From: Candidatus Limnocylindria bacterium
GTDB taxonomy: Bacteria > Patescibacteriota > Saccharimonadia > Saccharimonadales > JAGQNK01
DNA: 64,000 bases
Direction of reading: 5' to 3'
NCBI GenBank assembly: GCA_035489815.1
Contig: DATHJH010000018.1
Location: 3,027-67,026 of the forward strand
Shown: in pieces, positions 1 to 64,000 of the stretch
Numbering within the stretch: position 1 is the first letter of the stretch
Layout of the letters: the number at the start of each line of letters is the position of its first letter
Position numbers and translations under genes: made by a program
Notes under the pieces: generated by a model
The model's input: only the letters and a program-made list of their open reading frames with translations
What the model was told of the DNA's origin: nothing
The model's database searches: none

Positions 1-87
1 CTCACGTTGGCAGCCAGGACACAGGCTATCAGAGAACACAGAGAGCGGCTGAGCAGCCCTATTAAATAAGTCTAACGAGGAGAAAAT

Positions 88-2028
88 ATGGGTAAAATTA
101 TCGGAATAGACCTTGGTACCACTAACTCCGCTATGGCGGTTATGCAGGCCGGCAAGGCAGAGATTGTGGCTAACAGCGAAGGCCAGCGCACCACGCCGTC
201 AGTTGTCGCTGTTAACAAGAACGGCGAACGTCTGGTCGGCCAGGTAGCGCGCCGCCAGCAGGTGACCAACAGCAAAAACACGATTTATGAAGTCAAACGC
301 CTCATTGGCCGTAACTTCAAGGACAAAGAAGTTCAGCGTGATCTGAAGCTTATGGGGTACGAAATCGTCAAATCCGGCAACGGCGTCAAGGTCAAAATGG
401 GCGACAAAGAATACAGTCCAGAGGAAATCAGCGCTATGATTCTGGGCAAACTGAAGGCCGATGCCGAGGCCTTTCTGGGCCAGCCGGTTACAGAGGCGGT
501 CATTACCGTGCCTGCTTACTTTGACGACAGCCAGCGCCATGCTACCAAAGACGCCGGTAAGATCGCCGGCCTGGAGGTCAAGCGCATTATTAACGAACCA
601 ACCGCCGCTGCCTTGGCCTACGGTTTGGACAAAAAGAAGACGGACGAAAAGATCGCCGTCTACGACCTGGGCGGAGGTACCTTTGACGTGTCCATCCTGG
701 AACTGGGCGACGGTGTGTTTGAGGTCAAGTCTACCAATGGTGACACCCACCTGGGCGGTGCCGACTTTGACCGCGTACTGGTCAATTACTTTGCCGACGA
801 GTTCAAAAAAGAACATGGCATCTCCATTGCGGAGGACAAAGCCGCCATGCAGCGCCTGCGCGACGAAGCCGAAAAGGCCAAGATTGAGCTGTCTACCACT
901 AACGAAGTTGACGTCAATCTGCCTTTCCTAACGGCTGACGCCGACGGTCCCAAGCACTTTGAGCACAAACTGACGCGTGCCAAGCTGGAAAGCCTGGTTG
1001 GCGACCTGATCGACAAAACTGCCGTGCCTTGTGAAAAGGCCCTCAAAGACGCCGGCGTAAAAGCCAGCGACATCGACGCCGTAGTTTTGGTCGGGGGCAT
1101 GACCCGCATGCCGGCCGTACAGGCAAAAGTGAAGAAGATATTTGGCCGTAGTCCCATGAAGGGTGTCAACCCGGACGAGGTTGTGGCCGTGGGCGCAGCC
1201 ATCCAGGGCGGTGTGCTGCAAGGTGATGTCAAGGACGTGCTGCTGCTGGACGTCACGCCTCTTTCCCTGGGTATCGAAACCCTTGGCGGCGTTGCCACTA
1301 AACTGATAGAACGTAACACTACTATTCCAACCTCCAAGAGTGAAACCTTCAGTACTGCTGCCGATAATCAGCCGCAGGTAGAAATCCACGTGGTCCAGGG
1401 CGAGCGTGAAATGGTGGATGACAACAAGTCCCTCGGTCGCTTTGTGCTGGACGGCATTCCACCCGCGCCGCGCGGTGTACCGCAGGTTGAGGTGACTTTT
1501 AACATAGACGCCAACGGTATCTTGAACGTGACTGCCAAAGACAAAGGTTCCGGCAAAGAACAGAGTATAACCATCCAAAACAGCGGTAACCTGGACAAGA
1601 CCGAGGTGGAAAAAATGGCCAAAGAGGCCGAAGCCCATGCCGAAGAAGACAAGAAAAAGCGCGAATCCATAGACGCCCGCAACCAGTTGGACAGCGCCGT
1701 CTACCAGGCAGAGAAAATGAAGTCGGATAACAAGGAAAAGATTTCCGAGGAAGATCAAAAGGTCTTAGACGAAGCCATAGAAGCTGCCAAAAAGGTAGTC
1801 AAAGACGAAAAAGCTGACCAGGAAGCCCTAGAAGCAGCTGCTAAAGAGCTCACCGACAAAATGATGCCCATCGGCGCCAAAATGTATGAGTCCGCCCAAG
1901 CTGACGAGAATCCTTCCCAAGCTGACGGGTCAGCGAAGGAGGATACAGACTCCAAGGGCAAGGGTAAAAAAGACGACAAAGACGGGCCCGTAGAAGGTGA
2001 AGTAGTCGACGATAACAAGAAGGAGTAA
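88..2028 (+). CDS. dnaK: Molecular chaperone DnaK (Hsp70)
   Basis: 646-aa ORF with Hsp70 signatures [29 protein letters not shown] and an acidic/lysine-rich C-terminal tail. GAGGAG RBS lies upstream of the ATG. Confidence 0.98.
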
Positions 2029-2032
2029 GTCT

Positions 2033-2398
2033 ATGGCCCCTGCCACAACATCGGGAGCAGCGGAAGGGATGGTGGCCGCGAACGGTACTATGTCGCCGGA
2101 TGAATTTGCGGACAGGTTTGCTGCTGCCCGGCAGGAAGCCTGGCGGCCTCTGGCCAATGGGGTAGAAGGCGTGGCCATCTCCCCTGCGGGCGATCACTTT
2201 TACACTGCAACTAAGTCTGTGAGCGGCCTGGATTTTGTCCTGCAACATACCATTCTACTGAACGGCGCGGGACGCGGGTACTACTGGCGGGGGACTCAGG
2301 AGGGCGTAGGCCATGTTCTGCAAGCCGACGAGGATTTGTTAGAGTACGTTAGCAGGCGAGCCCTGGCTATGCAGCTGAAACCGGATGTGGTTGGGTAG
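2033..2398 (+). CDS. Hypothetical protein (121 aa)
   Basis: ORF starts 5 nt after the dnaK stop. No motif recognised. Confidence 0.35.
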   Translation: MAPATTSGAAEGMVAANGTMSPDEFADRFAAARQEAWRPLANGVEGVAISPAGDHFYTATKSVSGLDFVLQHTILLNGAGRGYYWRGTQEGVGHVLQADEDLLEYVSRRALAMQLKPDVVG

Positions 2399-2470
2399 GC
2401 GCGGGGCAAAATGTTATCCTGAGAAACAGAGCCAGGTGGAGTAGCTTGAAGCTAACGAAAAGGAGTAGAT

Positions 2471-2995
2471 ATGTCGCGTTCCGTAGAATGGTATGAAGAA
2501 GTCGAAGCTGTCGCAGCTGCAAGAGAACTTAGGCGGGGTGAGCTGAGGACCCGGGTTTTTGGAGATACGGATAGGGCTGCTCCGATTACTCCGGAAGATT
2601 TGACAGCTACTGTTGAAGCCGCTATCGCAAGTACTAAAGGCCGTCGAGCTCAAGTGCTCGGCCAGAAAGTCACCGAACACGTAATAAGCGTGCCTGCCGA
2701 CAAACTTTCCAATCCATTTGATTCTGTGGAACTACATGGGTATGTAGGGCGCGGATTTCGCAGTGCACATAGGGGTGAGCTGGTTGCCGCCAGGTTGACT
2801 GCGGTCATGGATGAGGCGGGCTGGAGTGCCCCAGCGAAGCTGCGTGTAGATGAGTTTGTGAATCTGCTCAACCCAGTAGGGGGTACATCAACCGAGGTCT
2901 TTGAGTCGGAAGAATCCAGAATGAGATCCGCTGTTCCAGGGCCAAATTATGGGGTTGTCCGGCAGCTTTTAGGGATGGTTGGTGACGCCACCTAG
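2471..2995 (+). CDS. Hypothetical protein (174 aa)
   Basis: ORF preceded by AAAAGGAG RBS. No motif recognised. Confidence 0.45.
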   Translation: MSRSVEWYEEVEAVAAARELRRGELRTRVFGDTDRAAPITPEDLTATVEAAIASTKGRRAQVLGQKVTEHVISVPADKLSNPFDSVELHGYVGRGFRSAHRGELVAARLTAVMDEAGWSAPAKLRVDEFVNLLNPVGGTSTEVFESEESRMRSAVPGPNYGVVRQLLGMVGDAT

Positions 2996-3175
2996 GCAAA
3001 ACAGGGAACAATTTTCTGGGCTGCAAATGCCGGAGCAAGTATTGAAGCAGGAGCACCAGAGAGCAAGGCTGGCACTCTCAATGCTCAAGTGCTAGAATAT
3101 ACGGCATGGCACAACGCAAAACTATGATGAACAAGGTGCTCATTGTAACCGGCTTGAGATCCAGGCTCAGCGCAG

Positions 3176-3204
3176 TTGACATATTTGATAGTACTCGGTA
3201 TTAT
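3176..3204 (+). promoter_or_regulatory. Sigma70-like promoter (TTGACA-17 nt-TATTAT)
   Basis: TTGACA at 3176-3181, a 17-nt spacer, then TATTAT at 3199-3204, upstream of the NYN gene. Confidence 0.5.
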
Positions 3205-3210
3205 ATTTAT

Positions 3211-3256
3211 ACCTCGCCTCGCTCTGGTTTTCGGACCCAGCGAGGTGTTTTTATTG
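3211..3256 (+). terminator. Terminator/attenuator-like hairpin with T-run in the leader of the NYN gene
   Basis: CCTCGCT (3217-3223) pairs with AGCGAGG (3239-3245); alternatively ACCTCG pairs with CGAGGT. The stem is followed by TGTTTTTATT and lies between the predicted promoter and the ATG at 3270. Confidence 0.35.
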
Positions 3257-3269
3257 AAAAGGGTAGCAG

Positions 3270-3887
3270 ATGAAAACAATCGTTTTTATAGACGGCGAAA
3301 ACTTACGGCACAAACTTGCAGAAGTGTTAGTCAAACATCGCAAAATCCGAGATGGCCAGAATCTCAAAAAGTTTGATATTCGTGGATTTGTGGAAGCGCT
3401 TGTACCCGAACCGCAAGGCTTGGAGATACGATACTATGGCGCAAAGGTGAAGCTTGCCGGTAAACATAAACAAACTCGCCAGAAAACACTCGCCATTATT
3501 CAACAAAAACGCGCATGGAACTCTATTCTCAAACAGCAGCGAGTTGATTACTTTGAGACCGGTGCGCTCAAGGTCCGCTCTGATGGGTATCCCAAGAACT
3601 CAGAGTATCTAGTGGAAAAAGGCGTTGATGTTGGTATGGCTGTGGATATGATTGTAGCTGCCCTAAAACATAACGTGAGAAATATAGCCTTTGTTAGCTC
3701 CGATGCCGACCTGCTGCCTGCGGTTCGTGTGCTGAAGCAAGAGAAGATAGCAGTAACTTATGTTGCGTATGAAAGCTTCGTCCTGCCTTCTCTCTCGCAA
3801 TTTTCTAAAAAAACCCGTACTTTTACTGACCGGCAAATTTTGAAATATTTTGAAACGCATAACCCTCAGAAGAAACGACATGGCTAA
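3270..3887 (+). CDS. NYN-domain (LabA-like) putative RNase
   Basis: N-terminal MKTIVFIDGENL and VSSDADLLPAV motifs are typical of NYN/LabA proteins. The 3' end overlaps the dnaJ start by 8 nt. Confidence 0.7.
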   Translation: MKTIVFIDGENLRHKLAEVLVKHRKIRDGQNLKKFDIRGFVEALVPEPQGLEIRYYGAKVKLAGKHKQTRQKTLAIIQQKRAWNSILKQQRVDYFETGALKVRSDGYPKNSEYLVEKGVDVGMAVDMIVAALKHNVRNIAFVSSDADLLPAVRVLKQEKIAVTYVAYESFVLPSLSQFSKKTRTFTDRQILKYFETHNPQKKRHG

Positions 3888-4983
3888 AAGAGATTACTAC
3901 GAAGTTCTGGGTATAAGCAAAGGTGCCTCTGCTGATGAGATCAAGAAAGCTTTCCGCAAAGCTGCTGTGCAGCACCACCCGGACAAAGAGGGCGGGGATG
4001 AGGCTAAGTTCAAGGAAGTGAACGAGGCCTACGAGGTATTGAAGGATTCGTCCAAACGCCAGCGCTACGACCAGTTTGGCCATGCCGGGGTGGGCGGTAA
4101 CGGCGGGGGTGACCCATTTGGTGGATATAGCGGGTATGGCGGTCAGGCTGGTCAGAACACTAACTTTGACTTTGGTGACATGGGCCTGGGCGACATCTTT
4201 AGCAGCTTCTTTGGCGGGGGTGCCGGCCACCGCCAGGGCCGCCAGGCTCGCGGCCGCGACGTGGAAACAAATGTGGAGATCACCTTTGAACAGGCCGTCT
4301 TTGGCACGGAAGTAGACCTCAACCTCAGCCTGGAAGACGCCTGCGAACACTGCAAAGGCACCACCGCAGAGCCGGGCTACGAGCTGAGGTCTTGTGACGA
4401 GTGCGGCGGTTCCGGCCAGGTAACACGGGTTATGCGCACGGTCTTTGGCAACATCCAGCAGGCCACAGTTTGTCCCAAGTGTAAAGGTGCCGGTAAGGTG
4501 CCGGAAAAGGAATGCACCGTTTGTCACGGCAAAGGAACGCAGCGCAAATCCCAGACTATCGGGCTGAAGGTTCCTGCGGGGATTGACGACGGTGCAACCA
4601 TTCGCCTGCGCGAACACGGCGAAGCCATTGCCAATGGGCCAAAGGGCGATCTGTATGTAAACGTCCGGGTAAGGCCGCATAAAAAATTCACCCGTGAGGG
4701 CGACCTGATTCTAAGCGAAGAAACCGTGAGTATGGTAGATGCGGCGCTTGGCGTAGAAATAGACGTGGATACGGTGGACGGCCCCGTCCGCATGAAGGTA
4801 CCGGCCGGTACCCAGAGTGGCACAGACTTCAAACTATCCGGCCACGGCGTGACGCACCTGCGCCGGGAGACCCGCGGGGCCCACATTGTCACCATCCGTG
4901 TAGAAACCCCTACTAAACTCAGCAAAAAACAGCAGGAGCTGCTGCAGGAATTCAAAGGTGCCCGCAAAAAAGGTTTGTGGTAA
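3880..4983 (+). CDS. dnaJ: Co-chaperone DnaJ (Hsp40)
   Basis: J-domain (DYYEVLGISKGAS...HPDK), G/F-rich linker and four CxxCxGxG zinc-finger repeats. Start placed at MAKRDYYEVL inside the longer ORF 3850-4983. Confidence 0.95.
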   Translation: MAKRDYYEVLGISKGASADEIKKAFRKAAVQHHPDKEGGDEAKFKEVNEAYEVLKDSSKRQRYDQFGHAGVGGNGGGDPFGGYSGYGGQAGQNTNFDFGDMGLGDIFSSFFGGGAGHRQGRQARGRDVETNVEITFEQAVFGTEVDLNLSLEDACEHCKGTTAEPGYELRSCDECGGSGQVTRVMRTVFGNIQQATVCPKCKGAGKVPEKECTVCHGKGTQRKSQTIGLKVPAGIDDGATIRLREHGEAIANGPKGDLYVNVRVRPHKKFTREGDLILSEETVSMVDAALGVEIDVDTVDGPVRMKVPAGTQSGTDFKLSGHGVTHLRRETRGAHIVTIRVETPTKLSKKQQELLQEFKGARKKGLW

Positions 4984-5021
4984 ACTGGACTTTCTAGCTA
5001 AATAATCAACCAGGAGTGCTC

Positions 5022-5729
5022 ATGCCAGACCGAGGCGCTTTTTTTAATCCTGAAATTATGACATGCACAAATACTAATGGGCGCACCCTTGGCTTGCCCT
5101 GTGTTCCATGCCCTCTAGATGTTTACCCCGGCGAGTGCCCTCAGCTAAAAGTAGGCCAAGATCTAGCTAGTTTGAAGACTGATAATACCGCGCTAAGGCA
5201 GGAAGTCCAGACGCTTCTCCCTGCGGCACGGTATGATCCCTTAACGGGGTTACTAAGACCAGAGAGGTTTAGGGATGCTGCCCACAGAGTGCTTGAAAGA
5301 GCGCGCAAGGAAGGATCGGCCGCTCTGGCGCTGGTGGATCTCGATGATTTTAAGGGATATAACGACACCTTTAATCACAGTGCTGGAGACAGGCTCTTGA
5401 GAGCGGCTGGAGATTCCCTTTTGCGGCATATCCGACCCGGGGATGTCGTAGGTCGCCTAGGTGGTGATGAGTTCGGGGTGGCATATTGGTCGCCCGAACC
5501 GTTTGACGAAGGCAAGGCTGCCGGAAGGGGTGCTATGCTAAAGTCTGGCGTGGACGAGGATATTACTTATCAGGTTGAAATTGATCGACACCTCTTTCCC
5601 TCAGAGAACTTAGAGGCCATGCCCGAGGTAAGCATAGGAGTTGCTGAGTGGAGGCGAGACATGACCTTTACTGAAGCAAAGGATAAGGCAGATGAGCTTA
5701 TGTACAAGAATAAGCAACGAAAGAGATAG
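5022..5729 (+). CDS. GGDEF-domain diguanylate cyclase-like protein
   Basis: DLDDFKGYNDTFNHSAGDRLL and RLGGDEFGV motifs. AGGAG RBS lies 5 nt before the ATG at 5022. Confidence 0.8.
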   Translation: MPDRGAFFNPEIMTCTNTNGRTLGLPCVPCPLDVYPGECPQLKVGQDLASLKTDNTALRQEVQTLLPAARYDPLTGLLRPERFRDAAHRVLERARKEGSAALALVDLDDFKGYNDTFNHSAGDRLLRAAGDSLLRHIRPGDVVGRLGGDEFGVAYWSPEPFDEGKAAGRGAMLKSGVDEDITYQVEIDRHLFPSENLEAMPEVSIGVAEWRRDMTFTEAKDKADELMYKNKQRKR

Positions 5730-5809
5730 TAACTGCTGTACAAATTACTTCTGAAGGTGTAAAAATAAGTATAAGATGTGTATGATTACCCTCCAGAAGG
5801 CGCAAGGGG

Positions 5810-5920
5810 ATGAAAAAGCTTGATGCCGCCGGATTGGTGCCCCTTTTGTTGGTGATTTTGTGCGTAGTTCTTGCGGTTATCTACCTGGCCTATAGGCGAG
5901 TTGCCGAAATGCAAGGGTAG
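5810..5920 (+). CDS. Possible 36-aa single-TM peptide
   Basis: Translates as MKKLDAAGLVPLLLVILCVVLAVIYLAYRRVAEMQG. It is below the ORF-track size cutoff and is purely an ORF-plus-hydrophobicity call. Confidence 0.3.
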   Translation: MKKLDAAGLVPLLLVILCVVLAVIYLAYRRVAEMQG

Positions 5921-6075
5921 GCGGTTCAACCGTCCAAGCCGCCAGTCTGGTGGCAAGATGGAATTGCCTATCCCGGGGAAGTGCTTTACTGTGAGAGAGG
6001 TAGTAGCTTTTAATGGCCACCTGCAAGGGTGTCATAAGGGCATACTAGCACACGTATATTGCTTATAACAGTACA

Positions 6076-6591
6076 ATGTTTTATAATAATACATTTATGA
6101 GTGTTGGCGTTAAAAAACTCGTGGGACGTGCCGAACTGGTCAGTTTTCCGGAGCTGGGCGGGTTAAGTATGGCAGCGCGTGTGGATACCGGGGCGAAGGT
6201 CTCTGCCATTGCCGTGACAAGTGTCAGGCAGCAGGGCGATGTGCTGGAGGCTGTGTTTTTTGGTGATCCCGCAGAGACGGTTTACCGCTTTGAAACCTAT
6301 AAAAAGTCGCTGGTTGCCAGTTCTACCGGTCAGGTGGAGCGGCGCTTTAAAGTCCGGCTGCTGGTGGTGCTGGGCGGGAAAAAAATCCGCGCCTCGTTTA
6401 CCCTGGCTGATCGCAGCGCACGGACATACCCGGTGCTGATTGGTCGCAACGTGCTACTAGGCAAGTTCCTGGTGGACGTCAAGGAGGGTACAGCCTTTCG
6501 TCGCAAGCCTTCTCTAAAAAAGTTACAGCGCCCCCCAACGCCCCATGGTAATCTGAAAACCCTGGAAGAGGAATTGGAGGAAAGGGTATGA
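6076..6591 (+). CDS. RimK-associated retropepsin-like / ATP-dependent zinc protease family protein
   Basis: VGRAELVSFPELG...ARVDTGAKVSAI and YPVLIGRNVL motifs. Located directly upstream of rimK, as is typical. Start uncertain (6076 or 6097). Confidence 0.65.
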   Translation: MFYNNTFMSVGVKKLVGRAELVSFPELGGLSMAARVDTGAKVSAIAVTSVRQQGDVLEAVFFGDPAETVYRFETYKKSLVASSTGQVERRFKVRLLVVLGGKKIRASFTLADRSARTYPVLIGRNVLLGKFLVDVKEGTAFRRKPSLKKLQRPPTPHGNLKTLEEELEERV

Positions 6592-6699
6592 ATCCCGTTA
6601 CAACCCAAAAGGCCAACAAAGTATATCTATACATACGAACCATACACACACGTATTCAACCGTTAGTCTATGACTGGAAGGGAAGTGGGTTGTAACGGG

Positions 6700-7602
6700 A
6701 TGAACATAGCAATTTTATCTGCTGGTCCGGGCAATTACGCCACCAAACGACTCAAAGAAGAGGCTCTGGCCCGCGGGCACACCGTGCGGATTATCAACCA
6801 CAAGCGCTGCTACATGACCATCGAACGCAGTCATCCAGTGGTCCGCTACGAGGGCGAGGACTTGTCCGACATTGATGTGATCATTCCGCGTATCGGTTCC
6901 AGTGTGACCAAGTACGGCACAGCCGTGGTCCGCCAGTTTGAAATGCAGGGTGTGTATTCCACCGCCACATCCCTGGCGATTAACCGTTCGCGTGATAAGC
7001 TGCGGGCTATCCAGATTCTGGCCCGGGCCGGTGTGGATATCCCAAAGACGGTCTTTTCCCGCGAAACAGCGGAAGTAGAGGACCTTATTCAGCAGGCTGG
7101 TGGTGCGCCGCTTATTATTAAAGTTGCCCGCGGTACCCACGGCAACGGTGTGGTGTTGGCAGAGACAGCCAAGGCTGCTCAAGCGGTGATGCAAGCCTTT
7201 TATGTAGAGGGCGTGAACTTTCTGGTGCAGGAATTTGTCAAAGAATCTGCCGGTGAGGACATTCGTGCCTTTGTGGTGGGCGGCAAGGTAGTGGCCAGTA
7301 TGAAACGCCAGAGCCTTGATGATGACTTCCGGTCCAACCTGCACCAGGGCGGCGAAGGCACCACTGTTAAACTGACAGAGGAAGAACGCAAAACCGCCCA
7401 AAAAGCCGCCAAAGCCATGGGCCTTTCCATCTGCGGCGTGGACATGATGCGCAGCGAACGCGGGCCATTGGTGCTGGAAGTAAACTCCAGCCCGGGCCTG
7501 GGTATAGAAAAAGTTACCAGCCGCAACGTGGCCAGCAAAATAATTGAACACATAGAACAAAATGCACGAGGCAAGCGTCGTCGCGACCGAATTGGCGCGT
7601 AA
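6700..7602 (+). CDS. rimK: RimK-family ATP-grasp ligase (ribosomal protein S6 glutamate ligase-like)
   Basis: MNIAILS start, ATP-grasp motifs (IIKVARGTHGNGV, EFVKES.GEDIRAFVVGG, CGVDMMRSERGPLVLEVNSSPG). Confidence 0.9.
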   Translation: MNIAILSAGPGNYATKRLKEEALARGHTVRIINHKRCYMTIERSHPVVRYEGEDLSDIDVIIPRIGSSVTKYGTAVVRQFEMQGVYSTATSLAINRSRDKLRAIQILARAGVDIPKTVFSRETAEVEDLIQQAGGAPLIIKVARGTHGNGVVLAETAKAAQAVMQAFYVEGVNFLVQEFVKESAGEDIRAFVVGGKVVASMKRQSLDDDFRSNLHQGGEGTTVKLTEEERKTAQKAAKAMGLSICGVDMMRSERGPLVLEVNSSPGLGIEKVTSRNVASKIIEHIEQNARGKRRRDRIGA

Positions 7603-8110
7603 GGTAAAACGGTGGACTCAACCCTGGCAGGTACGCATGGTACTAGCCGGCGTTGCGCTGCTGCTGGTGTGCGGCCTGATTGTTCATCGCTTTAGTGCCA
7701 AGTCTGTTTATACGGAGTGTGCCTTTCGTATTGCCTCATCCGCCGTGAGCCCAGAGACAAAGGGGGATGCCCACCGGGTAGATACCTGTGTACAGCTAGA
7801 AGAGACGTCCTCTGAAAGCGAGAGGGTTTTGGGGTTGTCCGGGCGCCGGTCCATGGATCGGAATCAGGGCATGCTGTTTGACTTTGCCCGGCCGGCCGAA
7901 TACTGCATGTGGATGAAGGACATGCATTTTGCCCTGGATATGCTATGGCTGGATGAGCGTCAGGAAATTGTGTACATGATAGAAAACGTCACGCCGGACA
8001 CCTATCCCAAATCCTTTTGCGGCCCCAAGTCCGCGCAGTATGTGGTAGAAGTAAATAGCGGCATCGTCAAGGCCGCCGACTTGCATGTCGGCCAACGCCT
8101 CCGTTTCTAG
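7562..8110 (+). CDS. DUF192-family protein with N-terminal membrane anchor
   Basis: GMLFDF...MWMKDMHFALDMLWLD...YVVEVNSG are DUF192-like. Start may instead be the ATG at 7637 (MVLAGVALLLV). Confidence 0.7.
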   Translation: MHEASVVATELARKVKRWTQPWQVRMVLAGVALLLVCGLIVHRFSAKSVYTECAFRIASSAVSPETKGDAHRVDTCVQLEETSSESERVLGLSGRRSMDRNQGMLFDFARPAEYCMWMKDMHFALDMLWLDERQEIVYMIENVTPDTYPKSFCGPKSAQYVVEVNSGIVKAADLHVGQRLRF

Positions 8111-8241
8111 ATTACACGTTTTAACACCTCTCAAGGTGAGACCTTATAATGCAAGATGCACGCCTCCGGTTTTATATGTAAAGTCTCCTGGAAGTTCACT
8201 CGCTGGCTCTCCCGTCCAGAACATAACCTCCAACTCCTGTC

Positions 8242-8262
8242 ATTCCCGACCAGATCGGGAAT
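8242..8262. repeat. ATTCCCGA/TCGGGAAT hairpin (copy 1 of a repeated motif)
   Basis: 8-bp stem (8242-8249 / 8255-8262) embedded in CCCGTCC...CTGTCATTCCC...GGGAATCCAG. A second copy lies at 9147-9167. Confidence 0.8.
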
Positions 8263-8317
8263 CCAGTCAGTAAATAAATCAGCTTCAATTTCGGTACGGC
8301 TTGCAGCCGTCTACCGC

Positions 8318-8347
8318 CCTCCTTTCTTGCGCCAGCAAGAAAGGAGG
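8318..8347. other. Perfect 13-bp stem / 4-nt loop hairpin
   Basis: CCTCCTTTCTTGC-GCCA-GCAAGAAAGGAGG. No flanking T-run. Confidence 0.8.
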
Positions 8348-8365
8348 CAAAGAAGTGGCAGGCAG

Positions 8366-8518
8366 TTGCAAAAACAGCGATTGAACCCAAGGTCAAAAGT
8401 GCCGCGCCGAAACAACGCCCCTAAAGGGGCGGTTTTGTTCATTGTCTTGTAGTTACGGGAACAAAACAAGTTTCGGCTTGACTCGGCACTTTTGACCTTG
8501 GGTTCATCGGTTTTGCAA
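8366..8518. repeat. Long branched palindromic intergenic element (H1)
   Basis: Perfect 22-bp arms GAACCCAAGGTCAAAAGTGCCG (8383-8404) and its reverse complement (8484-8505), extended by imperfect outer pairing. Inner stems are GCCGAAAC/GTTTCGGC, AACGCCCC/GGGGCGGTT and TTGTTC/GAACAA. Confidence 0.85.
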
Positions 8519-8649
8519 AGCCTGGTCCTATTTTGTACGAGCTGAAGCTCGTGATTTTAAATAGCGGCTTTCGCCGCAGAGGCATGATTGCGTATGGCAA
8601 GAGCAGTTATATAATGAAGGTCACTAAGCAATTAATGAGGGCCACTATC

Positions 8650-9075
8650 ATGACGACACCCGAAAGATTTGATCAACTGAACGGCATACTGCATCCTCAA
8701 GGGGAGCTGCCAGAAGGATTTGCATACGACTCCTTTCCGGCCGGAGCAATCGGCGGTGCTACTGACCAGGTAAGATTTGCACGGGGTTTGTTGAGCGTAG
8801 ATTTAAGGCAGCAGCAGTCCCGCCACCAGCCACCCATACGCGTGAAGCTTAGGGCGCTACACCCTGCACTTGCAATAAACGTGCGCTACGAGGATGGGTT
8901 CACAGAGTTGCGTGGAGACACCTCTTTTGACGTATACGCCACCGGGGAGGTTGGGTATAATGCCGGTCTTCAAGGCCATGGACCAGTCACGGAGGGAACA
9001 AGGCTCAGTCATCTGGAGTTGGCGCTAGGTAGAGGCATCGAGCAGTGGCCACCGGCAGACGCAGACGCGCGTTGA
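8650..9075 (+). CDS. Hypothetical protein (141 aa from the ATG at 8650)
   Basis: ORF track gives a TTG start at 8533. The ATG at 8650 has GAGGG 8 nt upstream and a TATAAT at 8610-8615. No motif recognised. Confidence 0.4.
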   Translation: MTTPERFDQLNGILHPQGELPEGFAYDSFPAGAIGGATDQVRFARGLLSVDLRQQQSRHQPPIRVKLRALHPALAINVRYEDGFTELRGDTSFDVYATGEVGYNAGLQGHGPVTEGTRLSHLELALGRGIEQWPPADADAR

Positions 9076-9114
9076 CCACGACAGCGTATGGCTGTTGCCG
9101 GTCAGATTGCCGAT

Positions 9115-9240
9115 TGACCCACATGCACTTTTTCACCCGTCCCTGTCATTCCCAGCTTGACTGGGAATCCAGATAATAGGTAATAACTCTTTTATGCCTT
9201 GACCATGGATGTGGTAGGGCAAGAAAGTGCATGTGGGTCA
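9115..9240. repeat. Perfect 17-bp inverted repeat enclosing copy 2 of the ATTCCC/GGGAAT hairpin
   Basis: TGACCCACATGCACTTT (9115-9131) and AAAGTGCATGTGGGTCA (9224-9240). Inner hairpin is ATTCCCAG (9147-9154) / CTGGGAAT (9160-9167). Confidence 0.85.
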
Positions 9241-9283
9241 GGGATGCTGCTAAGGCCGATAGCCGGTGTGCTATGATGAGCCT

Positions 9284-9769
9284 ATGAATGCGCTTATCCT
9301 ACTGGGGGCCATAGCCGGGGTTCCGGTGCTGCTGGCGCTGGTGTTCCGGGTAAGTGCAATTTTTCTTTTCCTCAGCGTTGCGGCGGGTAGTTTGTTGGTG
9401 ACGTATGTTGGTGACGATGCTGCCCTGGCCCTGGGTATGGTGGTTCGGGGACAGAACACGACACTCATCACGCAGTTTGCACTGTTACTTGTACCGGTGG
9501 GGATGAGCCTGCTTTTCCTCCGTAAATCACTACCCAGGTCAAAGGTCATTTTTCATGTGCCGGTGTTGGTGGCAACGGGCGCGGCTCTGGCTGTACTGGC
9601 TCTGCCCTTTTTAGACAGCAACGCCCAGCAGCAGCTGTTCAGCACCCGCTACGGAAACGTCTTTAAGGACGCCCAGGACGTAGTAGTAGCTGCGGCAGCC
9701 TTCATGGCCCTGGTCCTGATGTGGCTGGCCTCCGGGCCCAAAGAAGACAAACACAAAAAACACCATTGA
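9284..9769 (+). CDS. Integral membrane protein (about 5 TM)
   Basis: Hydrophobic segments throughout with a KKHH C-terminal tail. Start taken as the ATG at 9284. Confidence 0.5.
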   Translation: MNALILLGAIAGVPVLLALVFRVSAIFLFLSVAAGSLLVTYVGDDAALALGMVVRGQNTTLITQFALLLVPVGMSLLFLRKSLPRSKVIFHVPVLVATGAALAVLALPFLDSNAQQQLFSTRYGNVFKDAQDVVVAAAAFMALVLMWLASGPKEDKHKKHH

Positions 9770-9787
9770 ACCCATTGAAGTACGCAG

Positions 9788-10822
9788 CTACCGGGTGTTC
9801 GTAATCGTGTATTGCTGGCGCAGGCTGACATAAGCGCTCCACAAGAACGTGACCAGCACCGCCAGCATGATCAGTACAACTTGGGTCAACGGCATGGGCT
9901 CGCTGCTGCTCATTAACGCCAATACCAGCAATACCAGTTGTGCGGTATTGACTCGTCCTATAGGAGCCAGTAAAGGTCTCTGTTCTTTCCACTGGGTAGT
10001 CTTGGCTAGTTCGTTAAACAAGACCAGGTTCACGCCGGCAAGAAAGATAACGGGCAGTGCCACAAAAGGAACGGGTGTATCCGAAATTTGTACGCAGACG
10101 ATAGTAATACCCAGGGCATAGACTGTCAACGCGGCTTTTGCCACGGTATCTACTGAATGACGCAGCAGGAAGGTCAGTTTTCCGTGTTTTTTGTCTCCAT
10201 CCACGTCCCGAAAGTCTTTCAGCATGACACGCGAGCAAAATAATAGATACAACGCGGCAAGAATACCAAGGCTCGCTGCATCAATGGATCCCGAAAACGC
10301 TATCAGGCCAAGGCTGTATGGAAAGGCGACGTAACCCAGCGGCAGCAATGCTTGAGCCAGTCCGCCCCGGTAAGATATTCGTACCGGTGGCATGGAATAT
10401 ATCCAGTTCAGAAAAACAGTTGCCAGCATGACAGCGCCCGCAGTCCAGGTAATAGCGTATCCGGCCATGACACCGGTGAGTGCGGCCAGGACGGCTACCC
10501 GCCAGACAGTTTTTTTGGATGCGTTGCCAGTAACAAGCGGACGGTCCTTGTCGTGCTTGAGATTGATTTGATCAATCTCATAATCTGCCAGGTCGTTGAT
10601 GGCTGTGCCGTTTATGTACCACATGGCGATACATACCAGGCATAGGCCCAGCTCAAGCAAGTGACCGGTTATCAGCTTGCCGATCGGGGTGCCCGAGTTA
10701 CTGGCGACTACGCTGGCGGCAATGACTAATTGCAGGCAGACGATGGTGTAGGTGGGTACTCGTAGCAGGCCGCGGATTGTTTGCAACAAGGGGTGTTTTG
10801 CAAACCAGGTTAATGAACCCAT
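9788..10822 (-). CDS. UbiA-family prenyltransferase
   Basis: Multi-TM protein with Asp-rich motifs NDLADYEIDQINLKHDKDRPLVTG and DFRDVDGDKKHGKLTF. Start set at MGSLTWF (10822). Confidence 0.8.
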   Translation of the reverse strand: MGSLTWFAKHPLLQTIRGLLRVPTYTIVCLQLVIAASVVASNSGTPIGKLITGHLLELGLCLVCIAMWYINGTAINDLADYEIDQINLKHDKDRPLVTGNASKKTVWRVAVLAALTGVMAGYAITWTAGAVMLATVFLNWIYSMPPVRISYRGGLAQALLPLGYVAFPYSLGLIAFSGSIDAASLGILAALYLLFCSRVMLKDFRDVDGDKKHGKLTFLLRHSVDTVAKAALTVYALGITIVCVQISDTPVPFVALPVIFLAGVNLVLFNELAKTTQWKEQRPLLAPIGRVNTAQLVLLVLALMSSSEPMPLTQVVLIMLAVLVTFLWSAYVSLRQQYTITNTR

Positions 10823-11082
10823 TTCAAAATCCCACTCCAGCCTCAATCCATTCTGGCGGCACAACGGGGTCCCCACGAAACTTGTTTCGTGGGGTATACG
10901 CGCTTTGTCCGTTTCGCTTCGAGATCGTGGCCTTTTTTGGCAGTGCAGCGAGCTTAGCTCGCTGGCAGGCCAAAAAAGAGACCATGTCAGCGTATCTTCG
11001 GATACGCTTTGTCGCGAGAACGAACAAATCGTACTCGCCAGAATGCCCTTCGCTTAACAGACTGGGGTTTTGAAATGGGTTC
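10815..11082. repeat. Long (268-nt) multi-hairpin palindromic intergenic element (H2)
   Basis: Terminal arms GAACCCATTTCAAAATCCC (10815-10833) and GGGGTTTTGAAATGGGTTC (11064-11082) with 1 mismatch. Nested stems include ATTCTGGCG/CGCCAGAAT, CCCCACGAAAC/GTTTCGTGGGG, CAGCGAGC/GCTCGCTG and AGCGTATC/GATACGCT. Confidence 0.8.
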
Positions 11083-11551
11083 AATAGCACTTCGATGAAC
11101 CCGACAGTTCACAGGAGCGTACGCTCAAATAGATAGATGCAATGAAGATGGCAATCGCCAAAGATCCAAAAACCCCCACAAAGGCCAGTATGCCCAGGAA
11201 CAATGCTTTGATCGTGAGCACGGCGGGCTGTTGCGGTTGCTTGTTGGACTGCTTTACCCGTACAACGGTATTGCGGGCAGCCAATATACCAATGACAAAC
11301 GCTGCCAACCCACCGCCATAGAAGAAGATAGGGGCCGTTATTTGTATCAGTGCATAACTTGGTATGAGGTAGCTCATGGTGAATAGGCTGGCGCCGGCAA
11401 TAACCACGAAAAAGTAGGCCTTTTTGATACTGATCATGCGGCGTACAGGCGGCTGTCCGGCTGGCTGGGGCTGTTCTGGCTGAGCGGGTTCCGCTGGCAG
11501 ATTGGCTTGGGTCTCATCCGGTTGATACTGCGGATTACTCGGATCGGTCAT
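11081..11551 (-). CDS. Membrane protein with Pro/Gln-rich N-terminus
   Basis: 156-aa ORF with 3-4 hydrophobic segments after a PQ-rich region. Confidence 0.5.
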   Translation of the reverse strand: MTDPSNPQYQPDETQANLPAEPAQPEQPQPAGQPPVRRMISIKKAYFFVVIAGASLFTMSYLIPSYALIQITAPIFFYGGGLAAFVIGILAARNTVVRVKQSNKQPQQPAVLTIKALFLGILAFVGVFGSLAIAIFIASIYLSVRSCELSGSSKCY

Positions 11552-11579
11552 AGGGCTATTCTAGCATCAAACGACAGGG

Positions 11580-12137
11580 TTAAAAATCTTCCTGGATGGC
11601 TTGCTGTATCTCCGTGATTGTTTTTGTCAGGTTCGTGTTCTTGAAACTCCTCGCGGCAATGGTATTGCCAAGCTGAACTTCTTTGTCGTAGTCCCCGTAC
11701 CTGCTGCCGGACTGCTCGCCAGTCGTCTCGCGCTGTTTTAGCCGTTCTGCTACGACATGTTTATCGTCGTAAATCTGGTAGATGACATGTTTGGGATAGT
11801 AGTGTGCAAATTGTTTAACGAGAGGGGCTCTTAACAGCACGGTTGTAATGCTGTCAGTCTGCTGCCGCAAGGCAGGCAGCCCATACCAATACGGCAGCCC
11901 GAACATTTGTATCGTTCCCAGGAAGTCACCATTTTGCTGCTTTTGCTGGAACACTTCATTTGATACGAATACGTGTTCGAGTGATTCTGCGGCTTCATTG
12001 GGCCGGGGCGGCCTGGTTGTCCAGGTAGGTTCAACCACAATGATGTTTTCTAAAACAAGCTGCCTGAGGATGGTAGATTTCCCCGCTCCTGATGGGCCGA
12101 TGATGACTAACGGTATCCGGGAATTCCGCTTGCTCAC
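11580..12137 (-). CDS. Guanylate kinase-like P-loop kinase
   Basis: IIGPSGAGKST Walker A followed by TWTTRPPRPNE...HVFVSNEVF, the pattern of the GMP-kinase family. Confidence 0.7.
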   Translation of the reverse strand: MSKRNSRIPLVIIGPSGAGKSTILRQLVLENIIVVEPTWTTRPPRPNEAAESLEHVFVSNEVFQQKQQNGDFLGTIQMFGLPYWYGLPALRQQTDSITTVLLRAPLVKQFAHYYPKHVIYQIYDDKHVVAERLKQRETTGEQSGSRYGDYDKEVQLGNTIAARSFKNTNLTKTITEIQQAIQEDF

Positions 12138-12775
12138 GTAACCGTCCCTTGTAGTAAAGCTGTCGCAATCACAGGTATAACAAGATTGTCAGTTCCATAG
12201 CTTAGCTGTGACTCTATGAGCGTAAGGATCAGGCTGGCCGCCAGCAGTTTGGCACCATTAGTCAGCGTTGGGTCAAAATACGCTACCAGGAACAAGCCGC
12301 CAACAATGAGCGTTACTGCGCAGAACGCCAGGCTGCCAACATATGATTTTTTGCCAGTGCCAAACCACGGCTTATACCTTTTGTGGCCGTACTTTGTGCC
12401 AAAGATGCCAGCCGCGGCATCTGCCAGACCCATAACCATTATTCCAAATGCGTACGCTGGGTTGGAATTGGCTACTAACGCCGTGCTGGCGACGCCGGCC
12501 GGGAATAAAATTTCACCTAAGCTCGTTCTGTTTACATCATAAAGCGCCCCAACCAACCTTTTTCGGCGTACGACCGCGAGGACGATCACAAAACTCAGGC
12601 CCAAAAATATAATCTGGCTCAGATCCAAAAACCACAGCAGCCCAACTGATGCGAAAGCACCCAGTATATGGACTGTCTTTCTGGCGAGCTCGCGCTTGAG
12701 TCCAGCCTTTTTGTACAGTGCTTCGCCAAGAAGCAGGGGCAAAGATGCAAGACCAATCGCTAGCAGCCAATTCAT
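12134..12775 (-). CDS. CTP-dependent polyprenol/phytol/dolichol kinase-like membrane protein (CdsA superfamily)
   Basis: Multi-TM protein with GLADAAAGIFGTKYGHKRY motif. Has a 4-nt overlap with the downstream kinase gene. Confidence 0.55.
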   Translation of the reverse strand: MNWLLAIGLASLPLLLGEALYKKAGLKRELARKTVHILGAFASVGLLWFLDLSQIIFLGLSFVIVLAVVRRKRLVGALYDVNRTSLGEILFPAGVASTALVANSNPAYAFGIMVMGLADAAAGIFGTKYGHKRYKPWFGTGKKSYVGSLAFCAVTLIVGGLFLVAYFDPTLTNGAKLLAASLILTLIESQLSYGTDNLVIPVIATALLQGTVT

Positions 12776-12871
12776 TAACCTAAAGTGTAGCAGAGTTTCA
12801 GGAGATGAGTTCTAGAACCCCACCCCACCTACCCCTACAGGTCTGACCGAAGGCTTAGGTGGAGTGGGGTG

Positions 12872-13609
12872 CTAGGCTTCCTGGCGGCGGATGGTGAGGG
12901 CGCCCAGCACTAAGACGCCGATAACGTAAACGCTGACAATGGCAACGTCTTGCAGGAACTCACTTGTCCAGCCGGTGTGAAGAGTAACTTGCTTCATTGC
13001 ATCCACGCTATAAGTCATAGGCAAGACATTGGCCAGCCATTGCAGAGGACGAGCCATGTCCGCGCGGGCTGCAAATAAGCCGCACAGCAGCAGTTGGGGC
13101 AACACAAACGCGGGCATAAACTGTACGGCCTGGAACTCTGAACTGGCAAAGGCGCTGACAAACAGCCCCAGCGCCGTGCCAAGCATGGCTGCGATCAGAG
13201 CGGCCAGAACAACTTGCAACGTACTGCCGGCTACAGGTACATCCAGAAAGCCGAGCAATACCACGCAGGCCAGGGCGACTTGTGTAAGTGCAAGTAAAGA
13301 AAAGGCCAACATGTAGCCTAATACCAGATCAGCTTTACTAATCGGCATGGTCATCAGCCGGTCCAGCGTGCCGGTCCGGCGTTCGCGCAGCATGGCGACG
13401 GAGGTCACGATGAACATAATGATGAGCGGAAAGATGCCCAAAAACTGCGGAGCTATAGCCTGAAAAACCGGCTGCTGGTTCTGGAACACAAAGCGGAATA
13501 TAGTGAGCAAAATAGAAGGTATAAAAATAATAAGTGCCAGTGTACGGTGATCGTGCCGCAGCTGGCTGAGGATGCGCCAGGCAGTACTCAGGGTCTTGGT
13601 TGCGCTCAT
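12872..13609 (-). CDS. ABC-2 type transporter permease
   Basis: Six-TM pattern. Start placed at MSATKTL (13609), giving an ATGA overlap with the upstream ATPase stop. Confidence 0.8.
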   Translation of the reverse strand: MSATKTLSTAWRILSQLRHDHRTLALIIFIPSILLTIFRFVFQNQQPVFQAIAPQFLGIFPLIIMFIVTSVAMLRERRTGTLDRLMTMPISKADLVLGYMLAFSLLALTQVALACVVLLGFLDVPVAGSTLQVVLAALIAAMLGTALGLFVSAFASSEFQAVQFMPAFVLPQLLLCGLFAARADMARPLQWLANVLPMTYSVDAMKQVTLHTGWTSEFLQDVAIVSVYVIGVLVLGALTIRRQEA

Positions 13610-14313
13610 GATTGGCCCACCAGTTTCAAAAAGCTTTCCTCTACGGTTTTGCTGCCAGTCCGGCGGCGTAGTTCCGCGGGCGTGTCCTGCGCCAGCAACT
13701 GACCGTTTCTGATCAACAGCAGTTCGTCGCAGCGCTCGGCTTCGTCCATGACGTGGCTGGAAATCAGGAGCGTGGTACCGGCCCGGGCGAGTTCGCCAAA
13801 CAGTTCCCATAGTTGCTGGCGCAAGACCGGGTCTACGCCGACCGTTGGTTCGTCGAGGGCTAAAAATGGAGCCTTATTCAGTAGGGCACTAGCCAGCGAC
13901 AAGCGCGACTGCTCGCCGCCAGAAAGAGTGCTGACCAGTTGTTTGGCCTTGGACTGCAGGTGGACTTCGGCCAATACTTCACCTATCCGCCCCTTGGGCG
14001 CGTCGGTCATGACGGCAAAATAGCGCAGGTTTTCTGCCACTGTCAGGTCAGGATAGATTGCCACGCCTTGGGTCATATAGCCTATGTCTTTGCGCAGTGC
14101 AGCAGCGCCCGCCGGCTGGTCAAGAACTTCCACGCTCCCGCTGGTGATCTTTTGCCGTCCGGCAATAGTGCGGATGAGGGTCGTTTTGCCTGCGCCAGAG
14201 GGGCCCAGCAGACCAATGATCCTGCCAGGCGTAAGTTGAAGTGATATATCCCGGAGGATGTCTTTGCCGTCCTTGACCACGGTCAAGTTTTTGATAGATA
14301 TCACGGCCGCCAT
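13606..14313 (-). CDS. ABC transporter ATP-binding protein
   Basis: Walker A GPSGAGKTT, signature LSGGEQSRLSLA, Walker B FLALDEPT. Confidence 0.92.
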   Translation of the reverse strand: MAAVISIKNLTVVKDGKDILRDISLQLTPGRIIGLLGPSGAGKTTLIRTIAGRQKITSGSVEVLDQPAGAAALRKDIGYMTQGVAIYPDLTVAENLRYFAVMTDAPKGRIGEVLAEVHLQSKAKQLVSTLSGGEQSRLSLASALLNKAPFLALDEPTVGVDPVLRQQLWELFGELARAGTTLLISSHVMDEAERCDELLLIRNGQLLAQDTPAELRRRTGSKTVEESFLKLVGQS

Positions 14314-14427
14314 AGATTAATAGTACCAGAGTCGGGCACTTACCCCGGTTTGTTATAACCGCTGTGGTTCATTTCCGTCGACCAAGCAAAGCAAGTTTTT
14401 GCTTCGACGAGCCCCGCGCAGCCCAGT

Positions 14428-14613
14428 GGATTCGAGCTCTTAGAACCCATCCAGGATCTCTTCCTCTGACTCCGACCAGTTTTCGCATGCAATCCAACTG
14501 CCTTTTGCTCCGAAAGGTACCTACAGGTACCTTTCAAATCAAAAAACAGCCGGCTTACACCCGAAAACTACTCTCGGCAAGGAGAAAAGATCCTGGATGG
14601 GTTCTTAGAATCC
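14428..14613. repeat. Long nested palindromic intergenic element (H3)
   Basis: Perfect 18-bp arms AGAACCCATCCAGGATCT (14442-14459) and reverse complement (14588-14605). Inner stem AGTTTTCG (14478-14485) / CGAAAACT (14562-14569). Apical perfect hairpin GAAAGGTACC-TACA-GGTACCTTTC (14512-14535). Confidence 0.85.
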
Positions 14614-14636
14614 ATTCCGCTTATACTATAAAAACA

Positions 14637-15089
14637 ATGACTAAGAACATTCATCCACTAAGCCAAAAGGAGTTTAATGCAATTTACTCAAAAGTCCCTC
14701 GTTTAACAATAGAGATTATTGTCAGGAACGAAAAAGACGCAATCTATTTAACAAAACGCGCGATACAGCCCTGCAAGGGTCAATGGCATCTGCCTGGCGG
14801 AACAGTTCATTTTGGTGAACCGATGATTGACGCCGTAAAACGCATTGCTCTGAGAGAGCTGGGAATTGAAGTAAAGGATGTTAAGAGCAAGAGTTATATT
14901 GAGTATCCAAGTCATTTCAAAAATGGACTAGACTCACCTGTCGGAATTGTTTTTGAGGTGACCAGGCATGCCGGTGCCTTAAACACAAACGAAGAATCAG
15001 AAAGTGGCGGCTGGTTTAAAAAGCTACCAGAAAATATGCATGCCGATCAAGACGAGTTCCTACTGCGAAACGGCTACTTGCATCAATAA
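14637..15089 (+). CDS. NUDIX hydrolase
   Basis: Nudix box GGTVHFGEPMIDAVKRIALRELGIE. Start at the ATG at 14637, because the upstream part of ORF 14364-15089 overlaps the palindromic element. Confidence 0.85.
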   Translation: MTKNIHPLSQKEFNAIYSKVPRLTIEIIVRNEKDAIYLTKRAIQPCKGQWHLPGGTVHFGEPMIDAVKRIALRELGIEVKDVKSKSYIEYPSHFKNGLDSPVGIVFEVTRHAGALNTNEESESGGWFKKLPENMHADQDEFLLRNGYLHQ

Positions 15090-15125
15090 TCTGGTACGAG
15101 CCTCTTAATAATAGATGCCGTACCA

Positions 15126-15575
15126 ATGAAGCGTCCGCCACTTAGCGGGGCTGCCTTGCAGACAGGGCCAAACACTCCTAGAATGAGGTCAGAGGAGCTT
15201 ACTATGATGGCAGATGCTGGTTCGGAGTTGTGGGTTGGGATTATCCAGGGCGAAATTGATGAAGCAGAAACGACAGGCGTCCAAATAATGCCTTTGGGTG
15301 ACGGCGCAGAGCTGCGGCTTCAACCTTTTTCTGGTTTGGCAGATGACGGACCATTACTGAAGGCTAAACTTGGAGCCATCGGGAATACAGGAGTATGTGC
15401 AGAACTTGGTCGAACAGATGTAACGCTTTATGCAGACCTGGATAGGCTCAGACAGCTGGATAAGCCAAATCGTGTAATCACCCTGCCCGAAGATGCTATA
15501 TTTACCTCCCCCGATCGAACCGGTCCTCTGTTTGCATGTATTACCGTTCATGTGGCCGCTGAATATCAGGCCTGA
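15126..15575 (+). CDS. Hypothetical protein
   Basis: 149-aa ORF ending 5 nt before the NADAR gene. No motif recognised and the start is uncertain. Confidence 0.35.
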   Translation: MKRPPLSGAALQTGPNTPRMRSEELTMMADAGSELWVGIIQGEIDEAETTGVQIMPLGDGAELRLQPFSGLADDGPLLKAKLGAIGNTGVCAELGRTDVTLYADLDRLRQLDKPNRVITLPEDAIFTSPDRTGPLFACITVHVAAEYQA

Positions 15576-15580
15576 TTGCT

Positions 15581-16087
15581 ATGGAACGACCTGCACAATT
15601 TCGTGATCCGGATTTGGACGTTTCCGGGGATAGGATTTGTTTCTATCCCCGGGAGTTTTATGTGTTTGATAACTTTGCGTCGTTTCAAGTGGACTACATG
15701 GGCCGCAGGTGGGCTACCTCCGAGCATGCTTACCAGGCATCCCATTTCTTTGATACCGCACCTCAAGTTGCAGAAGCAATTTTTGAAGCTCGTTCAGCCC
15801 ACGACGCATATAAACTAGCCCGGGCACATGTGGACAAAGTGCCTGAAGATTGGGAAGATCGCAAGGCAGAGGTCATGTATGGGATTTGTAGATTGAAGCT
15901 GGCTCAGAATCCGTATGTCTGGCAGAAGCTGTTGGAGACCGGCGATCTGGACATCGTAGAAGATTCAACCAAAGATGCTTTCTGGGGGTGGGGCCCAAAT
16001 AGGGACGGCCGCAACGAGCTGGGCAAGATCTGGATGCGCTTGCGCGGCCAGGTGCGCTCCGGCGAGGTCACGGAGCTCGAAACATAG
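15581..16087 (+). CDS. NADAR (YbiA/DUF1768) family protein
   Basis: FYPREFYVFDNFASF...WATSEHAYQASHF...DAFWGWG motifs. Confidence 0.8.
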   Translation: MERPAQFRDPDLDVSGDRICFYPREFYVFDNFASFQVDYMGRRWATSEHAYQASHFFDTAPQVAEAIFEARSAHDAYKLARAHVDKVPEDWEDRKAEVMYGICRLKLAQNPYVWQKLLETGDLDIVEDSTKDAFWGWGPNRDGRNELGKIWMRLRGQVRSGEVTELET

Positions 16088-16208
16088 CCCGAAAGCATTA
16101 GAAATACGTTTAATTCATCCATATTTTATAATTTTAGGCTGTTGTTTTTTTAAACATAAGCGTACGATATAATGGTAAATATATAATTTAACCGAAAGGT
16201 TTTAGAGG

Positions 16209-16958
16209 ATGGTGAAAAAATACTTACAAAAAGTAGGGCTGGTGGCTGCCAGCACTGTGTCTATGTCCGGCTTTATGCTGGTCGCCGGAGTAGCACGGGT
16301 AGGTGCGGCCGTAAACACGGGTGACATTGTGAACGGTGCAGTCACAAGCGCAAAGATTGCCAGTGGAGCAGTAGGCACTGCACATCTCATGGGCAATGCC
16401 GTGCGAACGGGCGGTATTGTGAATGGTGGCGTTACCAGCGATGACATCAGCAACGGTACTATTCAGACTCATGATATAGCTGACGACGCGGTGACAAGTG
16501 CTAAGCTGGCAACTAACATTTCAGTCTCTGGTACCGTGACTTCCGGTGGTGCACTTACCGTGACATCCGGTGGTGCTACGGTAACTGCTGGCGGATTTAC
16601 CGTAAACGGTGGTCTGGCCCGATTTGGTACGACGACTCCAGTTCACCTGGCATCAAGCCAGACAACTGCTCCAACCGCAGCTGTTTCCGTAACTGGACTG
16701 TCTGCAGCCGCTGTAGCTGGCTCTGACACAAAGGGTACAATCACCACAACGGGTACGCCTTCTGCAACGGGTACCGTTACGGTTACCTTTAACACGGCTT
16801 ATGCCAGTGCTCCAGTAGTGGTCATCACTCCTGCTAACGCAAGTGGTAACGCTGCGCTTGCTTATGTATCAAGTGCTACTACCGGTACTTTTGTCATCAC
16901 GACAACTGCCGCTACGCCTGGTGCTACGCCTAGCTGGAACTTCCACGCTATCCAGTAG
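16209..16958 (+). CDS. Secreted/surface protein with short tandem repeats
   Basis: Signal-peptide-like N-terminus. Repeats of the form (I)xxGAVTSAKI/GGVTSDDI/DAVTSAKL are followed by T/A/G-rich sequence. Confidence 0.6.
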   Translation: MVKKYLQKVGLVAASTVSMSGFMLVAGVARVGAAVNTGDIVNGAVTSAKIASGAVGTAHLMGNAVRTGGIVNGGVTSDDISNGTIQTHDIADDAVTSAKLATNISVSGTVTSGGALTVTSGGATVTAGGFTVNGGLARFGTTTPVHLASSQTTAPTAAVSVTGLSAAAVAGSDTKGTITTTGTPSATGTVTVTFNTAYASAPVVVITPANASGNAALAYVSSATTGTFVITTTAATPGATPSWNFHAIQ

Positions 16959-16998
16959 ATAGTAAGCAACTGTTTCTCTTTGAGACACGGAAGTAAGA

Positions 16999-17031
16999 AT
17001 AAGGTACTCGTACGAGTACCTTATTTGATTT
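16999..17031 (+). terminator. Rho-independent terminator
   Basis: Perfect palindrome ATAAGGTACTCGTACGAGTACCTTAT followed by TTTGATTT, 40 nt after the stop of the 16209-16958 gene. Confidence 0.7.
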
Positions 17032-17042
17032 ATACTACTTGA

Positions 17043-17453
17043 ATGATTAAAAGGGTTTTTATTGGGGGTTCAATCATTGTTTTGACCGTGCTTGCGGCAA
17101 GCGGCGTCTGGTTTTTTGGCCTCCGGGATAAGCCGGCTGCAAAAGTCGAATCTGCTGTAGATCAATACACTCAGCTGCAAATAGGGCTAAAAGATGGAAA
17201 GCTGACGTCAGAAGCAGCAACCTATCTGGTAAACCCGGGGGTGGGACTGGAATTTACTGTCACCAGCAATAAGTTTGGCAAAGTAAGCGTACCCACCGAA
17301 CCGCCACAGACCATAACTTTTACCCAGAGCCCCCTGGTATTTAAGTTTAAGTCTTCTCATAACCCGGGTAGCTACGCACTTTTATACCAGGCAGCAGACA
17401 GTGCAGAAGCTATTCAGATTGGTACTATTGTGGTAAGGGATACCCAGAAGTAG
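17043..17453 (+). CDS. Membrane-anchored hypothetical protein
   Basis: N-terminal TM (FIGGSIIVLTVLAASGVWFF). No motif recognised. Confidence 0.5.
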   Translation: MIKRVFIGGSIIVLTVLAASGVWFFGLRDKPAAKVESAVDQYTQLQIGLKDGKLTSEAATYLVNPGVGLEFTVTSNKFGKVSVPTEPPQTITFTQSPLVFKFKSSHNPGSYALLYQAADSAEAIQIGTIVVRDTQK

Positions 17454-17539
17454 TGTTTGCTGTTCATGCAGTTAGGGACAGTCAGATGCTGCCCAACTAT
17501 GCTTTCTTTATTATCTAATCCCGATTATACTGCCGGTAC

Positions 17540-18142
17540 ATGGATAGACTAAAAAAGCCCGGCAGGAATTTTTTACTGGTGCTCGTCCTGGTCCTTTCAG
17601 TGGCCCTTGTCGGCGTCACTATCTTTGCCTTTACCAGGGACCAGAAACCTGAAAACCAAACTGCTGCTCTGCCTCCTCGGGTCACGATTGCTCCCAGCGG
17701 CATAAAGTATCCATCGTCCTGGGCCGAGGCATCATCAATTGCAACCAGTGAGAAAGAGCTGGGGGTAACCTCGGTTGCAACAAAGGGTGAACCTACCACC
17801 AAAGTCATAGTCCGTGAAAGCAACGGCGACTTGTCAAAAGGGTTGGACCAGGAAAAGCTTCCAGACCAGATAGCCTCAAATCTGGGTCAGCAGGTGGAGG
17901 GTTTTAAACTGGTTGAAAAGAGGACGCTAAAAATTGACAAGCACGATGCTATAAAAGTTGAGTACACGCAGCTCAGCCCAGGCGACCAAAAAGTATACAG
18001 GTACGTAATGTTTATAGTCCCCACTACTCAGAAGACCTACTACATAACCTACTCAAGTGCAGAGGACCTGGCAAAAATAAGCAGCGATATCACCACTATC
18101 AACCAGGCTATCATGCAGCATATAGAGGCTCAGCAGCGATAG
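17540..18142 (+). CDS. Membrane-anchored hypothetical protein
   Basis: N-terminal TM (FLLVLVLVLSVALVGVTIFAF). No motif recognised. Confidence 0.5.
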   Translation: MDRLKKPGRNFLLVLVLVLSVALVGVTIFAFTRDQKPENQTAALPPRVTIAPSGIKYPSSWAEASSIATSEKELGVTSVATKGEPTTKVIVRESNGDLSKGLDQEKLPDQIASNLGQQVEGFKLVEKRTLKIDKHDAIKVEYTQLSPGDQKVYRYVMFIVPTTQKTYYITYSSAEDLAKISSDITTINQAIMQHIEAQQR

Positions 18143-18326
18143 TATCTGGGCTTACCCAGAGCTGACCCACGTCAGCGACTCACGCCCGAAAAGTGGTCTT
18201 GGCCGTGGAGAAAAGATTTGGAATTGGCTCCAGAATGATCTTTATAGCGTATAACACAAAAATTAAGCTATCGCTCTCGTTTGGGTATGCCTGTGAGTAA
18301 TTTATAACCTCTACCTCTAGAAAACT

Positions 18327-18353
18327 AAATCGCCACCAAGTTGGTGGCGATTT
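18327..18353. terminator. 11-bp perfect-stem hairpin, possible bidirectional terminator
   Basis: AAATCGCCACC-AAGTT-GGTGGCGATTT with T-rich tails on both strands. Lies between the convergent genes 17540-18142 (+) and 18513-18998 (-). Confidence 0.55.
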
Positions 18354-18512
18354 GTTAAATCTGTAAGATTCTTCTTGGAAGGCCCAGTTGGCCATAGGTG
18401 GAACACCTTGTATCCCAGTCTGCTCTTGATGTATGAGAAGTTAAAGAAGTTAGGCTTTGTGTATTACGACGGCCAGGTTTCTATAGTGGAACGAGAGGAA
18501 GCCTAGTCGTGC

Positions 18513-18998
18513 CTAAAGTCCCTGTGCTGCTCGTACAATCTGGTCGGCTCTGCTCAAGATTCCTGACGCCTTCGTATCCTGAAGCTCAAGGACAGTTTCT
18601 ACTCGTCCGAATTGCTGATCGTCACCGGTCCAGTCTATGCCGACCCAGTGCCACCGACCATCCGGGCCTATACTCGATTGAGAATCAGGTGCTCTTAGGC
18701 CGTGAAAAAGTACCGTGTCTGGGGCATCCGGGGTTGCTGTCAAGCCCTCATATCCGAAGTGAGCGTAGTGAGCGCCGATTGGTTGACCGTCGTGTTCGTC
18801 TTCTGCTGGTACACGCGTCACAAAACCTCGCGCATTCACTTCGTCTAGGCTCAATGCAACCAAGCCGACGCTACGACGGATTGTTTCGATTGATTCCGCA
18901 GTCAGTTGCGCCACTTCAATTGGTGGTCGATTCATTTCTGGCAGGAATCGCTCTGCTGCTGGTGGAGTGGGAGCACTCCTCCGACCGAATAATGACAT
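18513..18998 (-). CDS. Hypothetical protein (161 aa)
   Basis: The minus-strand ORF has a more protein-like composition than the overlapping plus-strand ORF 18509-19096, which is L/R/S-rich. Confidence 0.4.
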   Translation of the reverse strand: MSLFGRRSAPTPPAAERFLPEMNRPPIEVAQLTAESIETIRRSVGLVALSLDEVNARGFVTRVPAEDEHDGQPIGAHYAHFGYEGLTATPDAPDTVLFHGLRAPDSQSSIGPDGRWHWVGIDWTGDDQQFGRVETVLELQDTKASGILSRADQIVRAAQGL

Positions 18999-19166
18999 AT
19001 ACTCCTCCTCTTTATGCCTCTAAACTACCAGCTTCCCAACAGATTGCAAGCATAAGGTTTGCTCTCGGCTTCCACCAATGGGGTACGAACTCCTGATAAC
19101 AGAGGTGATTCTTGTCAAACAAAAAAACCTACCAAATGGGCACGTTCTTGTGTCTGATATCGAAAT

Positions 19167-19176
19167 TGGAGGGCCA
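19167..19176. repeat. att-like core TGGAGGGCCA (candidate left end of the composite island)
   Basis: Matches the tRNA-Lys 3'-end core TGGAGGGCCCA (53337-53347) and the copy at 26033. Coincides with a visible drop in GC. Confidence 0.4.
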
Positions 19177-19336
19177 CCGAGGAAGTAAGTTATATATTTT
19201 GGCCGATGAACTGATGCGATGGAGGTCGCTGCTAGATACCAGGTTTGTGCAGTATAAGATGGATAAGCGACGCACGAAAGAGTTATATTCCCTGTAAGGG
19301 TTATGGTACCACACTTAGGGCGTATACTGGATTATA

Positions 19337-19837
19337 GTGGAGAATAATAATATATCCCTCGCAGCAGCAATTATTGCAGCAATCTCACTGACCGTATCTT
19401 GGCTAAATTACAGGCGAGATAAGCCGAATGCAAAAGTAATTGTATTCAAAACAGCGCTTATAGGAGGTTCGAGGAATACTGAGCCGCACACCTCGATTAA
19501 CATAACAAACACTGGCCGCCGTCAGCTTACCATAACAGCTATCGGATACCGTATGTTTTGGCGGCCCCAGATGTCTATGGTGCTTCCTAACGCCCCGAAT
19601 ATACCCAAGAAGCTAACGGAAGGAGACAGCATAGTATGTCTCTTAAAGAAAGTAAACGCTTTAGAAAATAGCTCATGGAAAGGAGTAGCCTATGTATTCG
19701 CTTCCGATAGTGCGGGCAAAGAATATCATTGCAATATCGCTCCATCTTATAAAGTCTGGGTATTCAAACTGTATGGCCACCTTATAAACCCTTTACGCAG
19801 GGTAATTGGTAGTTTTAAGCAAAAGGATGACGACTGA
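19337..19837 (+). CDS. Membrane-anchored hypothetical protein
   Basis: GTG start, N-terminal TM (ISLAAAIIAAISLTVSWL). Confidence 0.45.
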   Translation: MENNNISLAAAIIAAISLTVSWLNYRRDKPNAKVIVFKTALIGGSRNTEPHTSINITNTGRRQLTITAIGYRMFWRPQMSMVLPNAPNIPKKLTEGDSIVCLLKKVNALENSSWKGVAYVFASDSAGKEYHCNIAPSYKVWVFKLYGHLINPLRRVIGSFKQKDDD

Positions 19838-19840
19838 GCG

Positions 19841-20437
19841 CTATGCAGATGCCTTAAGCGCAGCCCTCCCAAGCAGCCACAACGAACACACAAACACAAT
19901 TAACTCACGCGGAATATAAACTCTGACACCTGGAATACTATGCACAATCGGCAAAGCACTAATGATAACGGTAGTTACAATCAAGACAATCAATATATAG
20001 TCGAACCGAGCTAAGCCACCTTGTTTTATGAGCCACCATATAGTGGCCAATATACAGATTGTTAGAGCAATCGCAAAACCCCAGTGCGTTGCATAGACAG
20101 TGTGATTGAGTGAATATGACGTGACCGCTACTCCGGTCATACAAGCGGCAAATGCGTAAAAGAACATACTAAGCGACTTTTTGATTAACCTTAGCCGCCA
20201 GCCAATCAGTGCTGTCAAGATAATCGTAATCCCAAAACCGAAGTAATAAGGAATGTAAGTGGACGAAACAGAGCCAAAGTAGCTAACGCCGTATTCATAA
20301 TGCTGAAATACTTCCGGATACAACAATATGCAAATCGCCGCCGTACCAACAAAACTAATGCCAGCACCGATGAGGCAACGTTTGACAAATAGAGAGGCAG
20401 ACTGCCCATTGCCTTTCGTTGCCGTACTCCCACTCAT
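19841..20437 (-). CDS. Multi-pass membrane protein (about 6 TM)
   Basis: 198-aa hydrophobic ORF. Its ATG overlaps the stop of the upstream nucleotidyltransferase gene (ATGA). Confidence 0.55.
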   Translation of the reverse strand: MSGSTATKGNGQSASLFVKRCLIGAGISFVGTAAICILLYPEVFQHYEYGVSYFGSVSSTYIPYYFGFGITIILTALIGWRLRLIKKSLSMFFYAFAACMTGVAVTSYSLNHTVYATHWGFAIALTICILATIWWLIKQGGLARFDYILIVLIVTTVIISALPIVHSIPGVRVYIPRELIVFVCSLWLLGRAALKASA

Positions 20438-21147
20438 ACAATTTCCACATTACCTTGTGCATTAAACACCGCCAGTATCTTTGGCTCAATAAAGGTATCG
20501 AGTAGCGATATATTCTCAAACAGCACATCAATGCTTGGCACCTCGCCGTCTTTACGCTGTGCGTATGCCGCTTCAATTACGCGACGATACTCCGGCTCCA
20601 CAACAAGCTCACCTGAAAGCTCGTAGATTTCCTCGTAGCCAAGTGGGAATGTTTTAAGCTCAAGTATTTCAAGGCAGCGCAGCCCAAAAAGACACGACTT
20701 ACTAAACTCCTCCATGCTTGTCTGCATATCACCAGTTCGGTAAGACAATATAGCGGCAAGTGCCATGCCTATGTCGAAGCGCAAACGCTGTATGAGGTCA
20801 AGTATGGTAATAGGCGGCGGAGGGATTTGCTCAACAAGATGCTCTCCAGCAATGGTCTGACCGCCCTTAACAATTTCACGCATATAAATAGACTTTTGGA
20901 ATACATGACCAAAAGTGCCGCGCGATAACTCTCCCCACTTGAAAGGGTACGTCTTAACCTGTGGATTTGATATGGCAGCATGAATGTTGCTACGCTGCAC
21001 ATATTTGTCATCATCAAAAATAACGCCGATTTCATAGTCACTGTCGGGCTTAGCGTCGCCACGACCACGCGAACCATACAGAAAAACGGACTTAGGCTTA
21101 AATTGTGCAAGCTTATCCAGCGTATCAGTAATTATGGTGTCATTCAT
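20434..21147 (-). CDS. Pol-beta superfamily nucleotidyltransferase (KNTase/MNT-like) with helical C-terminal domain
   Basis: FLYGSRGRGDAKPDSDYEIGVIF matches the GSxxxGx(5)SDxD/E NTase motif. The C-terminal half is predicted to be helical. Confidence 0.7.
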   Translation of the reverse strand: MNDTIITDTLDKLAQFKPKSVFLYGSRGRGDAKPDSDYEIGVIFDDDKYVQRSNIHAAISNPQVKTYPFKWGELSRGTFGHVFQKSIYMREIVKGGQTIAGEHLVEQIPPPPITILDLIQRLRFDIGMALAAILSYRTGDMQTSMEEFSKSCLFGLRCLEILELKTFPLGYEEIYELSGELVVEPEYRRVIEAAYAQRKDGEVPSIDVLFENISLLDTFIEPKILAVFNAQGNVEIV

Positions 21148-21161
21148 TTTTCTATAATACC

Positions 21162-22631
21162 TTACGCCAATAAGAAATACTCTAGCGGCACATACAGCAC
21201 CTTGTTGGCTGTGTCTACCGACAATGGACGGTCAGTTACAACCATGCCGTACTTACCATTCAAGTCTTCCAGCGTCTGTACAGCCTGTCTGTTGGTCGTC
21301 TTCTTCACGCCAACCTCAAGCGACATTGCGTCTTTCTTCTCGCCGGTAGCAGAAATGATGAAGTCAGCACCGCCTTTGGCAGTATCGTACTCAACAACAG
21401 CCTTTTTTTGAGCGTCAATAAATATCCGTTTCAGGTACATGCCTACAATGTCTTCTAGAAGTTGGCCGCGCAGCTTCGACCTGCTATCATCCTCAACTTT
21501 TATTGCGCCACCGCTATTCACTAGAGCCAAGCGCATGGCCGGAGATGTGAACAAGTATTTGTACGGCTTAGTAACCCTACCAAAGCTGGCACCCTTTGGC
21601 TTGATAGCGGTCACTATCTCTGTTTTCTCCAATTCGTCAAAGATACTTCGTACAGTTCTGATGTGAATACTAAGCGTACGCGACAGCGAATCCATGCTTA
21701 TCTGTTCTGAGTGTGCCAGTATGAAAAGCAGCCTGGGTAGTATGGCTACTGTTTGCTTATCGAATTTAGCCAACGCATCCACATCGCGGGCAAGCACTTC
21801 GCTAAGAGTCTGATAAATACGCGCCCAGATGACAGATTCGTTTGGAAGCGTGAGAGTAAAGGGCAATGTGCCATACGAGAAGTATTTTTTGATTAAATCT
21901 GCCTTATCGAGACCCTTCCAATACTCTTTAACCCCCGGTTGTAGTGCAGCAAGCCCGGTATACACTTGCGTGACGTTCTTTGAGTTAAACAGAGCCTCAC
22001 GGACTCCACTGCCGACACCCTTAACAGGGTATTTTATGCGCTGGTCGTGATGAGCCTGTTCCATCATTACGAACTCGGTAAAACAAAGTGGATGTATCTT
22101 TATCACATCAGAGCGCCGTGCAATATCGGGGTTAGTTTGTAGCATTATGGCGGATGAGCCAGTACAGATTATGAATAGTTTCTTAGCTCGGTCAGAGATT
22201 GTCTTAAGTACCAAAGCCCAGTCGTCCAGGTACTGCACTTCATCTAACAAAATAAATACCGGCTTTTCGCTATCTTCAATCTTGCCCCCGATAACTTCCT
22301 CGATTACGGCGACAACATCTATCATGCGTCCACCTACGGATTTAACCTTATCAAGTGATAGGTAGAACTTCTGGAATGGCTCTAACTCAGGGCTATTGTA
22401 GAGCTGTGTCAGCATCGTAGTCTTACCCGTACCGCGCAAGCCAGGCATCACAATCCACTCCCTTGAGGTAGTCCCAGCCAAGAACTGACGTACATGTTGC
22501 TGCACGTCCAGAAATGCCCGGCGCTGTATTCCACTATTAGCAGTATTGGCACGCATCCACTCCAACGCACTCACTGGAGCTTGGACCAACATTTCAACTA
22601 GGTATTGCTTTATCTCAGGGGTCATATTCAC
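21162..22631 (-). CDS. AAA_14-type ATPase with DUF4143-like C-terminal domain
   Basis: Walker A GLRGTGKTTML and Walker B ILLDEVQYL. The length and C-terminal region are typical of the AAA_14+DUF4143 family. Confidence 0.8.
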   Translation of the reverse strand: MNMTPEIKQYLVEMLVQAPVSALEWMRANTANSGIQRRAFLDVQQHVRQFLAGTTSREWIVMPGLRGTGKTTMLTQLYNSPELEPFQKFYLSLDKVKSVGGRMIDVVAVIEEVIGGKIEDSEKPVFILLDEVQYLDDWALVLKTISDRAKKLFIICTGSSAIMLQTNPDIARRSDVIKIHPLCFTEFVMMEQAHHDQRIKYPVKGVGSGVREALFNSKNVTQVYTGLAALQPGVKEYWKGLDKADLIKKYFSYGTLPFTLTLPNESVIWARIYQTLSEVLARDVDALAKFDKQTVAILPRLLFILAHSEQISMDSLSRTLSIHIRTVRSIFDELEKTEIVTAIKPKGASFGRVTKPYKYLFTSPAMRLALVNSGGAIKVEDDSRSKLRGQLLEDIVGMYLKRIFIDAQKKAVVEYDTAKGGADFIISATGEKKDAMSLEVGVKKTTNRQAVQTLEDLNGKYGMVVTDRPLSVDTANKVLYVPLEYFLLA

Positions 22632-22808
22632 TATGGTACTCTACTGCCATAGTCCTGTCAATACCTATGGCACTGTAATGCCATAGAGGCAGTTTTACAC
22701 AGATATAACAGATACGGCAGCCAAAGTACGTCTGTAGCATTAAAGCTTGTCAAATAGCATCATACACAGCTCAAACGGGATTTTTAAGGTAAGCCTTGAG
22801 TCATCTCG

Positions 22809-23063
22809 ATGGCGACTATATGCTTAGGCTATATGGAAGTGCTATCACAGGCAGCAAAGAACCGAACCGATATGGCCAGGATAAAGCAGCTTTACGCCAC
22901 AGGCACAATCACACGGCCACAGGCAAAAGCAATGGCACAGCCGATACTGGATAGAATCAACAAAAGTACGGCAACAAAAACAGCCGAGCTTAACCGCAAA
23001 TACGATTTACGTCGCAAGCCTGCACTACTAAGCTTCGTAAGCGCCATGCGCAACGAGTACTAA
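22809..23063 (+). CDS. Hypothetical small protein
   Basis: 84-aa ORF. No motif recognised. Confidence 0.35.
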   Translation: MATICLGYMEVLSQAAKNRTDMARIKQLYATGTITRPQAKAMAQPILDRINKSTATKTAELNRKYDLRRKPALLSFVSAMRNEY

Positions 23064-23065
23064 GC

Positions 23066-23344
23066 GTGGCAATCACCCGTCTACCACCTAATACAACAGA
23101 CACAAGTACACTTACCTGCGCAATTTGCAGCGTCCAGCTACCACTTTCCAAAGCCACTGCCGGATTACTAAACGGAAAAGGCTACCAGGCATTCGCTTGC
23201 GTATCCCACTTTAGCGAAGTTGAAAAGCTCATTAGCGGCTGGGCTGATTTTATGGCGATTGAACGGTACAAGTACCTGCGCGAAGACCAAGAACCTCAAG
23301 CCTTAATATATGGAGCAGACCGTCTTGCACGGTTTGATTCTTGA
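23066..23344 (+). CDS. Hypothetical small protein with Cys/His cluster
   Basis: GTG start 3 nt after the previous stop. CAICS...ACVSH may form a zinc site. Confidence 0.4.
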   Translation: MAITRLPPNTTDTSTLTCAICSVQLPLSKATAGLLNGKGYQAFACVSHFSEVEKLISGWADFMAIERYKYLREDQEPQALIYGADRLARFDS

Positions 23345-23771
23345 AGAACACTCATTTGGTGCTAACCCTGGCACAAAAGACCTAGCGCGACACTTATTTA
23401 CTAGAATGTACTGCGGCAAAGTGGTTATTATCGCCAACAATCCACTGGGAACACTGGCAGCACTACGCAAGCAGTGGCTGAAATTAGCACGAAAAGCACA
23501 GAAAGAAACAGCGAGTACCCTGAACGCTACCAGAACCTACGAGCTTAACCAGTTAATCATCAAAATGCACACGTTACAGTTCACCGCTAAGTGGCCGCAG
23601 ATAGATTACCCGGCAGATGTGTATGTGATTAGTGTTCAGCAGGCGCTACAATGGCCGCCAGAGCCAAGCTGCCGCACCCTTTACGTCACTTGCGATACCG
23701 AACGGCTATACCTGACTACGAGTTGGCTAGATACAGGCGGGTTGGTAGTCATATGCAAGTTAGCCACTTAA
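23310..23771 (+). CDS. Hypothetical protein, paralog of 27644-28018
   Basis: C-terminal CRTLYVTCD...GGLVVI aligns with CRTMYIACN...GGTVVI of the module-B ORF. Confidence 0.45.
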   Translation: MEQTVLHGLILEEHSFGANPGTKDLARHLFTRMYCGKVVIIANNPLGTLAALRKQWLKLARKAQKETASTLNATRTYELNQLIIKMHTLQFTAKWPQIDYPADVYVISVQQALQWPPEPSCRTLYVTCDTERLYLTTSWLDTGGLVVICKLAT

Positions 23772-23793
23772 TTCCTGCTGCTATACTTAAAAG

Positions 23794-24024
23794 GTGAAAA
23801 AGACTAAAGAAGTTATCTTAAATATCATAAAGTTGGGCGTGCTTTTTTTTGGTATTACAAGAGTATTCAGGGGATTTGAGTTGCTGGCTAGTGAAGATGA
23901 CTTTTATCTTGGCACTACTTTGATACTGTTTTGGGGCATTGTAGTCATTGGACTCATCTATTTTGAACGAAAGAAAAAGAAAAAACAGGAAGAAAAAGAG
24001 CGAATAGCTTACTGGGGAGAGTAG
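23794..24024 (+). CDS. Small 2-TM membrane protein
   Basis: Two hydrophobic segments and a KKKKKQEEKE tail. Confidence 0.45.
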   Translation: MKKTKEVILNIIKLGVLFFGITRVFRGFELLASEDDFYLGTTLILFWGIVVIGLIYFERKKKKKQEEKERIAYWGE

Positions 24025-24280
24025 CTGACTTTCTATTCAGAATGTATTTTATTCCACTACAAATATGTGTTGCATAAGGGTGTTTGCAAGTTTTACACTT
24101 CCTACAGCGCTTCCATAGGGGCTTAAAGCTTTAACACTCTCATTAAAATAAGAACTAAAGTCATCGGGTTAAATCTACCCAGCGTTCCAGCCTACTTAGT
24201 TCTGAGCAGCACACCTTAAATATCGCCACACTAGCGTCTGGTGTTATTTGTTGTGGGTTGCAGAGAGAGTGGTGCAAATC

Positions 24281-24418
24281 ATGCCCCAGGAGCATGAATC
24301 CTTAAAACAAAAAGTGACAAAAGCAGAATATAACCAGGCCTTCGACGAGTTGGCTGCTTTGCTATTCCGGCAATACAGGAAAAAGAAGCAAGCAGAATTA
24401 ACCAACGATTCCCCTTGA
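24281..24418 (+). CDS. Possible 45-aa protein upstream of recombinase A
   Basis: Translates as MPQEHESLKQKVTKAEYNQAFDELAALLFRQYRKKKQAELTNDSP. Below the ORF-track cutoff. Its position is analogous to the small ORF upstream of recombinase B. Confidence 0.25.
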   Translation: MPQEHESLKQKVTKAEYNQAFDELAALLFRQYRKKKQAELTNDSP

Positions 24419-24470
24419 CATGTTGAATGTATTGTTTCAGAAAGTATAATTACATGCAGGAGCAGCCCAA

Positions 24471-26156
24471 ATGGTTATAAAAAGAGAGAAAGCAATCGCG
24501 CTATGTCGCGTATCAACAAAAGGTCAATTACTAGACGGCAACCTTGAGCCACAAACAGAAAGCGTTAATAAGGCAGCAGGGCTACTTAATGTAGAACTCG
24601 CTAAGATTTGGGCGCTGGCCGTATCAAGTCGTAAAGGCAAGAACCTACAGCGCAAAGACCTGCTAGAGATGCTGGAGTATTGCAAACGCTACAGGTCGGT
24701 AAAGTACCTTATCGTAGACGAGGTAGACCGTTTTATGCGCTCAATTAAGGAATACTACTGGTGGAAAGTAGAGTTTGAAAGGGTCGGCGTCCAGATTCGC
24801 TTTGCTATACACCCCCTTGTTGACCCTGAAGAAGACCGTGCCGTTTTCGATGAGCTTATTGACATCTACCGTGCAGAGCAGAGTAACAACGAGCGCATCA
24901 AAAAGACGCCAGAAAAAATGATGGCAAAAATAAGAGCCGGGTACTTCCCGAGCAACCCACACACAGGCTACAAGATTTCTGATATTCCTGGCTTGCATGT
25001 TCCCGATGAGCCAAACTGGTCTGCCCTGCGCAACGCCTTCAAAGCCATGATTGCTGGCGAATGTGATATTAGTGAAGGTCTAAAACGTGCCACAAGTGAC
25101 GGTCTGCGCACAAAGAATTACGGACCAAAAGCAGTGGGCGGCAAAAAGATAGATATGTACCGATGGAAATACCTGATGACCGATGACTACTACTGTGGCA
25201 CTGTGAGGCTTGCAGATTGGCCGGAAGTAAATCCAAACGGTTTGCACCAGCCCATGATTACGCCGGAGGAACATACGGTCTTAGTTGCATTGGTCAAGAA
25301 TAAGGGCAAATGCTTCATTGTAAATCGCAACAACCCAGATTTTCTACTATCCAACGAAACCGAATGTGCAGACTGCGTCCTAAGCAATGCCCCATACCCC
25401 AGACTGGTCGGCTACTGGCAGAATAACGGCAAGGCAAAGGGCTATAAACGGTATAGACGCTACCGATGCCGCTCCTGCAATCTTGGAGTAAGACAGGAGG
25501 CACTTCATCAAGGACTGACCGGTGAATTGGCGCAACTGACCCTCACACAACTACAAAAAGAAAAACTGAAAGAACATCTACGCAGGGTTTGGTCTGCTTA
25601 CGAGACCGAGCGCATTGAAAGAGCCAGAATCGCATTAGGTAAGGCGCAAATCCTCAAAGACCAAAAAGCCAACGCTATGGATAGTTACCTAGCAGAACAA
25701 GACCCAAGCATGAAAACAGACATTAAGGAAAAGGTCGAAGCAATAAAGGCCGACATCATCGAAGCCGAAAAAGCTGCCGCAGAAGCACAGAACTTTGAGC
25801 GAGACTTTAGCGAGTTCATTGATTTCGCCTTTGACCTTATGGACAACCTTGATACCGAATGGTGGCAGCAGGACAAGGCAACGATGCGGTTATATAAACA
25901 TATCCTGTTTCCGGCCGGAATACAGCTTACTCAGGAGAAAAAAGTTTATATACCTCAAATTAGCGTCATTTATTCCTATGGAAATGAAAAACAGCCCCCA
26001 AAGGAGGCTGAAGTTACTAAAGTGGAGGGCCCAGTGGGACTCGGTCACGTCCCGCGACCCCGGAACTTCGCGATTGCCAACCAGTTGGCATCGGAAGATT
26101 CCCTTGCGAACAGCCACAGGCTGTTCTCACCCACGACACCCTTTGGCGTGTCGTGA
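24471..26156 (+). CDS. Large serine recombinase (integrase A)
   Basis: N-terminal resolvase motif AIALCRVSTKGQ, a recombinase domain, a Cys-rich zinc-ribbon region (CADC...CRSC) and a C-terminal coiled coil. The last codons read through the tRNA-like sequence. Confidence 0.9.
   Translation: MVIKREKAIALCRVSTKGQLLDGNLEPQTESVNKAAGLLNVELAKIWALAVSSRKGKNLQRKDLLEMLEYCKRYRSVKYLIVDEVDRFMRSIKEYYWWKVEFERVGVQIRFAIHPLVDPEEDRAVFDELIDIYRAEQSNNERIKKTPEKMMAKIRAGYFPSNPHTGYKISDIPGLHVPDEPNWSALRNAFKAMIAGECDISEGLKRATSDGLRTKNYGPKAVGGKKIDMYRWKYLMTDDYYCGTVRLADWPEVNPNGLHQPMITPEEHTVLVALVKNKGKCFIVNRNNPDFLLSNETECADCVLSNAPYPRLVGYWQNNGKAKGYKRYRRYRCRSCNLGVRQEALHQGLTGELAQLTLTQLQKEKLKEHLRRVWSAYETERIERARIALGKAQILKDQKANAMDSYLAEQDPSMKTDIKEKVEAIKADIIEAEKAAAEAQNFERDFSEFIDFAFDLMDNLDTEWWQQDKATMRLYKHILFPAGIQLTQEKKVYIPQISVIYSYGNEKQPPKEAEVTKVEGPVGLGHVPRPRNFAIANQLASEDSLANSHRLFSPTTPFGVS
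26033..26152 (-). repeat. tRNA-Lys 3'-fragment (att junction) split by an 85-nt insertion at the T-loop
   Basis: 26033-26053 is identical to 53337-53357 (21 nt) and 26139-26152 is identical to 53359-53372 (14 nt). The single A of the intact gene is replaced by 26054-26138. Confidence 0.85.
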
Positions 26157-26177
26157 GTTCAAGACGCAATAAAACAA

Positions 26178-26218
26178 CCACGAAAAAAGCCGACCGCGAG
26201 GGTCGACTGTTTTCGTGG
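26178..26218 (+). terminator. Terminator-like hairpin after integrase A, overlapping another TGGAGGGC core
   Basis: CCACGAAAA (26178-26186) pairs with TTTTCGTGG (26210-26218), with inner stem CGACC/GGTCG. TGGAGGGC lies at 26215-26222. Confidence 0.4.
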
Positions 26219-26358
26219 AGGGCTCACATATACTTTTTTGAAACCCCAGCCTAACGATGATCTTATTAAAGATTTGATCTTACTATATACCAGGTTGGTT
26301 GATCTCGGTATGGAGTATCGTAACGGCAAGGTCTATCTCGCAGACTTGGAGGAAAAGG

Positions 26359-26829
26359 ATGTTTAGGCGACGTGCGTTTCCCACTTCAAGTCTCTATGAT
26401 CATGATACGTTTTATAAGGCATTCATGCGAGATATGAGTCACGCAAGAAAGCAACTCATCATAGAAAGTCCGTTTATCACAAGCAAACGGGTGTATAGGT
26501 TATTGCCGATCTTGAAAGATTTACGAAAGCGCGGTGTTGAAATTATTATCAATACCCGCGATCCCGAAGAACACGATGATGAGGCATACCAGGTACAAGC
26601 CGCCGAAGCTGTGGCATTGTTTCATATGTTAGATATAGTGGTACTCCATACTGGTAGACTCCACAGAAAGTTAGCTATCATAGACGGCCAAATTGTATGG
26701 GAGGGCAGCCTGAACATATTATCGTTTAGTGATAGCTGTGAGATAATGAGGCGGATTCACTCAGACGTAGAGGCGCGTACGCTCATTGCCTTTATTAAGC
26801 TAGAGAAGTTTACAGGACTCACATCATGA
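26359..26829 (+). CDS. PLD-family (HKD) nuclease, Nuc-like
   Basis: HKD motif HRKLAIIDGQIVWEGSLN. GGAGG RBS lies before the ATG at 26359. Confidence 0.8.
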   Translation: MFRRRAFPTSSLYDHDTFYKAFMRDMSHARKQLIIESPFITSKRVYRLLPILKDLRKRGVEIIINTRDPEEHDDEAYQVQAAEAVALFHMLDIVVLHTGRLHRKLAIIDGQIVWEGSLNILSFSDSCEIMRRIHSDVEARTLIAFIKLEKFTGLTS

Positions 26830-27050
26830 TCAATTCGGACAACTTCAAGCGACCAGATATACACGACGAGGAGTTGATCGCCAAGACGATGAACTACCTA
26901 AAATATCATGATCCAGAGAATGCAACCCGCGAGGATGCTATCTCTCTGCTGGCGTTCATGCAAACTGTCGCTAAAGAAGTTGCAGAAACAATGAGCGCAG
27001 ATAGTTTTGATGATTACTACAAAGCCTACAAAGAACATCAGTCAAAGTAG
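26826..27050 (+). CDS. Hypothetical small acidic protein
   Basis: 74-aa ORF with a 4-nt overlap with the PLD gene stop. Confidence 0.45.
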   Translation: MINSDNFKRPDIHDEELIAKTMNYLKYHDPENATREDAISLLAFMQTVAKEVAETMSADSFDDYYKAYKEHQSK

Positions 27051-27064
27051 TAGTCCTGTCAGAC

Positions 27065-27289
27065 TTACAGCCCCTTAAAGAGCTGCTCTAACGACATGCC
27101 AAGCGCATGTGTCAGTTTGTCCAATGTAGATACCGTAGGTCGGCGGCGTCCTTGTTCAATAAATCCAATATGTGCACTAGCTACCCCGCTCTCGGCTGAG
27201 AGTGCTTCTTGCGACCATCCCTTTTTGGTTCTGGCGGCATAAAGACGCTTGCCAATCTTTTGGTATAAGGTGTCCAGGCGCTTAGTCAT
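27065..27289 (-). CDS. XRE-family helix-turn-helix regulator
   Basis: GWSQEALSAESGVASAHIGFIEQGRRRPTVSTLDKL is a typical HTH_XRE sequence. Confidence 0.85.
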   Translation of the reverse strand: MTKRLDTLYQKIGKRLYAARTKKGWSQEALSAESGVASAHIGFIEQGRRRPTVSTLDKLTHALGMSLEQLFKGL

Positions 27290-27304
27290 TACCTAAAGCG
27301 TATG

Positions 27305-27339
27305 ACTAACATAAGTTAGTGACCACTAACAAATGTTAG
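27305..27339. promoter_or_regulatory. Two CTAAC-N4-GTTAG palindromes (putative operators)
   Basis: ACTAACATAAGTTAGT (27305-27320) and CTAACAAATGTTAG (27326-27339), immediately upstream of the XRE gene start. Confidence 0.55.
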
Positions 27340-27643
27340 GGCTTGTTATTATTTTTGCGACACAATATACTACCAATAAGTCCCGAAAAAGAGGGGCCAA
27401 AATTGATAAGACCTAAACCATATTTTGTGTGGCATGGTCTAAAATCCCTGATAGATACTGATCCCGTCGTTCAGCATCTATCAGGTCATGCGCCGAAAGG
27501 TTCATGGGGCGAGAGCCCGCTGGCGGCGGGCTTTGTGGTTTCGCCACCAATAACCTGATAGAAAACTATGAGAAAACGACTCCATACAGTCGCTATGGCT
27601 GTATTTTTTATGCCAAATTTTCGCCAAATGGACGGAGTGGGCC

Positions 27644-28018
27644 ATGCACAGCCTGAGTATTGAGCGCCGGAAAGCCGGTAGCAACAGCTCTTTGCCTGGA
27701 GATATAGCCTACCAGCTACGCACCCGGCTCGCTTCTGGCAAAGTCTGCGTAGTAACGGATAGGCCCAAGGACATGGTGGCCGCAGTCAAAAAACAATGCC
27801 ACAAAACTACCCGTTTGCGACAGTTACGCTTCGTGGCTAATCCTAATGATGATTTCACAGGTACGGACATCGGCTTTGTGACGCCAGCCCAAGCGCTGGG
27901 CTATGCCCCTGAGTGCCGAACTATGTATATAGCCTGCAACGTCCAAAAGGATAAGCTCCACTTTATGACTGCCATGATGCCGCCCGGCGGAACGGTGGTA
28001 ATCTATGATGCTAACTAG
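27644..28018 (+). CDS. Hypothetical protein, paralog of 23310-23771
   Basis: See the paralog entry. The shared C-terminal block is visible by eye. Confidence 0.45.
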   Translation: MHSLSIERRKAGSNSSLPGDIAYQLRTRLASGKVCVVTDRPKDMVAAVKKQCHKTTRLRQLRFVANPNDDFTGTDIGFVTPAQALGYAPECRTMYIACNVQKDKLHFMTAMMPPGGTVVIYDAN

Positions 28019-28471
28019 CGATTTTATTGCTTGTGTAGTGCGAGAAGATGGGCCATGTCCTTTTTGCCAGTATCCGCCCCAGGTAAATAGGAAGAAGCCT
28101 GTACTTTCTGCAAAAGACGCCCTCGTTTACCTTGAACATTTTAGGGATAAGAAGCAAGAGTTCATTGTTTGCCTGTCGCTGGATATTAGACAGCGTCTTA
28201 TTACTCGACGCATTGTATTCATAGGCTCACACTTACGGCCAGCATAGTCCACCCACGCGAAGTATTTGCCGACCCCCTAAATGACCGCGCGTGTTCGGTG
28301 ATCATTGCCCACAACCATCCTTCGGGCGAAACTACGCCAAGTGAGGCTGACATTAAAGTCACTCAGCAGCTCGTGGCTGCCGGGCAAATCCTGGGTATTC
28401 CCCTTGACGATCACATCATAGTCACGAAGGATGACTATTTCAGTTTTAAGGCCAATGGATTGATGATCTAA
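28005..28471 (+). pseudogene. radC: RadC-like JAB/MPN protein, frameshifted
   Basis: Frame 1 (28005-28247) ends ...LITRRIVFIGSHLRPA-stop. The next frame continues VHPREVFADPLNDRACSVIIAHNHPSGETTPSEADIKVTQQL...stop at 28469-28471. A single missing base near 28245 would restore a normal RadC. Confidence 0.75.
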
Positions 28472-28576
28472 TGGTGTTTTTTCCTGTAAGCTAATTGCTA
28501 ACACCTGACAACAGGGATGAAAAGGAGTAAACTTATCATGAATATATTGTCCAATATATAAGGGAGCCCGAAAGCG

Positions 28577-31552
28577 ATGAGTTCGAAATACCCCAGAGGT
28601 TCGGAGTGGCAGAAATGGGATTTACATCTCCATACCCCAAGTTCTTTTGATTACCACGACAAAAGCGTAACAAATACTTCAATTGTCGCAGCACTTAAAT
28701 CAAAAGGCGTGGTGTGCGCAGCAATTACCGACCATCATGTCATGGATGTTGATCGCATTAAAGAACTTCAGCAACTCGGCAAAAAAGAAGGTATAGTCTT
28801 CCTGCCCGGCATGGAAATACGAGGAGACAAAAGGCACAAAGTCCCTATAAACATTATCGCGATTTTTCCTGAGGACTGCGATTTAGAATACGTCTCAGGC
28901 GAAATGCTGTCGAAGCTGGACATAAATAACCAGCGCAAGGTTCGTAAACGCAGCGAAGAAGAAATCTATATCAATACATTCGACGCCTGCGGCCTAATTC
29001 ATGAGCTCGGCGGTATCGTTACAGTGCACGCAGGAAACAAATCAAACTCAATTGAACAGTGTTTCCCTAACGCTCTGCCAGAAAATGTTGCCGAAAAACT
29101 AGACCTTATAGAGAAAATTGATGTCTTCGAAATCGCAACGCTAAACGATGCGAAAAACTACCGGGAGAAAGTGTTTCCAAATATCCCTAAGAGCCTGCCG
29201 ATGATAAAGACCTCCGACAACCACGATGCAAAATCTTATGAGTTTAAGGACGACCTATACTGTTGGATTAAAGCCGATGTTACCTACGATGGCTTACTTC
29301 AGATTATCTATGAACCAGACGACCGAGTATTTATTGGGCAAGAGCCGCCAGTCCTTGAAAGAATCAGGTCAAACAAAACTCGGTATATTAAGTCGCTTTC
29401 TATCAATAAAGTTCCTGGATATAAAAGCGGTCAGGGGGTTTGGTTCGAAGACATCAATATTGAGCTGAACAAGGAACTCGTTGCAATTATTGGCAATAAA
29501 GGAAGCGGCAAAAGTGCAATTTCAGATATCTTGGGCGTTCTCGGTAACACACATAATGCCGGTATCAAGCATTCAAATTTATCCTTCTTGACATCGGCGA
29601 AGTTCAGAAAAAAGGGTTATGCAGAAAACTTCACTGCCCAAATGGTCTGGGAAGACAAAAGTGGTCTTGGCGTAGACATCCCTTTGAACGTTGAGATTGA
29701 TACTGATAAGAAAGAGAAAGTTAGATATTTACCCCAGCACTACTTTGAAACGCTTACTAACAGTATCGATGGCAAAGGCTTTGAAGAAACTCTTACAGGG
29801 GTGATATTCCTTCACATCCCTGACGCACAAAGGCTGGAAAGCCACACCTTCGCTGAGCTTGTAGAGATTAAGGGTGCCGGTATAGAGACAGAATTAACTG
29901 ATTTGCAAACAGAAGTTAAAGCAATATCCGAACGGCTGATCAAACTTGAAGCGAAGAATCATCCAAGCTACAAAGTTCAGCTTGAGAGTTTGGTTAAAGA
30001 GAAGCAGAAGGAATTAACCGAGCATAATAAGATAAAACCAAAAACTGTGCTAGACCCTTCGAAAGCAAAAGGTTCGAGCAAAGCTACGAAAGCCCAAGAA
30101 CAAAAATACACGCAGCTCCAAAAGCTGAATGCTGAATTTAAGTTACTGGTTGAAACTATTGCGAAAAAACGTATAGAGCTCTCAAAAGCTACAAAAGAGC
30201 ATCAAGAACTGGACGAGCAGAAAAGCGCATTCGCACGTATTCAGGCACAGTTTGAAACTTATAGATCCGACAATGAGGCCAAGTTAAATGATCATGGAAT
30301 AGATATAGATAAAGTTGCAAAAGCAACATTTGATAAAAAACCTATCGAAACAAAGGTATCGGCAAAGACAGGCTTAATAAGCCGTCTCGAAAAACAACTA
30401 AAGACTAAGGCGTCTATTGACTGGGATCCTGAACTTGAAGATGATGAGAAGGCTCTAGAAGCAGCCTATAAAGCGAGTCTACTTGTGCAACAGGAGGAGC
30501 TTCAAACAAAGATAAATGACCTAACTAAAGATCTTTCACAACCCGAAAAGGACTACCAGCAATACAAAGAAAATCTTGCTACTTGGAAAAAGAAAAAATT
30601 AGAGATTGTCGGCTCTAAAACTCAGCTAAAAAGCCTTGAATTTTATAAGAATGAGTTGTCCTACGTTGAAAAAGTATTGGGCGGAGAAATTAGTACGGCT
30701 CGTAAAGAAAGAGCCGATAAAGCAATTGATATCTTCAAGAAGAAAAAAGAGATTATTGAACTCTACAAATCCTTCAAGACTTCAATTGATAAAGAGATCC
30801 AGAAAGACAAAGAATTTAATGCAGTCTTCAACATGGAAATAGACGTTAACTTTAAGCTATCTCCTAGATTCTCCAAGAACTTCCTTGAGTTCATCAATAA
30901 ATCGCGTAAAGGAACATTTTTGGGTGCCAGCGAGAAGGATGTTGAAGAATTATTCCTGGACAAAAACTTGCTCGAAGAAAAAGACATCCTTTCCGTGTTG
31001 GACGAAATAATTGATTGTCTTGAGTGTGATAGGCGTGAAATTGGCGATGTTCCTAAAACAAGACAAATAGCCGACCAAGTTGACAGAGTTCAGGGCTTTT
31101 ACGATTTTATTTTCTGCTTGAACTACTTGAAGCCAATCTACGAACTTAAGCTTGATGGAAAAATTCTTGATGAATTATCTCCCGGCGAAAAAGGAACGTT
31201 GTTGCTCGTCTTTTATCTAATGATCGATAAAGAAGATATACCTCTCATAATTGATCAGCCCGAAGATAACCTTGACAACAAGAGTGTGTTCCAGGTTCTT
31301 ACTCGCTTTATTAAGAGCGCAAAGAAACGAAGACAGATCATTATTGTTACCCATAACCCTAACTTGGCGGTGGGCGCAGATGCCGAACAGATTATCTATG
31401 TAGAGCTAGATAAAAAAGATGGCAAAAACGTATTTATCCGAGAAGTGGGGTCTATCGAGAACAAGGATATTAACGCCAGACTTGTAGAAATCCTAGAAGG
31501 AACAATGCCTGCATTTGATCAACGCAAACTGCGCTATAGGAATGATAAATGA
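28577..31552 (+). CDS. PHP-domain phosphoesterase fused to a Rad50/SMC-like ABC ATPase with coiled-coil insert (PplA/TrlF-like architecture)
   Basis: PHP motifs WDLHLHT, AITDHH, GMEIR, TVHAGN, TSDNHD. Walker A IIGNKGSGKS, then about 400 aa of K/E/L-rich coiled coil. LSPGEKGTL, Walker B LIIDQPEDNLD and IIIVTHNPN follow. Confidence 0.85.
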   Translation: MSSKYPRGSEWQKWDLHLHTPSSFDYHDKSVTNTSIVAALKSKGVVCAAITDHHVMDVDRIKELQQLGKKEGIVFLPGMEIRGDKRHKVPINIIAIFPEDCDLEYVSGEMLSKLDINNQRKVRKRSEEEIYINTFDACGLIHELGGIVTVHAGNKSNSIEQCFPNALPENVAEKLDLIEKIDVFEIATLNDAKNYREKVFPNIPKSLPMIKTSDNHDAKSYEFKDDLYCWIKADVTYDGLLQIIYEPDDRVFIGQEPPVLERIRSNKTRYIKSLSINKVPGYKSGQGVWFEDINIELNKELVAIIGNKGSGKSAISDILGVLGNTHNAGIKHSNLSFLTSAKFRKKGYAENFTAQMVWEDKSGLGVDIPLNVEIDTDKKEKVRYLPQHYFETLTNSIDGKGFEETLTGVIFLHIPDAQRLESHTFAELVEIKGAGIETELTDLQTEVKAISERLIKLEAKNHPSYKVQLESLVKEKQKELTEHNKIKPKTVLDPSKAKGSSKATKAQEQKYTQLQKLNAEFKLLVETIAKKRIELSKATKEHQELDEQKSAFARIQAQFETYRSDNEAKLNDHGIDIDKVAKATFDKKPIETKVSAKTGLISRLEKQLKTKASIDWDPELEDDEKALEAAYKASLLVQQEELQTKINDLTKDLSQPEKDYQQYKENLATWKKKKLEIVGSKTQLKSLEFYKNELSYVEKVLGGEISTARKERADKAIDIFKKKKEIIELYKSFKTSIDKEIQKDKEFNAVFNMEIDVNFKLSPRFSKNFLEFINKSRKGTFLGASEKDVEELFLDKNLLEEKDILSVLDEIIDCLECDRREIGDVPKTRQIADQVDRVQGFYDFIFCLNYLKPIYELKLDGKILDELSPGEKGTLLLVFYLMIDKEDIPLIIDQPEDNLDNKSVFQVLTRFIKSAKKRRQIIIVTHNPNLAVGADAEQIIYVELDKKDGKNVFIREVGSIENKDINARLVEILEGTMPAFDQRKLRYRNDK

Positions 31553-32724
31553 ATACTATTAAATGCACCCACTGTGGCAAAGATATCGAACTATCCGAAG
31601 CCCTGACCAAAGATATTGAGTCGAGCGTACTTGAGGCCGAGCACAAGAAGCACATTGCCGAGCTTGAAAAAGTTAAGGCCGAAGCTACCGCTAACGCTCA
31701 AAAAGAAATAGATGAAGCCAAGCAAAAAGCTACCGACCAAGCGCAGGCAAAACTTGCCACAAAACTCAAGGAGCTTCAAGAAGAGTCCGCCGAGGACAAG
31801 AAGGACAACCAAGAGCTTCGTGAGCAGCTCAAACAACTCATGCAACAGCTACGAGAATCAAACAAGGCAAAAGACAATATAGAAATCGAGATGCAGAAAA
31901 AGCTTACTGAGGAAGAAGGAAAAATCCGCGAAGAAGCCCAAAAGTCTGCCGATGAGAAACAACGCCTAAACCTTGCCGCCCGTGACAAAACCATTTCTGA
32001 TCTCCAAAAAGCACTTGATGAAGCCCAGCGCAAAGCAGCACAAGGCTCGCAGCAGCTCCAGGGCGAGATTATAGAGCTTGACCTTGAAACAGAGCTTACA
32101 AACATATTTCGGGATGATGACATAGAGCCAGTCGCCAAAGGCACAAGAGGCGGCGATATTCTTCATACTGTAAAAAGTCCGCGTGGTACTGCGTGCGGTG
32201 TAATGCTCTGGGAAATAAAGCGTACCAAAAACTGGGTTGATGGCTGGATCCCTAAGCTCAAAGAAGACCTGCGGAACGGGAAAGCCAACATCCCCATTAT
32301 TGTTAGCGAGGTAATGCCTAAATCCATCGCCGAGGATATCGGTACGTTCAATGGCGTATGGATATGCAAGCCGCGCATGGCAATTGTCCTAGCAATGCTC
32401 TTGAGGAAAAGCTTACTTGATTCCGGGCTACAAAAAGCCCTGGCTGAAAATAGAGGCACGAAAGCAGATGCCCTATACAACTTTGTAACCAGCCATGAGT
32501 TTGTCCACCAGATAGAAGCAATGGTAGAGACTTATCAAGAAATGACCCAACAAATTACTAAAGAACGTACATACTATGCTAAGTTTTGGGCCGAGCGAGA
32601 GGCGCAGGCCCAACGCCTACTACTTGGAACAGCCAATATTATTGGTAGCATGCAAGGTCATGTCGGCCAGGCCTCGATGCCTAAGATTAAAGGATTAGAG
32701 TTGCTTGAAGCTGGCGATGAATGA
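31549..32724 (+). CDS. DUF2130-like protein: N-terminal CxxC, long coiled coil, C-terminal PD-(D/E)xK-like domain
   Basis: ATG overlaps the upstream stop (ATGA). IKCTHCGK is followed by a K/E/Q-rich region to about aa 175. The C-terminal block is GGDILHTVKSPRGTACGVMLWEIKRTKNW. Confidence 0.75.
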   Translation: MNTIKCTHCGKDIELSEALTKDIESSVLEAEHKKHIAELEKVKAEATANAQKEIDEAKQKATDQAQAKLATKLKELQEESAEDKKDNQELREQLKQLMQQLRESNKAKDNIEIEMQKKLTEEEGKIREEAQKSADEKQRLNLAARDKTISDLQKALDEAQRKAAQGSQQLQGEIIELDLETELTNIFRDDDIEPVAKGTRGGDILHTVKSPRGTACGVMLWEIKRTKNWVDGWIPKLKEDLRNGKANIPIIVSEVMPKSIAEDIGTFNGVWICKPRMAIVLAMLLRKSLLDSGLQKALAENRGTKADALYNFVTSHEFVHQIEAMVETYQEMTQQITKERTYYAKFWAEREAQAQRLLLGTANIIGSMQGHVGQASMPKIKGLELLEAGDE

Positions 32725-32972
32725 TTGCAAAAGAGTAAAATAGAAAATGTCGCATGAGCGACTATTAAAGGAGGTTTCTTATGACCAAACTTTTGATAGC
32801 CGCATGTCCGCGCAGTATTAGGTAAATGGCAACTTGCTTCAGGGGCCGGGCCTATAGCTTGACCTTGAACTAGCTGTCGCGGGATAAGACTTATAGTCTA
32901 AAAGAGAGGAACTGGCAGCTTAGTCCCGGTAACAGCCTGTCGGCAACCCTCTCCATGCGTCATACCAGAAAC

Positions 32973-33551
32973 TCAAAACCCCGGATCATTGAAATAATCT
33001 ATGCTGAAAATATCTGATGCTTCGGCAAAGTTATTACGCTCCCATTGCATAAAAGGTTTTGGATTGCCCTTTGGTGATATTTCTTCGTTATAGAATTTTG
33101 GATTTACTACAGCTTTTGTAAACTGTCCTATCGCAAGCAGATGATTGCCGCCAACGTCTTTTGGCAGGTCAATAATCTTGCACTCTATCCAGCCGAGGGC
33201 GTCTTTCAGTGTTGGGCCGTATTCTGAAAAGTCTAGGTCTAGGCTGGCTTTGAATTCTTCGATTTTGTCTTTGTCAGACTTATAGCCAGAGTATTTTTGA
33301 CCTAGCTTCCAGATCAATTCAAGCTGTTCCTTATGGGGAACTGAAACGGTGAAGCCCTTGGCACTCCTGAGGTTGTCGGCTGTAATCCAGGGTTTGTAGA
33401 CGGCGATTATAGCCATCCCAGGATCAGTACTGATTGACGTGATGTTGTTGATCGGGATAATGTTCTTGCGGCCATCCGGCGCTGTCGTGCCGATAGTTAC
33501 AACTAGGCGTGGTGCTAAAATGCGATGTAGTTTTTCGGTGACTTCAATCAT
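32973..33551 (-). CDS. Flavin reductase-like (FMN-binding split-barrel) protein
   Basis: LAPRLVVTIGTTAPDGRKNIIPINN... is typical of the flavin reductase-like domain. Has a 4-nt overlap with the upstream gene. Confidence 0.65.
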   Translation of the reverse strand: MIEVTEKLHRILAPRLVVTIGTTAPDGRKNIIPINNITSISTDPGMAIIAVYKPWITADNLRSAKGFTVSVPHKEQLELIWKLGQKYSGYKSDKDKIEEFKASLDLDFSEYGPTLKDALGWIECKIIDLPKDVGGNHLLAIGQFTKAVVNPKFYNEEISPKGNPKPFMQWERNNFAEASDIFSIDYFNDPGF

Positions 33552-34015
33552 GCCCCTGCCTCCACTCTAACATCTACAAAGTTACCATTTATCTCCTCAT
33601 CTGCGTTCATCCAAATCTTTAGGGGTACGGCTTTGTAAATTCGTCGTGGACAGTCGCCAAGATACTGTTTGCCGTCTGATGGGTTGTAAGGATCATTTTT
33701 GAAAACCAGGGCAGCTTGCATGACTTCTTGCTCCTCGCTTAATTCAACGGCTTCAGCTTGAATATAGACTCCGCCTGAAGGCTTATCACCAGCAGGCGTT
33801 GAATCGTAGATAGCAATAAACACGCGGCCATTGCTTTGAATATTCTTGGAGTGTTGGTTATCAGTCCATGACGCCCAATAAAACGTATAGTCATTGTCAA
33901 AGCGGAAGCTGGCTACTGGCGTGTTCCAGGGTTGACCGTTTTCATCAACAGTAGCAAGGGTGATGTACTTTATCTGGTCAACTACTTCTCTGGCTGTTTG
34001 GTTGGGCGTGACCAT
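33548..34015 (-). CDS. Pyridoxamine 5'-phosphate oxidase-family (PNPOx-like) protein
   Basis: ITLATVDENGQPWNTPVASFRFDNDYTFYWASW is a split-barrel pattern. Confidence 0.65.
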   Translation of the reverse strand: MVTPNQTAREVVDQIKYITLATVDENGQPWNTPVASFRFDNDYTFYWASWTDNQHSKNIQSNGRVFIAIYDSTPAGDKPSGGVYIQAEAVELSEEQEVMQAALVFKNDPYNPSDGKQYLGDCPRRIYKAVPLKIWMNADEEINGNFVDVRVEAGA

Positions 34016-34018
34016 TAA

Positions 34019-34663
34019 TCAACTCCTATTTTCAAAAACGCTCAAAATATCCTTAAAGCTCATAAAACAGTAGTCGGCTTCCGGTGAGCTAGAATAAAGC
34101 AAGCAAGTCTGTATACCGACAGCCTTAGCAGGTTTCACGTCTACGTCTACTCGATCACCGACGTACAATAGGTTTTCTGGCGGTAGCTTGGAGCGTTCGA
34201 TCATCAAATGGAAGCCATCTAAGGCAGGTTTACGCTCCTTAATGTCATCGCCAGTCAGCAGAACAGTAAACCAGGCCGGGTCAATCTCAATAGCTTTCAG
34301 CGTCGCTGTCAGACGCTCTAGCTTAACATTGGTGAACACAGAGATGGGTACGATTTGTTTGAGCTGTTTAAGTGTATCGTTTATCTCTTGGCTTGGCTTA
34401 AAATATTTTGTTTCGTCTAGCGAATTGAAATAATGCTGCCAGTAGTCTGATGGCAGGCCGAGTGATCGGAAAACAGCTGAGTTGCTGCCGTGCTTTTTGT
34501 AGAGTTCTTCAAACTCAGCTTTTAGGGCTCCGCCTACCGGCCTTTTGACCACTTTTGCATAGGTCTCGTAACGAAGTTGGTTGTGCGCTTCGTGGAATTC
34601 GGGTGTATGGACGGTAAGTGTGCCGTCCAGGTCAAACCAGACGTGCTTGACTGGTGCGCTCAT
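34019..34663 (-). CDS. HAD-superfamily hydrolase
   Basis: Motif I VWFDLDGTL and motif IV YVGDRVDVDV. Confidence 0.8.
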   Translation of the reverse strand: MSAPVKHVWFDLDGTLTVHTPEFHEAHNQLRYETYAKVVKRPVGGALKAEFEELYKKHGSNSAVFRSLGLPSDYWQHYFNSLDETKYFKPSQEINDTLKQLKQIVPISVFTNVKLERLTATLKAIEIDPAWFTVLLTGDDIKERKPALDGFHLMIERSKLPPENLLYVGDRVDVDVKPAKAVGIQTCLLYSSSPEADYCFMSFKDILSVFENRS

Positions 34664-35091
34664 CGCAAGTCAACTCCACAGTGCTCTTTCGTCCAGTTTT
34701 TGACACTTGATTCGGCACCAGCACCGCTGAGGCTGGCGGCAATGGCTGAGGACGGGTCGTCCTTCATCTTCTTGTAGAGGGAGCGTAGGGTTTCGACGTC
34801 ATTTTTAATGTCGTCGGGGGCTACTTTTTCTAATCTGTCGAACGAGGTGACAAACTCGCCTGCGTCGCTTAGCTCGTCATTGAAAACGCCGGACGGCCAA
34901 GTGTCGCCGGGGAATTTTGCGAGACGGGCTCTTTCTTCCTTGTAGACATCGCAGTAGGCCGCAACTGATCGTTTTGGTGTTGTGAACTGAGCTACAAGTA
35001 AGATTAAGACGATTATTCCTACCCCAACTAAAACGAAGTTTCGTTTCTTGGGGTCAACTCCCTTATGCTTCTCGATTGTTTTCTTCTCCAT
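34660..35091 (-). CDS. Membrane-anchored hypothetical protein
   Basis: N-terminal TM (FVLVGVGIIVLILLVAQF). No motif recognised. Confidence 0.5.
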   Translation of the reverse strand: MEKKTIEKHKGVDPKKRNFVLVGVGIIVLILLVAQFTTPKRSVAAYCDVYKEERARLAKFPGDTWPSGVFNDELSDAGEFVTSFDRLEKVAPDDIKNDVETLRSLYKKMKDDPSSAIAASLSGAGAESSVKNWTKEHCGVDLR

Positions 35092-35209
35092 ATCCCGATT
35101 ATATCACCTCTCTATAACACTTATGCTTTGCAATATTGTTTACGCTAGGTAAACCTTATGATATATATTAACTCATACAATAATCAAGGGGCCGCAAGGA
35201 GGGAAATCT

Positions 35210-35551
35210 GTGCAAAAATACAAAACCTTAAAAGTGGTAGCGCTTTTTGTGGCGTTGGGTGTGCCGCTTGTCTTTGCTCATCCCGCGCTTGCCGCTGAGG
35301 GCAATGTGGCACAGGTTGAGAACTTTATACGGAGTGTCATCAAGGTCATTGCTGGCTTGGCCGGACTGATTGCCACTGGCTTCTTTGTGGTGGGTGGCTT
35401 GGGATATATCACCAGCTCTGGCGCTCCCGAAAGGTTGGACAAGTCCAAGCAAACACTCTTGTGGTCAAGCATTGGTCTGGCGATTGTGATTGGCGCGTTC
35501 GTTATTAGCAACATCGTGACTGACTTAGCAACCAGCTCCTTCGGAAACTAG
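35210..35551 (+). CDS. T4SS pilin-like protein (VirB2/TrbC-like)
   Basis: GTG start after AAGGAGGG. Has a signal peptide ending AHPALA plus two hydrophobic helices, and is 113 aa long. Confidence 0.65.
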   Translation: MQKYKTLKVVALFVALGVPLVFAHPALAAEGNVAQVENFIRSVIKVIAGLAGLIATGFFVVGGLGYITSSGAPERLDKSKQTLLWSSIGLAIVIGAFVISNIVTDLATSSFGN

Positions 35552-35554
35552 CCA

Positions 35555-36991
35555 ATGGGTACACTGGTACATCTACCACTGTCGCTATTGGCAGATGCTT
35601 CGGCCGCGTCCAATGTGATGCGCTCCTATATCACACCAGCCGTTGCCACGATATGCGGACTGGCTTCGCTGGCTTGCGTATTCTTTCTAGTGAACGGTGG
35701 CATCCACTACATAACCAGCTCAGGTGATCCCCTCAAGCTAGAGCAGGCCAAAAAGATTATCAAGAACGCGTTGGTCGGGCTGACCCTAGTGCTTGCTGCT
35801 GCTACGCTCACCGGCATACTAAATCATGCCTACACTAGTTCTAACACCACGCCCACCGAGAAGTTTCCTGTCCTAAAATCTATCGAGCCAGCTGATGACG
35901 GAGTAGACATTTGGGATGTGTTTATAAACGCGGTGGTCGGGTTCTTGAGAAATATTGTGGAGACTGTAGCCGAACCCTTCTTAAAAGGTTTGAGCTACTT
36001 CCTGAACAGTACGCCGCTGGTGGGCAATAATTCCAGTGTCTATGACCTATGGAAGGCCGTCGCTCGCATAACCAGCGTGCTGTTTATTTTGGTAGTGGGG
36101 CTACTAGGTTTTCATATCATGAGTGCTTCTACATTTGGACTTGAAGAAATCGAGGTTAAGCAGCTTTGGCCGCAGCTTGCCCTGATTTTTATTTTGTTAA
36201 ATACTTCCATCTTCGCGATTGACGCGGTCATCAGTTTGTCCAATGCCATGATCCGCGCGCTGCAAAGTAGTTTTCCGAGCACAGACGTATGGCTGGTACT
36301 CGCCAATATTACCAAGCAGTCTTCCGACCTAGGCGTTGCTGGTCTGTTGGTCATGGTGGCACTTCTCGTACTCTCAGTTATGTTGCTCGTGTACTACATT
36401 CTGAGACTCGTGACACTCTACATCGGCGCGATACTTTCACCGCTAGTGGTGCTCCTATGGTTGATACCCGCCTTCAGGGACTTTGCACTGGCCGCTCTCA
36501 AAACGTATCTGGTAACTATTTTCGTCTTGTTTGTGCATGTGGTCATTTTACTGCTCGCTGCTTCGATATTTACCGGCTCGATCCAGGCTGACACAAGTGG
36601 TCAGCCAAACACACTGATGGCACTTTTGGTCGGCTTGGCAACCATTGTGGCGCTACTCAAAACACAAGGTGTCATGCAAGAGCTGTCCTATGCCGCCAGC
36701 GGGCCACGAGCGGCGCGTGAGCTATCTGGATCATTCATTAGCGGTGTGAGTCATCTAAAGCAAAGTGCCAGAACTACCAAGCAGGTGACAAAGAAGGCCG
36801 TAAATGGCGGGAAGAAGGTCAAAAATCAGGCACGCAAGCTTATGTCTAGCGATAAGAAGTCAGGCAGCCCAAAAAAGGATAAAAATGACCAGGGTAAACG
36901 CGCGTCGGGCGGAGGGGCATCGGCCAGCTCTAAGCCACTTAAAACTGGTGAGGTAAGACCCGCCACACGCCCGAAGAAGGAGACAAAATGA
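35555..36991 (+). CDS. VirB6/TrbL-like polytopic T4SS membrane protein with N-terminal pilin-like module
   Basis: The N-terminus repeats the pilin pattern (GGIHYITSSGDPLKLEQAKK versus GGLGYITSSGAPERLDKSKQ), followed by about 6 TM segments and a basic C-terminal tail. Confidence 0.6.
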   Translation: MGTLVHLPLSLLADASAASNVMRSYITPAVATICGLASLACVFFLVNGGIHYITSSGDPLKLEQAKKIIKNALVGLTLVLAAATLTGILNHAYTSSNTTPTEKFPVLKSIEPADDGVDIWDVFINAVVGFLRNIVETVAEPFLKGLSYFLNSTPLVGNNSSVYDLWKAVARITSVLFILVVGLLGFHIMSASTFGLEEIEVKQLWPQLALIFILLNTSIFAIDAVISLSNAMIRALQSSFPSTDVWLVLANITKQSSDLGVAGLLVMVALLVLSVMLLVYYILRLVTLYIGAILSPLVVLLWLIPAFRDFALAALKTYLVTIFVLFVHVVILLLAASIFTGSIQADTSGQPNTLMALLVGLATIVALLKTQGVMQELSYAASGPRAARELSGSFISGVSHLKQSARTTKQVTKKAVNGGKKVKNQARKLMSSDKKSGSPKKDKNDQGKRASGGGASASSKPLKTGEVRPATRPKKETK

Positions 36992-37491
36992 GAACCGCAA
37001 TAGTTCCCGCCCAAGTTACAACCGTCGAAGACAGTATTGCCGGCAATCTTAGCCTGTCACAACTGCTTTTGCTGACCAGTCCAGTCTTTGGTAGTAGTGC
37101 CTTGTTCGTGCTGTTGCCACCATTCTTTAATTACGCAGTATACAAAGTTGTGCTAATCGCTGGACTTGCCTTTTTGTGTGGCCTACTAGCTATTCGGATC
37201 AAGGAAAGAATTTTACTTATGTGGTTGATCACCTTGCTGCGCTACAATCTCCGGCCAAGATACTACGTCTTTGATAAGAGAAGTCCGCATTTGCGTCAAG
37301 CAAGGAGTGTAAGCAATTCGAAGAACGTTATCGAGGAAGCCAAACCTAAAAAGCTCACTCGTCCCGAATTACCACCATTGAGCGCGGCAGAACTTGTCAG
37401 GGTTGAGGACATCATATCTGATCCAAACGCCAACTTCCGCCTTGAGGTCAATAAGAAAGGAGAGCTAAGTGTTCGCTTTACAGAAGTCTAA
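36988..37491 (+). CDS. Small 2-TM T4SS protein (PrgI/VirB3-like)
   Basis: Its position immediately upstream of VirB4 and its two TM segments support the call. Has a 4-nt overlap with the previous gene. Confidence 0.45.
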   Translation: MRTAIVPAQVTTVEDSIAGNLSLSQLLLLTSPVFGSSALFVLLPPFFNYAVYKVVLIAGLAFLCGLLAIRIKERILLMWLITLLRYNLRPRYYVFDKRSPHLRQARSVSNSKNVIEEAKPKKLTRPELPPLSAAELVRVEDIISDPNANFRLEVNKKGELSVRFTEV

Positions 37492-38089
37492 TAAGAAAAC
37501 TTCGGCACGTCAGCAGATCAACATCAAGGGCGTCAAAGATGGCATCCTCATGTTGCCGCGCAATCGCTACCGCATGGTGATGGAAGTGTCATCAGTCAAT
37601 TTCGAGCTAAAGAGTGAGGACGAGCAGGATGCGCTCATAGATACCTACGAGAGCTTTCTAAATTCCTTGCCTTGTCCTTTGCAGATAATCGTCCGTATCC
37701 GTGAGCTGGATATGAGCAAATACCTAGCCGACCTGGAGAGCAGACTGGATAACGAGAAGGAAGCCGTCTACAAGTCACAGATCGAAAACTACAGCGAATT
37801 TGTGCAAGACCTAGTGACCAATAACAGCATCCTTTCACGGCATTTCTATGTAGTATTGCCGTGTACTACCGACGACTTTGACACGGCCAAAGAACAGCTT
37901 GCCACTAATAGCGATATGGTCAGCAAAGGCTTTTCTCGCCTCGGTATGCACACGCGACAACTCAGCAGCCTTGAGGTGCTTGATCTATTCCACACCTTCT
38001 ACAATCCCGACCAAGCCAAACGCCAGCCGATCACCGAGCGAGTCGTGCAGTTACTAAACAGCTCATACGTTAGGAGCGAGGAGCTATGA
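37469..38089 (+). CDS. VirB4 N-terminal-domain-like protein (split VirB4, part 1)
   Basis: INIKGVKDGILMLPRNRYRMVMEVSSVNFELKSEDEQDALIDTYESFLNSL resembles the N-terminal region of Gram-positive VirB4/TrsE-type ATPases. The stop overlaps the next ATG. Confidence 0.45.
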   Translation: MFALQKSNKKTSARQQINIKGVKDGILMLPRNRYRMVMEVSSVNFELKSEDEQDALIDTYESFLNSLPCPLQIIVRIRELDMSKYLADLESRLDNEKEAVYKSQIENYSEFVQDLVTNNSILSRHFYVVLPCTTDDFDTAKEQLATNSDMVSKGFSRLGMHTRQLSSLEVLDLFHTFYNPDQAKRQPITERVVQLLNSSYVRSEEL

Positions 38090-39822
38090 GAGAACCTTTA
38101 GCGCGAATAGCCGAGTGGAAAAAGCGCCATGACGAACGACCAAAAGAACTAGCTTTGAGCTTTGGCGAACAAGACCAGATGGACAGACTATCTTACGAAG
38201 GCATGAAGGAAGAGGCCGACCACCTTTGCATTGACGGCCAGTATATCCGCACATTGCTTATCTCAGGCTACCCATTCAATGCACAAAGCGGTTGGCTCGA
38301 CAGCCTCATCCACTTCAATCACAATGCCGACATTTCGTACCACGTCCATGAGGTTGGCGCGCTTCAAGCATTGCCTAAACTAAACCGCAAAATAACTGAA
38401 TTCAGATCAAGAGAACTGGCGCTGATGCGCAAAAAGAAAGAGATAGACTCTGAGCTGAGCGATCAACTTGACTCCGCAAGAGAGCTACGAGACAAAATTA
38501 TGCGAGGTCAGGAAAAGCTTTTCCAAGTTTCAATCTATATAGCTCTGCGGGCGGAAACACTAGACGAACTCAATAAGATCACTAAGCTGCTCGAAAACAC
38601 TCTGGCCGCCCGCCTTTTCAATGTCAAGACAGCGCGATACCAGCAGCTAGAAGCCCTGCAATCCATATTGCCGCGCGGAGAGGATGAGTTAAACCAGCAA
38701 CGCAACTTGGACAGCTCGGCCGGAGCCCTGACATTCCCGTTCATGTCGTCAGAACTCGTACAAGAAGGCGGCATCTTGTACGGTGTCAACAATTCCAATA
38801 ACTCCTTAGTCATCCTGGATCGCTTTAGCCTGCACAACGCTAACGGCATTGTGTTTGCACAGTCTGGCAGCGGCAAGAGTTACGCCTCAAAGGTTGAAAT
38901 CCTGCGCCAGCTCATGCAAGGCACAAAAGTAATCGTGATTGATCCTGAACGGGAGTACAAAAACCTGACTGACTCCGTGAAAGGCACATATATCAAGCTG
39001 TCCGCCAAGTCCAAAGAAAAGATCAATCCCTTCGACCTAGCCACGACGAGCCACAACAAAGGTGATATTTCCGAACACGCCCAAGACCTGACGGAAGTTA
39101 TATCACTGATGGCAGAAGGTTTGAGCGCCCGCGAAAAGGCCGCAATCGACAAAGCAATTTTGAAAATCTACAGCAAGACCAAGAAGGAACCACCCCTACT
39201 CGAAGACCTCTATGCCGAGCTAAAAGACTTAGGACAACTCAAACTCCGTGAGCGCCTGGAAAAATACATCAGCGGCACACTGGCAAATGTCTTTAATGCT
39301 CAGACTAATATTGAGCTGGATAACCGGCTCATCGTCTTCGACATCAAAGACCTACCGGAATCTCTGCGCCAAATCATGATGATGATTATCGCCAACTTCG
39401 TGCAAAACCGCGTCAAGGCCAAGCCAGAAAAGCGCCTGCTTGTCATAGACGAAGGCTGGTTGTTACTGGAGCACGAGGAAAGTGCTCGTTTTGTGGCCGG
39501 ACTCGTGCGCCGCGCACGCAAATATTACTTGGGCGTCACCATCATCTCGCAGCAAGCAAACGACTTCCTGAAAAGCGATTATGGCCGAGCTATCGCCTCG
39601 CAAAGCAGTCTGCGTATCCTCATGAAGCAAGACACTACTACGATCAAGAACGTGGTAGCCGAGTTTAACCTAAGCGAATACGAGGCCGACTATCTACTGA
39701 CGTGCGGACGGGGGGACGCCCTAATCATTGCCGATCAAAACCATGTCGCGGTTCGGGTGGTCGCGTCCGCCAAGGAACATCCACTCATCACCACTAATCC
39801 AGCCGAGCTATACCAGACATGA
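38086..39822 (+). CDS. virB4: VirB4-type T4SS ATPase (C-terminal ATPase part)
   Basis: Walker A FAQSGSGKSYASK, Walker B LLVIDEGWLLL, then RKYYLGVTIISQ. Confidence 0.85.
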   Translation: MREPLARIAEWKKRHDERPKELALSFGEQDQMDRLSYEGMKEEADHLCIDGQYIRTLLISGYPFNAQSGWLDSLIHFNHNADISYHVHEVGALQALPKLNRKITEFRSRELALMRKKKEIDSELSDQLDSARELRDKIMRGQEKLFQVSIYIALRAETLDELNKITKLLENTLAARLFNVKTARYQQLEALQSILPRGEDELNQQRNLDSSAGALTFPFMSSELVQEGGILYGVNNSNNSLVILDRFSLHNANGIVFAQSGSGKSYASKVEILRQLMQGTKVIVIDPEREYKNLTDSVKGTYIKLSAKSKEKINPFDLATTSHNKGDISEHAQDLTEVISLMAEGLSAREKAAIDKAILKIYSKTKKEPPLLEDLYAELKDLGQLKLRERLEKYISGTLANVFNAQTNIELDNRLIVFDIKDLPESLRQIMMMIIANFVQNRVKAKPEKRLLVIDEGWLLLEHEESARFVAGLVRRARKYYLGVTIISQQANDFLKSDYGRAIASQSSLRILMKQDTTTIKNVVAEFNLSEYEADYLLTCGRGDALIIADQNHVAVRVVASAKEHPLITTNPAELYQT

Positions 39823-40316
39823 CGCCCTTCTTCCTTCTAAAAGCCATGCGCTCCACCAAGAAGGAAGTTGCTATTGTGCTGGTTTCGATGAGCGTCATTA
39901 TGGCGCTACCTATTGCCGCCGTTTCTACGACTACCAATTTGAAAGTATTGGCAGAAACGCCACTCAAGCTATTTACCGGCACGGCTTCGACTAACAACAC
40001 CTACGATTACGGCTATTGCACCTTTTGGGCGGCACAACGCCGAGCCGAGACGGGCCACCCCATTCCGAACACTTGGGGTGACGCCCATACATGGGATGAT
40101 CGTTCCAAAACGGACGGCTATTTAGTGGATCACCTACCTGCTGTCGGTGCCATCATGGAATCCGACGCGGGCATATGGGGACATGTAGCCTATGTAGAAA
40201 AAGTTAATCCAGACGGGAGCTGGGAAGTGTCCGAAATGAACGTCAAAGGCTGGGATATTTTGAGCAGCCGGACATTCAGCGCCGCGCAGGCGCAGGACTA
40301 CAAGTTCATTCACTGA
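39819..40316 (+). CDS. CHAP-domain peptidoglycan hydrolase
   Basis: Cys motif YGYCTFWAAQRR and His motif GHVAYVEKV...VSEMN, with an N-terminal anchor. Confidence 0.8.
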   Translation: MTPFFLLKAMRSTKKEVAIVLVSMSVIMALPIAAVSTTTNLKVLAETPLKLFTGTASTNNTYDYGYCTFWAAQRRAETGHPIPNTWGDAHTWDDRSKTDGYLVDHLPAVGAIMESDAGIWGHVAYVEKVNPDGSWEVSEMNVKGWDILSSRTFSAAQAQDYKFIH

Positions 40317-40317
40317 T

Positions 40318-42927
40318 ATGGAAACAAGCACAACTCTTGAGTGGTTTCACAAGCTGGAAGGTCTTTTGCCTCTAGTGGTCACCGTTTTAGTTTCGGCAGC
40401 TGTCATTGGCGTGGTCGCCATAGTAATCCTGAACTTATTGGATTTCTGGCGGCTACTCAAGCAAAAATCGATCTTTCTGGAACTGACTCCACCAGCTAAC
40501 ACAGACTGGACACCAGACGCCAATCAGCGACTATTCGCAGTACTACATGCCGCAGAGGACAGCCGTTCACTGCCGGATAAGCTAATGAGGCGAAAGGTTG
40601 TTTTTACTCCTGAAATCCCGTCTACTCGCGGGCAAGGCATACGCTACATCATGCGAGTGCCAGCAGATGAGGCCGATTCCTACGCTCAGAAAATCGCGTC
40701 ACATGATCCAGGCGTCAAGGTACGGCAGGTTGACGACTATTTGCCTGAAAACTTGGATTGGCGTAGTGTCCGAGTGCTTTCATTCAGACAGACCAACTCT
40801 TTTGCTTATCCCTTGCGTACACAAACCGACTTGGAACGCCAAGACCCCGTAGCGTATATCAACGGCGCTATGACACAACTCCATCAAGATGAGCTAGTAG
40901 CCCTGCAACTTGTCATAACTCCGGCAAGAGTACGCGAGGCAGAAATTATCCAGAACCGGCTCACACATAACGAGATGCTGGTTACACATTTGGGCAAGCG
41001 TCGCTTTTCCGGTGGCAAGGTGCTTGAACTCATCAATACACTGCTGTTCGGGATTTTGGATCTTGTCGGCGACACCGTTCATGGGCCGAGCCGTAGTATG
41101 AGCACGAGCCAGAGAACGGCTTATCGAAGGCAAGAAGTAGCCTCAAAGATCAGACCGGCACGAACATTGAGTTTAATCGAGGAAGAATTGGCGGAATCGG
41201 TAAACAGAAAGTTACAGCAGCCACTATTTAGAGTAGACATCCGTGCTTTGGTCATAGCAAAAGACAAACAGCGTCGCAAGCAGCGAGCAAATGATATACG
41301 CAACGCGCTCGATGCTTTCAAGGTGGCAAAGTATCAATCCCTAAAAGCTCGCTTTGGTTTTCCGGCGCAGCTCAAAGGCCGCTACCGTCTGTTTGCCTTT
41401 CAGCATCGTTTGCCCTCAATATTCGCGCGTGGTGCCTCAATTCTTGCCGCCTCCGAAGTAGCCGACATTTTCCACTTTCCGCACAGTCAGTCGGCTAAAA
41501 CCGAAAATGTAGTCAAATCTCTCAGCAAAACCCTACCCGCACCCCTTTCGCTCAAGAATGGGACAAAACTAGATGTCCTGTTCGGTCGCAATCACCATCT
41601 CGGAACCGGCACAGACATAGGCCTGACCGCTGCCGAACGTGAACGTCACATGTACGTCATTGGCGGCACCGGCAACGGCAAGACAACGATGCTCAAATAT
41701 CAGATTGTCCAAGACATACAGAACGGCAAGGGCGTTGCAGTAGTTGACCCTCACGGTGATTTAGCCGAAGAATTGCTCGGCTACATACCCGAAGACCGGA
41801 TAGACGATGTGGTTTACCTTAACCCGGACGACCTAGACCGACCCATCGGCATTAACTTACTGGAGCTACCGCCGGGACTTGAGGGCAATGCCCTGAAACG
41901 CGAAAAAGACCTGATCACTGAGTCTACCATTTCAGTCATGCGTAAGATTTTCTCCGAGGACGATTCTGGCGGTCACAGGATCGAGTACGTCTTGCGAAAC
42001 ACTATACAAACGGCACTGACGCTAGAAAACCCGACCCTGTTCACCATCTTCCGGCTACTGAACGATGGCAAATTCAGTAAGGGAGTGATCAAAAACCTAG
42101 AAGACCACGACCTAAAGCTATTCTGGAAGAACGAATTCGGCAAAGCCGGCGGCATGCAAAAGGTCAAAATGGTCGCTGGTATTACTGCAAAGATTGGACG
42201 ATTCCTATTCTCGGCCAGCGCCAGGGGCATGCTGGAGCAAGAAAAGTCCACCATAGACTTCAATGAAATCCTAGACGGCAAAAAGATACTCATCTGCAAC
42301 TTCTCTAAGGGGTTGCTCGGTGAGGACACTTCCATGTTGTTCGGCGTAACCATCTTAGCCAAATTACAGTTAGCTTCACTGAGACGTGCCAGGCAAAAGC
42401 AAGCAAGCCGTAGCCCCTATTATCTTTATGTTGACGAGTTCCAAAACTTTGCCACCATGAGCTTCGTTCAGATGCTCAGTGAGGCCAGGAAGTACAAGGT
42501 GTTCCTGACAATGGCTGAACAAAGCACGCAACAGCAGGCGGATCAGAAGCTGGTTGATATTATCCTGGCAAACGTAGGTACGGTTGTCGCCTTCCGATCT
42601 GGTAGCCCGGCGGACGAACGGTTGATTCAGCCACTTTTTGCACCTTATGTGGAGGAAGGCGAATTGTCCAACCTACCCGCCTACAGTTTCTATACGCGCA
42701 TAGCCGCTATGCACGCCCAAGAACCAATGTCCGGCGTGACAGTTTTACTTGATGTTGAGAGCAATGCAAAGGTTGCTGAGCGTGCCAGGGCTGAGTCTCG
42801 CACCAAGTATGGTCGCGAAGTTGAGCGAGTAGAGGCTAAGCCGCCCCTGAAACATGCAGCAAAGCCTAAAAAGATTGAGTCTACCGAGGTAGCAGCAGAC
42901 TTGTTGCAAGTGGAGGAGTCGGCTTAG
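40318..42927 (+). CDS. Type IV coupling protein (VirD4/TraG/TraD-type ATPase)
   Basis: N-terminal TM, Walker A VIGGTGNGKTT, VAVVDPHGDL and Walker B YYLYVDEFQNF. 869 aa. Confidence 0.8.
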   Translation: METSTTLEWFHKLEGLLPLVVTVLVSAAVIGVVAIVILNLLDFWRLLKQKSIFLELTPPANTDWTPDANQRLFAVLHAAEDSRSLPDKLMRRKVVFTPEIPSTRGQGIRYIMRVPADEADSYAQKIASHDPGVKVRQVDDYLPENLDWRSVRVLSFRQTNSFAYPLRTQTDLERQDPVAYINGAMTQLHQDELVALQLVITPARVREAEIIQNRLTHNEMLVTHLGKRRFSGGKVLELINTLLFGILDLVGDTVHGPSRSMSTSQRTAYRRQEVASKIRPARTLSLIEEELAESVNRKLQQPLFRVDIRALVIAKDKQRRKQRANDIRNALDAFKVAKYQSLKARFGFPAQLKGRYRLFAFQHRLPSIFARGASILAASEVADIFHFPHSQSAKTENVVKSLSKTLPAPLSLKNGTKLDVLFGRNHHLGTGTDIGLTAAERERHMYVIGGTGNGKTTMLKYQIVQDIQNGKGVAVVDPHGDLAEELLGYIPEDRIDDVVYLNPDDLDRPIGINLLELPPGLEGNALKREKDLITESTISVMRKIFSEDDSGGHRIEYVLRNTIQTALTLENPTLFTIFRLLNDGKFSKGVIKNLEDHDLKLFWKNEFGKAGGMQKVKMVAGITAKIGRFLFSASARGMLEQEKSTIDFNEILDGKKILICNFSKGLLGEDTSMLFGVTILAKLQLASLRRARQKQASRSPYYLYVDEFQNFATMSFVQMLSEARKYKVFLTMAEQSTQQQADQKLVDIILANVGTVVAFRSGSPADERLIQPLFAPYVEEGELSNLPAYSFYTRIAAMHAQEPMSGVTVLLDVESNAKVAERARAESRTKYGREVERVEAKPPLKHAAKPKKIESTEVAADLLQVEESA

Positions 42928-43232
42928 GGCTGCCACATTAGTTTTCCTAGAGAAAACTACTCAACTCCCAGAGCAAGCTCAGGGAGTTTACCATACGCTC
43001 TCGCTCATTCCGTCTCACTTTTTGGTTCGGGTAGGCCCTAGCAACCCAGACCTGGAACTTTTATTCTGGAGGTGTAGGGGATTCATCATTCTGATGTACC
43101 ACACTAAAGTTGGCTCTAAATTGATCTAGATCCTTATTCCAGGGCGACTCCATCTACTCTATACAAAAGTCCACCTTCAGGATCGTGGCGAACTATAGGT
43201 TTTAATCCTAACGGATAAGGTATTATTAGCGC

Positions 43233-43652
43233 ATGAAGATATTATTCGTATGCAAAGGCAACAACTGCCGCAGCCAAATCGCTGAGGCGATATATAACCG
43301 TCTGACCGATTCAACTGATGCAAGTTCAGCAGGTACCCGTGTAGAGGGTGCTGGCGATACGCTAGGCGATTTCGGTGACCGCCCAGGCGTTAAGTCCTTT
43401 ACGCTCGATGTTATGCGCGATGCTGGATTCAATATCGAGAACAACAAACAAGTACAACTCACCAAGGATATGCTTAACAAGTACGATCTGGTGGTCAATA
43501 TGGCCGCAAAACAGTTCACCCCAGCCTGGTTGTCGTCAGCACCAAACTATATACATTGGAAAGTGACTGACCCTAGGGGTAGGAGCTATGCCGTAACGGC
43601 TAGCGCCAAGAGAATGATTGAGGACAAAGTTCGTGAGCTAGTCGAAGTTTGA
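43233..43652 (+). CDS. Low-molecular-weight phosphotyrosine phosphatase / ArsC-like
   Basis: Active-site loop MKILFVCKGNNCRSQIAEAI (CX5R). Confidence 0.8.
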   Translation: MKILFVCKGNNCRSQIAEAIYNRLTDSTDASSAGTRVEGAGDTLGDFGDRPGVKSFTLDVMRDAGFNIENNKQVQLTKDMLNKYDLVVNMAAKQFTPAWLSSAPNYIHWKVTDPRGRSYAVTASAKRMIEDKVRELVEV

Positions 43653-43702
43653 GCAGGCGGATATCACACGCTGTTGCATAATGTATCTGATAAAATGCAA
43701 GT

Positions 43703-44530
43703 ATGCAAAAAGGACTACCTACAGTAACGGCTCAGCAGATAGTAGACGAGGCGTTCCCATATTTGGGGCGTGGTTCGTATTTCCAGACTACAGCGTATGA
43801 TACACACCTGTTTATCAGCGGCTCAGACGAATATGACATATTTCATCATTTTGAGTTATTTGGCAGAAAGATACTTTGGGTTAACCAAGTACAAGATGAA
43901 GTAATGGGCGAGCTGAGAGCCATAATGCCCCGAACCATCTTCCAATGCGACCCGAATAACTTTGACGGGCATATTGTGGCACACAGACTAGCTAGTGTGC
44001 TGTGCTATGTTACGCACGGTACATTTATTAATCCTAGACATTGGGTAGGAATAGCGCATCCAGCACCAGGCACTTCTCAGCCAGCAGAAAAATATGTGAG
44101 TATGCATTACGGGCACGACCAAATAGACATGGGCATCCAACGCCTAGATTTAGATACATTTACAGAGAAGCGATGGGCAGCACTTGCACACTACCGCCAG
44201 GCATCACTAGCCGTAACGCCGTACTACCGGGTCTTATCGTACTGGAAGGTAATCGAGCTGTATTTTGGCAACGCCAATACACCTATGAACACCTACATAA
44301 ACGACCTCTATGCTTCCCGGCCCGACATCTTCCACGAGCTAGGTACATTTACCGGTACGGCATCTAGGAAGCTACGAAACATTAGGCATGCAAGTGCTCA
44401 CTTTATGCTCGATGGGGATACCGCCATACAAGATCCAGATAACCCCGACGTCTACAATGAGGTAAGCAACGGACTATTTGCCCTGCGTCGCCTAGCAGAG
44501 GGACTGATAGATAGGACTACGGGGTGGTAG
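43703..44530 (+). CDS. Hypothetical protein with possible HEPN-like RxxxxH motif
   Basis: C-terminal RKLRNIRHASAHF. No other motif recognised. Confidence 0.45.
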   Translation: MQKGLPTVTAQQIVDEAFPYLGRGSYFQTTAYDTHLFISGSDEYDIFHHFELFGRKILWVNQVQDEVMGELRAIMPRTIFQCDPNNFDGHIVAHRLASVLCYVTHGTFINPRHWVGIAHPAPGTSQPAEKYVSMHYGHDQIDMGIQRLDLDTFTEKRWAALAHYRQASLAVTPYYRVLSYWKVIELYFGNANTPMNTYINDLYASRPDIFHELGTFTGTASRKLRNIRHASAHFMLDGDTAIQDPDNPDVYNEVSNGLFALRRLAEGLIDRTTGW

Positions 44531-44592
44531 CTACTTCTTCGCAAACGAGTCTTTTACAAAGAGTTTCTTCGATTTCTTGATATTATTTGTTC

Positions 44593-45273
44593 ATGAAGAC
44601 AACGACACCAATTCTCCGGACAGACATTCCATTTTATCCAAGCCACGCAACTAAAGCTTTTCCTGAAGGTGAGCATTGCGTCGTTATGAGTCTCAAGATG
44701 ATTCTGGGAGTATTGATGCCGGAACGTCAGTTCACTATCGAGGAGCTGGAGAAAATCACAGGCAAGGCTACTGAAGGTGGCGCTTTTGCAACGCATTATT
44801 TGATCTGGATGGTTGATCAAGGCTTTGAAGTGAAACGATGGGACACGCACGACTGGAAGGCCTTTGAACGCGAGGGTGTTGATTATATCCGACGAGTTAT
44901 TGGCGATGGCGCAGCAGACTATGTCGCAGAGTTCGCTGATATTCCGTACGAACAATCGGTAGTGGATGAATTTTTGGAAAAGGTTAGATTGGTACCGCAA
45001 AAGCCGACCGTTGACATGGCCGAAAAAGCTTTTCGTGATGGCTGGCTGCTGCGAGCTGCGGTAAATAGCCGAATACTCAATAATCGTGAAGGGTACATGG
45101 GACACTCGATTGTGATCACCGGCTTTGATGGCGATGAAGTAATCTTCCACGATCCGGGTTTGCCAGCAGAGGCGAACAGACGGGCCTCGCGCGAAGTATT
45201 CCAGCGCGCCATGGACAGCTTCGGCGGGGAGCTTGACGCTATTAGACCAAAGTCAGATTTGCAAACAAAATAA
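44593..45273 (+). CDS. C39-like papain-fold cysteine peptidase domain protein
   Basis: Candidate Cys in EGEHCVVMSLKMIL and His in GHSIVITGFDGDEVIFHDPG. Confidence 0.6.
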   Translation: MKTTTPILRTDIPFYPSHATKAFPEGEHCVVMSLKMILGVLMPERQFTIEELEKITGKATEGGAFATHYLIWMVDQGFEVKRWDTHDWKAFEREGVDYIRRVIGDGAADYVAEFADIPYEQSVVDEFLEKVRLVPQKPTVDMAEKAFRDGWLLRAAVNSRILNNREGYMGHSIVITGFDGDEVIFHDPGLPAEANRRASREVFQRAMDSFGGELDAIRPKSDLQTK

Positions 45274-45325
45274 CCCCTCTCTCGCAAGAATTCAGGGGCT
45301 ATTCGATCTCATAGTAGTACGGAGA

Positions 45326-45793
45326 CTAAGCTAGCTCCGGAAAAAACTGCGCCCCTGTATTGAGGCCACCAGGTACAAAATCAAGCTTCTTGAGTTCCTG
45401 CGGTGTAAACCAGTCGGCGCGAGATGCTTCCCAATTTAGTTTTAGCTTGTTTGTTTTCACTTCAGCCAATACGGGTATGATGAGCCAGGTTCTGTTGTAT
45501 TGCGGTGCTTCATCAATGATGACCTGACCGCGCTTGAACTTCACAACATCCTTTTTCTCCAGCCCTAGCTCTTCTTCGAGTTCTTCAAGCACCTTGTCTT
45601 CAATGGATTTGTTGTCATCAAGAAAGCCGCAGACCCAATCCCAATAGTTAGGGTAAAGTCTCATACCAGCCGGACGTCTCACGGCTAATATTTTTCCCTT
45701 ATACATCACGATAGTATTCACTGTTGGTGTATAGCGAATATTGGTGTAATCCACCTGGCCGGGTTTGGGTATGAATTTTGGTTCTTTGGTCAT
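45326..45793 (-). CDS. NUDIX hydrolase
   Basis: Nudix-box-like GFLDDNKSIEDKVLEELEEELGL. Start at 45793 gives an ATGA overlap with the upstream stop. Confidence 0.7.
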   Translation of the reverse strand: MTKEPKFIPKPGQVDYTNIRYTPTVNTIVMYKGKILAVRRPAGMRLYPNYWDWVCGFLDDNKSIEDKVLEELEEELGLEKKDVVKFKRGQVIIDEAPQYNRTWLIIPVLAEVKTNKLKLNWEASRADWFTPQELKKLDFVPGGLNTGAQFFPELA

Positions 45794-46245
45794 ATCCTCC
45801 ATAGTACACTGCTAAGAGCTATAGAAGTTGCCAGTTCAGTCAAAACGCCCCACGGCCTCTCGCACCATTGTATTGCTCTGTGAGTCTTAATATGTAATTT
45901 GGATAACCCCTGAGCTGCCTGATCTCTTCTTTCGTACATCAGATAGTTATATAGACCAACAGCGTCAGGTGATGCAGCAACTAAACCAGTCATCAGCGCA
46001 AACCACTCTCTATTTACCATCAAAATGCCTACGATCGCTACACTGGAAATCAGGGTAAAACCAGCAACCCCATAAGACAGTTTGTGTTTGAGGGCTTCGG
46101 AATAACCTTTCCTGCCTGCATACCCAAAGTGCGGTAAAGCATCCATAACAAAGTGCGACGCAAATGCTAGTAGAGCCGCCACTATGGGATTATGAACGGT
46201 CATGCCAATGAGCGCGCCAGCCAAGATATGATTTGTTACAGTCAT
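45790..46245 (-). CDS. YdjM/DUF457-like membrane-bound metal-dependent hydrolase
   Basis: MTVTNHILAGALIG...HFVMDALPH pattern with 4 TM segments. Confidence 0.55.
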   Translation of the reverse strand: MTVTNHILAGALIGMTVHNPIVAALLAFASHFVMDALPHFGYAGRKGYSEALKHKLSYGVAGFTLISSVAIVGILMVNREWFALMTGLVAASPDAVGLYNYLMYERRDQAAQGLSKLHIKTHRAIQWCERPWGVLTELATSIALSSVLWRI

Positions 46246-46248
46246 AGC

Positions 46249-46587
46249 CTAACTATATAAACCAACCCTGTAGCCATTCGGGTCTTTCAAAAAAGCATGC
46301 CTCGCGCCCCAGGGCATATCGGTAGGTTTCTGTTCAAAGGCGACATCCTTGGATGAGAGCGCTTCATAAAGTTTATCTATATCATCTACCTGTATATTGA
46401 GCTCGATGCCAGAGCCACCAATTTCTGTGGCGTCTCTTTGCTCCATGCCGATATAGAAGCCATTTTCACAAGCCAGCCGGACGTATTTTGGCTCGTCCAT
46501 TACAATCTTTAGTCCTAGGCTCTCGTAAAAGGCTTTTGACCTTTGAAGGTCTAGTACTTGCATAAAAACGTGGGTGATCGAAGACAT
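46249..46587 (-). CDS. VOC/glyoxalase-family protein
   Basis: HVFMQVLDLQRSKAFYESLGL...GARHAFLKDPNGYRVGL is a typical glyoxalase/bleomycin-resistance fold. Confidence 0.8.
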   Translation of the reverse strand: MSSITHVFMQVLDLQRSKAFYESLGLKIVMDEPKYVRLACENGFYIGMEQRDATEIGGSGIELNIQVDDIDKLYEALSSKDVAFEQKPTDMPWGARHAFLKDPNGYRVGLYS

Positions 46588-46601
46588 TTGAGATTCCTCC
46601 T

Positions 46602-47213
46602 TTACAATTCGGCCACTACTCTTGCCGGAGCTGCTTCAAGTTCCCAATTCACCGGCATGGCATACAGTTTGAAGCGTTGGCCTGCAACTTTGCCAAGATT
46701 TATTAAATTCTCAATGAGCAAAATGTCATTGCCAAGCAGAGTCTTATGAATCGGGAAGGGTGCATCATGGTCAAAGCTAATCATGTCTACGCCCACCATA
46801 GATACTTTTTTCTTCACCAGCTCATCAGCTAGCCCTTGGTCAATGCCGGGGTAGTCGATGGCATAGGTCTGCTCAGTGTACTTATCGCCTGTGCCTGCAT
46901 AAAACAGTACTGCCATACCTGGGACTATGTCCATGCCTGCCAGCAAGTCAGCAGTTAAGGCTTGGCTGTTCCGTGCGTCAACACAAATCGCATCACAGAT
47001 AAACCTATCGGCACCGTACTCACTCAAGGGCTTACCGCCCTTGACCATATGCACAGGAGCATCAATATGCGTGCCCAGATGTACGTTGATGTGTACGACC
47101 GTGTCAATTACGTCATGTTCTGCAAATGCACCCGTAGGCTCAAAAACTGGCGCCGCGTCACCAGGAAACACAATCGTCTTTTCATTCACGGGCATGGAGA
47201 GATCAATCAACAT
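46602..47213 (-). CDS. Cyclase-family protein (kynurenine formamidase-like)
   Basis: HLGTHIDAPVH motif (HxGTHxDxPxH). Confidence 0.8.
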   Translation of the reverse strand: MLIDLSMPVNEKTIVFPGDAAPVFEPTGAFAEHDVIDTVVHINVHLGTHIDAPVHMVKGGKPLSEYGADRFICDAICVDARNSQALTADLLAGMDIVPGMAVLFYAGTGDKYTEQTYAIDYPGIDQGLADELVKKKVSMVGVDMISFDHDAPFPIHKTLLGNDILLIENLINLGKVAGQRFKLYAMPVNWELEAAPARVVAEL

Positions 47214-47215
47214 AC

Positions 47216-47569
47216 TTACCCCGCACAGACCCCATCAGGAACGGCCTTCTCTGGCATAGCCAGGACTGGCATAACTTGATTTGCGTAGCCAATGTCAAAG
47301 ACCATACCTTCGGACACCTCACCCATCATTTTCCTAGGCTCCAAGTTCACTACGAATAGAGCTTGTTTGCCTTCAATTTCTTGCGGATTCTCACGCTCTT
47401 TTTTCATGCCGACAAGGATTGTTCTTTTGAACTCGCCAAAGTTTACGATGAGGCGGACAAGTTTGTCGGACTTCTCGACATCTTCGACTTTTTCGATCGT
47501 ACCAACGCGTATATCTATTTTTTCTAGGTCATCAAATTTGATGGTTGGTTTGACGGGTAATGCTTTCAT
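47216..47569 (-). CDS. tRNA-binding domain protein (CsaA/EMAP-like)
   Basis: IDIRVGTIEKVEDVEKSDKLVRLIVNFG...VVNLEPRKMMG. Confidence 0.8.
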   Translation of the reverse strand: MKALPVKPTIKFDDLEKIDIRVGTIEKVEDVEKSDKLVRLIVNFGEFKRTILVGMKKERENPQEIEGKQALFVVNLEPRKMMGEVSEGMVFDIGYANQVMPVLAMPEKAVPDGVCAG

Positions 47570-47668
47570 AGGGGATAGTATATCTTAAGATAAGGCTGCA
47601 ACGCCTCTTTTCCTTTGGAAAACAGGCCAACTTCCATTTGCAAGCAAATAAAAGTTACGATAAAGAGC

Positions 47669-49012
47669 TCAGGCTGAGTTACTGAACCTACTGGCTTGTT
47701 GTATAAGAGTAATTAGATCTTCTTCTTTAAAATAGGCGTAATTAAAGGAGAATAAAATTTCCTTCATTACCTCAAGAGTAATTTTGTTTCGGGCTTCCAT
47801 GCTGTCAAGAATGTTTGTATCGATCTTTCTCCTGACAAGGTATCGGCCGATTATATTTTGAGGCAGACGGTGGGCATCATAGGGAAAATGATAAGCGCCA
47901 GTCTTATAGAGCATGCAATTCTTCTCGCCCTCAAACTCAACCCTTAGTTGCAAGTTTCCAACGATGCCAATTTTAGAGTAATACTGTTGAGCGAATCTCA
48001 GGACGCCGTCTATACAGGTGACGATATTAGTAATCTCCACAATCGGATGCTCTATGCCCCTATCTGATTTGTGATGCTTTTCTATGGGGTCAACATTCAT
48101 AAGGTTACCGTAGATATCAGCACCGAAAAAGTAATGATGGTTTGTACGTTCATCCTTGTAATGTGTCGAAGCTCCGTACTGGTAAATGGGTACGCCACCA
48201 CGGGAATCTGGCGTTTGGTTACGGTAGTCATTCAAGCCGTTGCTGATGGGTTCGTGGAGGAGGGCACGTTGCACTGTGGCCGTGTCAGTTGCGGGGTTCT
48301 GCGGGTACTCTGGCAATAAAGTAATGATTTGAGTTCCATCAAAATGCCGTCCCTCAAAATAAATGCTGGGGCTTGCCATTGCCATCACAAGGCCCGGCTG
48401 CAAGTTAGCTTCCTCTTTTTTGTCGTCTTCCTCGTCCTGATAATCAGCTCGCGCTTCAAAAATATCCTGCAAGAGATCAGCTAGTTCGCCTCTCAAGTCT
48501 ACGCTGGCCTGTCGTCTATTCCGCAATAGCTCCCACTCATGACTTGAGGCGTACTTTTCCCAATCCTCGCTTCTTGACCGATCGGCGACGCGCGTAAAAA
48601 GTATGTTCTTGCCTTTATAGTCCATCCAATGTGGAGTAGAGGAACTTTGTGGCATGTAGGCAACGACGAATGCTTTTGTGCCATCGTCGGATAGGCAAAC
48701 TTGATAAAAGGGTAAAACGATGGGACTTACTGTACTCACTATTGAGTTGTTTATTTTCTGGACATGGTTGTCTTCAAAATCCATGCCAGTAACCGGCAGC
48801 TTGGGCTTATCATCTTCATCATCAACACCAATAATCAGCCAACCGCCATTTGTGTTCGCGAAAGACACAAGTGCCTTTACGACGTTAGAAAGAGAACTTA
48901 AATCCCTTTTGTAGTCTAGGCTCAAGCCTTCGGTGATTCGCTGGTCGCAAAAACTAACAATGTCCGCAAAAGTGACATCCTTGAGGGCTTTACCGAAGAT
49001 ACTTGTATCCAT
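47669..49012 (-). CDS. AlbA_2/Schlafen-like divergent AAA domain protein
   Basis: N-terminal EGLSLDYKRDL...VKALVSFANTNGGWLIIGVDD is typical of the AlbA_2 domain. The C-terminal two-thirds are uncharacterised. Confidence 0.6.
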   Translation of the reverse strand: MDTSIFGKALKDVTFADIVSFCDQRITEGLSLDYKRDLSSLSNVVKALVSFANTNGGWLIIGVDDEDDKPKLPVTGMDFEDNHVQKINNSIVSTVSPIVLPFYQVCLSDDGTKAFVVAYMPQSSSTPHWMDYKGKNILFTRVADRSRSEDWEKYASSHEWELLRNRRQASVDLRGELADLLQDIFEARADYQDEEDDKKEEANLQPGLVMAMASPSIYFEGRHFDGTQIITLLPEYPQNPATDTATVQRALLHEPISNGLNDYRNQTPDSRGGVPIYQYGASTHYKDERTNHHYFFGADIYGNLMNVDPIEKHHKSDRGIEHPIVEITNIVTCIDGVLRFAQQYYSKIGIVGNLQLRVEFEGEKNCMLYKTGAYHFPYDAHRLPQNIIGRYLVRRKIDTNILDSMEARNKITLEVMKEILFSFNYAYFKEEDLITLIQQASRFSNSA

Positions 49013-49051
49013 ATCCCTAGTTTATCAGGGAAAACTACTAATGTGGGCTAA

Positions 49052-49172
49052 GACCTCCCACTGTCTCTCCAGTGTAAGAACATAAATGCCCGTATCAAGG
49101 TCGTTCAGCCGTGGGGTGCTCCACCTTGACACGGACATTTATAACCTTACCCATCAGACAGAGTGGGAGGTC
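49052..49172. repeat. 120-nt imperfect hairpin in a divergent intergenic region (H4)
   Basis: GACCTCCCAC (49052-49061) pairs with GTGGGAGGTC (49163-49172). The inner 19-nt arms 49083-49101 / 49123-49141 match at 17 of 19 positions. Confidence 0.75.
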
Positions 49173-49211
49173 GACTCGCTCGAAAGTCAGTAATAACTTT
49201 AGGAGGTTTTT

Positions 49212-49526
49212 ATGGATACAGCGGGTGCAGCAAAAGTTGCGCGTCTCAATGACGTGTTTCGGCGTGAGACGTCTGCGATCATGCTAACGCAGGGTGTAGA
49301 GGTGCTGAGTGACTTGTCCGGGTTGGTCGAAGAAGTGCGGCGGTTCGATAAGTTCACCGGGGCAAATGACCCGCACGGTGAGCATGACTTTGGCCAGATC
49401 GCCTGGGATGGTGAAAAAGTTTTCTGGAAGATTGACTACTACGATGAGTGGCTTCAGTACGGTGAAGATCCTTTGTCGCAAAAGTGTCACCGGATACTCA
49501 TCGTTATGCTGGCTGGCGAGTACTAG
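49212..49526 (+). CDS. DUF3768-family protein
   Basis: NDVFRR...LTQGV...DPHGEHDFG...WKIDYYD pattern. AGGAGG RBS. Confidence 0.7.
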   Translation: MDTAGAAKVARLNDVFRRETSAIMLTQGVEVLSDLSGLVEEVRRFDKFTGANDPHGEHDFGQIAWDGEKVFWKIDYYDEWLQYGEDPLSQKCHRILIVMLAGEY

Positions 49527-49595
49527 GGTTGTCCGCCCTGGGCAAGGCGTGAAACTGCCCGGATTCAATCGGCAATGGTATAGTAAACAGCAAAC

Positions 49596-50153
49596 ATGGA
49601 AGCAGTAGAAGCTTATAAAATTTTTGGGCCTCTGAGTGTAGTTGCCATATGGGCGGCGATGCTATTTATTATCAAGAAGTGGCCCGGACATCGCGGCATG
49701 ACGGTGAGCGCGCATGTTGCCGCCTATAAAGAAGCGTACCTGTTGCTCGCGATTGTTTGTTCTATCTCTTATCCATTTTTCGCGCTCTTTATGTTCGGTT
49801 GGTTTATCCCGGCACTACAGCTTCCACTAGTTTTCTCGTGGCTGACAGGGCTCATACTCATACTTGATTTTATTATTGCCTGGGTGCCCCAGCTTCCGGG
49901 GTGGAAGGGCACCGTTCACCAATTTGCTGCTTATGCCATGGCGAGCACCTTTCTGCCTTTTGCGATCATGTTGGCTAGGGCTCCGGCTGTGTCGGGCATT
50001 GCCCGAGCCGTAATTGTGGCATGCACGTTTCTGATGGCTCTATTCTGGGTGATATTTATTTTGAGCAAAAAGTCCAAAGAGTACTTCTTGTATTTCCAGC
50101 TAACATATTTCTTATTGTTTGATACCACATTCCTCGCCGCTGCCTTTTTGTAG
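49596..50153 (+). CDS. Integral membrane protein (about 6 TM)
   Basis: Hydrophobic throughout. No motif recognised. Confidence 0.5.
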   Translation: MEAVEAYKIFGPLSVVAIWAAMLFIIKKWPGHRGMTVSAHVAAYKEAYLLLAIVCSISYPFFALFMFGWFIPALQLPLVFSWLTGLILILDFIIAWVPQLPGWKGTVHQFAAYAMASTFLPFAIMLARAPAVSGIARAVIVACTFLMALFWVIFILSKKSKEYFLYFQLTYFLLFDTTFLAAAFL

Positions 50154-50200
50154 CTCATATAGAAACATCCCAACTAATGCGGTGGGATTGGTTTGAGTAG

Positions 50201-50929
50201 CTAGGCCAAAATGTCCTTAACCTGGCCTGAAACTGCTCGGATTCGGATGTCGGATTCATCGAGATACTTGTCCTCAAGCTGTTGCTTTATATACCAATCA
50301 AGCTGTTTTCTTTCACTTTCACGGCTCCGGACAATAACAACCTCCGGATACTTGTCACCTTCCCAATTATCAGACTCATAGTGCTGGATGTATCTCCTGA
50401 TCCTTTTCTTTGCCAGGAACAAGTGCTGCCCATCGGTAAGTTCAATGAACGACTGTTTACCTGTTGTCCGGTTTTGAACATAGAGGCCTGGGTATGGCCA
50501 TATAAAGCCCTTCAGCGTCCCCATCTCGGTGGCCGTGAGGGCTACCAGCTCATCTGAGGCTGTATCTTTAATGTCCAGATAAAGCTTAAACAACTCAACC
50601 TGTAAGTCTATGAAATCCGTACTCTTTTCGGCCTCGCGTCTGCGGGTCAGCAGTACCTTCTTGCTTAAGCCGTGCTCTTTGCCGGATAGAAACTTTACCG
50701 CGTCCGGGGTCAAGTAGTACCTGGCTGATTTACCGGCGAACTTGTAAGACTTATCATACAGCTTACCGAGATAGCCGGTTTCGTTCAGTATTGTTAGCGC
50801 GCTGTATGCTGAGTTGTGCGTAATGTTGAGTCTTCTGGCTAGGTTGTTTGTTGTTAGGTATCTGAATTTGTAGGTTAGTTTGAGGATGTGTATTTGTTTG
50901 TCGTTGAGCTTTGATTTATGGGAGGTCAT
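50201..50929 (-). CDS. Winged-helix protein, replication-relaxation-like (candidate relaxosome/replication protein)
   Basis: N-terminal wHTH-like HILKLTYKFRYLTTNNLARRLNITHNSAYSALTILNETGYLGK. The family assignment is tentative. Confidence 0.45.
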   Translation of the reverse strand: MTSHKSKLNDKQIHILKLTYKFRYLTTNNLARRLNITHNSAYSALTILNETGYLGKLYDKSYKFAGKSARYYLTPDAVKFLSGKEHGLSKKVLLTRRREAEKSTDFIDLQVELFKLYLDIKDTASDELVALTATEMGTLKGFIWPYPGLYVQNRTTGKQSFIELTDGQHLFLAKKRIRRYIQHYESDNWEGDKYPEVVIVRSRESERKQLDWYIKQQLEDKYLDESDIRIRAVSGQVKDILA

Positions 50930-51099
50930 GCTTTGTTCTTGCCCCCACCCGTTATGTTTTTAGCACTTCGTATACGAATAGTATAAAAGAGAAAACAGAA
51001 ATAGAGCAAATAACAGATAGTGAATGCTTAATCTTTCTAATACCGGCGTTAGAAGTAATAATTCCATAAATCTGTTGTAGAAAAGCTCAGAATGCCTTG

Positions 51100-51129
51100 A
51101 ATAATAGTAATATTAGTATTACTATTATT
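51100..51129. repeat. Perfect 13-bp inverted repeat with 4-nt spacer
   Basis: AATAATAGTAATA-TTAG-TATTACTATTATT in the AT-rich intergenic region. Confidence 0.85.
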
Positions 51130-51210
51130 ACAGAGTTAGCTAAAGTTACTAGCTCCTTAATAATTCGACTAGACAACTAAAGGAACGTAATTACTAAATT
51201 GTCGTTAAGA

Positions 51211-51233
51211 GGTCTATTATTGTATAATAGACC
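51211..51233. promoter_or_regulatory. 10-bp perfect palindrome overlapping a TATAAT box (putative operator/promoter)
   Basis: GGTCTATTAT-TGT-ATAATAGACC. TATAAT lies at 51223-51228, 9 nt before the ATG at 51237. Confidence 0.5.
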
Positions 51234-51236
51234 CTA

Positions 51237-51440
51237 ATGACAAATCAGAAACGTGTAAAGTTCCAGATAGATACTCTCGAAACAGTGCGTGATCGTGCTA
51301 AAGCCGTAGCCTATAGTCGCGGCAAGCAGCTCAATGAGTTTGTGTTAGAAGCGTTGGCCAAAGAGGGCGATAAAGAACTTACCGATCTCATTAAAAAAGA
51401 CCTGGCAGCAAAACAACGCCCAGGTCGCCCACAAAAATAA
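51237..51440 (+). CDS. Ribbon-helix-helix (CopG/Arc-like) DNA-binding protein
   Basis: KRVKFQIDTLETVRDRAKAVAYSRGKQLNEFVLEALAKEG fits a beta-strand/helix/helix RHH pattern. Confidence 0.6.
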   Translation: MTNQKRVKFQIDTLETVRDRAKAVAYSRGKQLNEFVLEALAKEGDKELTDLIKKDLAAKQRPGRPQK

Positions 51441-51491
51441 CTCTATTTAGTGTTCTAGTCGAATTATTAAGGAGCCTTGACGAGGGTAAAT

Positions 51492-51683
51492 ATGTCGAGG
51501 CCAAAGGGCAGCAAGAATAAAATACGACGAGTGCCTACCGAGCAGTTTAGTTACACCACTGAGCAGCGTATCGAGCTAATTGCTGACCTTATTGTTGAAA
51601 AGATCATCGAAGACCAGCGTAACGGTAAGCATTTAATCAATTTCCTGGAGGGGACAAATGCGGCCACAGCAACTCAGCAGTAA
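51492..51683 (+). CDS. Small basic protein upstream of integrase B (possible excisionase/accessory factor)
   Basis: Translates as MSRPKGSKNKIRRVPTEQF.... The ORF track starts it at the TTG at 51477. Function is inferred from position only. Confidence 0.4.
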   Translation: MSRPKGSKNKIRRVPTEQFSYTTEQRIELIADLIVEKIIEDQRNGKHLINFLEGTNAATATQQ

Positions 51684-53394
51684 AATGCGGAATGGTCTGC
51701 TGGCTATTCGTGTTTCGTCAGATAAACAGGGTCGCGATGGCGATTCGCCAGAAGAACAACGCCAGCGGGGCGAAAACCTTGCGACCACTAATAATATCAA
51801 AATTATTGATACGGCTATTCTGGTTGAGTCGGCTTCTCACGAAGATCAACCAATGCAGCAAATCGTTGAGCGATGTAGGGCAAATCCTGCTATTGAGGTT
51901 GTACTGATTAAAGCTATTGACCGTTTTACGCGGGGCGGTTCTGGAGCATACATCAAGCTAAAAGAGCAGCTTGATAGTCTGAATGTTATTCTTATTGATA
52001 CCTTTGGCATTATTGATAGTCGTCGCGTAAATACTCTTGAGCACACTGGCTTTACATACTATTGGAGCGATTATAGCCCTTCATTTAAGAGCGAGATACT
52101 GGAGGCTGAACACGCCAAAGACGAGCTGCGCGACATTATGACTCGTATGATCGGTGCAGAAATTCGTTATACCCAACTAGGCTACTGGATGCGCCAGCCG
52201 CCATATGGCTTTGCAAGTGAAATAGTTGAAACTAATCACGGCAAACGCGCTATATTGAAGCCGCACCCCGAAGAAGCACCATTTATAATTCGTGTGCTTG
52301 AAATGCGCGCGCAAGGTATTTATAGCAACCAGGAAATTGCTGATGAGTTAAACCGGCTGGGCTTTAAGACGCGCGTTACTTATGTGCGCGATAAATACGA
52401 TCGCTCAAAAGTAAAACGCATTCTTGGCGGCAAGCCAATGGACGTCAAAATGGTTGACCGTATTACGCGTAGGCTCATATATGCCGGTGTTATCAAAGAG
52501 AAATGGACAAACGATAAGCCAATTAAGGCGCAGTTTGACGGTCTGGTATCACCAGAACTGTTTAATCGCGCTAATCACGGCAAGCTCATTATCGAGATAG
52601 CGGCTAGTAATGAAGCTACCGTACGCCACAAGCTGCCCCCTAAGTGGCAGCAGGTAAAAAAGATGATTAACCCAAAGTTTCCGTACAAGAAAGTCATAGC
52701 TTGCCCGCATTGCCGCAAGCCGTTAAGTGGCAGTGCAGCACGCGGTAAACTTGGCAAATACTACCCGGCCTATCATTGTAGTCGTGACGGTCATTATTTC
52801 CGTGTCCCGCAGCCGGAGTTTGACGCGACAATCGAGCGTTTTGTTAAAAGTATCGAGGTTGCGCCGGAGCACATTGATAAGCTCCTGGAAAAGATCGAGG
52901 AATCATGGCGGGCAAAGCAACAAAAGTCCGTTCAAGACGATCAAAACCTCATAGAGCAGCGTCAGGCACTTGAAGCCCAAATCAGGATTGTGGTAGACCG
53001 AATGAAAGTTGTAGCCAGCGAAACGGCCATTAAGTACATGGAGGAGGACATTGTGAGCGCAGAGAGTCAGATCAAAGAGCTAGATAATCAGCTAGTCAAT
53101 AAGAACGAAAATGCCGTTGATATTGACCTCGTGTTGCAATACGCAGAATACCTTTTGAAACACCTATCAGAACTGCTGCTTGACCTCAGTAATCCACTCA
53201 GAAAAGCTGCCTTTTTCGGCGTCATCTTCAACACTATGCCAAGTTACGCAGATTTAGATTTTGAAACCCACGAAAAAAGCCCGCTACCAGGGGTAAACGG
53301 ACTCTTTCGGATAGCAGCTGCTACCAAATCTACTTCTGGAGGGCCCAGTGGGACTCGAACCCACGACACCCTGCTTAAAAGGCAGGTGCTCTAA
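51658..53394 (+). CDS. Large serine recombinase (integrase B)
   Basis: GGAGGGG RBS, resolvase motif LLAIRVSSDKQG, a recombinase domain, zinc ribbon CPHC...HCSRDGH and a coiled coil. The last 58 nt of the ORF (53337-53394) overlap the tRNA-Lys gene on the opposite strand. Confidence 0.9.
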   Translation: MRPQQLSSKMRNGLLAIRVSSDKQGRDGDSPEEQRQRGENLATTNNIKIIDTAILVESASHEDQPMQQIVERCRANPAIEVVLIKAIDRFTRGGSGAYIKLKEQLDSLNVILIDTFGIIDSRRVNTLEHTGFTYYWSDYSPSFKSEILEAEHAKDELRDIMTRMIGAEIRYTQLGYWMRQPPYGFASEIVETNHGKRAILKPHPEEAPFIIRVLEMRAQGIYSNQEIADELNRLGFKTRVTYVRDKYDRSKVKRILGGKPMDVKMVDRITRRLIYAGVIKEKWTNDKPIKAQFDGLVSPELFNRANHGKLIIEIAASNEATVRHKLPPKWQQVKKMINPKFPYKKVIACPHCRKPLSGSAARGKLGKYYPAYHCSRDGHYFRVPQPEFDATIERFVKSIEVAPEHIDKLLEKIEESWRAKQQKSVQDDQNLIEQRQALEAQIRIVVDRMKVVASETAIKYMEEDIVSAESQIKELDNQLVNKNENAVDIDLVLQYAEYLLKHLSELLLDLSNPLRKAAFFGVIFNTMPSYADLDFETHEKSPLPGVNGLFRIAAATKSTSGGPSGTRTHDTLLKRQVL

Positions 53395-53413
53395 CCGGCT
53401 GAGCTATGGGCCC
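53337..53413 (-). tRNA. tRNA-Lys (anticodon UUU) with encoded CCA
   Basis: Reverse complement folds as GGGCCCA-TA-GCTC-AGCCGGTTA-GAGC-A-CCTGC-CTTTTAA-GCAGG-GTGTC-GTGGG-TTCGAGT-CCCAC-TGGGCCC-T-CCA. All four stems are perfect. Confidence 0.92.
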
Positions 53414-53474
53414 TTAATAGGGCGTACTATAAATCCGGTGTTTTGTTTTTTTAAGGTAGCTCTACTCGGGCTTG

Positions 53475-53540
53475 CCGGTTAGAGCACAGGTGCTCGGGTT
53501 ATCTATTTTGCAGCAAGCTGCGGGGCTGAGCTATGGGCCC
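53475..53540. repeat. Rearranged tRNA-Lys 5'-fragment
   Basis: 53524-53540 is identical to 53397-53413 (17 nt) and 53487-53495 to 53383-53391. The D-loop TAACC is replaced by 28 nt. 53475-53487 (CCGGTTAGAGCAC) is the same D-arm sequence in inverted orientation. Confidence 0.8.
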
Positions 53541-53555
53541 GCGTCGTCGTGTAAT

Positions 53556-53614
53556 GTTTAGGTAACTCATTTGCCGACAAAACAAGTTTGCTCGGCAAAA
53601 GTAGTTACCTAAAC
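53556..53614. repeat. Hairpin sharing a 13-mer with element H1
   Basis: GTTTAGGTAACT (53556-53567) pairs with AGTTACCTAAAC (53603-53614). Inner stem is TTGCCGA/TCGGCAA. ACAAAACAAGTTT (53577-53589) is identical to 8461-8473. Confidence 0.8.
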
Positions 53615-53897
53615 AAGTCGACTCCTTCTCAAATTCGAGAATCCTCTCTCGAATTTGGCTGGAGACTGTCAAGCAGCAGGGCTGCTTGGATTGAAAGATT
53701 CGGGCTGCAGGTAATCCAGTTTTTGATTGTTAAAATGAGTTTTTGCTTTGCTTGCTGTAAGTTCGCAAATGGGAAAATTAACTCCTTACATTATCCTTAT
53801 TTTTGGGGAAATGTCAATCTGTTACGCAGGCTGGTATGTCCGGGTTCCCTGACTTCCCGGCTGATCTTGAGCGGCTCGACCTCAAATTACGAAGATG

Positions 53898-53926
53898 TTG
53901 ACAATGAGCACGAGGGGTTTTATCCT
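53898..53926 (+). promoter_or_regulatory. Sigma70-like promoter (TTGACA-17 nt-TATCCT)
   Basis: TTGACA at 53898-53903 and TATCCT at 53921-53926, 8 nt before the ATG at 53935. This would imply a near-leaderless mRNA. Confidence 0.35.
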
Positions 53927-53934
53927 TAAAAACT

Positions 53935-54396
53935 ATGCCCCCAACAAGCTTATTTGTTCCGGCGCTCCCGGATTGCCCAGTAGAGGTTTTGCGTGACAAA
54001 AACCAGCAGTTGGATCATGGCCTGCTGACTCCTCGTGCCTTTGATCAGCATTTGCCTGGTGATCTTGATGGCACCCTCGTTTTTGTTGACCAGCAATACG
54101 ACCCAAAGGATTTTGAAACAGGCAGGAAACTACCAGGCGGCCTTCACATTTTGCGTGGTGTGGACCTGGAAAGTCGACTTGGTTTTGATGTTATAGAAGA
54201 AGCGCGTGAGGTAGCTGGCGAAGAGCCGACAAATGTTGTACTTACGCCTGGTTTATTCGAGCAAGCTCTGCGGGGTGCCCTGGATGATCCAAGTTTGGAC
54301 TTGCGTGTGCTGGGCGCACGGAGCCAGCCTTCGAAGGCCGCGACTTTTATATTTGGGGTTACGACCGACTGGGCAGATTCTTTGCCAGTTGTATAG
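53935..54396 (+). CDS. Hypothetical protein (153 aa)
   Basis: ORF with protein-like composition. No motif recognised. Confidence 0.4.
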   Translation: MPPTSLFVPALPDCPVEVLRDKNQQLDHGLLTPRAFDQHLPGDLDGTLVFVDQQYDPKDFETGRKLPGGLHILRGVDLESRLGFDVIEEAREVAGEEPTNVVLTPGLFEQALRGALDDPSLDLRVLGARSQPSKAATFIFGVTTDWADSLPVV

Positions 54397-54451
54397 TAAG
54401 TTCCGGCAAATTCCAAGAATAATAGTTTAGTGCACTGATATACTTTGGCAT

Positions 54452-55882
54452 GTGAATCTGAAGTTTCGATTCCGGCGGACGACGATTATTTCTGCTAGTT
54501 TGCTAGCCTTCTTGGTGGGGTTGGTTTTGGCCAAGTCCGGGTGGCGCGTGGACGTGGTCGTAGCCTTGATTCCGGCTGGTTTGCTAGTTGTTTTTCGGAA
54601 ACGGACTGTTGCCACGGTGTTGGTGGTGCTGGTTTTAGGGTTACTGTTAGGCGTTTGGCGTGGTGGTGCCGTACAACAACAAGTTGCCGAGTACGGCCAG
54701 TTTTATGGCCGAACTGTTTTAGTGAGTGGGCGGGTGCTGGATGATCCGGTGTATGACAAAGCCCAGTTGGATTTCCGTCTGGGCGCTGTGCTGGTTGACG
54801 GGCACAGCCTGCCGGGGCAAGTACGCGTGAAGACGCTGGCAAACGGCATCCGCCGCGGAGACGACTTGCGGGTACGGGGCAAACTGCGGGATGGGTTTGG
54901 CAATTATCAGGCCAGCATGTACTTTGCAGATGTAGCGGTGACTGCTCACTCCAACAGTCCGCTGGAAAAGTTGCGCCGGGAGTTCTTTGCTGCGGTGTAC
55001 AGTGTGCTGCCGGAACCGCAGGCCAGTCTGGGACTGGGGTTTTTGGTAGGGCTGCGCTCATCCTTGCCGGAGGATCTGGACGAGCAGTTGCGGATTGTCG
55101 GGCTGACACACATTGTGGTGGCTTCCGGATACAATTTGACGGTTTTGGTGAGGCTGTCGCGCCGAATTTTGGCAAAGCACTCCAAGTACCAGGCGTTTGC
55201 CGGGTCGATTGCTTTGATGCTGGTCTTTCTGGCAGTAACTGGTGCCAGCCCGTCAATGGTCAGGGCAAGCGTGGTGACCGCCCTTAGCCTGCTGGCCTGG
55301 TATTACGGCCGGCGGTTCCAGCCGGTGCTTATCATCCTGTTAGGTGCTGCTCTGACAGCTGGCGTCAACCCGCTCTTTATCTGGCATGATCTGGGGTGGT
55401 GGCTATCGTTCCTGGCTTTTGCGGGTGTGCTGGTGTTGGCGCCACTCATTTCCGCCCGGTTTTTGCGGGACAAATCGCCGCCGCTGTTAGCACAAGTGGC
55501 TATTGAGACATTGGCCGCGCAGTTGCTCACCATGCCGCTGATACTATTCATGTTTGGGCAGCTGTCAGTGGTTGCGTTGGTGGCCAATGTGGCAGTTGTG
55601 CCGCTTATACCCTATGCTATGGCGAGTACGGCGCTGGCCGGCCTGGCTGGAATGGCATTGCCCGGCGGTTTTGCTGGCTGGCTGGCAGTGCCGGCCCAAC
55701 TGTTACTGAGCTATGTGGTTTCGGCCATTCGCTTGTTTGCCCTGCCGTCTTGGGCCCAGCGCGAGGTCGGCATAGACGTTGTGGGGTTGGTGTTGCTCTA
55801 TGCCCTGATCCTTGGCGGGACGACTGTTCTATACGCTAAATCAAAGGTGACTTTTTCCAAAATTCCTTCGGTGGTAGAGTAG
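54452..55882 (+). CDS. comEC: ComEC/Rec2-family DNA internalisation channel protein
   Basis: Polytopic membrane protein with an N-terminal OB/DUF4131-like region (GRVLDDPVYD...VRVK) and a competence domain (GLTHIVVASGYNLTVL). Confidence 0.85.
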   Translation: MNLKFRFRRTTIISASLLAFLVGLVLAKSGWRVDVVVALIPAGLLVVFRKRTVATVLVVLVLGLLLGVWRGGAVQQQVAEYGQFYGRTVLVSGRVLDDPVYDKAQLDFRLGAVLVDGHSLPGQVRVKTLANGIRRGDDLRVRGKLRDGFGNYQASMYFADVAVTAHSNSPLEKLRREFFAAVYSVLPEPQASLGLGFLVGLRSSLPEDLDEQLRIVGLTHIVVASGYNLTVLVRLSRRILAKHSKYQAFAGSIALMLVFLAVTGASPSMVRASVVTALSLLAWYYGRRFQPVLIILLGAALTAGVNPLFIWHDLGWWLSFLAFAGVLVLAPLISARFLRDKSPPLLAQVAIETLAAQLLTMPLILFMFGQLSVVALVANVAVVPLIPYAMASTALAGLAGMALPGGFAGWLAVPAQLLLSYVVSAIRLFALPSWAQREVGIDVVGLVLLYALILGGTTVLYAKSKVTFSKIPSVVE

Positions 55883-55953
55883 CCGCAAGCACTCCTTTTG
55901 TTATACTCAGTTTCATAAGTTCATAGAGAAGAAACACTCGCTTGGAGGTATAT

Positions 55954-57312
55954 ATGCGGTCTGTGACGGTGGAAGATGGGCTGGAGATGATTGATCCATA
56001 TCTGGAGGTCGCTGCCGCTAGCAATCATGTGCCCGGAATGGTCGTAAGTATATGGAATTACGATGGGATGGCCTATAACCGGGCTTTTGGATTGGCAGAT
56101 GTCGAAGCCGGTACGCCCATGACTACTAATCACCTGTTTCGAGGGGCATCAATCCAGAAAATGGCAACCGCAGCAACCTGCATGTTGTTAGACGATTCGG
56201 CCGATTTATACCTGGACCAGCCTGTGGCTGATTTTGTATCAGAGCTCCACGATCATCCGGACGAAGCCTTTTCAAGCGTAACTATCAGGGAGGTTCTGTC
56301 GCAAAGTACGGGTCTTATTAGGAACGGGCCGCGGCCATCGTGGTGGTGGGACGAAAGGGTACCGTTTCCAGATGATGAAACGCTTATTGATCTGTTCATG
56401 GGGTCGACTTACGATTCTAATCACGAACAGCGAGGCATGGGCAGGTATTCAAACGCTGCTTATGGATTGCTCAAACTGGTAGTCGAACGAGCCAGCGGCC
56501 AGTCGTTTGATGATTTGGAAAGGGAGCAAATTATATCCCCCTTAGGGCTAGAGGCTTCCATGTACCCTGATTATTCACCCGAAATTACTGATCAGTTGGC
56601 AACAGGGTATACCAGTTACGTCGCAGGTGAACGCTACCCGGCGCTTGCTGGCAGGAAGGCTACGAATGCTCTGGCCGCCAGTATGGGAGTGTGTCTGACT
56701 TCAGAAGCTGCTTGTCGGCTAGGGGCGGCTTTTCTGGATGAAGACACGACCGTGCTTTCGGACGAACAAAAGCAACTGATGCTGCCGACACATCAGTCAG
56801 TATACGGGGCACTAGACAAGCTGCAGTATGGGTTGGGGCTGCAGGTATTTCGATCTGATCCGCCGCTCTTTGGGCATACGGGGGGCTTCAACGGATTTAG
56901 GGGTGCCGTGGTCGTAAACCCCGAAGAGTTAGTAGTGGTGTCCGTGCTCATGAATTCTACAGACGCCTCGCCAGATAAGATGGCGGTAGGCATCATGGAC
57001 ACTTTGAAGTTGTTAAGTAAGGTTAGGCCCTCGCCGGGGTTGCTGCCACTTAAGGGGGTCTATCGGGGGGTTATGGCGGATATATACCAGGTGACACCTA
57101 CGAAGAACGGACTCTATTTAACCGACCCCACGACATGGGATCCACTGCGGGGCCTGCAACGTTACGACCACGTGGGTGACGGCAAATTTTTTTCAGGTTC
57201 TGAACACCCCGACGAACTAGTGCACTTTTGCGAGGACGGCAACCATACAATTATGGTAGGTCGCGGCGGACTGGAGTTTGTTCCTATCCAGGCTTTCCCC
57301 GACTACATGTGA
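55954..57312 (+). CDS. Serine hydrolase, beta-lactamase/PBP (class C-like) family
   Basis: SxxK motif FRGASIQKMATA and YSNAAYGLL. GGAGG RBS lies before the ATG at 55954. Confidence 0.8.
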   Translation: MRSVTVEDGLEMIDPYLEVAAASNHVPGMVVSIWNYDGMAYNRAFGLADVEAGTPMTTNHLFRGASIQKMATAATCMLLDDSADLYLDQPVADFVSELHDHPDEAFSSVTIREVLSQSTGLIRNGPRPSWWWDERVPFPDDETLIDLFMGSTYDSNHEQRGMGRYSNAAYGLLKLVVERASGQSFDDLEREQIISPLGLEASMYPDYSPEITDQLATGYTSYVAGERYPALAGRKATNALAASMGVCLTSEAACRLGAAFLDEDTTVLSDEQKQLMLPTHQSVYGALDKLQYGLGLQVFRSDPPLFGHTGGFNGFRGAVVVNPEELVVVSVLMNSTDASPDKMAVGIMDTLKLLSKVRPSPGLLPLKGVYRGVMADIYQVTPTKNGLYLTDPTTWDPLRGLQRYDHVGDGKFFSGSEHPDELVHFCEDGNHTIMVGRGGLEFVPIQAFPDYM

Positions 57313-57743
57313 GAGTGGGGCAGCCTACAGCCATTGCTTAACTTTGGCAGGATTTCTTGGTACTGGGCCTGGAGTTCCGCAGCGTCAAGTGTTGCTAGCT
57401 TGCCGAGGCCTGCGGACAGTCTGTCGACGGCTTCATCATATTCGGCCGGACTGCAAGAGGTGTCTCCAGGGCTGCTCCATTCCTAGCGGACGCTGATTGG
57501 CGCCCCAGATAGCTTTTATTGAGCCCAGCAGCCAGAGGATGGGCTATTCACGAATACACGTCACCCGGATGTTCCCCCCGGAGTCGGTCATGCAACTTCT
57601 CCCAACTTTTCATTACCATGCGTTTGGCACAGTACTATCCTGGCGTCGGGAGGTAATTGGTGCATGATCTCATCTATGCTACCATGCGCAAAGAGGGAAA
57701 ACATAGTACAATAACAGATACGACAAGTACGGAAGGAGAGCCA

Positions 57744-58475
57744 ATGTCCGGACACAGTAAATGGGAAACGATCAGACGCCAAAAAGGCGCCAACGACGCC
57801 AAGCGCGGCGTACTGTTTACCAAACTGGGCAACGCCATTGCCGTGGCGGCCAAAGGCGGGGCTGACCCGGACATGAACTTTGCCCTGCGCCTGGCCGTGG
57901 ATAAGGCCAAGGCCTCGAACATGCCGACGGCTAACATTCAGCGCTCTATAGACCGCGGGTCCGGCAAACTGGGCGGCGCACAAATCCAGGAAGTCATGTA
58001 TGAGGGCTACGGCTCCGGCGGCGTGGCCATTCTGGTAGAGTGTGCCACCGACAACCTGAACCGCACTTTGCCGGAAGTCCGGTTGGCTTTTTCTAAACAC
58101 GGCGGCCGTCTGGCGGAAAAGGGCGCGGTGGCTTTCCAGTTTGACCGTAAGGGTATGATCCGGGTGGCTGGCAACGGCGATGACCTCATGTTGCAAGTCC
58201 TGGACGCCGGGGCCGAGGACATGCAGGAGGAAGGCGAGGAATCCATCGTCTACACCGACCCAAAGGAATTTGCCAAAGTCCGCGACGCTCTGAAAGACGC
58301 GGGCCTGGAAGTCCTGGAAGCTCAGTTGACATACGTGCCAAACACTACGGTAGAGATTACGGACGCGGCAACGGCTGGCAAAATTATGCGGGTCATGGAC
58401 GCGCTGGACGACCTGGACGACGTCACCGCCACCCACACCAACTTTGACATCCCCGAGGAACTGTTAGCGGTATGA
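57744..58475 (+). CDS. yebC: YebC/PmpR-family transcriptional regulator
   Basis: Highly conserved MSGHSKWETIRRQKGANDAKRG...YEGYGSGGVAILVE. AAGGAG RBS. Confidence 0.95.
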   Translation: MSGHSKWETIRRQKGANDAKRGVLFTKLGNAIAVAAKGGADPDMNFALRLAVDKAKASNMPTANIQRSIDRGSGKLGGAQIQEVMYEGYGSGGVAILVECATDNLNRTLPEVRLAFSKHGGRLAEKGAVAFQFDRKGMIRVAGNGDDLMLQVLDAGAEDMQEEGEESIVYTDPKEFAKVRDALKDAGLEVLEAQLTYVPNTTVEITDAATAGKIMRVMDALDDLDDVTATHTNFDIPEELLAV

Positions 58476-58960
58476 CAGTAACTAGCTCTGACATTCACGG
58501 TACAAAGTACCAGGTGGCTCTGGACCAACTGGAGTGGCGGCCAGCTGCCTATGCAATCGTTATACAAAACGACAAAATTCTGCTCACCAGGCAGCATGGT
58601 GTTTTTCACCTGCCAGGCGGCGGCGTAGAGTTTGGCGAAATGCCCGACGAGGCGGTTGTTCGTGAGGCGCGGGAAGAAACAGGAGCTGTCATTGCTAACC
58701 CAAAGCTGGTGGGCTGTATATCAGGCTTTTTTACCTGGTATGATGGCAAAAAAGACACCCATGTGCAGTCAATCCTTCTGTACTATCACTGTGACTTTGT
58801 GGGCGGCGAGCTCTCCACGGACGGCTTTATGGATGATGAAAAAGAAATAGGCGAAATGCCCGAATGGGTTGCGCTGAAGGATTTGGATACTATCACAGCA
58901 GGAAGCACCATTGACTGGCGCAGGGTGGTTAAGGATCTGGTAAAACAGTTCAATAAGTAA
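58472..58960 (+). CDS. NUDIX hydrolase
   Basis: Nudix box GGGVEFGEMPDEAVVREAREETG. Has a 4-nt overlap with the yebC stop. Confidence 0.85.
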   Translation: MTVTSSDIHGTKYQVALDQLEWRPAAYAIVIQNDKILLTRQHGVFHLPGGGVEFGEMPDEAVVREAREETGAVIANPKLVGCISGFFTWYDGKKDTHVQSILLYYHCDFVGGELSTDGFMDDEKEIGEMPEWVALKDLDTITAGSTIDWRRVVKDLVKQFNK

Positions 58961-59024
58961 CCGTACTTATATTCACAGCATAAGCTTTTTGACATGTACT
59001 AGTTGGTAAAGTATTATTGCCGTG

Positions 59025-60608
59025 ATGGGTAAATGTTTTAGTGCTAGTTTATTTATTTTGGTGATCCTTGTGCTGGTGACAGTCCGGCCTGGAGTGACCG
59101 GAGCGGAAGTTGGGGGTGCCACCAGCACAATCCTCATCAGTGAAATACAGCTGAACGGTGATGATGTGCGCCCGCAGTTTGTAGAGTTGGTGAATACGAC
59201 GGCCCAGGCTATCGACCTGACGGGCTGGGTGTTGGAGTACGCCAAGCCAGCCTTTGGACCGGAACTATGCACGGCTGCGGACTGGTTGGCTGCGGCCCCA
59301 AGCGGCACGGCCGCTGGCTTTGAGCTATCTGGTGTGATTGCGGCAGGCGGGGTGGTGGTGTTTGAGCCGCCGCCGGGGCAGATCAACAAAACAACGGCTG
59401 GCGCGCTGAGGTTGTTGTCCCCGGAGGTTGCTGGTGTGCGTGTACAACATGACCTGCTGGGCTGGGGTTTGGCGACGAGTCCGGCCCCGTGCCTGGAAGG
59501 AAAGCAGACCCGGGTACCGCCCAAGTCCAAAAGTCTGCAACGGTATGTGGAATGTGACGGCGGAGCGGTCGTAGACACTAATAACAATCAGCTGGATTTT
59601 GGAGTGGCCTCGCTGCCAAACCCCACGGCCTTGAACCCATTGCAGCCGGAAAGCTGCGGTCCGGAAGTGCCGGCGTCGGCGTGCGACGGGGTGGTTATCA
59701 GCGAGATCCTACCCAACCCGAAAGGGGCGGACCTGGCCAAAGAATTCATCGAACTATTCAACCCGACGGCTTTCCCCTTGGCGTTGGACGGTTGCCAGCT
59801 GGGGCTGGATAGCGCTGCCAAGCCCTATACGTTTCCAGCAGGTACAAGTTTGCAGCCGGAGGAATATCGAGCCTTTTCCGACGAACAAACCGGCCTGATC
59901 CTGTCTAATGCTGCGGGTGGTGAAGTAATGCTTGTCAGCGAAAAGGCGGAGTACGCTTACCGTTATCCGGCTCACTTGAAAGACGACGAGTCCTGGGCCT
60001 CGGTCAGCAGCCTGTGGCAGGCGACAGATGTGCCGACGCCGGCTGCCCCCAATCAGCCCGCCCAGCCACAAGCAGAAAAACCGGCTGTGGGCAGCCCGGC
60101 GCTGGCACCCTGCCCGGATGGCAAGTTCCGTAACCCCCTCACCAATAGATGCAAATCGCTCGTTGCAACTGCAGTCGCCTCAGCTGCAGGCTTGACTCCC
60201 TGCCAAGCCGGCCAAACGCGCAACCCAGCCACTAACCGGTGCCGCAGCACCGTGGTTGCGGCCTCTTCCGCACTCACCCCATGCAAACCAGGGCAGGAAC
60301 GCAACCCGGCGACCAACCGGTGCCGCAGCGTGTTGTCGGCCGCCACAACGCTGAAGCCCTGCGACGCCGGGGAGGAGCGTAACCCCAAAACTAATCGCTG
60401 CCGAAAGGTTGCTACGACCCTTGCGTCGGCTGGCTCTAAGCCTTCAGAAGGCCAAAACTCAGGCTCGACGGCAAGGAGCAGGATCAACTACGGCATCCTG
60501 GGACTGGTCGGTGCTTCGGCCATCGGCTACGGCGCTTACGAATACCGTAATGACTTTCGTCATAAACTCGCCGCCCTTAAATCTCGCGTGGGTAAGTCTG
60601 GCAAGTAG
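59025..60608 (+). CDS. Secreted, C-terminally anchored protein with two lamin-tail-like (LTD) domains and four Cys-bounded RNPxTNRC repeats
   Basis: Signal peptide. LTD-like ILISEIQLNGDD...FVELVNTT and VVISEILPNPKGADLAKEFIELFNPT. Repeats CPDGKFRNPLTNRCKS, CQAGQTRNPATNRCRS, CKPGQERNPATNRCRS, CDAGEERNPKTNRCRK, followed by a C-terminal TM. Confidence 0.7.
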   Translation: MGKCFSASLFILVILVLVTVRPGVTGAEVGGATSTILISEIQLNGDDVRPQFVELVNTTAQAIDLTGWVLEYAKPAFGPELCTAADWLAAAPSGTAAGFELSGVIAAGGVVVFEPPPGQINKTTAGALRLLSPEVAGVRVQHDLLGWGLATSPAPCLEGKQTRVPPKSKSLQRYVECDGGAVVDTNNNQLDFGVASLPNPTALNPLQPESCGPEVPASACDGVVISEILPNPKGADLAKEFIELFNPTAFPLALDGCQLGLDSAAKPYTFPAGTSLQPEEYRAFSDEQTGLILSNAAGGEVMLVSEKAEYAYRYPAHLKDDESWASVSSLWQATDVPTPAAPNQPAQPQAEKPAVGSPALAPCPDGKFRNPLTNRCKSLVATAVASAAGLTPCQAGQTRNPATNRCRSTVVAASSALTPCKPGQERNPATNRCRSVLSAATTLKPCDAGEERNPKTNRCRKVATTLASAGSKPSEGQNSGSTARSRINYGILGLVGASAIGYGAYEYRNDFRHKLAALKSRVGKSGK

Positions 60609-60631
60609 CAGCAACCTGGTATGCTACATGC

Positions 60632-61114
60632 ATGAGAGTTATTGGCATTGACCCTGGCACCGGCATCCTTGGTTTTGGCGTGGTGGATGTTGACTTGCGG
60701 GGTAAAGCGGTGTTGGTAGACGCGGGCGTTATTCGTACGCCGGTCCGACAGGCAGACAGCGACCGGTTACTTACTATTTATAATGAACTGCAGGTCATTA
60801 TAAAAACCACCAAGCCGCGGGTAATGGCGGTAGAAAAACTATTCTTTTCCCAAAACGTCACCACCGCTATGAGTGTGTCCCAGGCCCGGGGGGTGGTATT
60901 GCTGTTGGGCAGGCAATACAACTTGGAGCTGCACGAATACACCCCGCTGCAGATAAAGCAGTCTATAACTGGCTACGGCAAAGCGGATAAAAAGCAAATA
61001 CAGGAAATGGTCCGGGTGATGCTGGGACTGCGGGAAATCCCAAAACCGGATGACTGTGCTGATGCTCTGGCCACGGCCCTCTGTCATTCTATGCACAAAC
61101 GCTACGCCGACTAG
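60632..61114 (+). CDS. ruvC: Holliday junction resolvase RuvC
   Basis: MRVIGIDPGT..., AVEKLFFSQN, and the C-terminal DDCADALATALCH. Confidence 0.95.
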   Translation: MRVIGIDPGTGILGFGVVDVDLRGKAVLVDAGVIRTPVRQADSDRLLTIYNELQVIIKTTKPRVMAVEKLFFSQNVTTAMSVSQARGVVLLLGRQYNLELHEYTPLQIKQSITGYGKADKKQIQEMVRVMLGLREIPKPDDCADALATALCHSMHKRYAD

Positions 61115-61127
61115 TGATCACCAGAGC

Positions 61128-61820
61128 GCTAGAGGACGGACCCTTAGCAAGGGACCTAGCAGGATTTTTTACTGATCGGCGAGCTCCCAATGGATTTCAT
61201 CCAGTATAGCTTTATGACCTTCGTAATCCCTAACAAACTCAAGGTATTGTTCCTGTGAAGGAAAGATGTCTAGTATTTGGTCGGGTTTGACCCAGTCGGC
61301 CTGAGCGTTTCCCAGGTAGTAGCGAAGGCTCGAATATTCATAAGTTTCCCACTCCTTGGGGTTCAGGTGTATGTAGCGTGATATGTGCTCTAGATAGCTG
61401 TCTTCTGAAATTCGGCTTGCCTTATAACGACTCTGAAAAACAGGCCCCACACGTTTGTAGCGTCTATTAAAATACATGCTATAGCTTGTCATCAGGGATC
61501 TCATGAGCTCTACGATAGCCTTCTCGTCACTCTGAAAGAGTAGTAAGTGAAAGTGGTTTGACATAAGACAATACGTCAGTAGCTTGGCCCTTTTACCATA
61601 ACAAGGATACGCGACGCGGGCTGTGCTTAAAGAGGGTTCATTTGACAGGTATCGTTTGAGCAGGCCCAAAAAGTACATATAGTCTTGCTCATCCAGGTAA
61701 ACTGCCTGTTTGGCGACCCCCCTGGAATATATGTGATAGTACTGATCTGCAGCATACTGTTTAACAATATTTCGTCCCGGCATGCACTCATCATATGCTA
61801 GAGGACGGACCCTTAGCAAG
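61128..61820. mobile_element. RAYT/IS200-like Y1 transposase cassette flanked by 24-bp perfect direct repeats
   Basis: GCTAGAGGACGGACCCTTAGCAAG occurs at 61128-61151 and again at 61797-61820. The cassette lies between ruvC and ruvA. Confidence 0.65.
61169..61783 (-). CDS. REP-associated tyrosine transposase (RAYT) / IS200-like Y1 transposase family protein
   Basis: YHIYSRGVAKQAVYLDEQDYMYFLGLL, HUH motif YCLMSNHFHLLL, NRRYKRVGPVFQSRYKA and YIHLNPKE. Start at MPGRNIV (61783). Confidence 0.85.
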   Translation of the reverse strand: MPGRNIVKQYAADQYYHIYSRGVAKQAVYLDEQDYMYFLGLLKRYLSNEPSLSTARVAYPCYGKRAKLLTYCLMSNHFHLLLFQSDEKAIVELMRSLMTSYSMYFNRRYKRVGPVFQSRYKASRISEDSYLEHISRYIHLNPKEWETYEYSSLRYYLGNAQADWVKPDQILDIFPSQEQYLEFVRDYEGHKAILDEIHWELADQ

Positions 61821-61845
61821 AGCGGGATGTGGGATAATGGTGGTT

Positions 61846-62424
61846 ATGATTGCGACATTAAATGGCGTTGTTGCCGAAAAGTTGGCAGAGTTGGTAGTTC
61901 TGGACGTCCAGGGGGTGGGCTATGGCTTGCTGGTACCGATAGAAGAGTACGGCCGTTTGGCCGTTGGTGATTCGGCTAGGTTTTACGTCTATGAACACAT
62001 CCGTGAAAATGCTCATGACCTATACGGATTTTTGCATACGGACACCAAACGGCTCTTTGAGCACCTGTTGGAGGTGAATGGGGTAGGACCAAAGATGGCC
62101 CTGAATATCCTGGGCATAGGATCAGCAGAGGCTGTTCGTCAGGCCATTGCTGCCGGTGACACAAAATTTATCCAAGCTGCCAGCGGGGTAGGTAAGCGTG
62201 TCGCGGAGCGTGTCGTCGTTGACCTAAAGGATAAGGTCGGGTTGGCGAGCACCGCGTCTGATTCAATATTCGTCGGAAATTCTACGCTCAACCAGGATGA
62301 AGCAACGCAGGCGCTGATTGCCCTCGGTTATACGCCCCAAGATGCTGCGAATGCCCTTTCGCAGATTGACGAGAAACTCAGTACAGAAGACCGTATCAAA
62401 CAAGCCCTGAAAGGTGCTCGATGA
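61846..62424 (+). CDS. ruvA: Holliday junction DNA helicase subunit RuvA
   Basis: MIATLNGVV..., helix-hairpin-helix LLEVNGVGPKMAL and ASGVGKRVAERV, C-terminal domain III. Confidence 0.92.
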   Translation: MIATLNGVVAEKLAELVVLDVQGVGYGLLVPIEEYGRLAVGDSARFYVYEHIRENAHDLYGFLHTDTKRLFEHLLEVNGVGPKMALNILGIGSAEAVRQAIAAGDTKFIQAASGVGKRVAERVVVDLKDKVGLASTASDSIFVGNSTLNQDEATQALIALGYTPQDAANALSQIDEKLSTEDRIKQALKGAR

Positions 62425-62831
62425 AACTGTATGTGACACGGCTCCAAGAAGGCCAAGACTTACTAGCAGGAATAGTTGGGTTTGCGCAAGCAAAAGCACT
62501 GACTTCAGGAGTGGTACTAAGCGCGCCCGGCAGTTTATCCCAAGCTTCTATCCGTACGGCTTTTTCAAGAGACGAAGAGCCGGCAAATCGTAGATATGCC
62601 GGTCCGCTTGAGATTGTTTCTTTGATCGGAACCGTCTCGTCAGATGGAAACCCACACATACACATTTCTTTCTCAGATCGAAACGGCCAAGTTTTTGGCG
62701 GGCATGTAAGTAAAGGGTGCATCGTAGATACTACCGTTGAACTTGTGCTGGGGAATGACTCAAGCCTGAACTTTACCCGTGAACTTGATCCTGCAACCGG
62801 TTTTAATGAATTGAAGGTGAGCGATATTTAG
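62421..62831 (+). CDS. PPC (DUF296) domain DNA-binding protein
   Basis: GPLEIVSLIGTVS...PHIHISFSDRNGQVFGGHV pattern. Inserted between ruvA and ruvB with 4-nt and 0-nt junctions. Confidence 0.75.
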   Translation: MKLYVTRLQEGQDLLAGIVGFAQAKALTSGVVLSAPGSLSQASIRTAFSRDEEPANRRYAGPLEIVSLIGTVSSDGNPHIHISFSDRNGQVFGGHVSKGCIVDTTVELVLGNDSSLNFTRELDPATGFNELKVSDI

Positions 62832-63866
62832 ATGGCGATTGAACGCATTGTAAACACCGGTGCAAGCGACGATGACGACCAGGAAGTAGAGCTGGAGGTT
62901 ACGCTCCGCCCGCGGGATTTTGCTAATTACGTTGGCCAGGAGCGGTTGAAGAAAAATCTGCAACTGGCTATTGCCGCGGCCAAAAAGCGGGGCGAACCGC
63001 TGGACCATGTGCTGCTGCATGGCCCGCCAGGACTCGGCAAGACAACCATGGCCACGGTCATCGCCAACGAAATGGGCGCCAACATCCGGGTGACCTCCGG
63101 CCCGGCCGTAGAACGGGCAGGGGACCTGGCCAGCCTGCTGACTAACCTCCAGGACGGCGACATTTTATTCATTGACGAGATTCACCGCTTGCACCGGGTG
63201 GTAGAGGAAGTGCTGTACAGCGCCATGGAGGATTTCAAACTGGACATTATGCTGGGCAAGGGGCCAAGCGCCCGCAGCTTGCGGCTGGATTTGCCAAAGT
63301 TCACGATTATTGGCGCAACGACCCGCATGGGCGCCCTGGCGGCACCGCTGCGCGACCGGTTTGGCATGACCCACCGGCTGGAATTTTATACGCCGCAGGA
63401 AATACACCAGGTCATAGAACGCGCCGCACAGATTCTGAATGTAAAGATTCATAAAGAAGCAGCAGAAAAGCTGGCCACCCGCGCCCGGCTAACACCGCGT
63501 ATTGCCAACCGCCTGCTCAAACGCGTACGTGACTATGCAGATGTAAACGGCGACGGCATCATTGACCAGGGCATGAGCGAAAAGGCGCTGCTGCTGCTGG
63601 AGGTAGACGAACTGGGGCTGGACCCGGCCGACCGCATGCTGTTGAATGCCATCATTGACAGCTATAACGGCGGCCCGGTGGGCGTGGAAACCATAGCGGC
63701 CCTGACTGCTGAAGAGCGGGGAACCATCGAGGATTTTTACGAACCGTACCTTATGCAGATCGGGTTAATCGAGCGTACGCCACGCGGTCGAAAAGTCACC
63801 CCCAAGGCCTACACGCACTTGGGCAAAACCCAACCTGACTCCACCGGCCAATCTTCGCTCATATAG
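62832..63866 (+). CDS. ruvB: Holliday junction DNA helicase RuvB
   Basis: [13 protein letters not shown], Walker [10 protein letters not shown], Walker [17 protein letters not shown]. Confidence 0.97.
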
Positions 63867-63887
63867 ATAGGGTATAATAGGCTACGA

Positions 63888-64000
63888 ATGCATACGATGG
63901 ACCCCAAACAATTGTCGCCGAGCGCCCGGAAGGCCTTTGGGCTGATCGAGCTTGATGCCGATGAAAAACTGCTGTTTGAGGTGCGCAAGCACTGGTGGGG
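63888..64000 (+). CDS. Partial ORF, bPH_2/YdbS-like PH-domain protein N-terminus (runs off the window)
   Basis: Translates as MHTMDPKQLSPSARKAFGLIELDADEKLLFEVRKHWW. TATAAT lies at 63873-63878. Confidence 0.4.
   Translation, partial: MHTMDPKQLSPSARKAFGLIELDADEKLLFEVRKHWW

Follow-up and report, generated by a model that had tools for sequence, protein, structure and literature searches.

Why do two serine recombinase genes close to one tRNA-Lys(UUU) gene read on into tRNA-like sequence, and how many mobile elements are stacked there? An earlier note on this 64,000-nt stretch of a Saccharibacteria contig (hereafter the window) had described two serine-recombinase islands, A followed by B, accreted in tandem at the 3′ end of the tRNA. 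Here we describe the array, its junctions as compared with those of relative loci (L numbers), and the homologues of the two integrases (P numbers).

Stacked elements at the tRNA-Lys(UUU) 3′ end

The tRNA-Lys(UUU) gene, already called intact in the earlier note, was recognised by both ARAGORN and Rfam (Table 1). Repeats of its 3′ end occur at 18376, 19167, 26023, 26216 and 53337, and a terminator scan placed minus-strand terminators beside the copies at 18376, 26023 and 26216. The 21-mer TGGAGGGCCCAGTGGGACTCG occurs exactly twice, which was matched in none of 100 shuffles; the exact repeat claimed before is thus real, but its second copy lies at 26023-26043 and not at 26033-26053. The 8-nt core is likewise present, at 26216-26223 instead of 26215-26222, and the short core near 19167 is the left junction of A. 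A search with the 16-mer, allowing up to 3 mismatches, gave 3 matches against 0.4 expected; the 14/16 match at 18376-18391 was the sole additional one, as had been noted.

Jointly with the split-integrase explanation given below, it is probable that the region 18376-53413 is a tandem array of integrative elements inserted successively at the tRNA-Lys(UUU) 3′ end. From left to right it comprises the remnant E0, element A, mini-element X and element B; one tRNA-Lys gene end thus bears three or more mobile elements. The accretion of several serine-recombinase elements, with A most simply before B, agrees with what was proposed earlier; X and the older remnant had been overlooked. Judged only by position and by the decay of the repeat copies, the order of insertion from oldest to youngest is most simply that from left to right. 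Alternatively, the tRNA-like end of X could have been the point of entry of A. Windowed G+C declines gradually on the left side, from about 0.54 (12-14 kb) to 0.49 (14-19 kb) and 0.45 (19-25 kb), with no step at 19.1 kb, where a drop had been reported; the return to the core-like level on the right was borne out, being sharp (to about 0.54 after 54 kb).

The degenerate copy a0 marks a remnant older than A. The terminator beside it is probably the original chromosomal tRNA-Lys terminator, and the same order of terminator and tRNA end is found in L001 and L009. The orphan ORF of E0 had no Pfam family and no homologue in any relative locus compared; the layout of L010, with a degenerate tRNA end, a minus-strand ORF and an A-type left end, matches that of E0.

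Table 1. Positions of the features of the array in the window.
Feature	Position	Strand	Remarks
Intrinsic terminator	18327-18353	minus	directly downstream of oldest tRNA 3′-end copy (terminator scan)
a0, degenerate tRNA-Lys 3′-end copy (14/16)	18376-18391	plus	outermost left junction of array; directly after terminator
E0 remnant	18392-19166		775 nt; between a0 and A
Orphan ORF of E0	18513-18998	minus	
Detached IntA C-terminal exon, EGHRGSKLYILADELMRWRSLLDTRFVQYKMDKRRTKELYSL*	19166-19297	plus	in frame with intA across core; conserved in L009, L010, L011, L020
attL core of A, TGGAGGGCC	19167-19175	plus	identical to first 9 nt of tRNA 3′ end
Element A	from 19176		6.85 kb; IntA and defence cargo
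A cargo	19337-23771		orphan ORFs, small ORFs, nucleotidyltransferase, ATPase (Pfam, PADLOC)
Nucleotidyltransferase	20434-21147	minus	A cargo; Pfam
AAA_14/DUF4143 ATPase	21162-22631	minus	A cargo; PADLOC candidate PDC-S01
56-aa ORF	24248-24418	plus	directly upstream of intA; tblastn matches at same position in L009, L010, L011
intA, integrated state	24471-26156	plus	body to core at 26031; remaining codons read through tRNA-like and X sequence
Terminator inside intA 3′ end	25992-26010	minus	oriented to terminate tRNA-strand transcript
a1, tRNA 3′ end copied exactly over 21 nt, as far as T loop	26023-26043	plus	whole copy is left repeat of X; compared with L005, L012, L013
X core	26043-26130	minus	88-nt three-hairpin structured module; occupies T-loop position
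Mini-element X	26044-26215		172 nt; gene-less
Rest of X	26130-26215	minus	tRNA-derived segment, hairpin partner, spacer, terminator
Second tRNA-derived segment of X, CCCACGACACCCT	26130-26142	minus	with hairpin partner
Terminator of X	26188-26208	minus	
attL core of B, TGGAGGGC	26216-26223	plus	
Detached IntB C-terminal exon, GGLTYTFLKPQPNDDLIKDLILLYTRLVDLGMEYRNGKVYLADLEEKDV*	26217-26366	plus	in frame with intB across core; aligns with P0101 tail; same exon in L021
Element B	26224-53336		27.1 kb; IntB and type IV secretion genes; conjugative-element-like
B left cargo	26359-32724		
PLD-family nuclease	26359-26829	plus	also in B-type element of L007
HTH regulator	27065-27289	minus	
LOOT RNA	27410-27518		
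PHP/SMC-type ATPase	28577-31552	plus	matches PADLOC Ppl
DUF2130	31549-32724	plus	also in B-type element of L007
Flavin reductase-like, PNPOx-like and HAD hydrolase genes, one orphan ORF	32973-35091	minus	Pfam
Type IV secretion/conjugation cluster	35210-42927	plus	VirB2-type pilin, T4SS_pilin-domain protein, PrgI-like, VirB4, CHAP hydrolase, VirD4-like; Pfam
VirB4 ATPase	38086-39822	plus	Pfam
VirD4-like coupling protein	40318-42927	plus	Pfam
Schlafen/AlbA_2 protein	47669-49012	minus	Pfam
DUF3768	49212-49526		Pfam
Replic_Relax family protein	50201-50929	minus	PF13814, E=6.6e-7
30-nt inverted repeat pair	51152-51181, 51446-51475		brackets small ORF 51237-51440; conserved in L006, L008
Small ORFs	51237-51440, 51477-51683	plus	just upstream of intB; conserved
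intB, integrated state	51658-53394	plus	body to core at 53344; last 17 codons antisense tRNA-Lys, stop in D-arm complement
tRNA-Lys(UUU), intact	53337-53413	minus	ARAGORN; Rfam tRNA, 74 bits

Junctions of elements A, X and B

The attL core of A aligns with TGGAGG at the left ends of the A-type elements of L009, L010 and L011, in which this conserved end begins with TGGAGG and the integrase adjoins tRNA-Lys(UUU); the attR core of A is the first 9 nt of a1. These three loci also share the hairpin of the terminator embedded in intA. The 56-aa ORF upstream of intA belongs to no Pfam family and is a candidate accessory or directionality protein.

Mini-element X is flanked by 21-nt repeats in L005, L012 and L013, measures 172-191 nt and has no ORF of its own; in the window its right-hand repeat was cut to 8 nt by B. 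The X core gave a covariance model match of 104 bits, with 8 pairs showing compensatory changes and 99% of cells paired; none of 500 shuffles scored as high. It matched no Rfam family. In other genomes X stands alone beside tRNA-His, tRNA-Lys(CUU) and tRNA-Lys(UUU). With att-type repeats at its flanks and neither recombination nor transfer genes, it resembles a CIME. A related mini-element with a different insert is found in L009, and none of the 23 loci has a full-size element with an X-type left end.

For B, the left core is followed directly by the tRNA in L005, a locus that has X and a terminator but lacks an integrase, and the attR core is the last 8 nt of the tRNA gene (53337-53344). The independent B-type element of L021/L022 has the identical 8-nt repeat and the same left end without X. 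On contig Ga0558094_0001256, a B-type element of 19 kb shows this repeat, left end, exon, PLD gene, type IV secretion cluster, integrase and tRNA-Lys. The direct repeats of A and B (6-9 nt) presumably contain the crossover sites. Since A and B share only these 6-9 nt with the tRNA 3′ end, little of it needs regenerating, contrary to the earlier suggestion that insertion regenerates that end.

Two integrase families that target tRNA ends

Both recombinase ORFs reported to read through tRNA-like sequence contain a Pfam Resolvase domain (PF00239; E=1.5e-10 in IntA, 1.7e-7 in IntB). IntB also has the Recombinase domain PF07508, IntA has the CxxC...CxxC pattern, and RVST and RVSS motifs are found in the translations. 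The two proteins are distant, with about 22% identity over 88 N-terminal residues. The AF2 model of the A-type homologue P0127 is a canonical large serine recombinase up to about residue 500, followed by a disordered linker (505-531) that includes the core-encoded residues and by a helix (526-558), the latter at low confidence (pLDDT 50-62, shallow alignment). Its top Foldseek matches are the serine integrase-DNA complexes 9dxd, 9iu2, 9rah and 4kis (E 5e-15 to 2e-10); a sequence-level search of solved structures with the integrases gave no match. IntA and IntB are large serine recombinases, as the catalytic domain is found in both and the Recombinase, zinc-ribbon and coiled-coil parts are indicated by the Pfam result for IntB and the fold of P0127.

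We found about 400 homologues of IntA and more than 1300 of IntB, and the tails of the 120 listed per family were examined. Antisense-tRNA tails were present in 99 of 120 (A family) and 113 of 120 (B family) among these listed matches. Because such ends recur in about 210 of the 240 listed homologues, targeting of tRNA 3′ ends is a trait of both families and common in the phylum; for this phylum of reduced genomes the arrangement is not, as previously held, an unusual one. B-type integrases adjoin tRNA-Lys(UUU), tRNA-Lys(CUU) and tRNA-Glu(UUC).

Integration detaches the C-terminal codons of the integrases

As the earlier note had seen, both A and B have the att core within the integrase ORF. 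What it overlooked explains the read-through: the real C-terminal codons are located at the opposite end of each element. In all 4 integrated A elements and in both B elements compared, the detached exon continues the reading frame of the integrase; it encodes no more than the tail that follows residue ~517 in A and residue ~562 in B. Both exons are under purifying selection (A exon, L009 vs L010: pS 0.35, pN 0.07; B exon, vs L021: pS 0.42, pN 0.14). Natural ORFs with the exon fused to the integrase exist for A (P0127, P0134, P0183, P0185, P0190, P0232) and for B (P0101, P0052), and the DNA of such fusions is seen in L020 and L019; at least that of P0101 (L019) stems from a tandem arrangement, not from a circle.

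Read from sequence, this is the anatomy of a split integrase. Integration leaves the catalytic, DNA-binding, zinc-ribbon and coiled-coil parts beside the tRNA, while the final 43-47 codons come to lie at the element's other extremity, and the integrated integrase ends in a short peptide from antisense tRNA. As the exon lies leftmost in each element and continues the integrase frame through the core, and as fused homologues exist, excision to a circle would rebuild the longer integrase; an adjacent element of the same type also restores the full-length ORF. The free and the integrated form would then make different integrase proteins, and the detachable tail, in the model a helix tethered by a flexible linker, may set the activity, stability or direction of recombination. 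A tentative reading, which we hold to be possible yet somewhat doubtful, is that the exon is a built-in sensor of the integration state: the full-length enzyme would be made only in the free or tandem form, and the tethered helix would alter direction, activity or stability. If so, these enzymes would be the serine-recombinase counterpart of the archaeal suicidal integrases, the placing of the att site would itself encode direction control, and such elements would carry with them the conserved type IV secretion operon of TM7.

Alternative explanations

That only two islands are present, as first described, with B spanning 26044-53336 between copies of the exact 21-nt repeat and the 8- and 9-nt cores being minor or chance matches, is hardly credible. 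The repeat is exact far beyond chance and directly follows intA, as this reading expects, but L005 has the 26023-26215 segment adjoining its tRNA without integrase or B, the X module stands alone at tRNA-His and tRNA-Lys(CUU), and the L021/L022 element has the 8-nt repeat only; all three contradict the 21-nt repeat as the left boundary of B. Moreover, the conserved left-end exon of B begins right after 26223. The left junction of B, which the earlier note had set at the 21-nt repeat, is the 8-nt core, and the longer repeat belongs to X.

The exons might instead be independent small genes, for example for excision or directionality factors, that happen to begin at the att core, and fusion to the integrase a functionless by-product of tandem arrays; we consider this unlikely. 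Small directionality factors are frequent partners of serine integrases, P0101 comes from a tandem arrangement, and the five A-type exons open with usable start codons (TTG, ATG, TTG, GTG, ATG), so independent translation of these exons is possible. Yet the base before TGGAGG is flanking DNA, which places the start codon outside the element; no Shine-Dalgarno sequence could be read before the A-type exon, and the B exon does not open with a start codon. Both distant families keep the exon in frame with no stop before the core, and the integrase ORF crosses the core in about 210 of the 240 listed homologues, which speaks against separate genes. An ancient fixed chromosomal region, with domesticated recombinases, secretion as a core function and nothing mobile, is very unlikely. 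VirB4 is 80-89% identical among the 120 homologues listed, and most TM7 genomes are reported to conserve the T4SS operon (PMC7739484); on these two grounds B could be largely fixed rather than currently mobile. No excised circle or same-strain empty site was seen, and exact reconstituted IntA and IntB were absent from the protein collection searched. Against a fixed region, presence of A and B varies at the same tRNA (L001, L003, L005 vs L009, L010, L011, L022), B-type elements occupy several tRNAs whose flanks differ, the two integrase ORFs and the two exons are intact and under purifying selection, the repeats are exact, and the G+C of the array (0.40-0.51) differs from that of the flanks (0.53-0.54).

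Comparison with known systems

With phiC31, Bxb1, A118/LI integrase, TnpX and CcrAB, IntA and IntB share the resolvase catalytic domain with its RVS motif, the Recombinase domain, zinc ribbon and long coiled-coil (fold of P0127), and presumably unidirectional-type integration with short identity between the sites. Unlike these, their elements target the final 6-9 nt of tRNA genes, which tyrosine integrases usually occupy, and the att core lies within the ORF, so that after integration the C-terminal ~45 residues are encoded at the element's far extremity. Tandem accretion at a tRNA-type or gene 3′-end site is known from the streptococcal ICE/CIME arrays (ICESt3 family), which use tyrosine integrases. 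There, too, gene-less att-flanked remnants (CIMEs) lie beside complete conjugative elements, as X and E0 do beside A and B, but X is much smaller than those CIMEs and has a conserved structured module. The repeat of X reaches into the T loop and ends there, which those of A and B do not.

In mycobacteriophages BPs and Brujita, which have a tyrosine integrase, attP lies in the repressor gene and the tail removed is a degradation tag. As in our elements, attP is within a coding sequence and insertion at a tRNA 3′ end gives the protein another C-terminus, in BPs and Brujita also another behaviour; the gene altered here is that of the integrase itself and not of a repressor. This integration-dependent immunity was reportedly described by Broussard et al. 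in 2013. The suicidal integrases of SSV1, pTN3 and pT26-2 have att inside the gene, which is partitioned by tRNA integration and intact only when the element is free; in the SSV-type split the N-terminal part is separated from the catalytic domain and the enzyme inactivated, and self-splitting integrases are reviewed as archaeal tyrosine recombinases exclusively (PMC8371274). IntA and IntB likewise have an att site inside the integrase gene that is split by integration. They are bacterial serine recombinases, unlike the archaeal, Phage_integr_3-type tyrosine enzymes, and only their C-terminal tail is detached, with all canonical domains kept together.

Conjugation genes of element B

Element B has the conjugation machinery of an ICE, with VirB4, a coupling protein, pilin and channel proteins and a cell-wall hydrolase identified by Pfam. 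It also has an integrase with direct repeats at a specific site (IntB; the 8 nt at 26216 recur at 53337). This arrangement is seen again in L021/L022, where the same type IV secretion cluster lies between the PLD gene and the B-type integrase. No canonical relaxase family was found in B with Pfam, only Replic_Relax (E=6.6e-7). The right-end module of Replic_Relax, small ORFs and integrase is conserved in L006, L007, L008 and L019, and the conserved inverted repeat by the Replic_Relax gene is a candidate oriT. Homologues of the T4SS_pilin-domain protein of B also contain TrbL_3.

Organization of the element array at tRNA-Lys(UUU)

The tRNA-Lys(UUU) gene is the single tRNA of the window (ARAGORN, Rfam), and the 21-mer TGGAGGGCCCAGTGGGACTCG at its 3′ end has exactly two copies, with no match obtained in shuffles. 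The earlier note had recognized this repeat, although it set the second copy 10 nt off; the short core (att repeat) TGGAGGGC was likewise present, one base away from where it had been put. The core TGGAGGGCC and the 14/16 copy, which is the sole further near-match to the 16-mer, were found as described. The two ORFs that had been read as large serine recombinases, IntA and IntB, both carry a resolvase catalytic domain (Pfam) and read through the tRNA-like sequence. The proposed accretion of two islands thus held in outline but not in detail: the 21-nt repeat is that of mini-element X, which is a third element, and element B is bounded by an 8-nt core.

Locus L005 from a related genome is without an integrase at the site; it matches 26023-26223, after which TGGAGGGC runs directly into its own tRNA-Lys, and therefore the window corresponds to an L005-like state plus 26224-53336. 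Contig Ga0558094_0001256 (L021/L022) carries an independent 19-kb B-type element showing, from left to right, TGGAGGGC, the same left-end sequence, a PLD nuclease, the type IV secretion cluster, small ORFs, the integrase, and TGGAGGGC at the tRNA-Lys start, with a direct repeat of exactly 8 nt. Together, the L005 continuity and this repeat give element B its limits, between the two 8-nt copies.

The left ends of A-type elements in L009, L010 and L011 align from window position 19167 on and all begin TGGAGG; they have a repeat of 6-7 nt in common with the tRNA end, against 9 nt in the window. That the 19167 core is a chance match was favored by its location where a conserved small ORF begins and by a 19-nt repeat of L009 lying further out, but this reading was rejected in view of the frame relation between integrase and exon, the variable base before TGGAGG, and the mini-element of L009. 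Left of A, the degenerate 18376 copy immediately after a terminator, plus an orphan ORF, mark an older remnant, E0, and the layout in L010 is the same. No homologue of the E0 ORF was found in Pfam, PADLOC or the fetched loci. Each element has a terminator just inside its right end, oriented to end the tRNA transcript. The order of insertion would track position (E0, A, X, then B); alternatively, A may have inserted via the tRNA-like end of X.

Coordinates of features in the window and in loci from related genomes
Feature	Locus	Coordinates	Strand
Segment missing from L001 and L005	window	9770-18375	
Degenerate tRNA-end copy (14/16)	window	18376-18391	
Core TGGAGGGCC	window	19167-19175	
Element A	window	19176-26022	
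IntA ORF	window	24471-26156	
21-mer, second copy	window	26023-26043	
Mini-element X	window	26044-26215	
X core	window	26043-26130	minus
X core	L005	9540-9628	
X core	L013	6366-6454	
X core	L012	3516-3603	
X core	L014	1596-1685	
X core	L015	1060-1149	
Structure related to X	L009	5861-6028	
Core TGGAGGGC, left of B	window	26216-26223	
Element B	window	26224-53336	
LOOT RNA (RF03000)	window	27410-27518	plus
Type IV secretion cluster	window	35210-42927	
Type IV secretion cluster	L021	6325-14887	
Inverted repeat	window	51152-51181, 51446-51475	
Inverted repeat	L006	9174-9205, 9782-9813	
Inverted repeat	L008	9283-9303, 9788-9808	
Reverse transcriptase	L006	605-2168	
Reverse transcriptase	L008	425-1540	
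IntB ORF	window	51658-53394	
Core, right of B	window	53337-53344	
21-mer at tRNA 3′ end	window	53337-53357	
tRNA-Lys(UUU)	window	53337-53413	minus
17-nt tRNA 5′ end	window	53397-53413	
Segment between 17-nt copies	window	53414-53523	
17-nt tRNA 5′ end, recurrence	window	53524-53540	
ComEC gene	window	54452-55882	

Both integrase families target tRNA 3′ ends

Both enzymes qualify as large serine recombinases, IntB having a Recombinase domain besides the resolvase catalytic domain (Pfam), and share only ~22% identity across 88 N-terminal residues. IntA has ~400 homologues and IntB >1300; among the best 120 of each, antisense-tRNA C-termini (exemplified by the tail peptides EGPVGLEPTTPCLKGRCSNQLSYGP and GGPSGTRTHDTLLKRQVL) were seen in 99/120 for A and 113/120 for B. 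A B-type integrase overlaps an opposite-strand tRNA at four loci with differing chromosomal flanks: Lys(UUU) in L006 and L022, Lys(CUU) in L007 and Glu(UUC) in L008. An IntA homologue overlaps intact tRNA-Lys(UUU) in L009, L010 and L011, which have the ComEC/YebC neighborhood in common. Judged from these homologue tails and loci, tRNA 3′-end targeting is therefore a trait of both families and common in this phylum, so that the arrangement, which had been called unusual, is not peculiar to this genome. Literature searches combining Saccharibacteria, CPR or Patescibacteria with serine recombinase and tRNA returned nothing relevant, and no account of tRNA-end serine integrases from Saccharibacteria/CPR came up there.

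The AF2 model of the A-type homologue P0127 has the canonical large serine recombinase structure up to ~residue 500, followed by a disordered linker (505-531) that holds the core-encoded residues and a C-terminal helix (526-558) of low confidence. In Foldseek, this model grouped with DNA complexes of serine integrases, those of Bxb1, phiC31 and LI integrase among them; a search of the P0127 sequence against the PDB gave no match.

The att core lies inside the integrase ORFs, and a C-terminal exon is detached

Reading rightward from the 19167 core gives the peptide EGHRGSKLYILADELMRWRSLLDTRFVQYKMDKRRTKELYSL and then a stop codon; this peptide is conserved in L009, L010, L011 and L020. Since the base preceding TGGAGG belongs to the flanking DNA, the apparent start codon of the peptide varies (TTG, ATG, TTG, GTG, ATG). 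In 4/4 integrated A-type elements the T of TGGAGG falls at the second codon position in the integrase frame as well as in the exon frame, and joining the ends of A as by excision gives a 560-aa ORF. Changes in the exon between L009 and L010 are mainly synonymous (pS 0.35, pN 0.07). The exon peptide is fused to the integrase in the natural proteins P0127, P0134, P0183, P0185 and P0190, with the DNA seen in L020. The A exon may also be translated independently of the integrase.

Element B showed a corresponding organization: joining 53344 to 26224 yields a 609-aa ORF ending in LTYTFLKPQPNDDLIKDLILLYTRLVDLGMEYRNGKVYLADLEEKDV and a stop codon. The B exon is found again in the L021 element, at its left end (pS 0.42, pN 0.14), and can be aligned to the C-terminal tail of the B-type protein P0101, which has 601 aa and a tRNA-Glu site. 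At least one of the fused integrase-exon ORFs, that of P0101, derives from a tandem array. Another member of the B family, P0052, has an A-like tail, EIIRWNRLLG. The exact reconstituted IntA and IntB were absent from the protein collection searched, and neither an excised form nor an empty site was observed for the same strain.

As the sequence shows, integration keeps all canonical integrase domains intact and replaces the last 43-47 residues by a tRNA-antisense peptide. In integrated IntB this peptide stops in the D-arm complement; in integrated IntA the replacement peptide reads across the tRNA-like sequence and X. A full-length integrase ORF exists only in the circle or with a same-type element next door. 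We infer that, through the tethered helix, free-form and integrated-form integrases differ in direction, activity or stability.

Islands stacked at a tRNA gene are nothing unusual; what is of interest here is that serine integrases use tRNA ends and that integration splits the integrase gene. SSV-type suicidal integrases are tyrosine enzymes inactivated by the split, whereas IntA and IntB are bacterial serine recombinases in which only the tail is detached, and which work like SSV-type integrases while standing outside that family. Self-splitting integrase genes, known from tyrosine recombinases of archaea, are here extended to serine recombinases of bacteria. Other close analogues are mycobacteriophage integration-dependent immunity and ICE/CIME accretion. 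Serine integrases are major genome-engineering tools, and their direction is usually set by a separate protein. In this natural family, an att site inside the integrase ORF makes the enzyme tail dependent on the integration state, suggesting a new, simple control principle; for serine integrases, no account of such an internal att site came up in the literature searched. The findings also bear on gene flow, and on the building of tools, in a phylum that is ultra-small and hard to manipulate.

A structured mini-element between A and B

Mini-element X is a gene-less segment of 172 nt. X-type modules stand alone beside tRNA-Lys(UUU) in L005, tRNA-Lys(CUU) in L013 and tRNA-His in L012 and L016-L018. 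Every copy starts with 21 nt identical to the 3′ end of the local tRNA as far as the T loop and continues with a conserved 88-nt core, followed by a second 10-13-nt local-tRNA segment, its inverted complement, a spacer, a terminator and the intact tRNA. Within a displaced 3′ fragment of a tRNA, the core occupies the position of the T loop, and both flanking segments match the neighboring tRNA (Lys-UUU, Lys-CUU, His); in L014/L015 it lies between the D-arm and anticodon stem of a tRNA-Lys(CUU) 5′ fragment. It folds into three hairpins with compensatory changes at 8 pairs and 99% of cells paired, a value reached in 0/500 shuffles, and an invariant G-U pair points to the tRNA-sense strand as the folding strand. 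An extended acceptor-like helix was rejected, as hand pairing failed across four tRNA contexts.

X matched no Rfam family (whole window at gathering threshold; 25800-26400 at E up to 10), ARAGORN found no tmRNA, and viral contigs had no match to the core 18-mer. A covariance model of the core detected no further copy in L001-L004, L006-L011 or L019-L020; with no further copy in integrase-bearing loci, X is therefore not tied to a parent element. Apart from its conserved structure, X resembles a CIME-type remnant. Adjoining its A-type element on the left, L009 has a 19-nt tRNA-Lys 3′-end repeat and behind it a hairpin insert of 57 nt, after which come a T-loop-plus-stem fragment, the inverted complement of that fragment and a terminator; the right part of this structure is homologous to the window's X and the insert is different.

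Cargo of elements A and B

Element A carries a PDC-S01-type ATPase and a nucleotidyltransferase (Pfam, PADLOC). The secretion genes of B (Pfam) encode a VirB2-type pilin, a T4SS_pilin-domain protein, a PrgI-like protein, VirB4, a CHAP hydrolase and a VirD4-like coupling protein; B further carries a Replic_Relax protein, a Ppl-type defence ATPase (PADLOC), DUF2130 and a PLD nuclease, and no canonical relaxase was found with Pfam. By gene content B looks like an integrative conjugative element with defence cargo, and tRNA 3′ ends in Saccharibacteria emerge as hot spots for serine-integrase elements with defence genes. In both the window and L021 the type IV secretion cluster is inside a serine-integrase element with 8-nt repeats at tRNA-Lys; a cluster treated as a conserved TM7 operon thus sits on such elements in two genomes. 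Given that most TM7 genomes reportedly share this conserved operon (PMC7739484), B may for the most part be fixed.

A LOOT RNA (66 bits vs. a gathering score of 46) lies inside B, with an HTH regulator on one side and small ORFs on the other; the main text of Weinberg 2017 has no description of LOOT. Between the Replic_Relax gene and the B-type integrase, an inverted repeat of 21-32 nt with conserved sequence (…CCTTAAYAATTC…CTAG…) surrounds one or more small ORFs and could be an operator pair, an oriT or an invertible segment. The reverse transcriptases of the L006 and L008 B-type elements, with a bAvd accessory gene in L006, suggest diversity-generating retroelement cargo. The left end of the L007 element was not locatable within the fetched locus.

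Host lineage and chromosomal setting

The only relatives of the ComEC gene are in Candidatus Saccharibacteria MAGs (61-66% identity), with gene order shared on both sides. In the public record the proteins of this contig are labelled 'Candidatus Limnocylindria bacterium', including HTE22108.1, the IntA ORF product. The contig is probably mis-binned; gene content, synteny and all close relatives indicate Saccharibacteria.

A compositional break had been described at both ends of the array: G+C does return sharply to 0.54 on the right, but on the left the fall is gradual, starting at ~14 kb. L001 and L005 lack, at the equivalent position, a segment of ~8.6 kb that lies left of the array in the window; in these two loci 0.2-1.5 kb separates the homologue of gene 9266-9769 from the tRNA. 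The segment contains ABC ATPase, NUDIX, NADAR and PsbP-like genes, its G+C drops from 0.54 to 0.49, and a near-match search with the tRNA-end 16-mer found no tRNA-end remnant within it.

On the other side of tRNA-Lys, the 17-nt 5′ end of the gene recurs exactly, and the 110-nt segment between both copies holds an inverted D-arm fragment and a hairpin. The region 53414-53540 is 77% conserved in L004, has comparable structures in L014 and L015, and looks like a mini-element or scar 5′ of tRNA-Lys.

What the first reader, a model, noticed from the sequence alone, without database searches (positions are those of the whole stretch)
61128..61820. RAYT/IS200-like Y1 transposase gene inserted between ruvC and ruvA, bounded by 24-bp perfect direct repeats
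Seen: GCTAGAGGACGGACCCTTAGCAAG occurs at 61128-61151, 14 nt after the ruvC stop, and again at 61797-61820, 26 nt before the ruvA ATG. The two copies are 669 bp apart. Between them lies a single minus-strand gene with the HUH motif (YCLMSNHFHLLL) and the YIHLNP tyrosine region of the IS200-like/RAYT family. Established: IS200/IS605 elements and RAYTs do not normally create long target duplications, and RAYTs are usually flanked by inverted REP hairpins. Inference: this is either an atypical single-gene cassette that duplicated 24 bp of the ruvC-ruvA spacer, or a domesticated RAYT. If it is a RAYT, it offers a candidate mobilising enzyme for the unusually long palindromic intergenic elements seen elsewhere in this window (8366-8518, 10815-11082, 14428-14613, 49052-49172).
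Basis: partly seen in the sequence, partly recalled or inferred. Interest (0 to 1): 0.6.

Follow-up and report, generated by a model that had tools for sequence, protein, structure and literature searches.

The report
RAYT-like gene flanked by cognate hairpins
A single-copy relative of the REP-associated tyrosine transposases sits between ruvC and ruvA in what is almost certainly a Saccharibacteria genome; the "24-bp direct repeats" around it are two copies of the short DNA hairpin that brackets this gene family everywhere, not an insertion scar, and the arrangement is old and vertically inherited.

Summary
GCTAGAGGACGGACCCTTAGCAAG occurs only at 61128-61151 and 61797-61820, bracketing a 204-aa minus-strand HUH/Y1 gene (61169-61783).

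The target-duplication reading is wrong. In about 80 relatives, homologous genes in many different neighbourhoods are bracketed by the same kind of 20-25 nt imperfect palindrome. Its centre is conserved (GGAC-N-GTCC or GGTCCGTCC). Its outer stem is alike within a genome (20.2 of 21 nt) and different between genomes (12.5 of 21).

The protein has the class-2 TnpA_REP signature Y---NP, and its model best matches E. coli TnpA_REP (4ER8). The ruvC-Y1-ruvA position recurs in at least 26 other Saccharibacteria. Those proteins form an exclusive clade and co-diverge with RuvA/RuvC. A sister clade sits upstream of recA-recX. Two relatives have empty ruvC-ruvA spacers with no hairpin.

Solo copies of the window's exact hairpin exist elsewhere, including in frame inside uvrC. 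The upstream hairpin overlaps a predicted promoter of the gene.

Verdict: a REPtron-like, domesticated RAYT locus of an atypical, low-copy, non-GTAG type. The proposed link to the window's long palindromes is not supported. The association with ruvA, recA, uvrC and recX is unexplained.

The parts
61128..61151 (.). 24-mer copy 1, the hairpin on the 3' side of the Y1 gene. The imperfect palindrome proper is 61128-61148 (GCTAGAGGACGGACCCTTAGC). It lies in the 54-nt spacer between the convergent ruvC and Y1 genes.
   Evidence: Covariance model R1 scores it at E=8e-5. Homologous downstream hairpins occur in 50 of 79 relatives against a 3.7% background.
61169..61783 (-). Y1/HUH gene, 204 aa, TnpA_REP-like (class 2 TnpA_Y1, RAYT-like). 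HuH is H77-F-H79; the catalytic Tyr is Y137 in Y-I-H-L-N-P; the C-terminal extension is helical.
   Evidence: Pfam Y1_Tnp 42.3 bits. NCBIfam RAYT 41 bits, below the cutoff of 80. H77, H79, Y137, N141 and P142 are invariant in 20 homologues. AF2 model pLDDT 87. Best PDB match is 4ER8, E. coli TnpA_REP.
61790..61819 (-). Predicted sigma-70-type promoter of the Y1 gene: TTGCTA, 18-nt spacer, TATGAT, then 6 nt to the ATG, which implies a leaderless mRNA. The spacer and the -35 box are made of the upstream hairpin.
   Evidence: Consensus scan (the number of hits in the region is not above chance). The TTGC...GCATA(T/A)A(A/C)T pattern at a fixed 10-13 nt from the ATG recurs across the ruvA-adjacent clade. 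Function is inferred.
61797..61820 (.). 24-mer copy 2, the hairpin on the 5' side of the Y1 gene. The palindrome proper is 61797-61817. It lies between the divergent Y1 and ruvA starts.
   Evidence: R1 scores it at E=1.9e-6. The proximal upstream hairpin ends 10-13 nt before the ATG in most clade members.
61830..61838 (+). TGGGATAAT, an extended -10-like box 7 nt upstream of the ruvA ATG at 61846. It corresponds to the block ATTATC(C/T)CACA conserved in relatives.
   Evidence: Sequence. The block is conserved in ruvA-adjacent loci, and a similar GAGATAAT is present in the empty-site relative L094. Function is inferred.
60632..61114 (+). ruvC, the neighbour on the 3' side of the Y1 gene.
   Evidence: Pfam RuvC 159.5 bits.
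61846..62424 (+). ruvA (alternative start 61837), transcribed divergently from the Y1 gene. It is followed by a PCC-domain gene (62421-62831) and ruvB (62832-63866).
   Evidence: Pfam RuvA_N, HHH_5 and RuvA_C; PCC; gene table of L001/L002.

Best explanation
This is a REPtron-like locus. A vertically inherited, low-copy ('domesticated') tyrosine HUH enzyme of the TnpA_REP/RAYT kind is bracketed by two copies of its cognate imperfect-palindrome DNA hairpin.

Shown:
- The gene belongs to a very large Saccharibacteria family with intact HuH and Tyr residues.
- Family members are bracketed by hairpins of one motif class. The outer stems are matched within a genome and differ between genomes.
- The ruvA-adjacent position is ancient.
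- Solo copies of the same hairpin occur elsewhere in this lineage, including in frame in uvrC.

Inferred, by analogy with E. coli TnpA_REP and IS608 TnpA:
- The protein binds the hairpin as folded single-stranded DNA and can cut and rejoin next to it.
- That activity seeded and keeps alike the few hairpin copies.
- Because the upstream hairpin forms the -35 box and spacer of the gene's own promoter, and abuts the ruvA promoter, binding there probably also autoregulates the gene.

The 24-bp identity reflects the sequence constraint and concerted evolution of the two binding sites. It is not a duplication of the target.
For: Protein:
- Y---NP signature and invariant HuH and Tyr residues; Quentin et al. 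2018 give Y---NP as the class 2 signature.
- PF01797 aligns only over profile positions 36-119, as reported for class 2. A true IS200 TnpA beside locus L037 scores 119.5 bits over nearly the whole profile.
- The best structural match is 4ER8, TnpA_REP bound to a REP hairpin, at E=2.6e-6, ahead of the IS608 and ISDra2 TnpA structures.

Hairpins:
- 94 of 124 motif instances in 666 kb of relatives' loci lie within 150 nt of the gene, a zone that is about 3.6% of the sequence.
- 64 of 81 loci have one on at least one side and 35 on both, against a 3.7% background.
- The upstream and downstream copies match at 20.2 of 21 nt within a genome and 12.5 of 21 between genomes.
- Nine of 11 stem pairs show changes on both sides (the set was selected for pairing).
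- L088 (Y1 76% identical, DNA about 72%) keeps the identical 21-mer on both flanks.

Vertical history:
- 25 of 81 loci are in the ruv context, and L088 and L092 add two more.
- The ruv-context proteins form an exclusive clade of 23 out of 23.
- Mantel r=0.46 against RuvA/RuvC, with 0 of 2000 permutations as high; mean identity is 57% for both Y1 and RuvA.
- Paralogues within one genome are only 48-80% identical.

Dispersal:
- The exact 21-mer occurs solo in four distinct metagenome contexts, two of which are the same point of uvrC in two related organisms.
- Genome-specific solo copies lie 2-3 kb from the gene in L044, L067, L071 and L072.
- 18 of 120 UvrC orthologues carry hairpin-encoded inserts at one linker site, and a doublet there was verified in DNA.

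Empty sites: L093 and L094 have no hairpin.

Promoter overlap.
Against: - No biochemical data exist for this family.
- NCBIfam's RAYT model scores 41 bits against a cutoff of 80.
- The hairpins lack the GT[AG]G foot of canonical REPs.
- In this window the hairpin is imperfect: 7 Watson-Crick pairs, one G-T pair and two mismatches in 10 positions. It is not always the preferred fold of the naked strand.
- Only the two flanking copies occur in 64 kb, so REP-like abundance is not shown for this genome. I could not assign the solo copies to the same organism.
- The flanking copies here are in direct orientation, which resembles IS200/IS605 ends more than classic inverted REP pairs.
- The correlation with Ruv divergence is moderate (0.46, against 0.78 for RuvC versus RuvA).
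Confidence: 0.7

Rival explanations
1. An autonomous but now immobile IS200-like insertion sequence. The two direct hairpins are its left-end and right-end subterminal structures. The whole unit of about 700 bp (hairpin, gene, hairpin) inserted long ago and is decaying or frozen.
For: - The size (693 bp from repeat to repeat) and the single-gene layout with same-strand hairpins at both ends resemble IS200 (my own knowledge of IS200/IS608).
- Empty ruvC-ruvA spacers lack the hairpin, so the inserted unit included both hairpins.
- 33 of 81 family members sit in unique neighbourhoods, and some genomes have 2-4 copies.
Against: - The protein has the class 2 Y---NP signature, not the motif of IS200 TnpA, and is 204 aa with a conserved C-terminal extension.
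- No near-identical copies occur within a genome; paralogues are 48-80% identical.
- ORFs are intact and of similar length in nearly all 80 relatives' loci (201-207 aa in most; 224-227 aa by a frame walk in five; two loci are cut by contig ends), with catalytic residues invariant in the 20 aligned homologues. The gene is as conserved as RuvA over the same divergence, so it is maintained rather than decaying.
- Hairpins also spread without the gene.
Confidence: 0.15
2. A co-opted DNA-binding regulator or processing factor for recombination and repair genes. The palindrome is its operator or substrate at ruvA(B), recA-recX and uvrC, and the transposase chemistry is secondary or lost.
For: - Two exclusive, deeply syntenic clades sit directly beside ruvA (divergent, sharing the promoter region) and directly upstream of recA-recX.
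- Solo hairpins occur in uvrC, inside recX, and just upstream of ruvB in L072.
- The upstream hairpin overlaps the gene's own promoter and abuts ruvA's -10 box.
- The gene is retained under purifying selection in genomes of about 1 Mb. This runs against the reported trend for class 2 genes to occur in large genomes.
Against: - The geometry differs between the two contexts: the 5' end faces ruvA, but the 3' end faces recA.
- Outer stems vary freely between genomes while staying complementary, which is typical of a folded-DNA substrate and not of a duplex operator.
- The catalytic HuH and Tyr residues are invariant, so the chemistry is probably retained.
- The 33 scattered copies neighbour unrelated genes.
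- REPs inside repair genes are already known from other phyla, with no function assigned.
- My sample of solo copies is biased towards the vicinity of Y1 genes.
Confidence: 0.1
3. One reading: insertion of a single-gene cassette duplicated 24 bp of the ruvC-ruvA spacer (a target-site duplication).
For: There are perfect 24-bp direct repeats immediately outside a transposase-like gene.
Against: - The repeat belongs to a motif class that brackets homologous genes in ruv, recA and dozens of unrelated contexts.
- In many loci the flanking copies are inverted or occur as doublets.
- In L088 the identical hairpin is flanked by different bases, so the repeat is 23 nt with shifted borders.
- Empty sites contain no copy of it.
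- Y1/HUH enzymes do not generate target duplications (established for IS200/IS605).
Confidence: 0.02

Closest known systems
E. coli REPtron: tnpA_REP (RAYT, PDB 4ER8) flanked by REP/BIME sequences (Ton-Hoang 2012; Messing 2012, PMC3479197)
   Same: A single-copy Y1/HUH gene with the Y---NP motif. It is the best structural match. The gene is bracketed by its cognate imperfect palindromes, copies of the palindrome occur elsewhere in the genome, and inheritance is vertical.
   Different: Only 14% sequence identity, and below the NCBIfam RAYT cutoff. The hairpins are shorter (about 21-25 nt, 1-5 nt loop), have a GGAC-N-GTCC/GGTCCGTCC centre and lack the GTAG foot. Here there is one copy per side in direct orientation, not inverted pairs. 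The apparent copy number is very low. The host is a Saccharibacterium with a genome of about 1 Mb.
TnpA_Y1 class 2 subclasses with atypical flanking structures (subclass 2.6 in Bacteroidetes, and class 3; Quentin et al. 2018, PMC6006769)
   Same: The genes are flanked by non-GTAG secondary structures found by inspection, with copies elsewhere in the genome. They have a core-domain extension with a conserved serine (here YSSL, S151/S152).
   Different: I could not test subclass assignment, because the paper's profiles are not available. The HuH-to-Tyr distance here is 58 aa, against a median of 82 in subclass 2.6. That survey includes no CPR or Saccharibacteria.
IS200/IS608 (IS200/IS605 family, TnpA_IS200)
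   Same: HUH/Y1 fold, an overall size of about 700 bp, and subterminal hairpins in the same orientation at both ends. The upstream structure overlaps the expression signals of the gene.
   Different: The Y motif and protein length differ. There are no multi-copy near-identical elements, the locus is syntenic over deep divergence, and the hairpins at the two ends are identical rather than merely similar.
TIRtrons/TIRYTs, and intragenic REPs or RPEs (Di Nocera et al. 2013, PMC3733652)
   Same: A subgroup of the family (for example L022, L038, L058, L066) is flanked by inverted repeats made of the hairpin plus about 12 nt. Hairpins are inserted in frame into proteins, notably DNA repair proteins (uvrC and recX here; uvrA, uvrB, uvrD, polA, recBCD and dnaE2 in that paper).
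   Different: The repeat sequence family and the phylum differ. Here the same linker site of UvrC carries genome-specific hairpin variants in 18 of 120 close orthologues.

Membership tests
TnpA_Y1 class 2 (TnpA_REP-like / RAYT sensu lato; Quentin et al. 2018) | HuH motif and catalytic Tyr both present | tested here: met
   H77-F-H79 and Y137 are invariant in 20 homologues down to 58% identity.
TnpA_Y1 class 2 (TnpA_REP-like / RAYT sensu lato; Quentin et al. 2018) | Y-motif signature Y---NP (class 1 and class 3 use Y----Q) | tested here: met
   Y137-I-H-L-N141-P142, with N141 and P142 invariant.
TnpA_Y1 class 2 (TnpA_REP-like / RAYT sensu lato; Quentin et al. 2018) | Y1 transposase fold, closest to TnpA_REP | tested here: met
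   AF2 model pLDDT 87. The Foldseek top hit is 4ER8 at E=2.6e-6, ahead of ISDra2 and IS608 TnpA. Pfam Y1_Tnp scores 42.3 bits against 23, aligned only partially as described for class 2.
TnpA_Y1 class 2 (TnpA_REP-like / RAYT sensu lato; Quentin et al. 2018) | Low copy number within a genome, with divergent rather than near-identical copies | tested here: met
   Almost all protein clusters were seen on 1-2 contigs. Genomes with 2-4 copies have paralogues 48-80% identical.
REPtron (RAYT gene flanked by its cognate palindromes) | The gene is bracketed by a specific palindrome family, matched within the genome | tested here: met
   In the window itself the two copies are identical over 24 nt.
REPtron (RAYT gene flanked by its cognate palindromes) | The same palindrome is dispersed elsewhere in the genome in many copies | tested here: inconclusive
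   Only two copies occur in the 64 kb window. The exact 21-mer is found solo in four distinct metagenome contexts, two of them the same uvrC point in two related organisms. Genome-specific solo copies occur in L044, L067, L071, L072 and L096. Copy number appears low. The whole genome was not available.
Canonical RAYT (NCBIfam NF047646 equivalog; GTAG-REP systems) | Score at or above the curated NF047646 cutoff | tested here: not met
   41 bits against a cutoff of 80.
Canonical RAYT (NCBIfam NF047646 equivalog; GTAG-REP systems) | REP carries a 5' GT[AG]G foot | tested here: not met
   The consensus of 85 flanking hairpins is nTTTnTnGAGGACnGTCCTCTAnnAnn, with no GTAG or GTGG foot.
Domesticated RAYT (Bertels et al. 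2017 criteria) | Predominantly vertical transmission with housekeeping-like behaviour | tested here: met
   Synteny in at least 26 genomes, an exclusive clade, Mantel r=0.46 (0 of 2000 permutations as high), and conservation equal to RuvA.
Domesticated RAYT (Bertels et al. 2017 criteria) | The enzyme binds and cleaves its hairpin | not testable with these tools
   Needs purified protein and ssDNA oligonucleotides.
IS200/IS605 insertion sequence | Short TnpA of about 130-150 aa matching PF01797 end to end | tested here: not met
   The protein is 204 aa and matches only profile positions 36-119 at 42 bits. A genuine IS200 TnpA next to L037 scores 119.5 bits over positions 2-110.
IS200/IS605 insertion sequence | Multiple near-identical copies at variable sites | tested here: not met
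   There are no near-identical copies, and this clade is fixed next to ruvA.
Insertion with target-site duplication | The flanking repeat derives from the target and is unrelated to repeats at other insertions | tested here: not met
   The same motif class occurs at all family loci, and empty sites lack it.

The most novel reading that the evidence does not exclude
In Saccharibacteria this Y1/hairpin pair is not merely a tolerated relic. It would be a host system tied to recombination and repair. Two ancient orthologue lineages are locked to the 5' side of ruvA and of recA-recX. Their cognate hairpins sit in promoter regions and inside uvrC and recX. The enzyme would sense or process single-stranded or hairpin DNA there, acting for example as a damage-responsive switch or a site-specific ssDNA editing step. 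That would give a concrete host function for a RAYT.
Probability: 0.12. Interest if true: 0.8.

Novelty: new variant of a known kind. Interest (0 to 1): 0.5.

Why it matters
What RAYTs do for their hosts has been an open question since 2010. Known systems live in large proteobacterial genomes with hundreds of REPs, which makes cause and effect hard to separate. Here a RAYT-like family with thousands of members is kept intact in genomes of about 1 Mb. It has only a handful of cognate hairpins per genome, sits at fixed positions next to ruvA or recA, and has hairpins written into uvrC and recX. If confirmed on complete genomes, this is a minimal and tractable RAYT-hairpin system. It extends the kind to the Candidate Phyla Radiation, and it runs against the reported trend that class 2 Y1 genes accompany large genomes. 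For annotation, it also shows that perfect direct repeats around a Y1 gene should be read as enzyme recognition sites and not as target duplications.

Tried and rejected
1. Target-site duplication: rejected, as set out under the rival explanations.
2. Hairpin as an intrinsic terminator: there is no T-run, and the consensus scan finds no terminator at either copy. The upstream copy lies in a promoter and not in a transcript.
3. RNA-level element: Rfam found nothing at gathering thresholds in five recA-context loci, and there are no tRNA or tmRNA genes. The conserved sequence downstream of the hairpin in those loci is the region 5' of recA, probably its promoter and leader.
4. Link to the four long palindromes: no core motif, no covariance-model hit better than E=2.6, and no similarity among them.
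5. Sequence search of solved structures matched only the HuH segment of ISDra2 TnpA at E=0.013. The fold search was needed to reach 4ER8.
6. A conserved 'foot' or cleavage tetranucleotide: none is evident in the 85-hairpin alignment. The eight copies of the window's own hairpin mostly have C/T-T just 5' of the stem, which is too few to interpret.
7. Stem covariation statistics are strong, but the hairpins were selected for pairing. So I rely instead on their position next to the gene and on the within-genome versus between-genome contrast.
8. One uvrC locus (P0243) returned no DNA.
9. I could not obtain the rest of the source contig (163 kb), so the copy number in this genome is unknown.
Full report
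OBSERVATION

The 24-mer GCTAGAGGACGGACCCTTAGCAAG is present at 61128-61151 and 61797-61820 on the + strand and nowhere else in the window, even with three mismatches. Shuffles gave none. The repeat is exactly 24 nt. Between the copies lies one minus-strand ORF. Its best start is the ATG at 61783 and its stop is at 61169, giving 204 aa. It carries NHFHLL and RYIHLNP and passes Pfam Y1_Tnp at 42.3 bits against a cutoff of 23, aligned only to profile positions 36-119. ruvC (60632-61114) and ruvA (from 61846, or 61837) are confirmed by Pfam.

WHAT THE PROTEIN IS

The family is very large: 4,901 hits, nearly all about 204 aa. Those that carry names are mostly Saccharibacteria or Saccharimonadales, and almost every cluster was seen on only one or two contigs.

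In an alignment of 20 members down to 58% identity, H77, H79, Y137, N141 and P142 are invariant, and a C-terminal extension is conserved. Y---NP is the signature that Quentin et al. (2018) give for class 2 of the TnpA_Y1 superfamily, the TnpA_REP-like proteins. They also report that PF01797 aligns only partially to class 2. For contrast, a genuine IS200 TnpA found beside locus L037 scores 119.5 bits over almost the whole profile.

The NCBIfam RAYT equivalog model scores only 41 bits against a cutoff of 80, so this is not a close relative of proteobacterial RayT. An AlphaFold model built from the alignment is confident (pLDDT 87). Its best match among solved structures is 4ER8, E. coli TnpA_REP bound to a REP hairpin. 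The ISDra2, IS608 and IS200 transposases come next.

WHAT THE REPEATS ARE

I fetched 80 loci encoding relatives from named genomes and compared the flanks of each gene. In most loci the gene is bracketed by a 20-25 nt imperfect palindrome with a conserved centre (GGAC-N-GTCC, or the asymmetric GGTCCGTCC/GGACGGACC) and variable, complementary outer stems. Examples are TTTGGGAGGACTGTCCTCCCAAA, TGCGTCAGGGTCCGTCCTTGACGCA and TGCTAGAGGCCAGGCCTCTAGCA.

- A motif scan found 124 instances in 666 kb. Of these, 94 lie within 150 nt of the gene, a zone that is about 3.6% of the sequence.
- By a looser palindrome score, 64 of 81 loci have one on at least one side and 35 on both. The background rate is 3.7% per 150-nt window.
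- Within a genome the upstream and downstream copies match at 20.2 of 21 positions (11.2 of 12 in the outer stem). Between genomes they match at 12.5 of 21 (5.1 of 12).
- Nine of 11 stem pairs change on both sides across the set. That set was selected for pairing, so I give this little weight.
- Orientation varies: direct in 20 loci and inverted in 13. Several genomes have inverted doublets on each side (L017, L026, L032). One subgroup has hairpin-plus-12-nt terminal inverted repeats.

The window's 24-mer is therefore two copies of the cognate hairpin, GCTAGAGGACGGACCCTTAGC plus three bases, and not duplicated target. In this genome the hairpin is imperfect: 7 Watson-Crick pairs, one G-T pair and two mismatches. 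As a naked strand it folds only weakly.

CONSTRAINT ON THE HAIRPIN

An exact-match scan of metagenome contigs for the 21-mer returned L088. This is a relative whose Y1 protein is 76% identical and whose DNA over the locus is 71.6% identical. It has the identical 21-mer on both flanks, between ruvA and ruvC. Its shared repeat is 23 nt with different borders. That fits a conserved site and does not fit a target duplication.

AGE AND INHERITANCE

Twenty-five of the 81 loci (24 relatives plus the window) have the gene next to ruvA on the opposite strand, usually with ruvC on the other side. L088 and L092 add two more. In L092 the gene was not called by the gene table.

- The ruv-context proteins form an exclusive clade in a neighbour-joining tree, 23 of 23.
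- Their pairwise distances correlate with those of RuvA and RuvC (Mantel r=0.46; 0 of 2000 permutations as high). RuvC against RuvA gives 0.78.
- They are as conserved as RuvA, with mean identity of 57% for each.
- Genomes with several copies have paralogues only 48-80% identical.
- Two relatives with RuvC 75-79% identical have ruvC followed by ruvA after 56-60 nt with no hairpin (L093, L094). A third has a DUF4234 gene there (L095).

So the unit that was once gained, or later lost, is hairpin-gene-hairpin, and in the window's lineage it has been resident for a long time.

DISPERSAL OF THE HAIRPIN

Within the window, a covariance model built from 85 flanking hairpins finds only the two flanking copies; the next best hit is at E=1.9. 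Elsewhere, the exact 21-mer occurs without a Y1 gene in four distinct metagenome contexts from the same soil study series:

- L085/L087, apparently intergenic.
- L089, intergenic, where it abuts a second hairpin with a different stem.
- L091 and L086/L090, inside uvrC in two related organisms. There it lies in frame and encodes A-K-G-P-S-S-S.

Among the 120 closest UvrC orthologues, 102 have a fixed 19-residue linker at that point. Eighteen have insertions, and many of the inserted peptides back-translate to family hairpins with other stems (AQGRTLC, VQGRSL, ASRTDPDA...LRQGPSLT). For P0317 the doublet was verified in DNA at L096 5142-5168 and 5171-5197, at E about 1e-7.

Genome-specific solo copies also lie 2-3 kb from the gene in L044, L067, L071 and L072. 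In L044 and L071 they are inside recX, with no change in length. In L072 the copy is just upstream of the ruvB start.

In-frame REPs in surface linkers, often in excinuclease and recombination genes, have been described in other phyla. Copy number here seems low. I could not count it for this genome.

EXPRESSION SIGNALS

In the ruvA-adjacent clade the proximal upstream hairpin ends 10-13 nt before the ATG in most loci (L021, at 22 nt, is an exception). The sequence reads TTGC-stem-loop-stem-GCA-TA(T/A)A(A/C)T, then 6-7 nt, then ATG. In the window the consensus scanner reports TTGCTA, an 18-nt spacer and TATGAT at 61819-61790 on the minus strand, 6 nt from the ATG. The number of such hits in the region is not above chance, so the argument rests on conservation.

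This places the hairpin inside the gene's own promoter and implies a leaderless mRNA. On the other strand, TGGGATAAT (61830-61838) lies 7 nt before the ruvA ATG. It is conserved in relatives, and a similar box, GAGATAAT, is present at the empty site of L094. Autoregulation by binding at the hairpin is an inference.

MECHANISM

The best-supported reading is a REPtron-like, domesticated RAYT locus. By analogy with TnpA_REP and IS608 TnpA, the protein recognises the folded imperfect palindrome on single-stranded DNA and cuts and rejoins beside it. This accounts for the matched flanking copies, the occasional doublets, the solo copies and the in-frame inserts. The gene itself stays put and is inherited vertically. 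The fold, the motifs, the hairpin association, the synteny and the dispersal are shown. Binding, cleavage and regulation are inferred.

RIVALS

- A frozen IS200-like element. The direct orientation and the empty sites favour it. The class 2 motifs, the purifying selection and the lack of duplicates count against it.
- A co-opted regulator of repair genes (next section).
- Target duplication, which is refuted.

UNEXPECTED ASSOCIATION

A second exclusive clade (23 of 23) lies between pilB and recA-recX, with its downstream hairpin about 100 nt before recA. Together with ruvA, uvrC, recX and ruvB, this is a notable concentration on recombination and repair genes.

Several points argue against reading much into it. 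The 33 remaining family members sit in unrelated neighbourhoods. The geometry differs between the ruvA and recA contexts. My sample of solo copies is biased towards Y1 loci. I therefore treat a functional link as the most novel reading that the evidence does not exclude, at about 0.12.

LONG PALINDROMES

The elements at 8366-8518, 10815-11082, 14428-14613 and 49052-49172 are each self-complementary. They do not contain the hairpin core, do not match the model, and are unrelated to one another. Nothing ties them to this gene.

NOVELTY

I found no paper linking RAYTs or REPs to Saccharibacteria or Patescibacteria. The kind of system (RAYT, REPtron, intragenic REPs) is known. The new elements are:

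- the lineage;
- the non-GTAG hairpin type;
- single direct copies that overlap the promoter;
- very low copy number in genomes of about 1 Mb;
- deep synteny with ruvA and recA.

I rate it a new variant of a known kind, with moderate interest.

Noticed in passing
L053 4001-4618 (Y1), 4761-5813 (recA), 6478-7083 (recX); the same layout in 22 other loci (L019, L030, L031, L035 and others): A sister clade of the Y1 gene is fixed between pilC-pilB (minus strand) and recA-recX. Its hairpins are in direct orientation, and a conserved block (GTTTGCA, 17 nt, TATACC ... TACAACATTATTTGATGCAGGT) lies between the downstream hairpin and recA. No Rfam family or tRNA matches that block.
   Followed up: partly
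L091 9275-9295; L086 2187-2207; L096 5142-5197: Cognate hairpins are inserted in frame in one linker of UvrC, between GGKGQL...ARDE and IPFIGLAK. Of 120 close orthologues, 18 carry an insert there with genome-specific stems, including an inverted doublet; the other 102 have a fixed 19-residue linker.
   Followed up: partly
L044 ~6728-6750; L071 ~7170-7192: The genome's cognate 23-nt hairpin lies inside recX and encodes FGRTVLPK where L053 RecX has GLGEQILKK. Protein length is unchanged, so the hairpin appears to have replaced sequence rather than added it.
   Followed up: no
L089 9745-9798: A solo copy of the window's exact hairpin abuts a second hairpin with a different stem (TGCACAGGGTCGGGCCCTGTGCA). 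This is a heterodimer like those described for REP doublets.
   Followed up: no
window 8366-8518, 10815-11082, 14428-14613, 49052-49172: Four long intergenic palindromes, each with its own terminal inverted repeats of 18-23 nt. They are unrelated in sequence to each other and to the Y1 hairpin. What they are remains unknown.
   Followed up: partly
window as a whole; P0001, P0121: NCBI labels the source MAG 'Candidatus Limnocylindria bacterium' (Chloroflexota). However, the closest named relatives of Y1 are all Saccharibacteria, Saccharimonadales or Patescibacteria, the ruv genes travel with it on those contigs, and the few named RuvC relatives agree (apart from one 'Verrucomicrobiae' label). 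The bin label is probably wrong. A related contig is likewise labelled 'Verrucomicrobiae'.
   Followed up: no
window 59022-60608: The 528-aa protein upstream of ruvC has Lamin Tail Domains and four tandem C-terminal repeats of the form G-x-x-R-N-P-x-T-N-R-C-(R/K). Homologues sit upstream of ruvC in several relatives.
   Followed up: no
window 62421-62831: A PCC-domain gene (PF03479) lies between ruvA and ruvB, overlapping the ruvA stop by 4 nt. In relatives ruvA and ruvB are adjacent or separated by other genes, so the ruv cluster is a hotspot for small insertions (DUF4234, nucleoside deoxyribosyltransferase, and a 406-aa protein of unknown function in L092 and L095).
   Followed up: no
L037, gene starting 63 nt downstream of the Y1 stop: A genuine IS200-type TnpA (Pfam Y1_Tnp 119.5 bits) lies directly beside a class-2 Y1 paralogue in genome JAZKJC01, which has four Y1 paralogues.
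   Followed up: no
L092 5366-5392 and 6045-6071: In this relative the flanking hairpins have much longer stems (CCACACCCCTGCACCGGGTCGGACCCGGTGCAGGGGTGTGG). The Y1 gene between them was missed by the public gene call, which extended ruvA instead.
   Followed up: no
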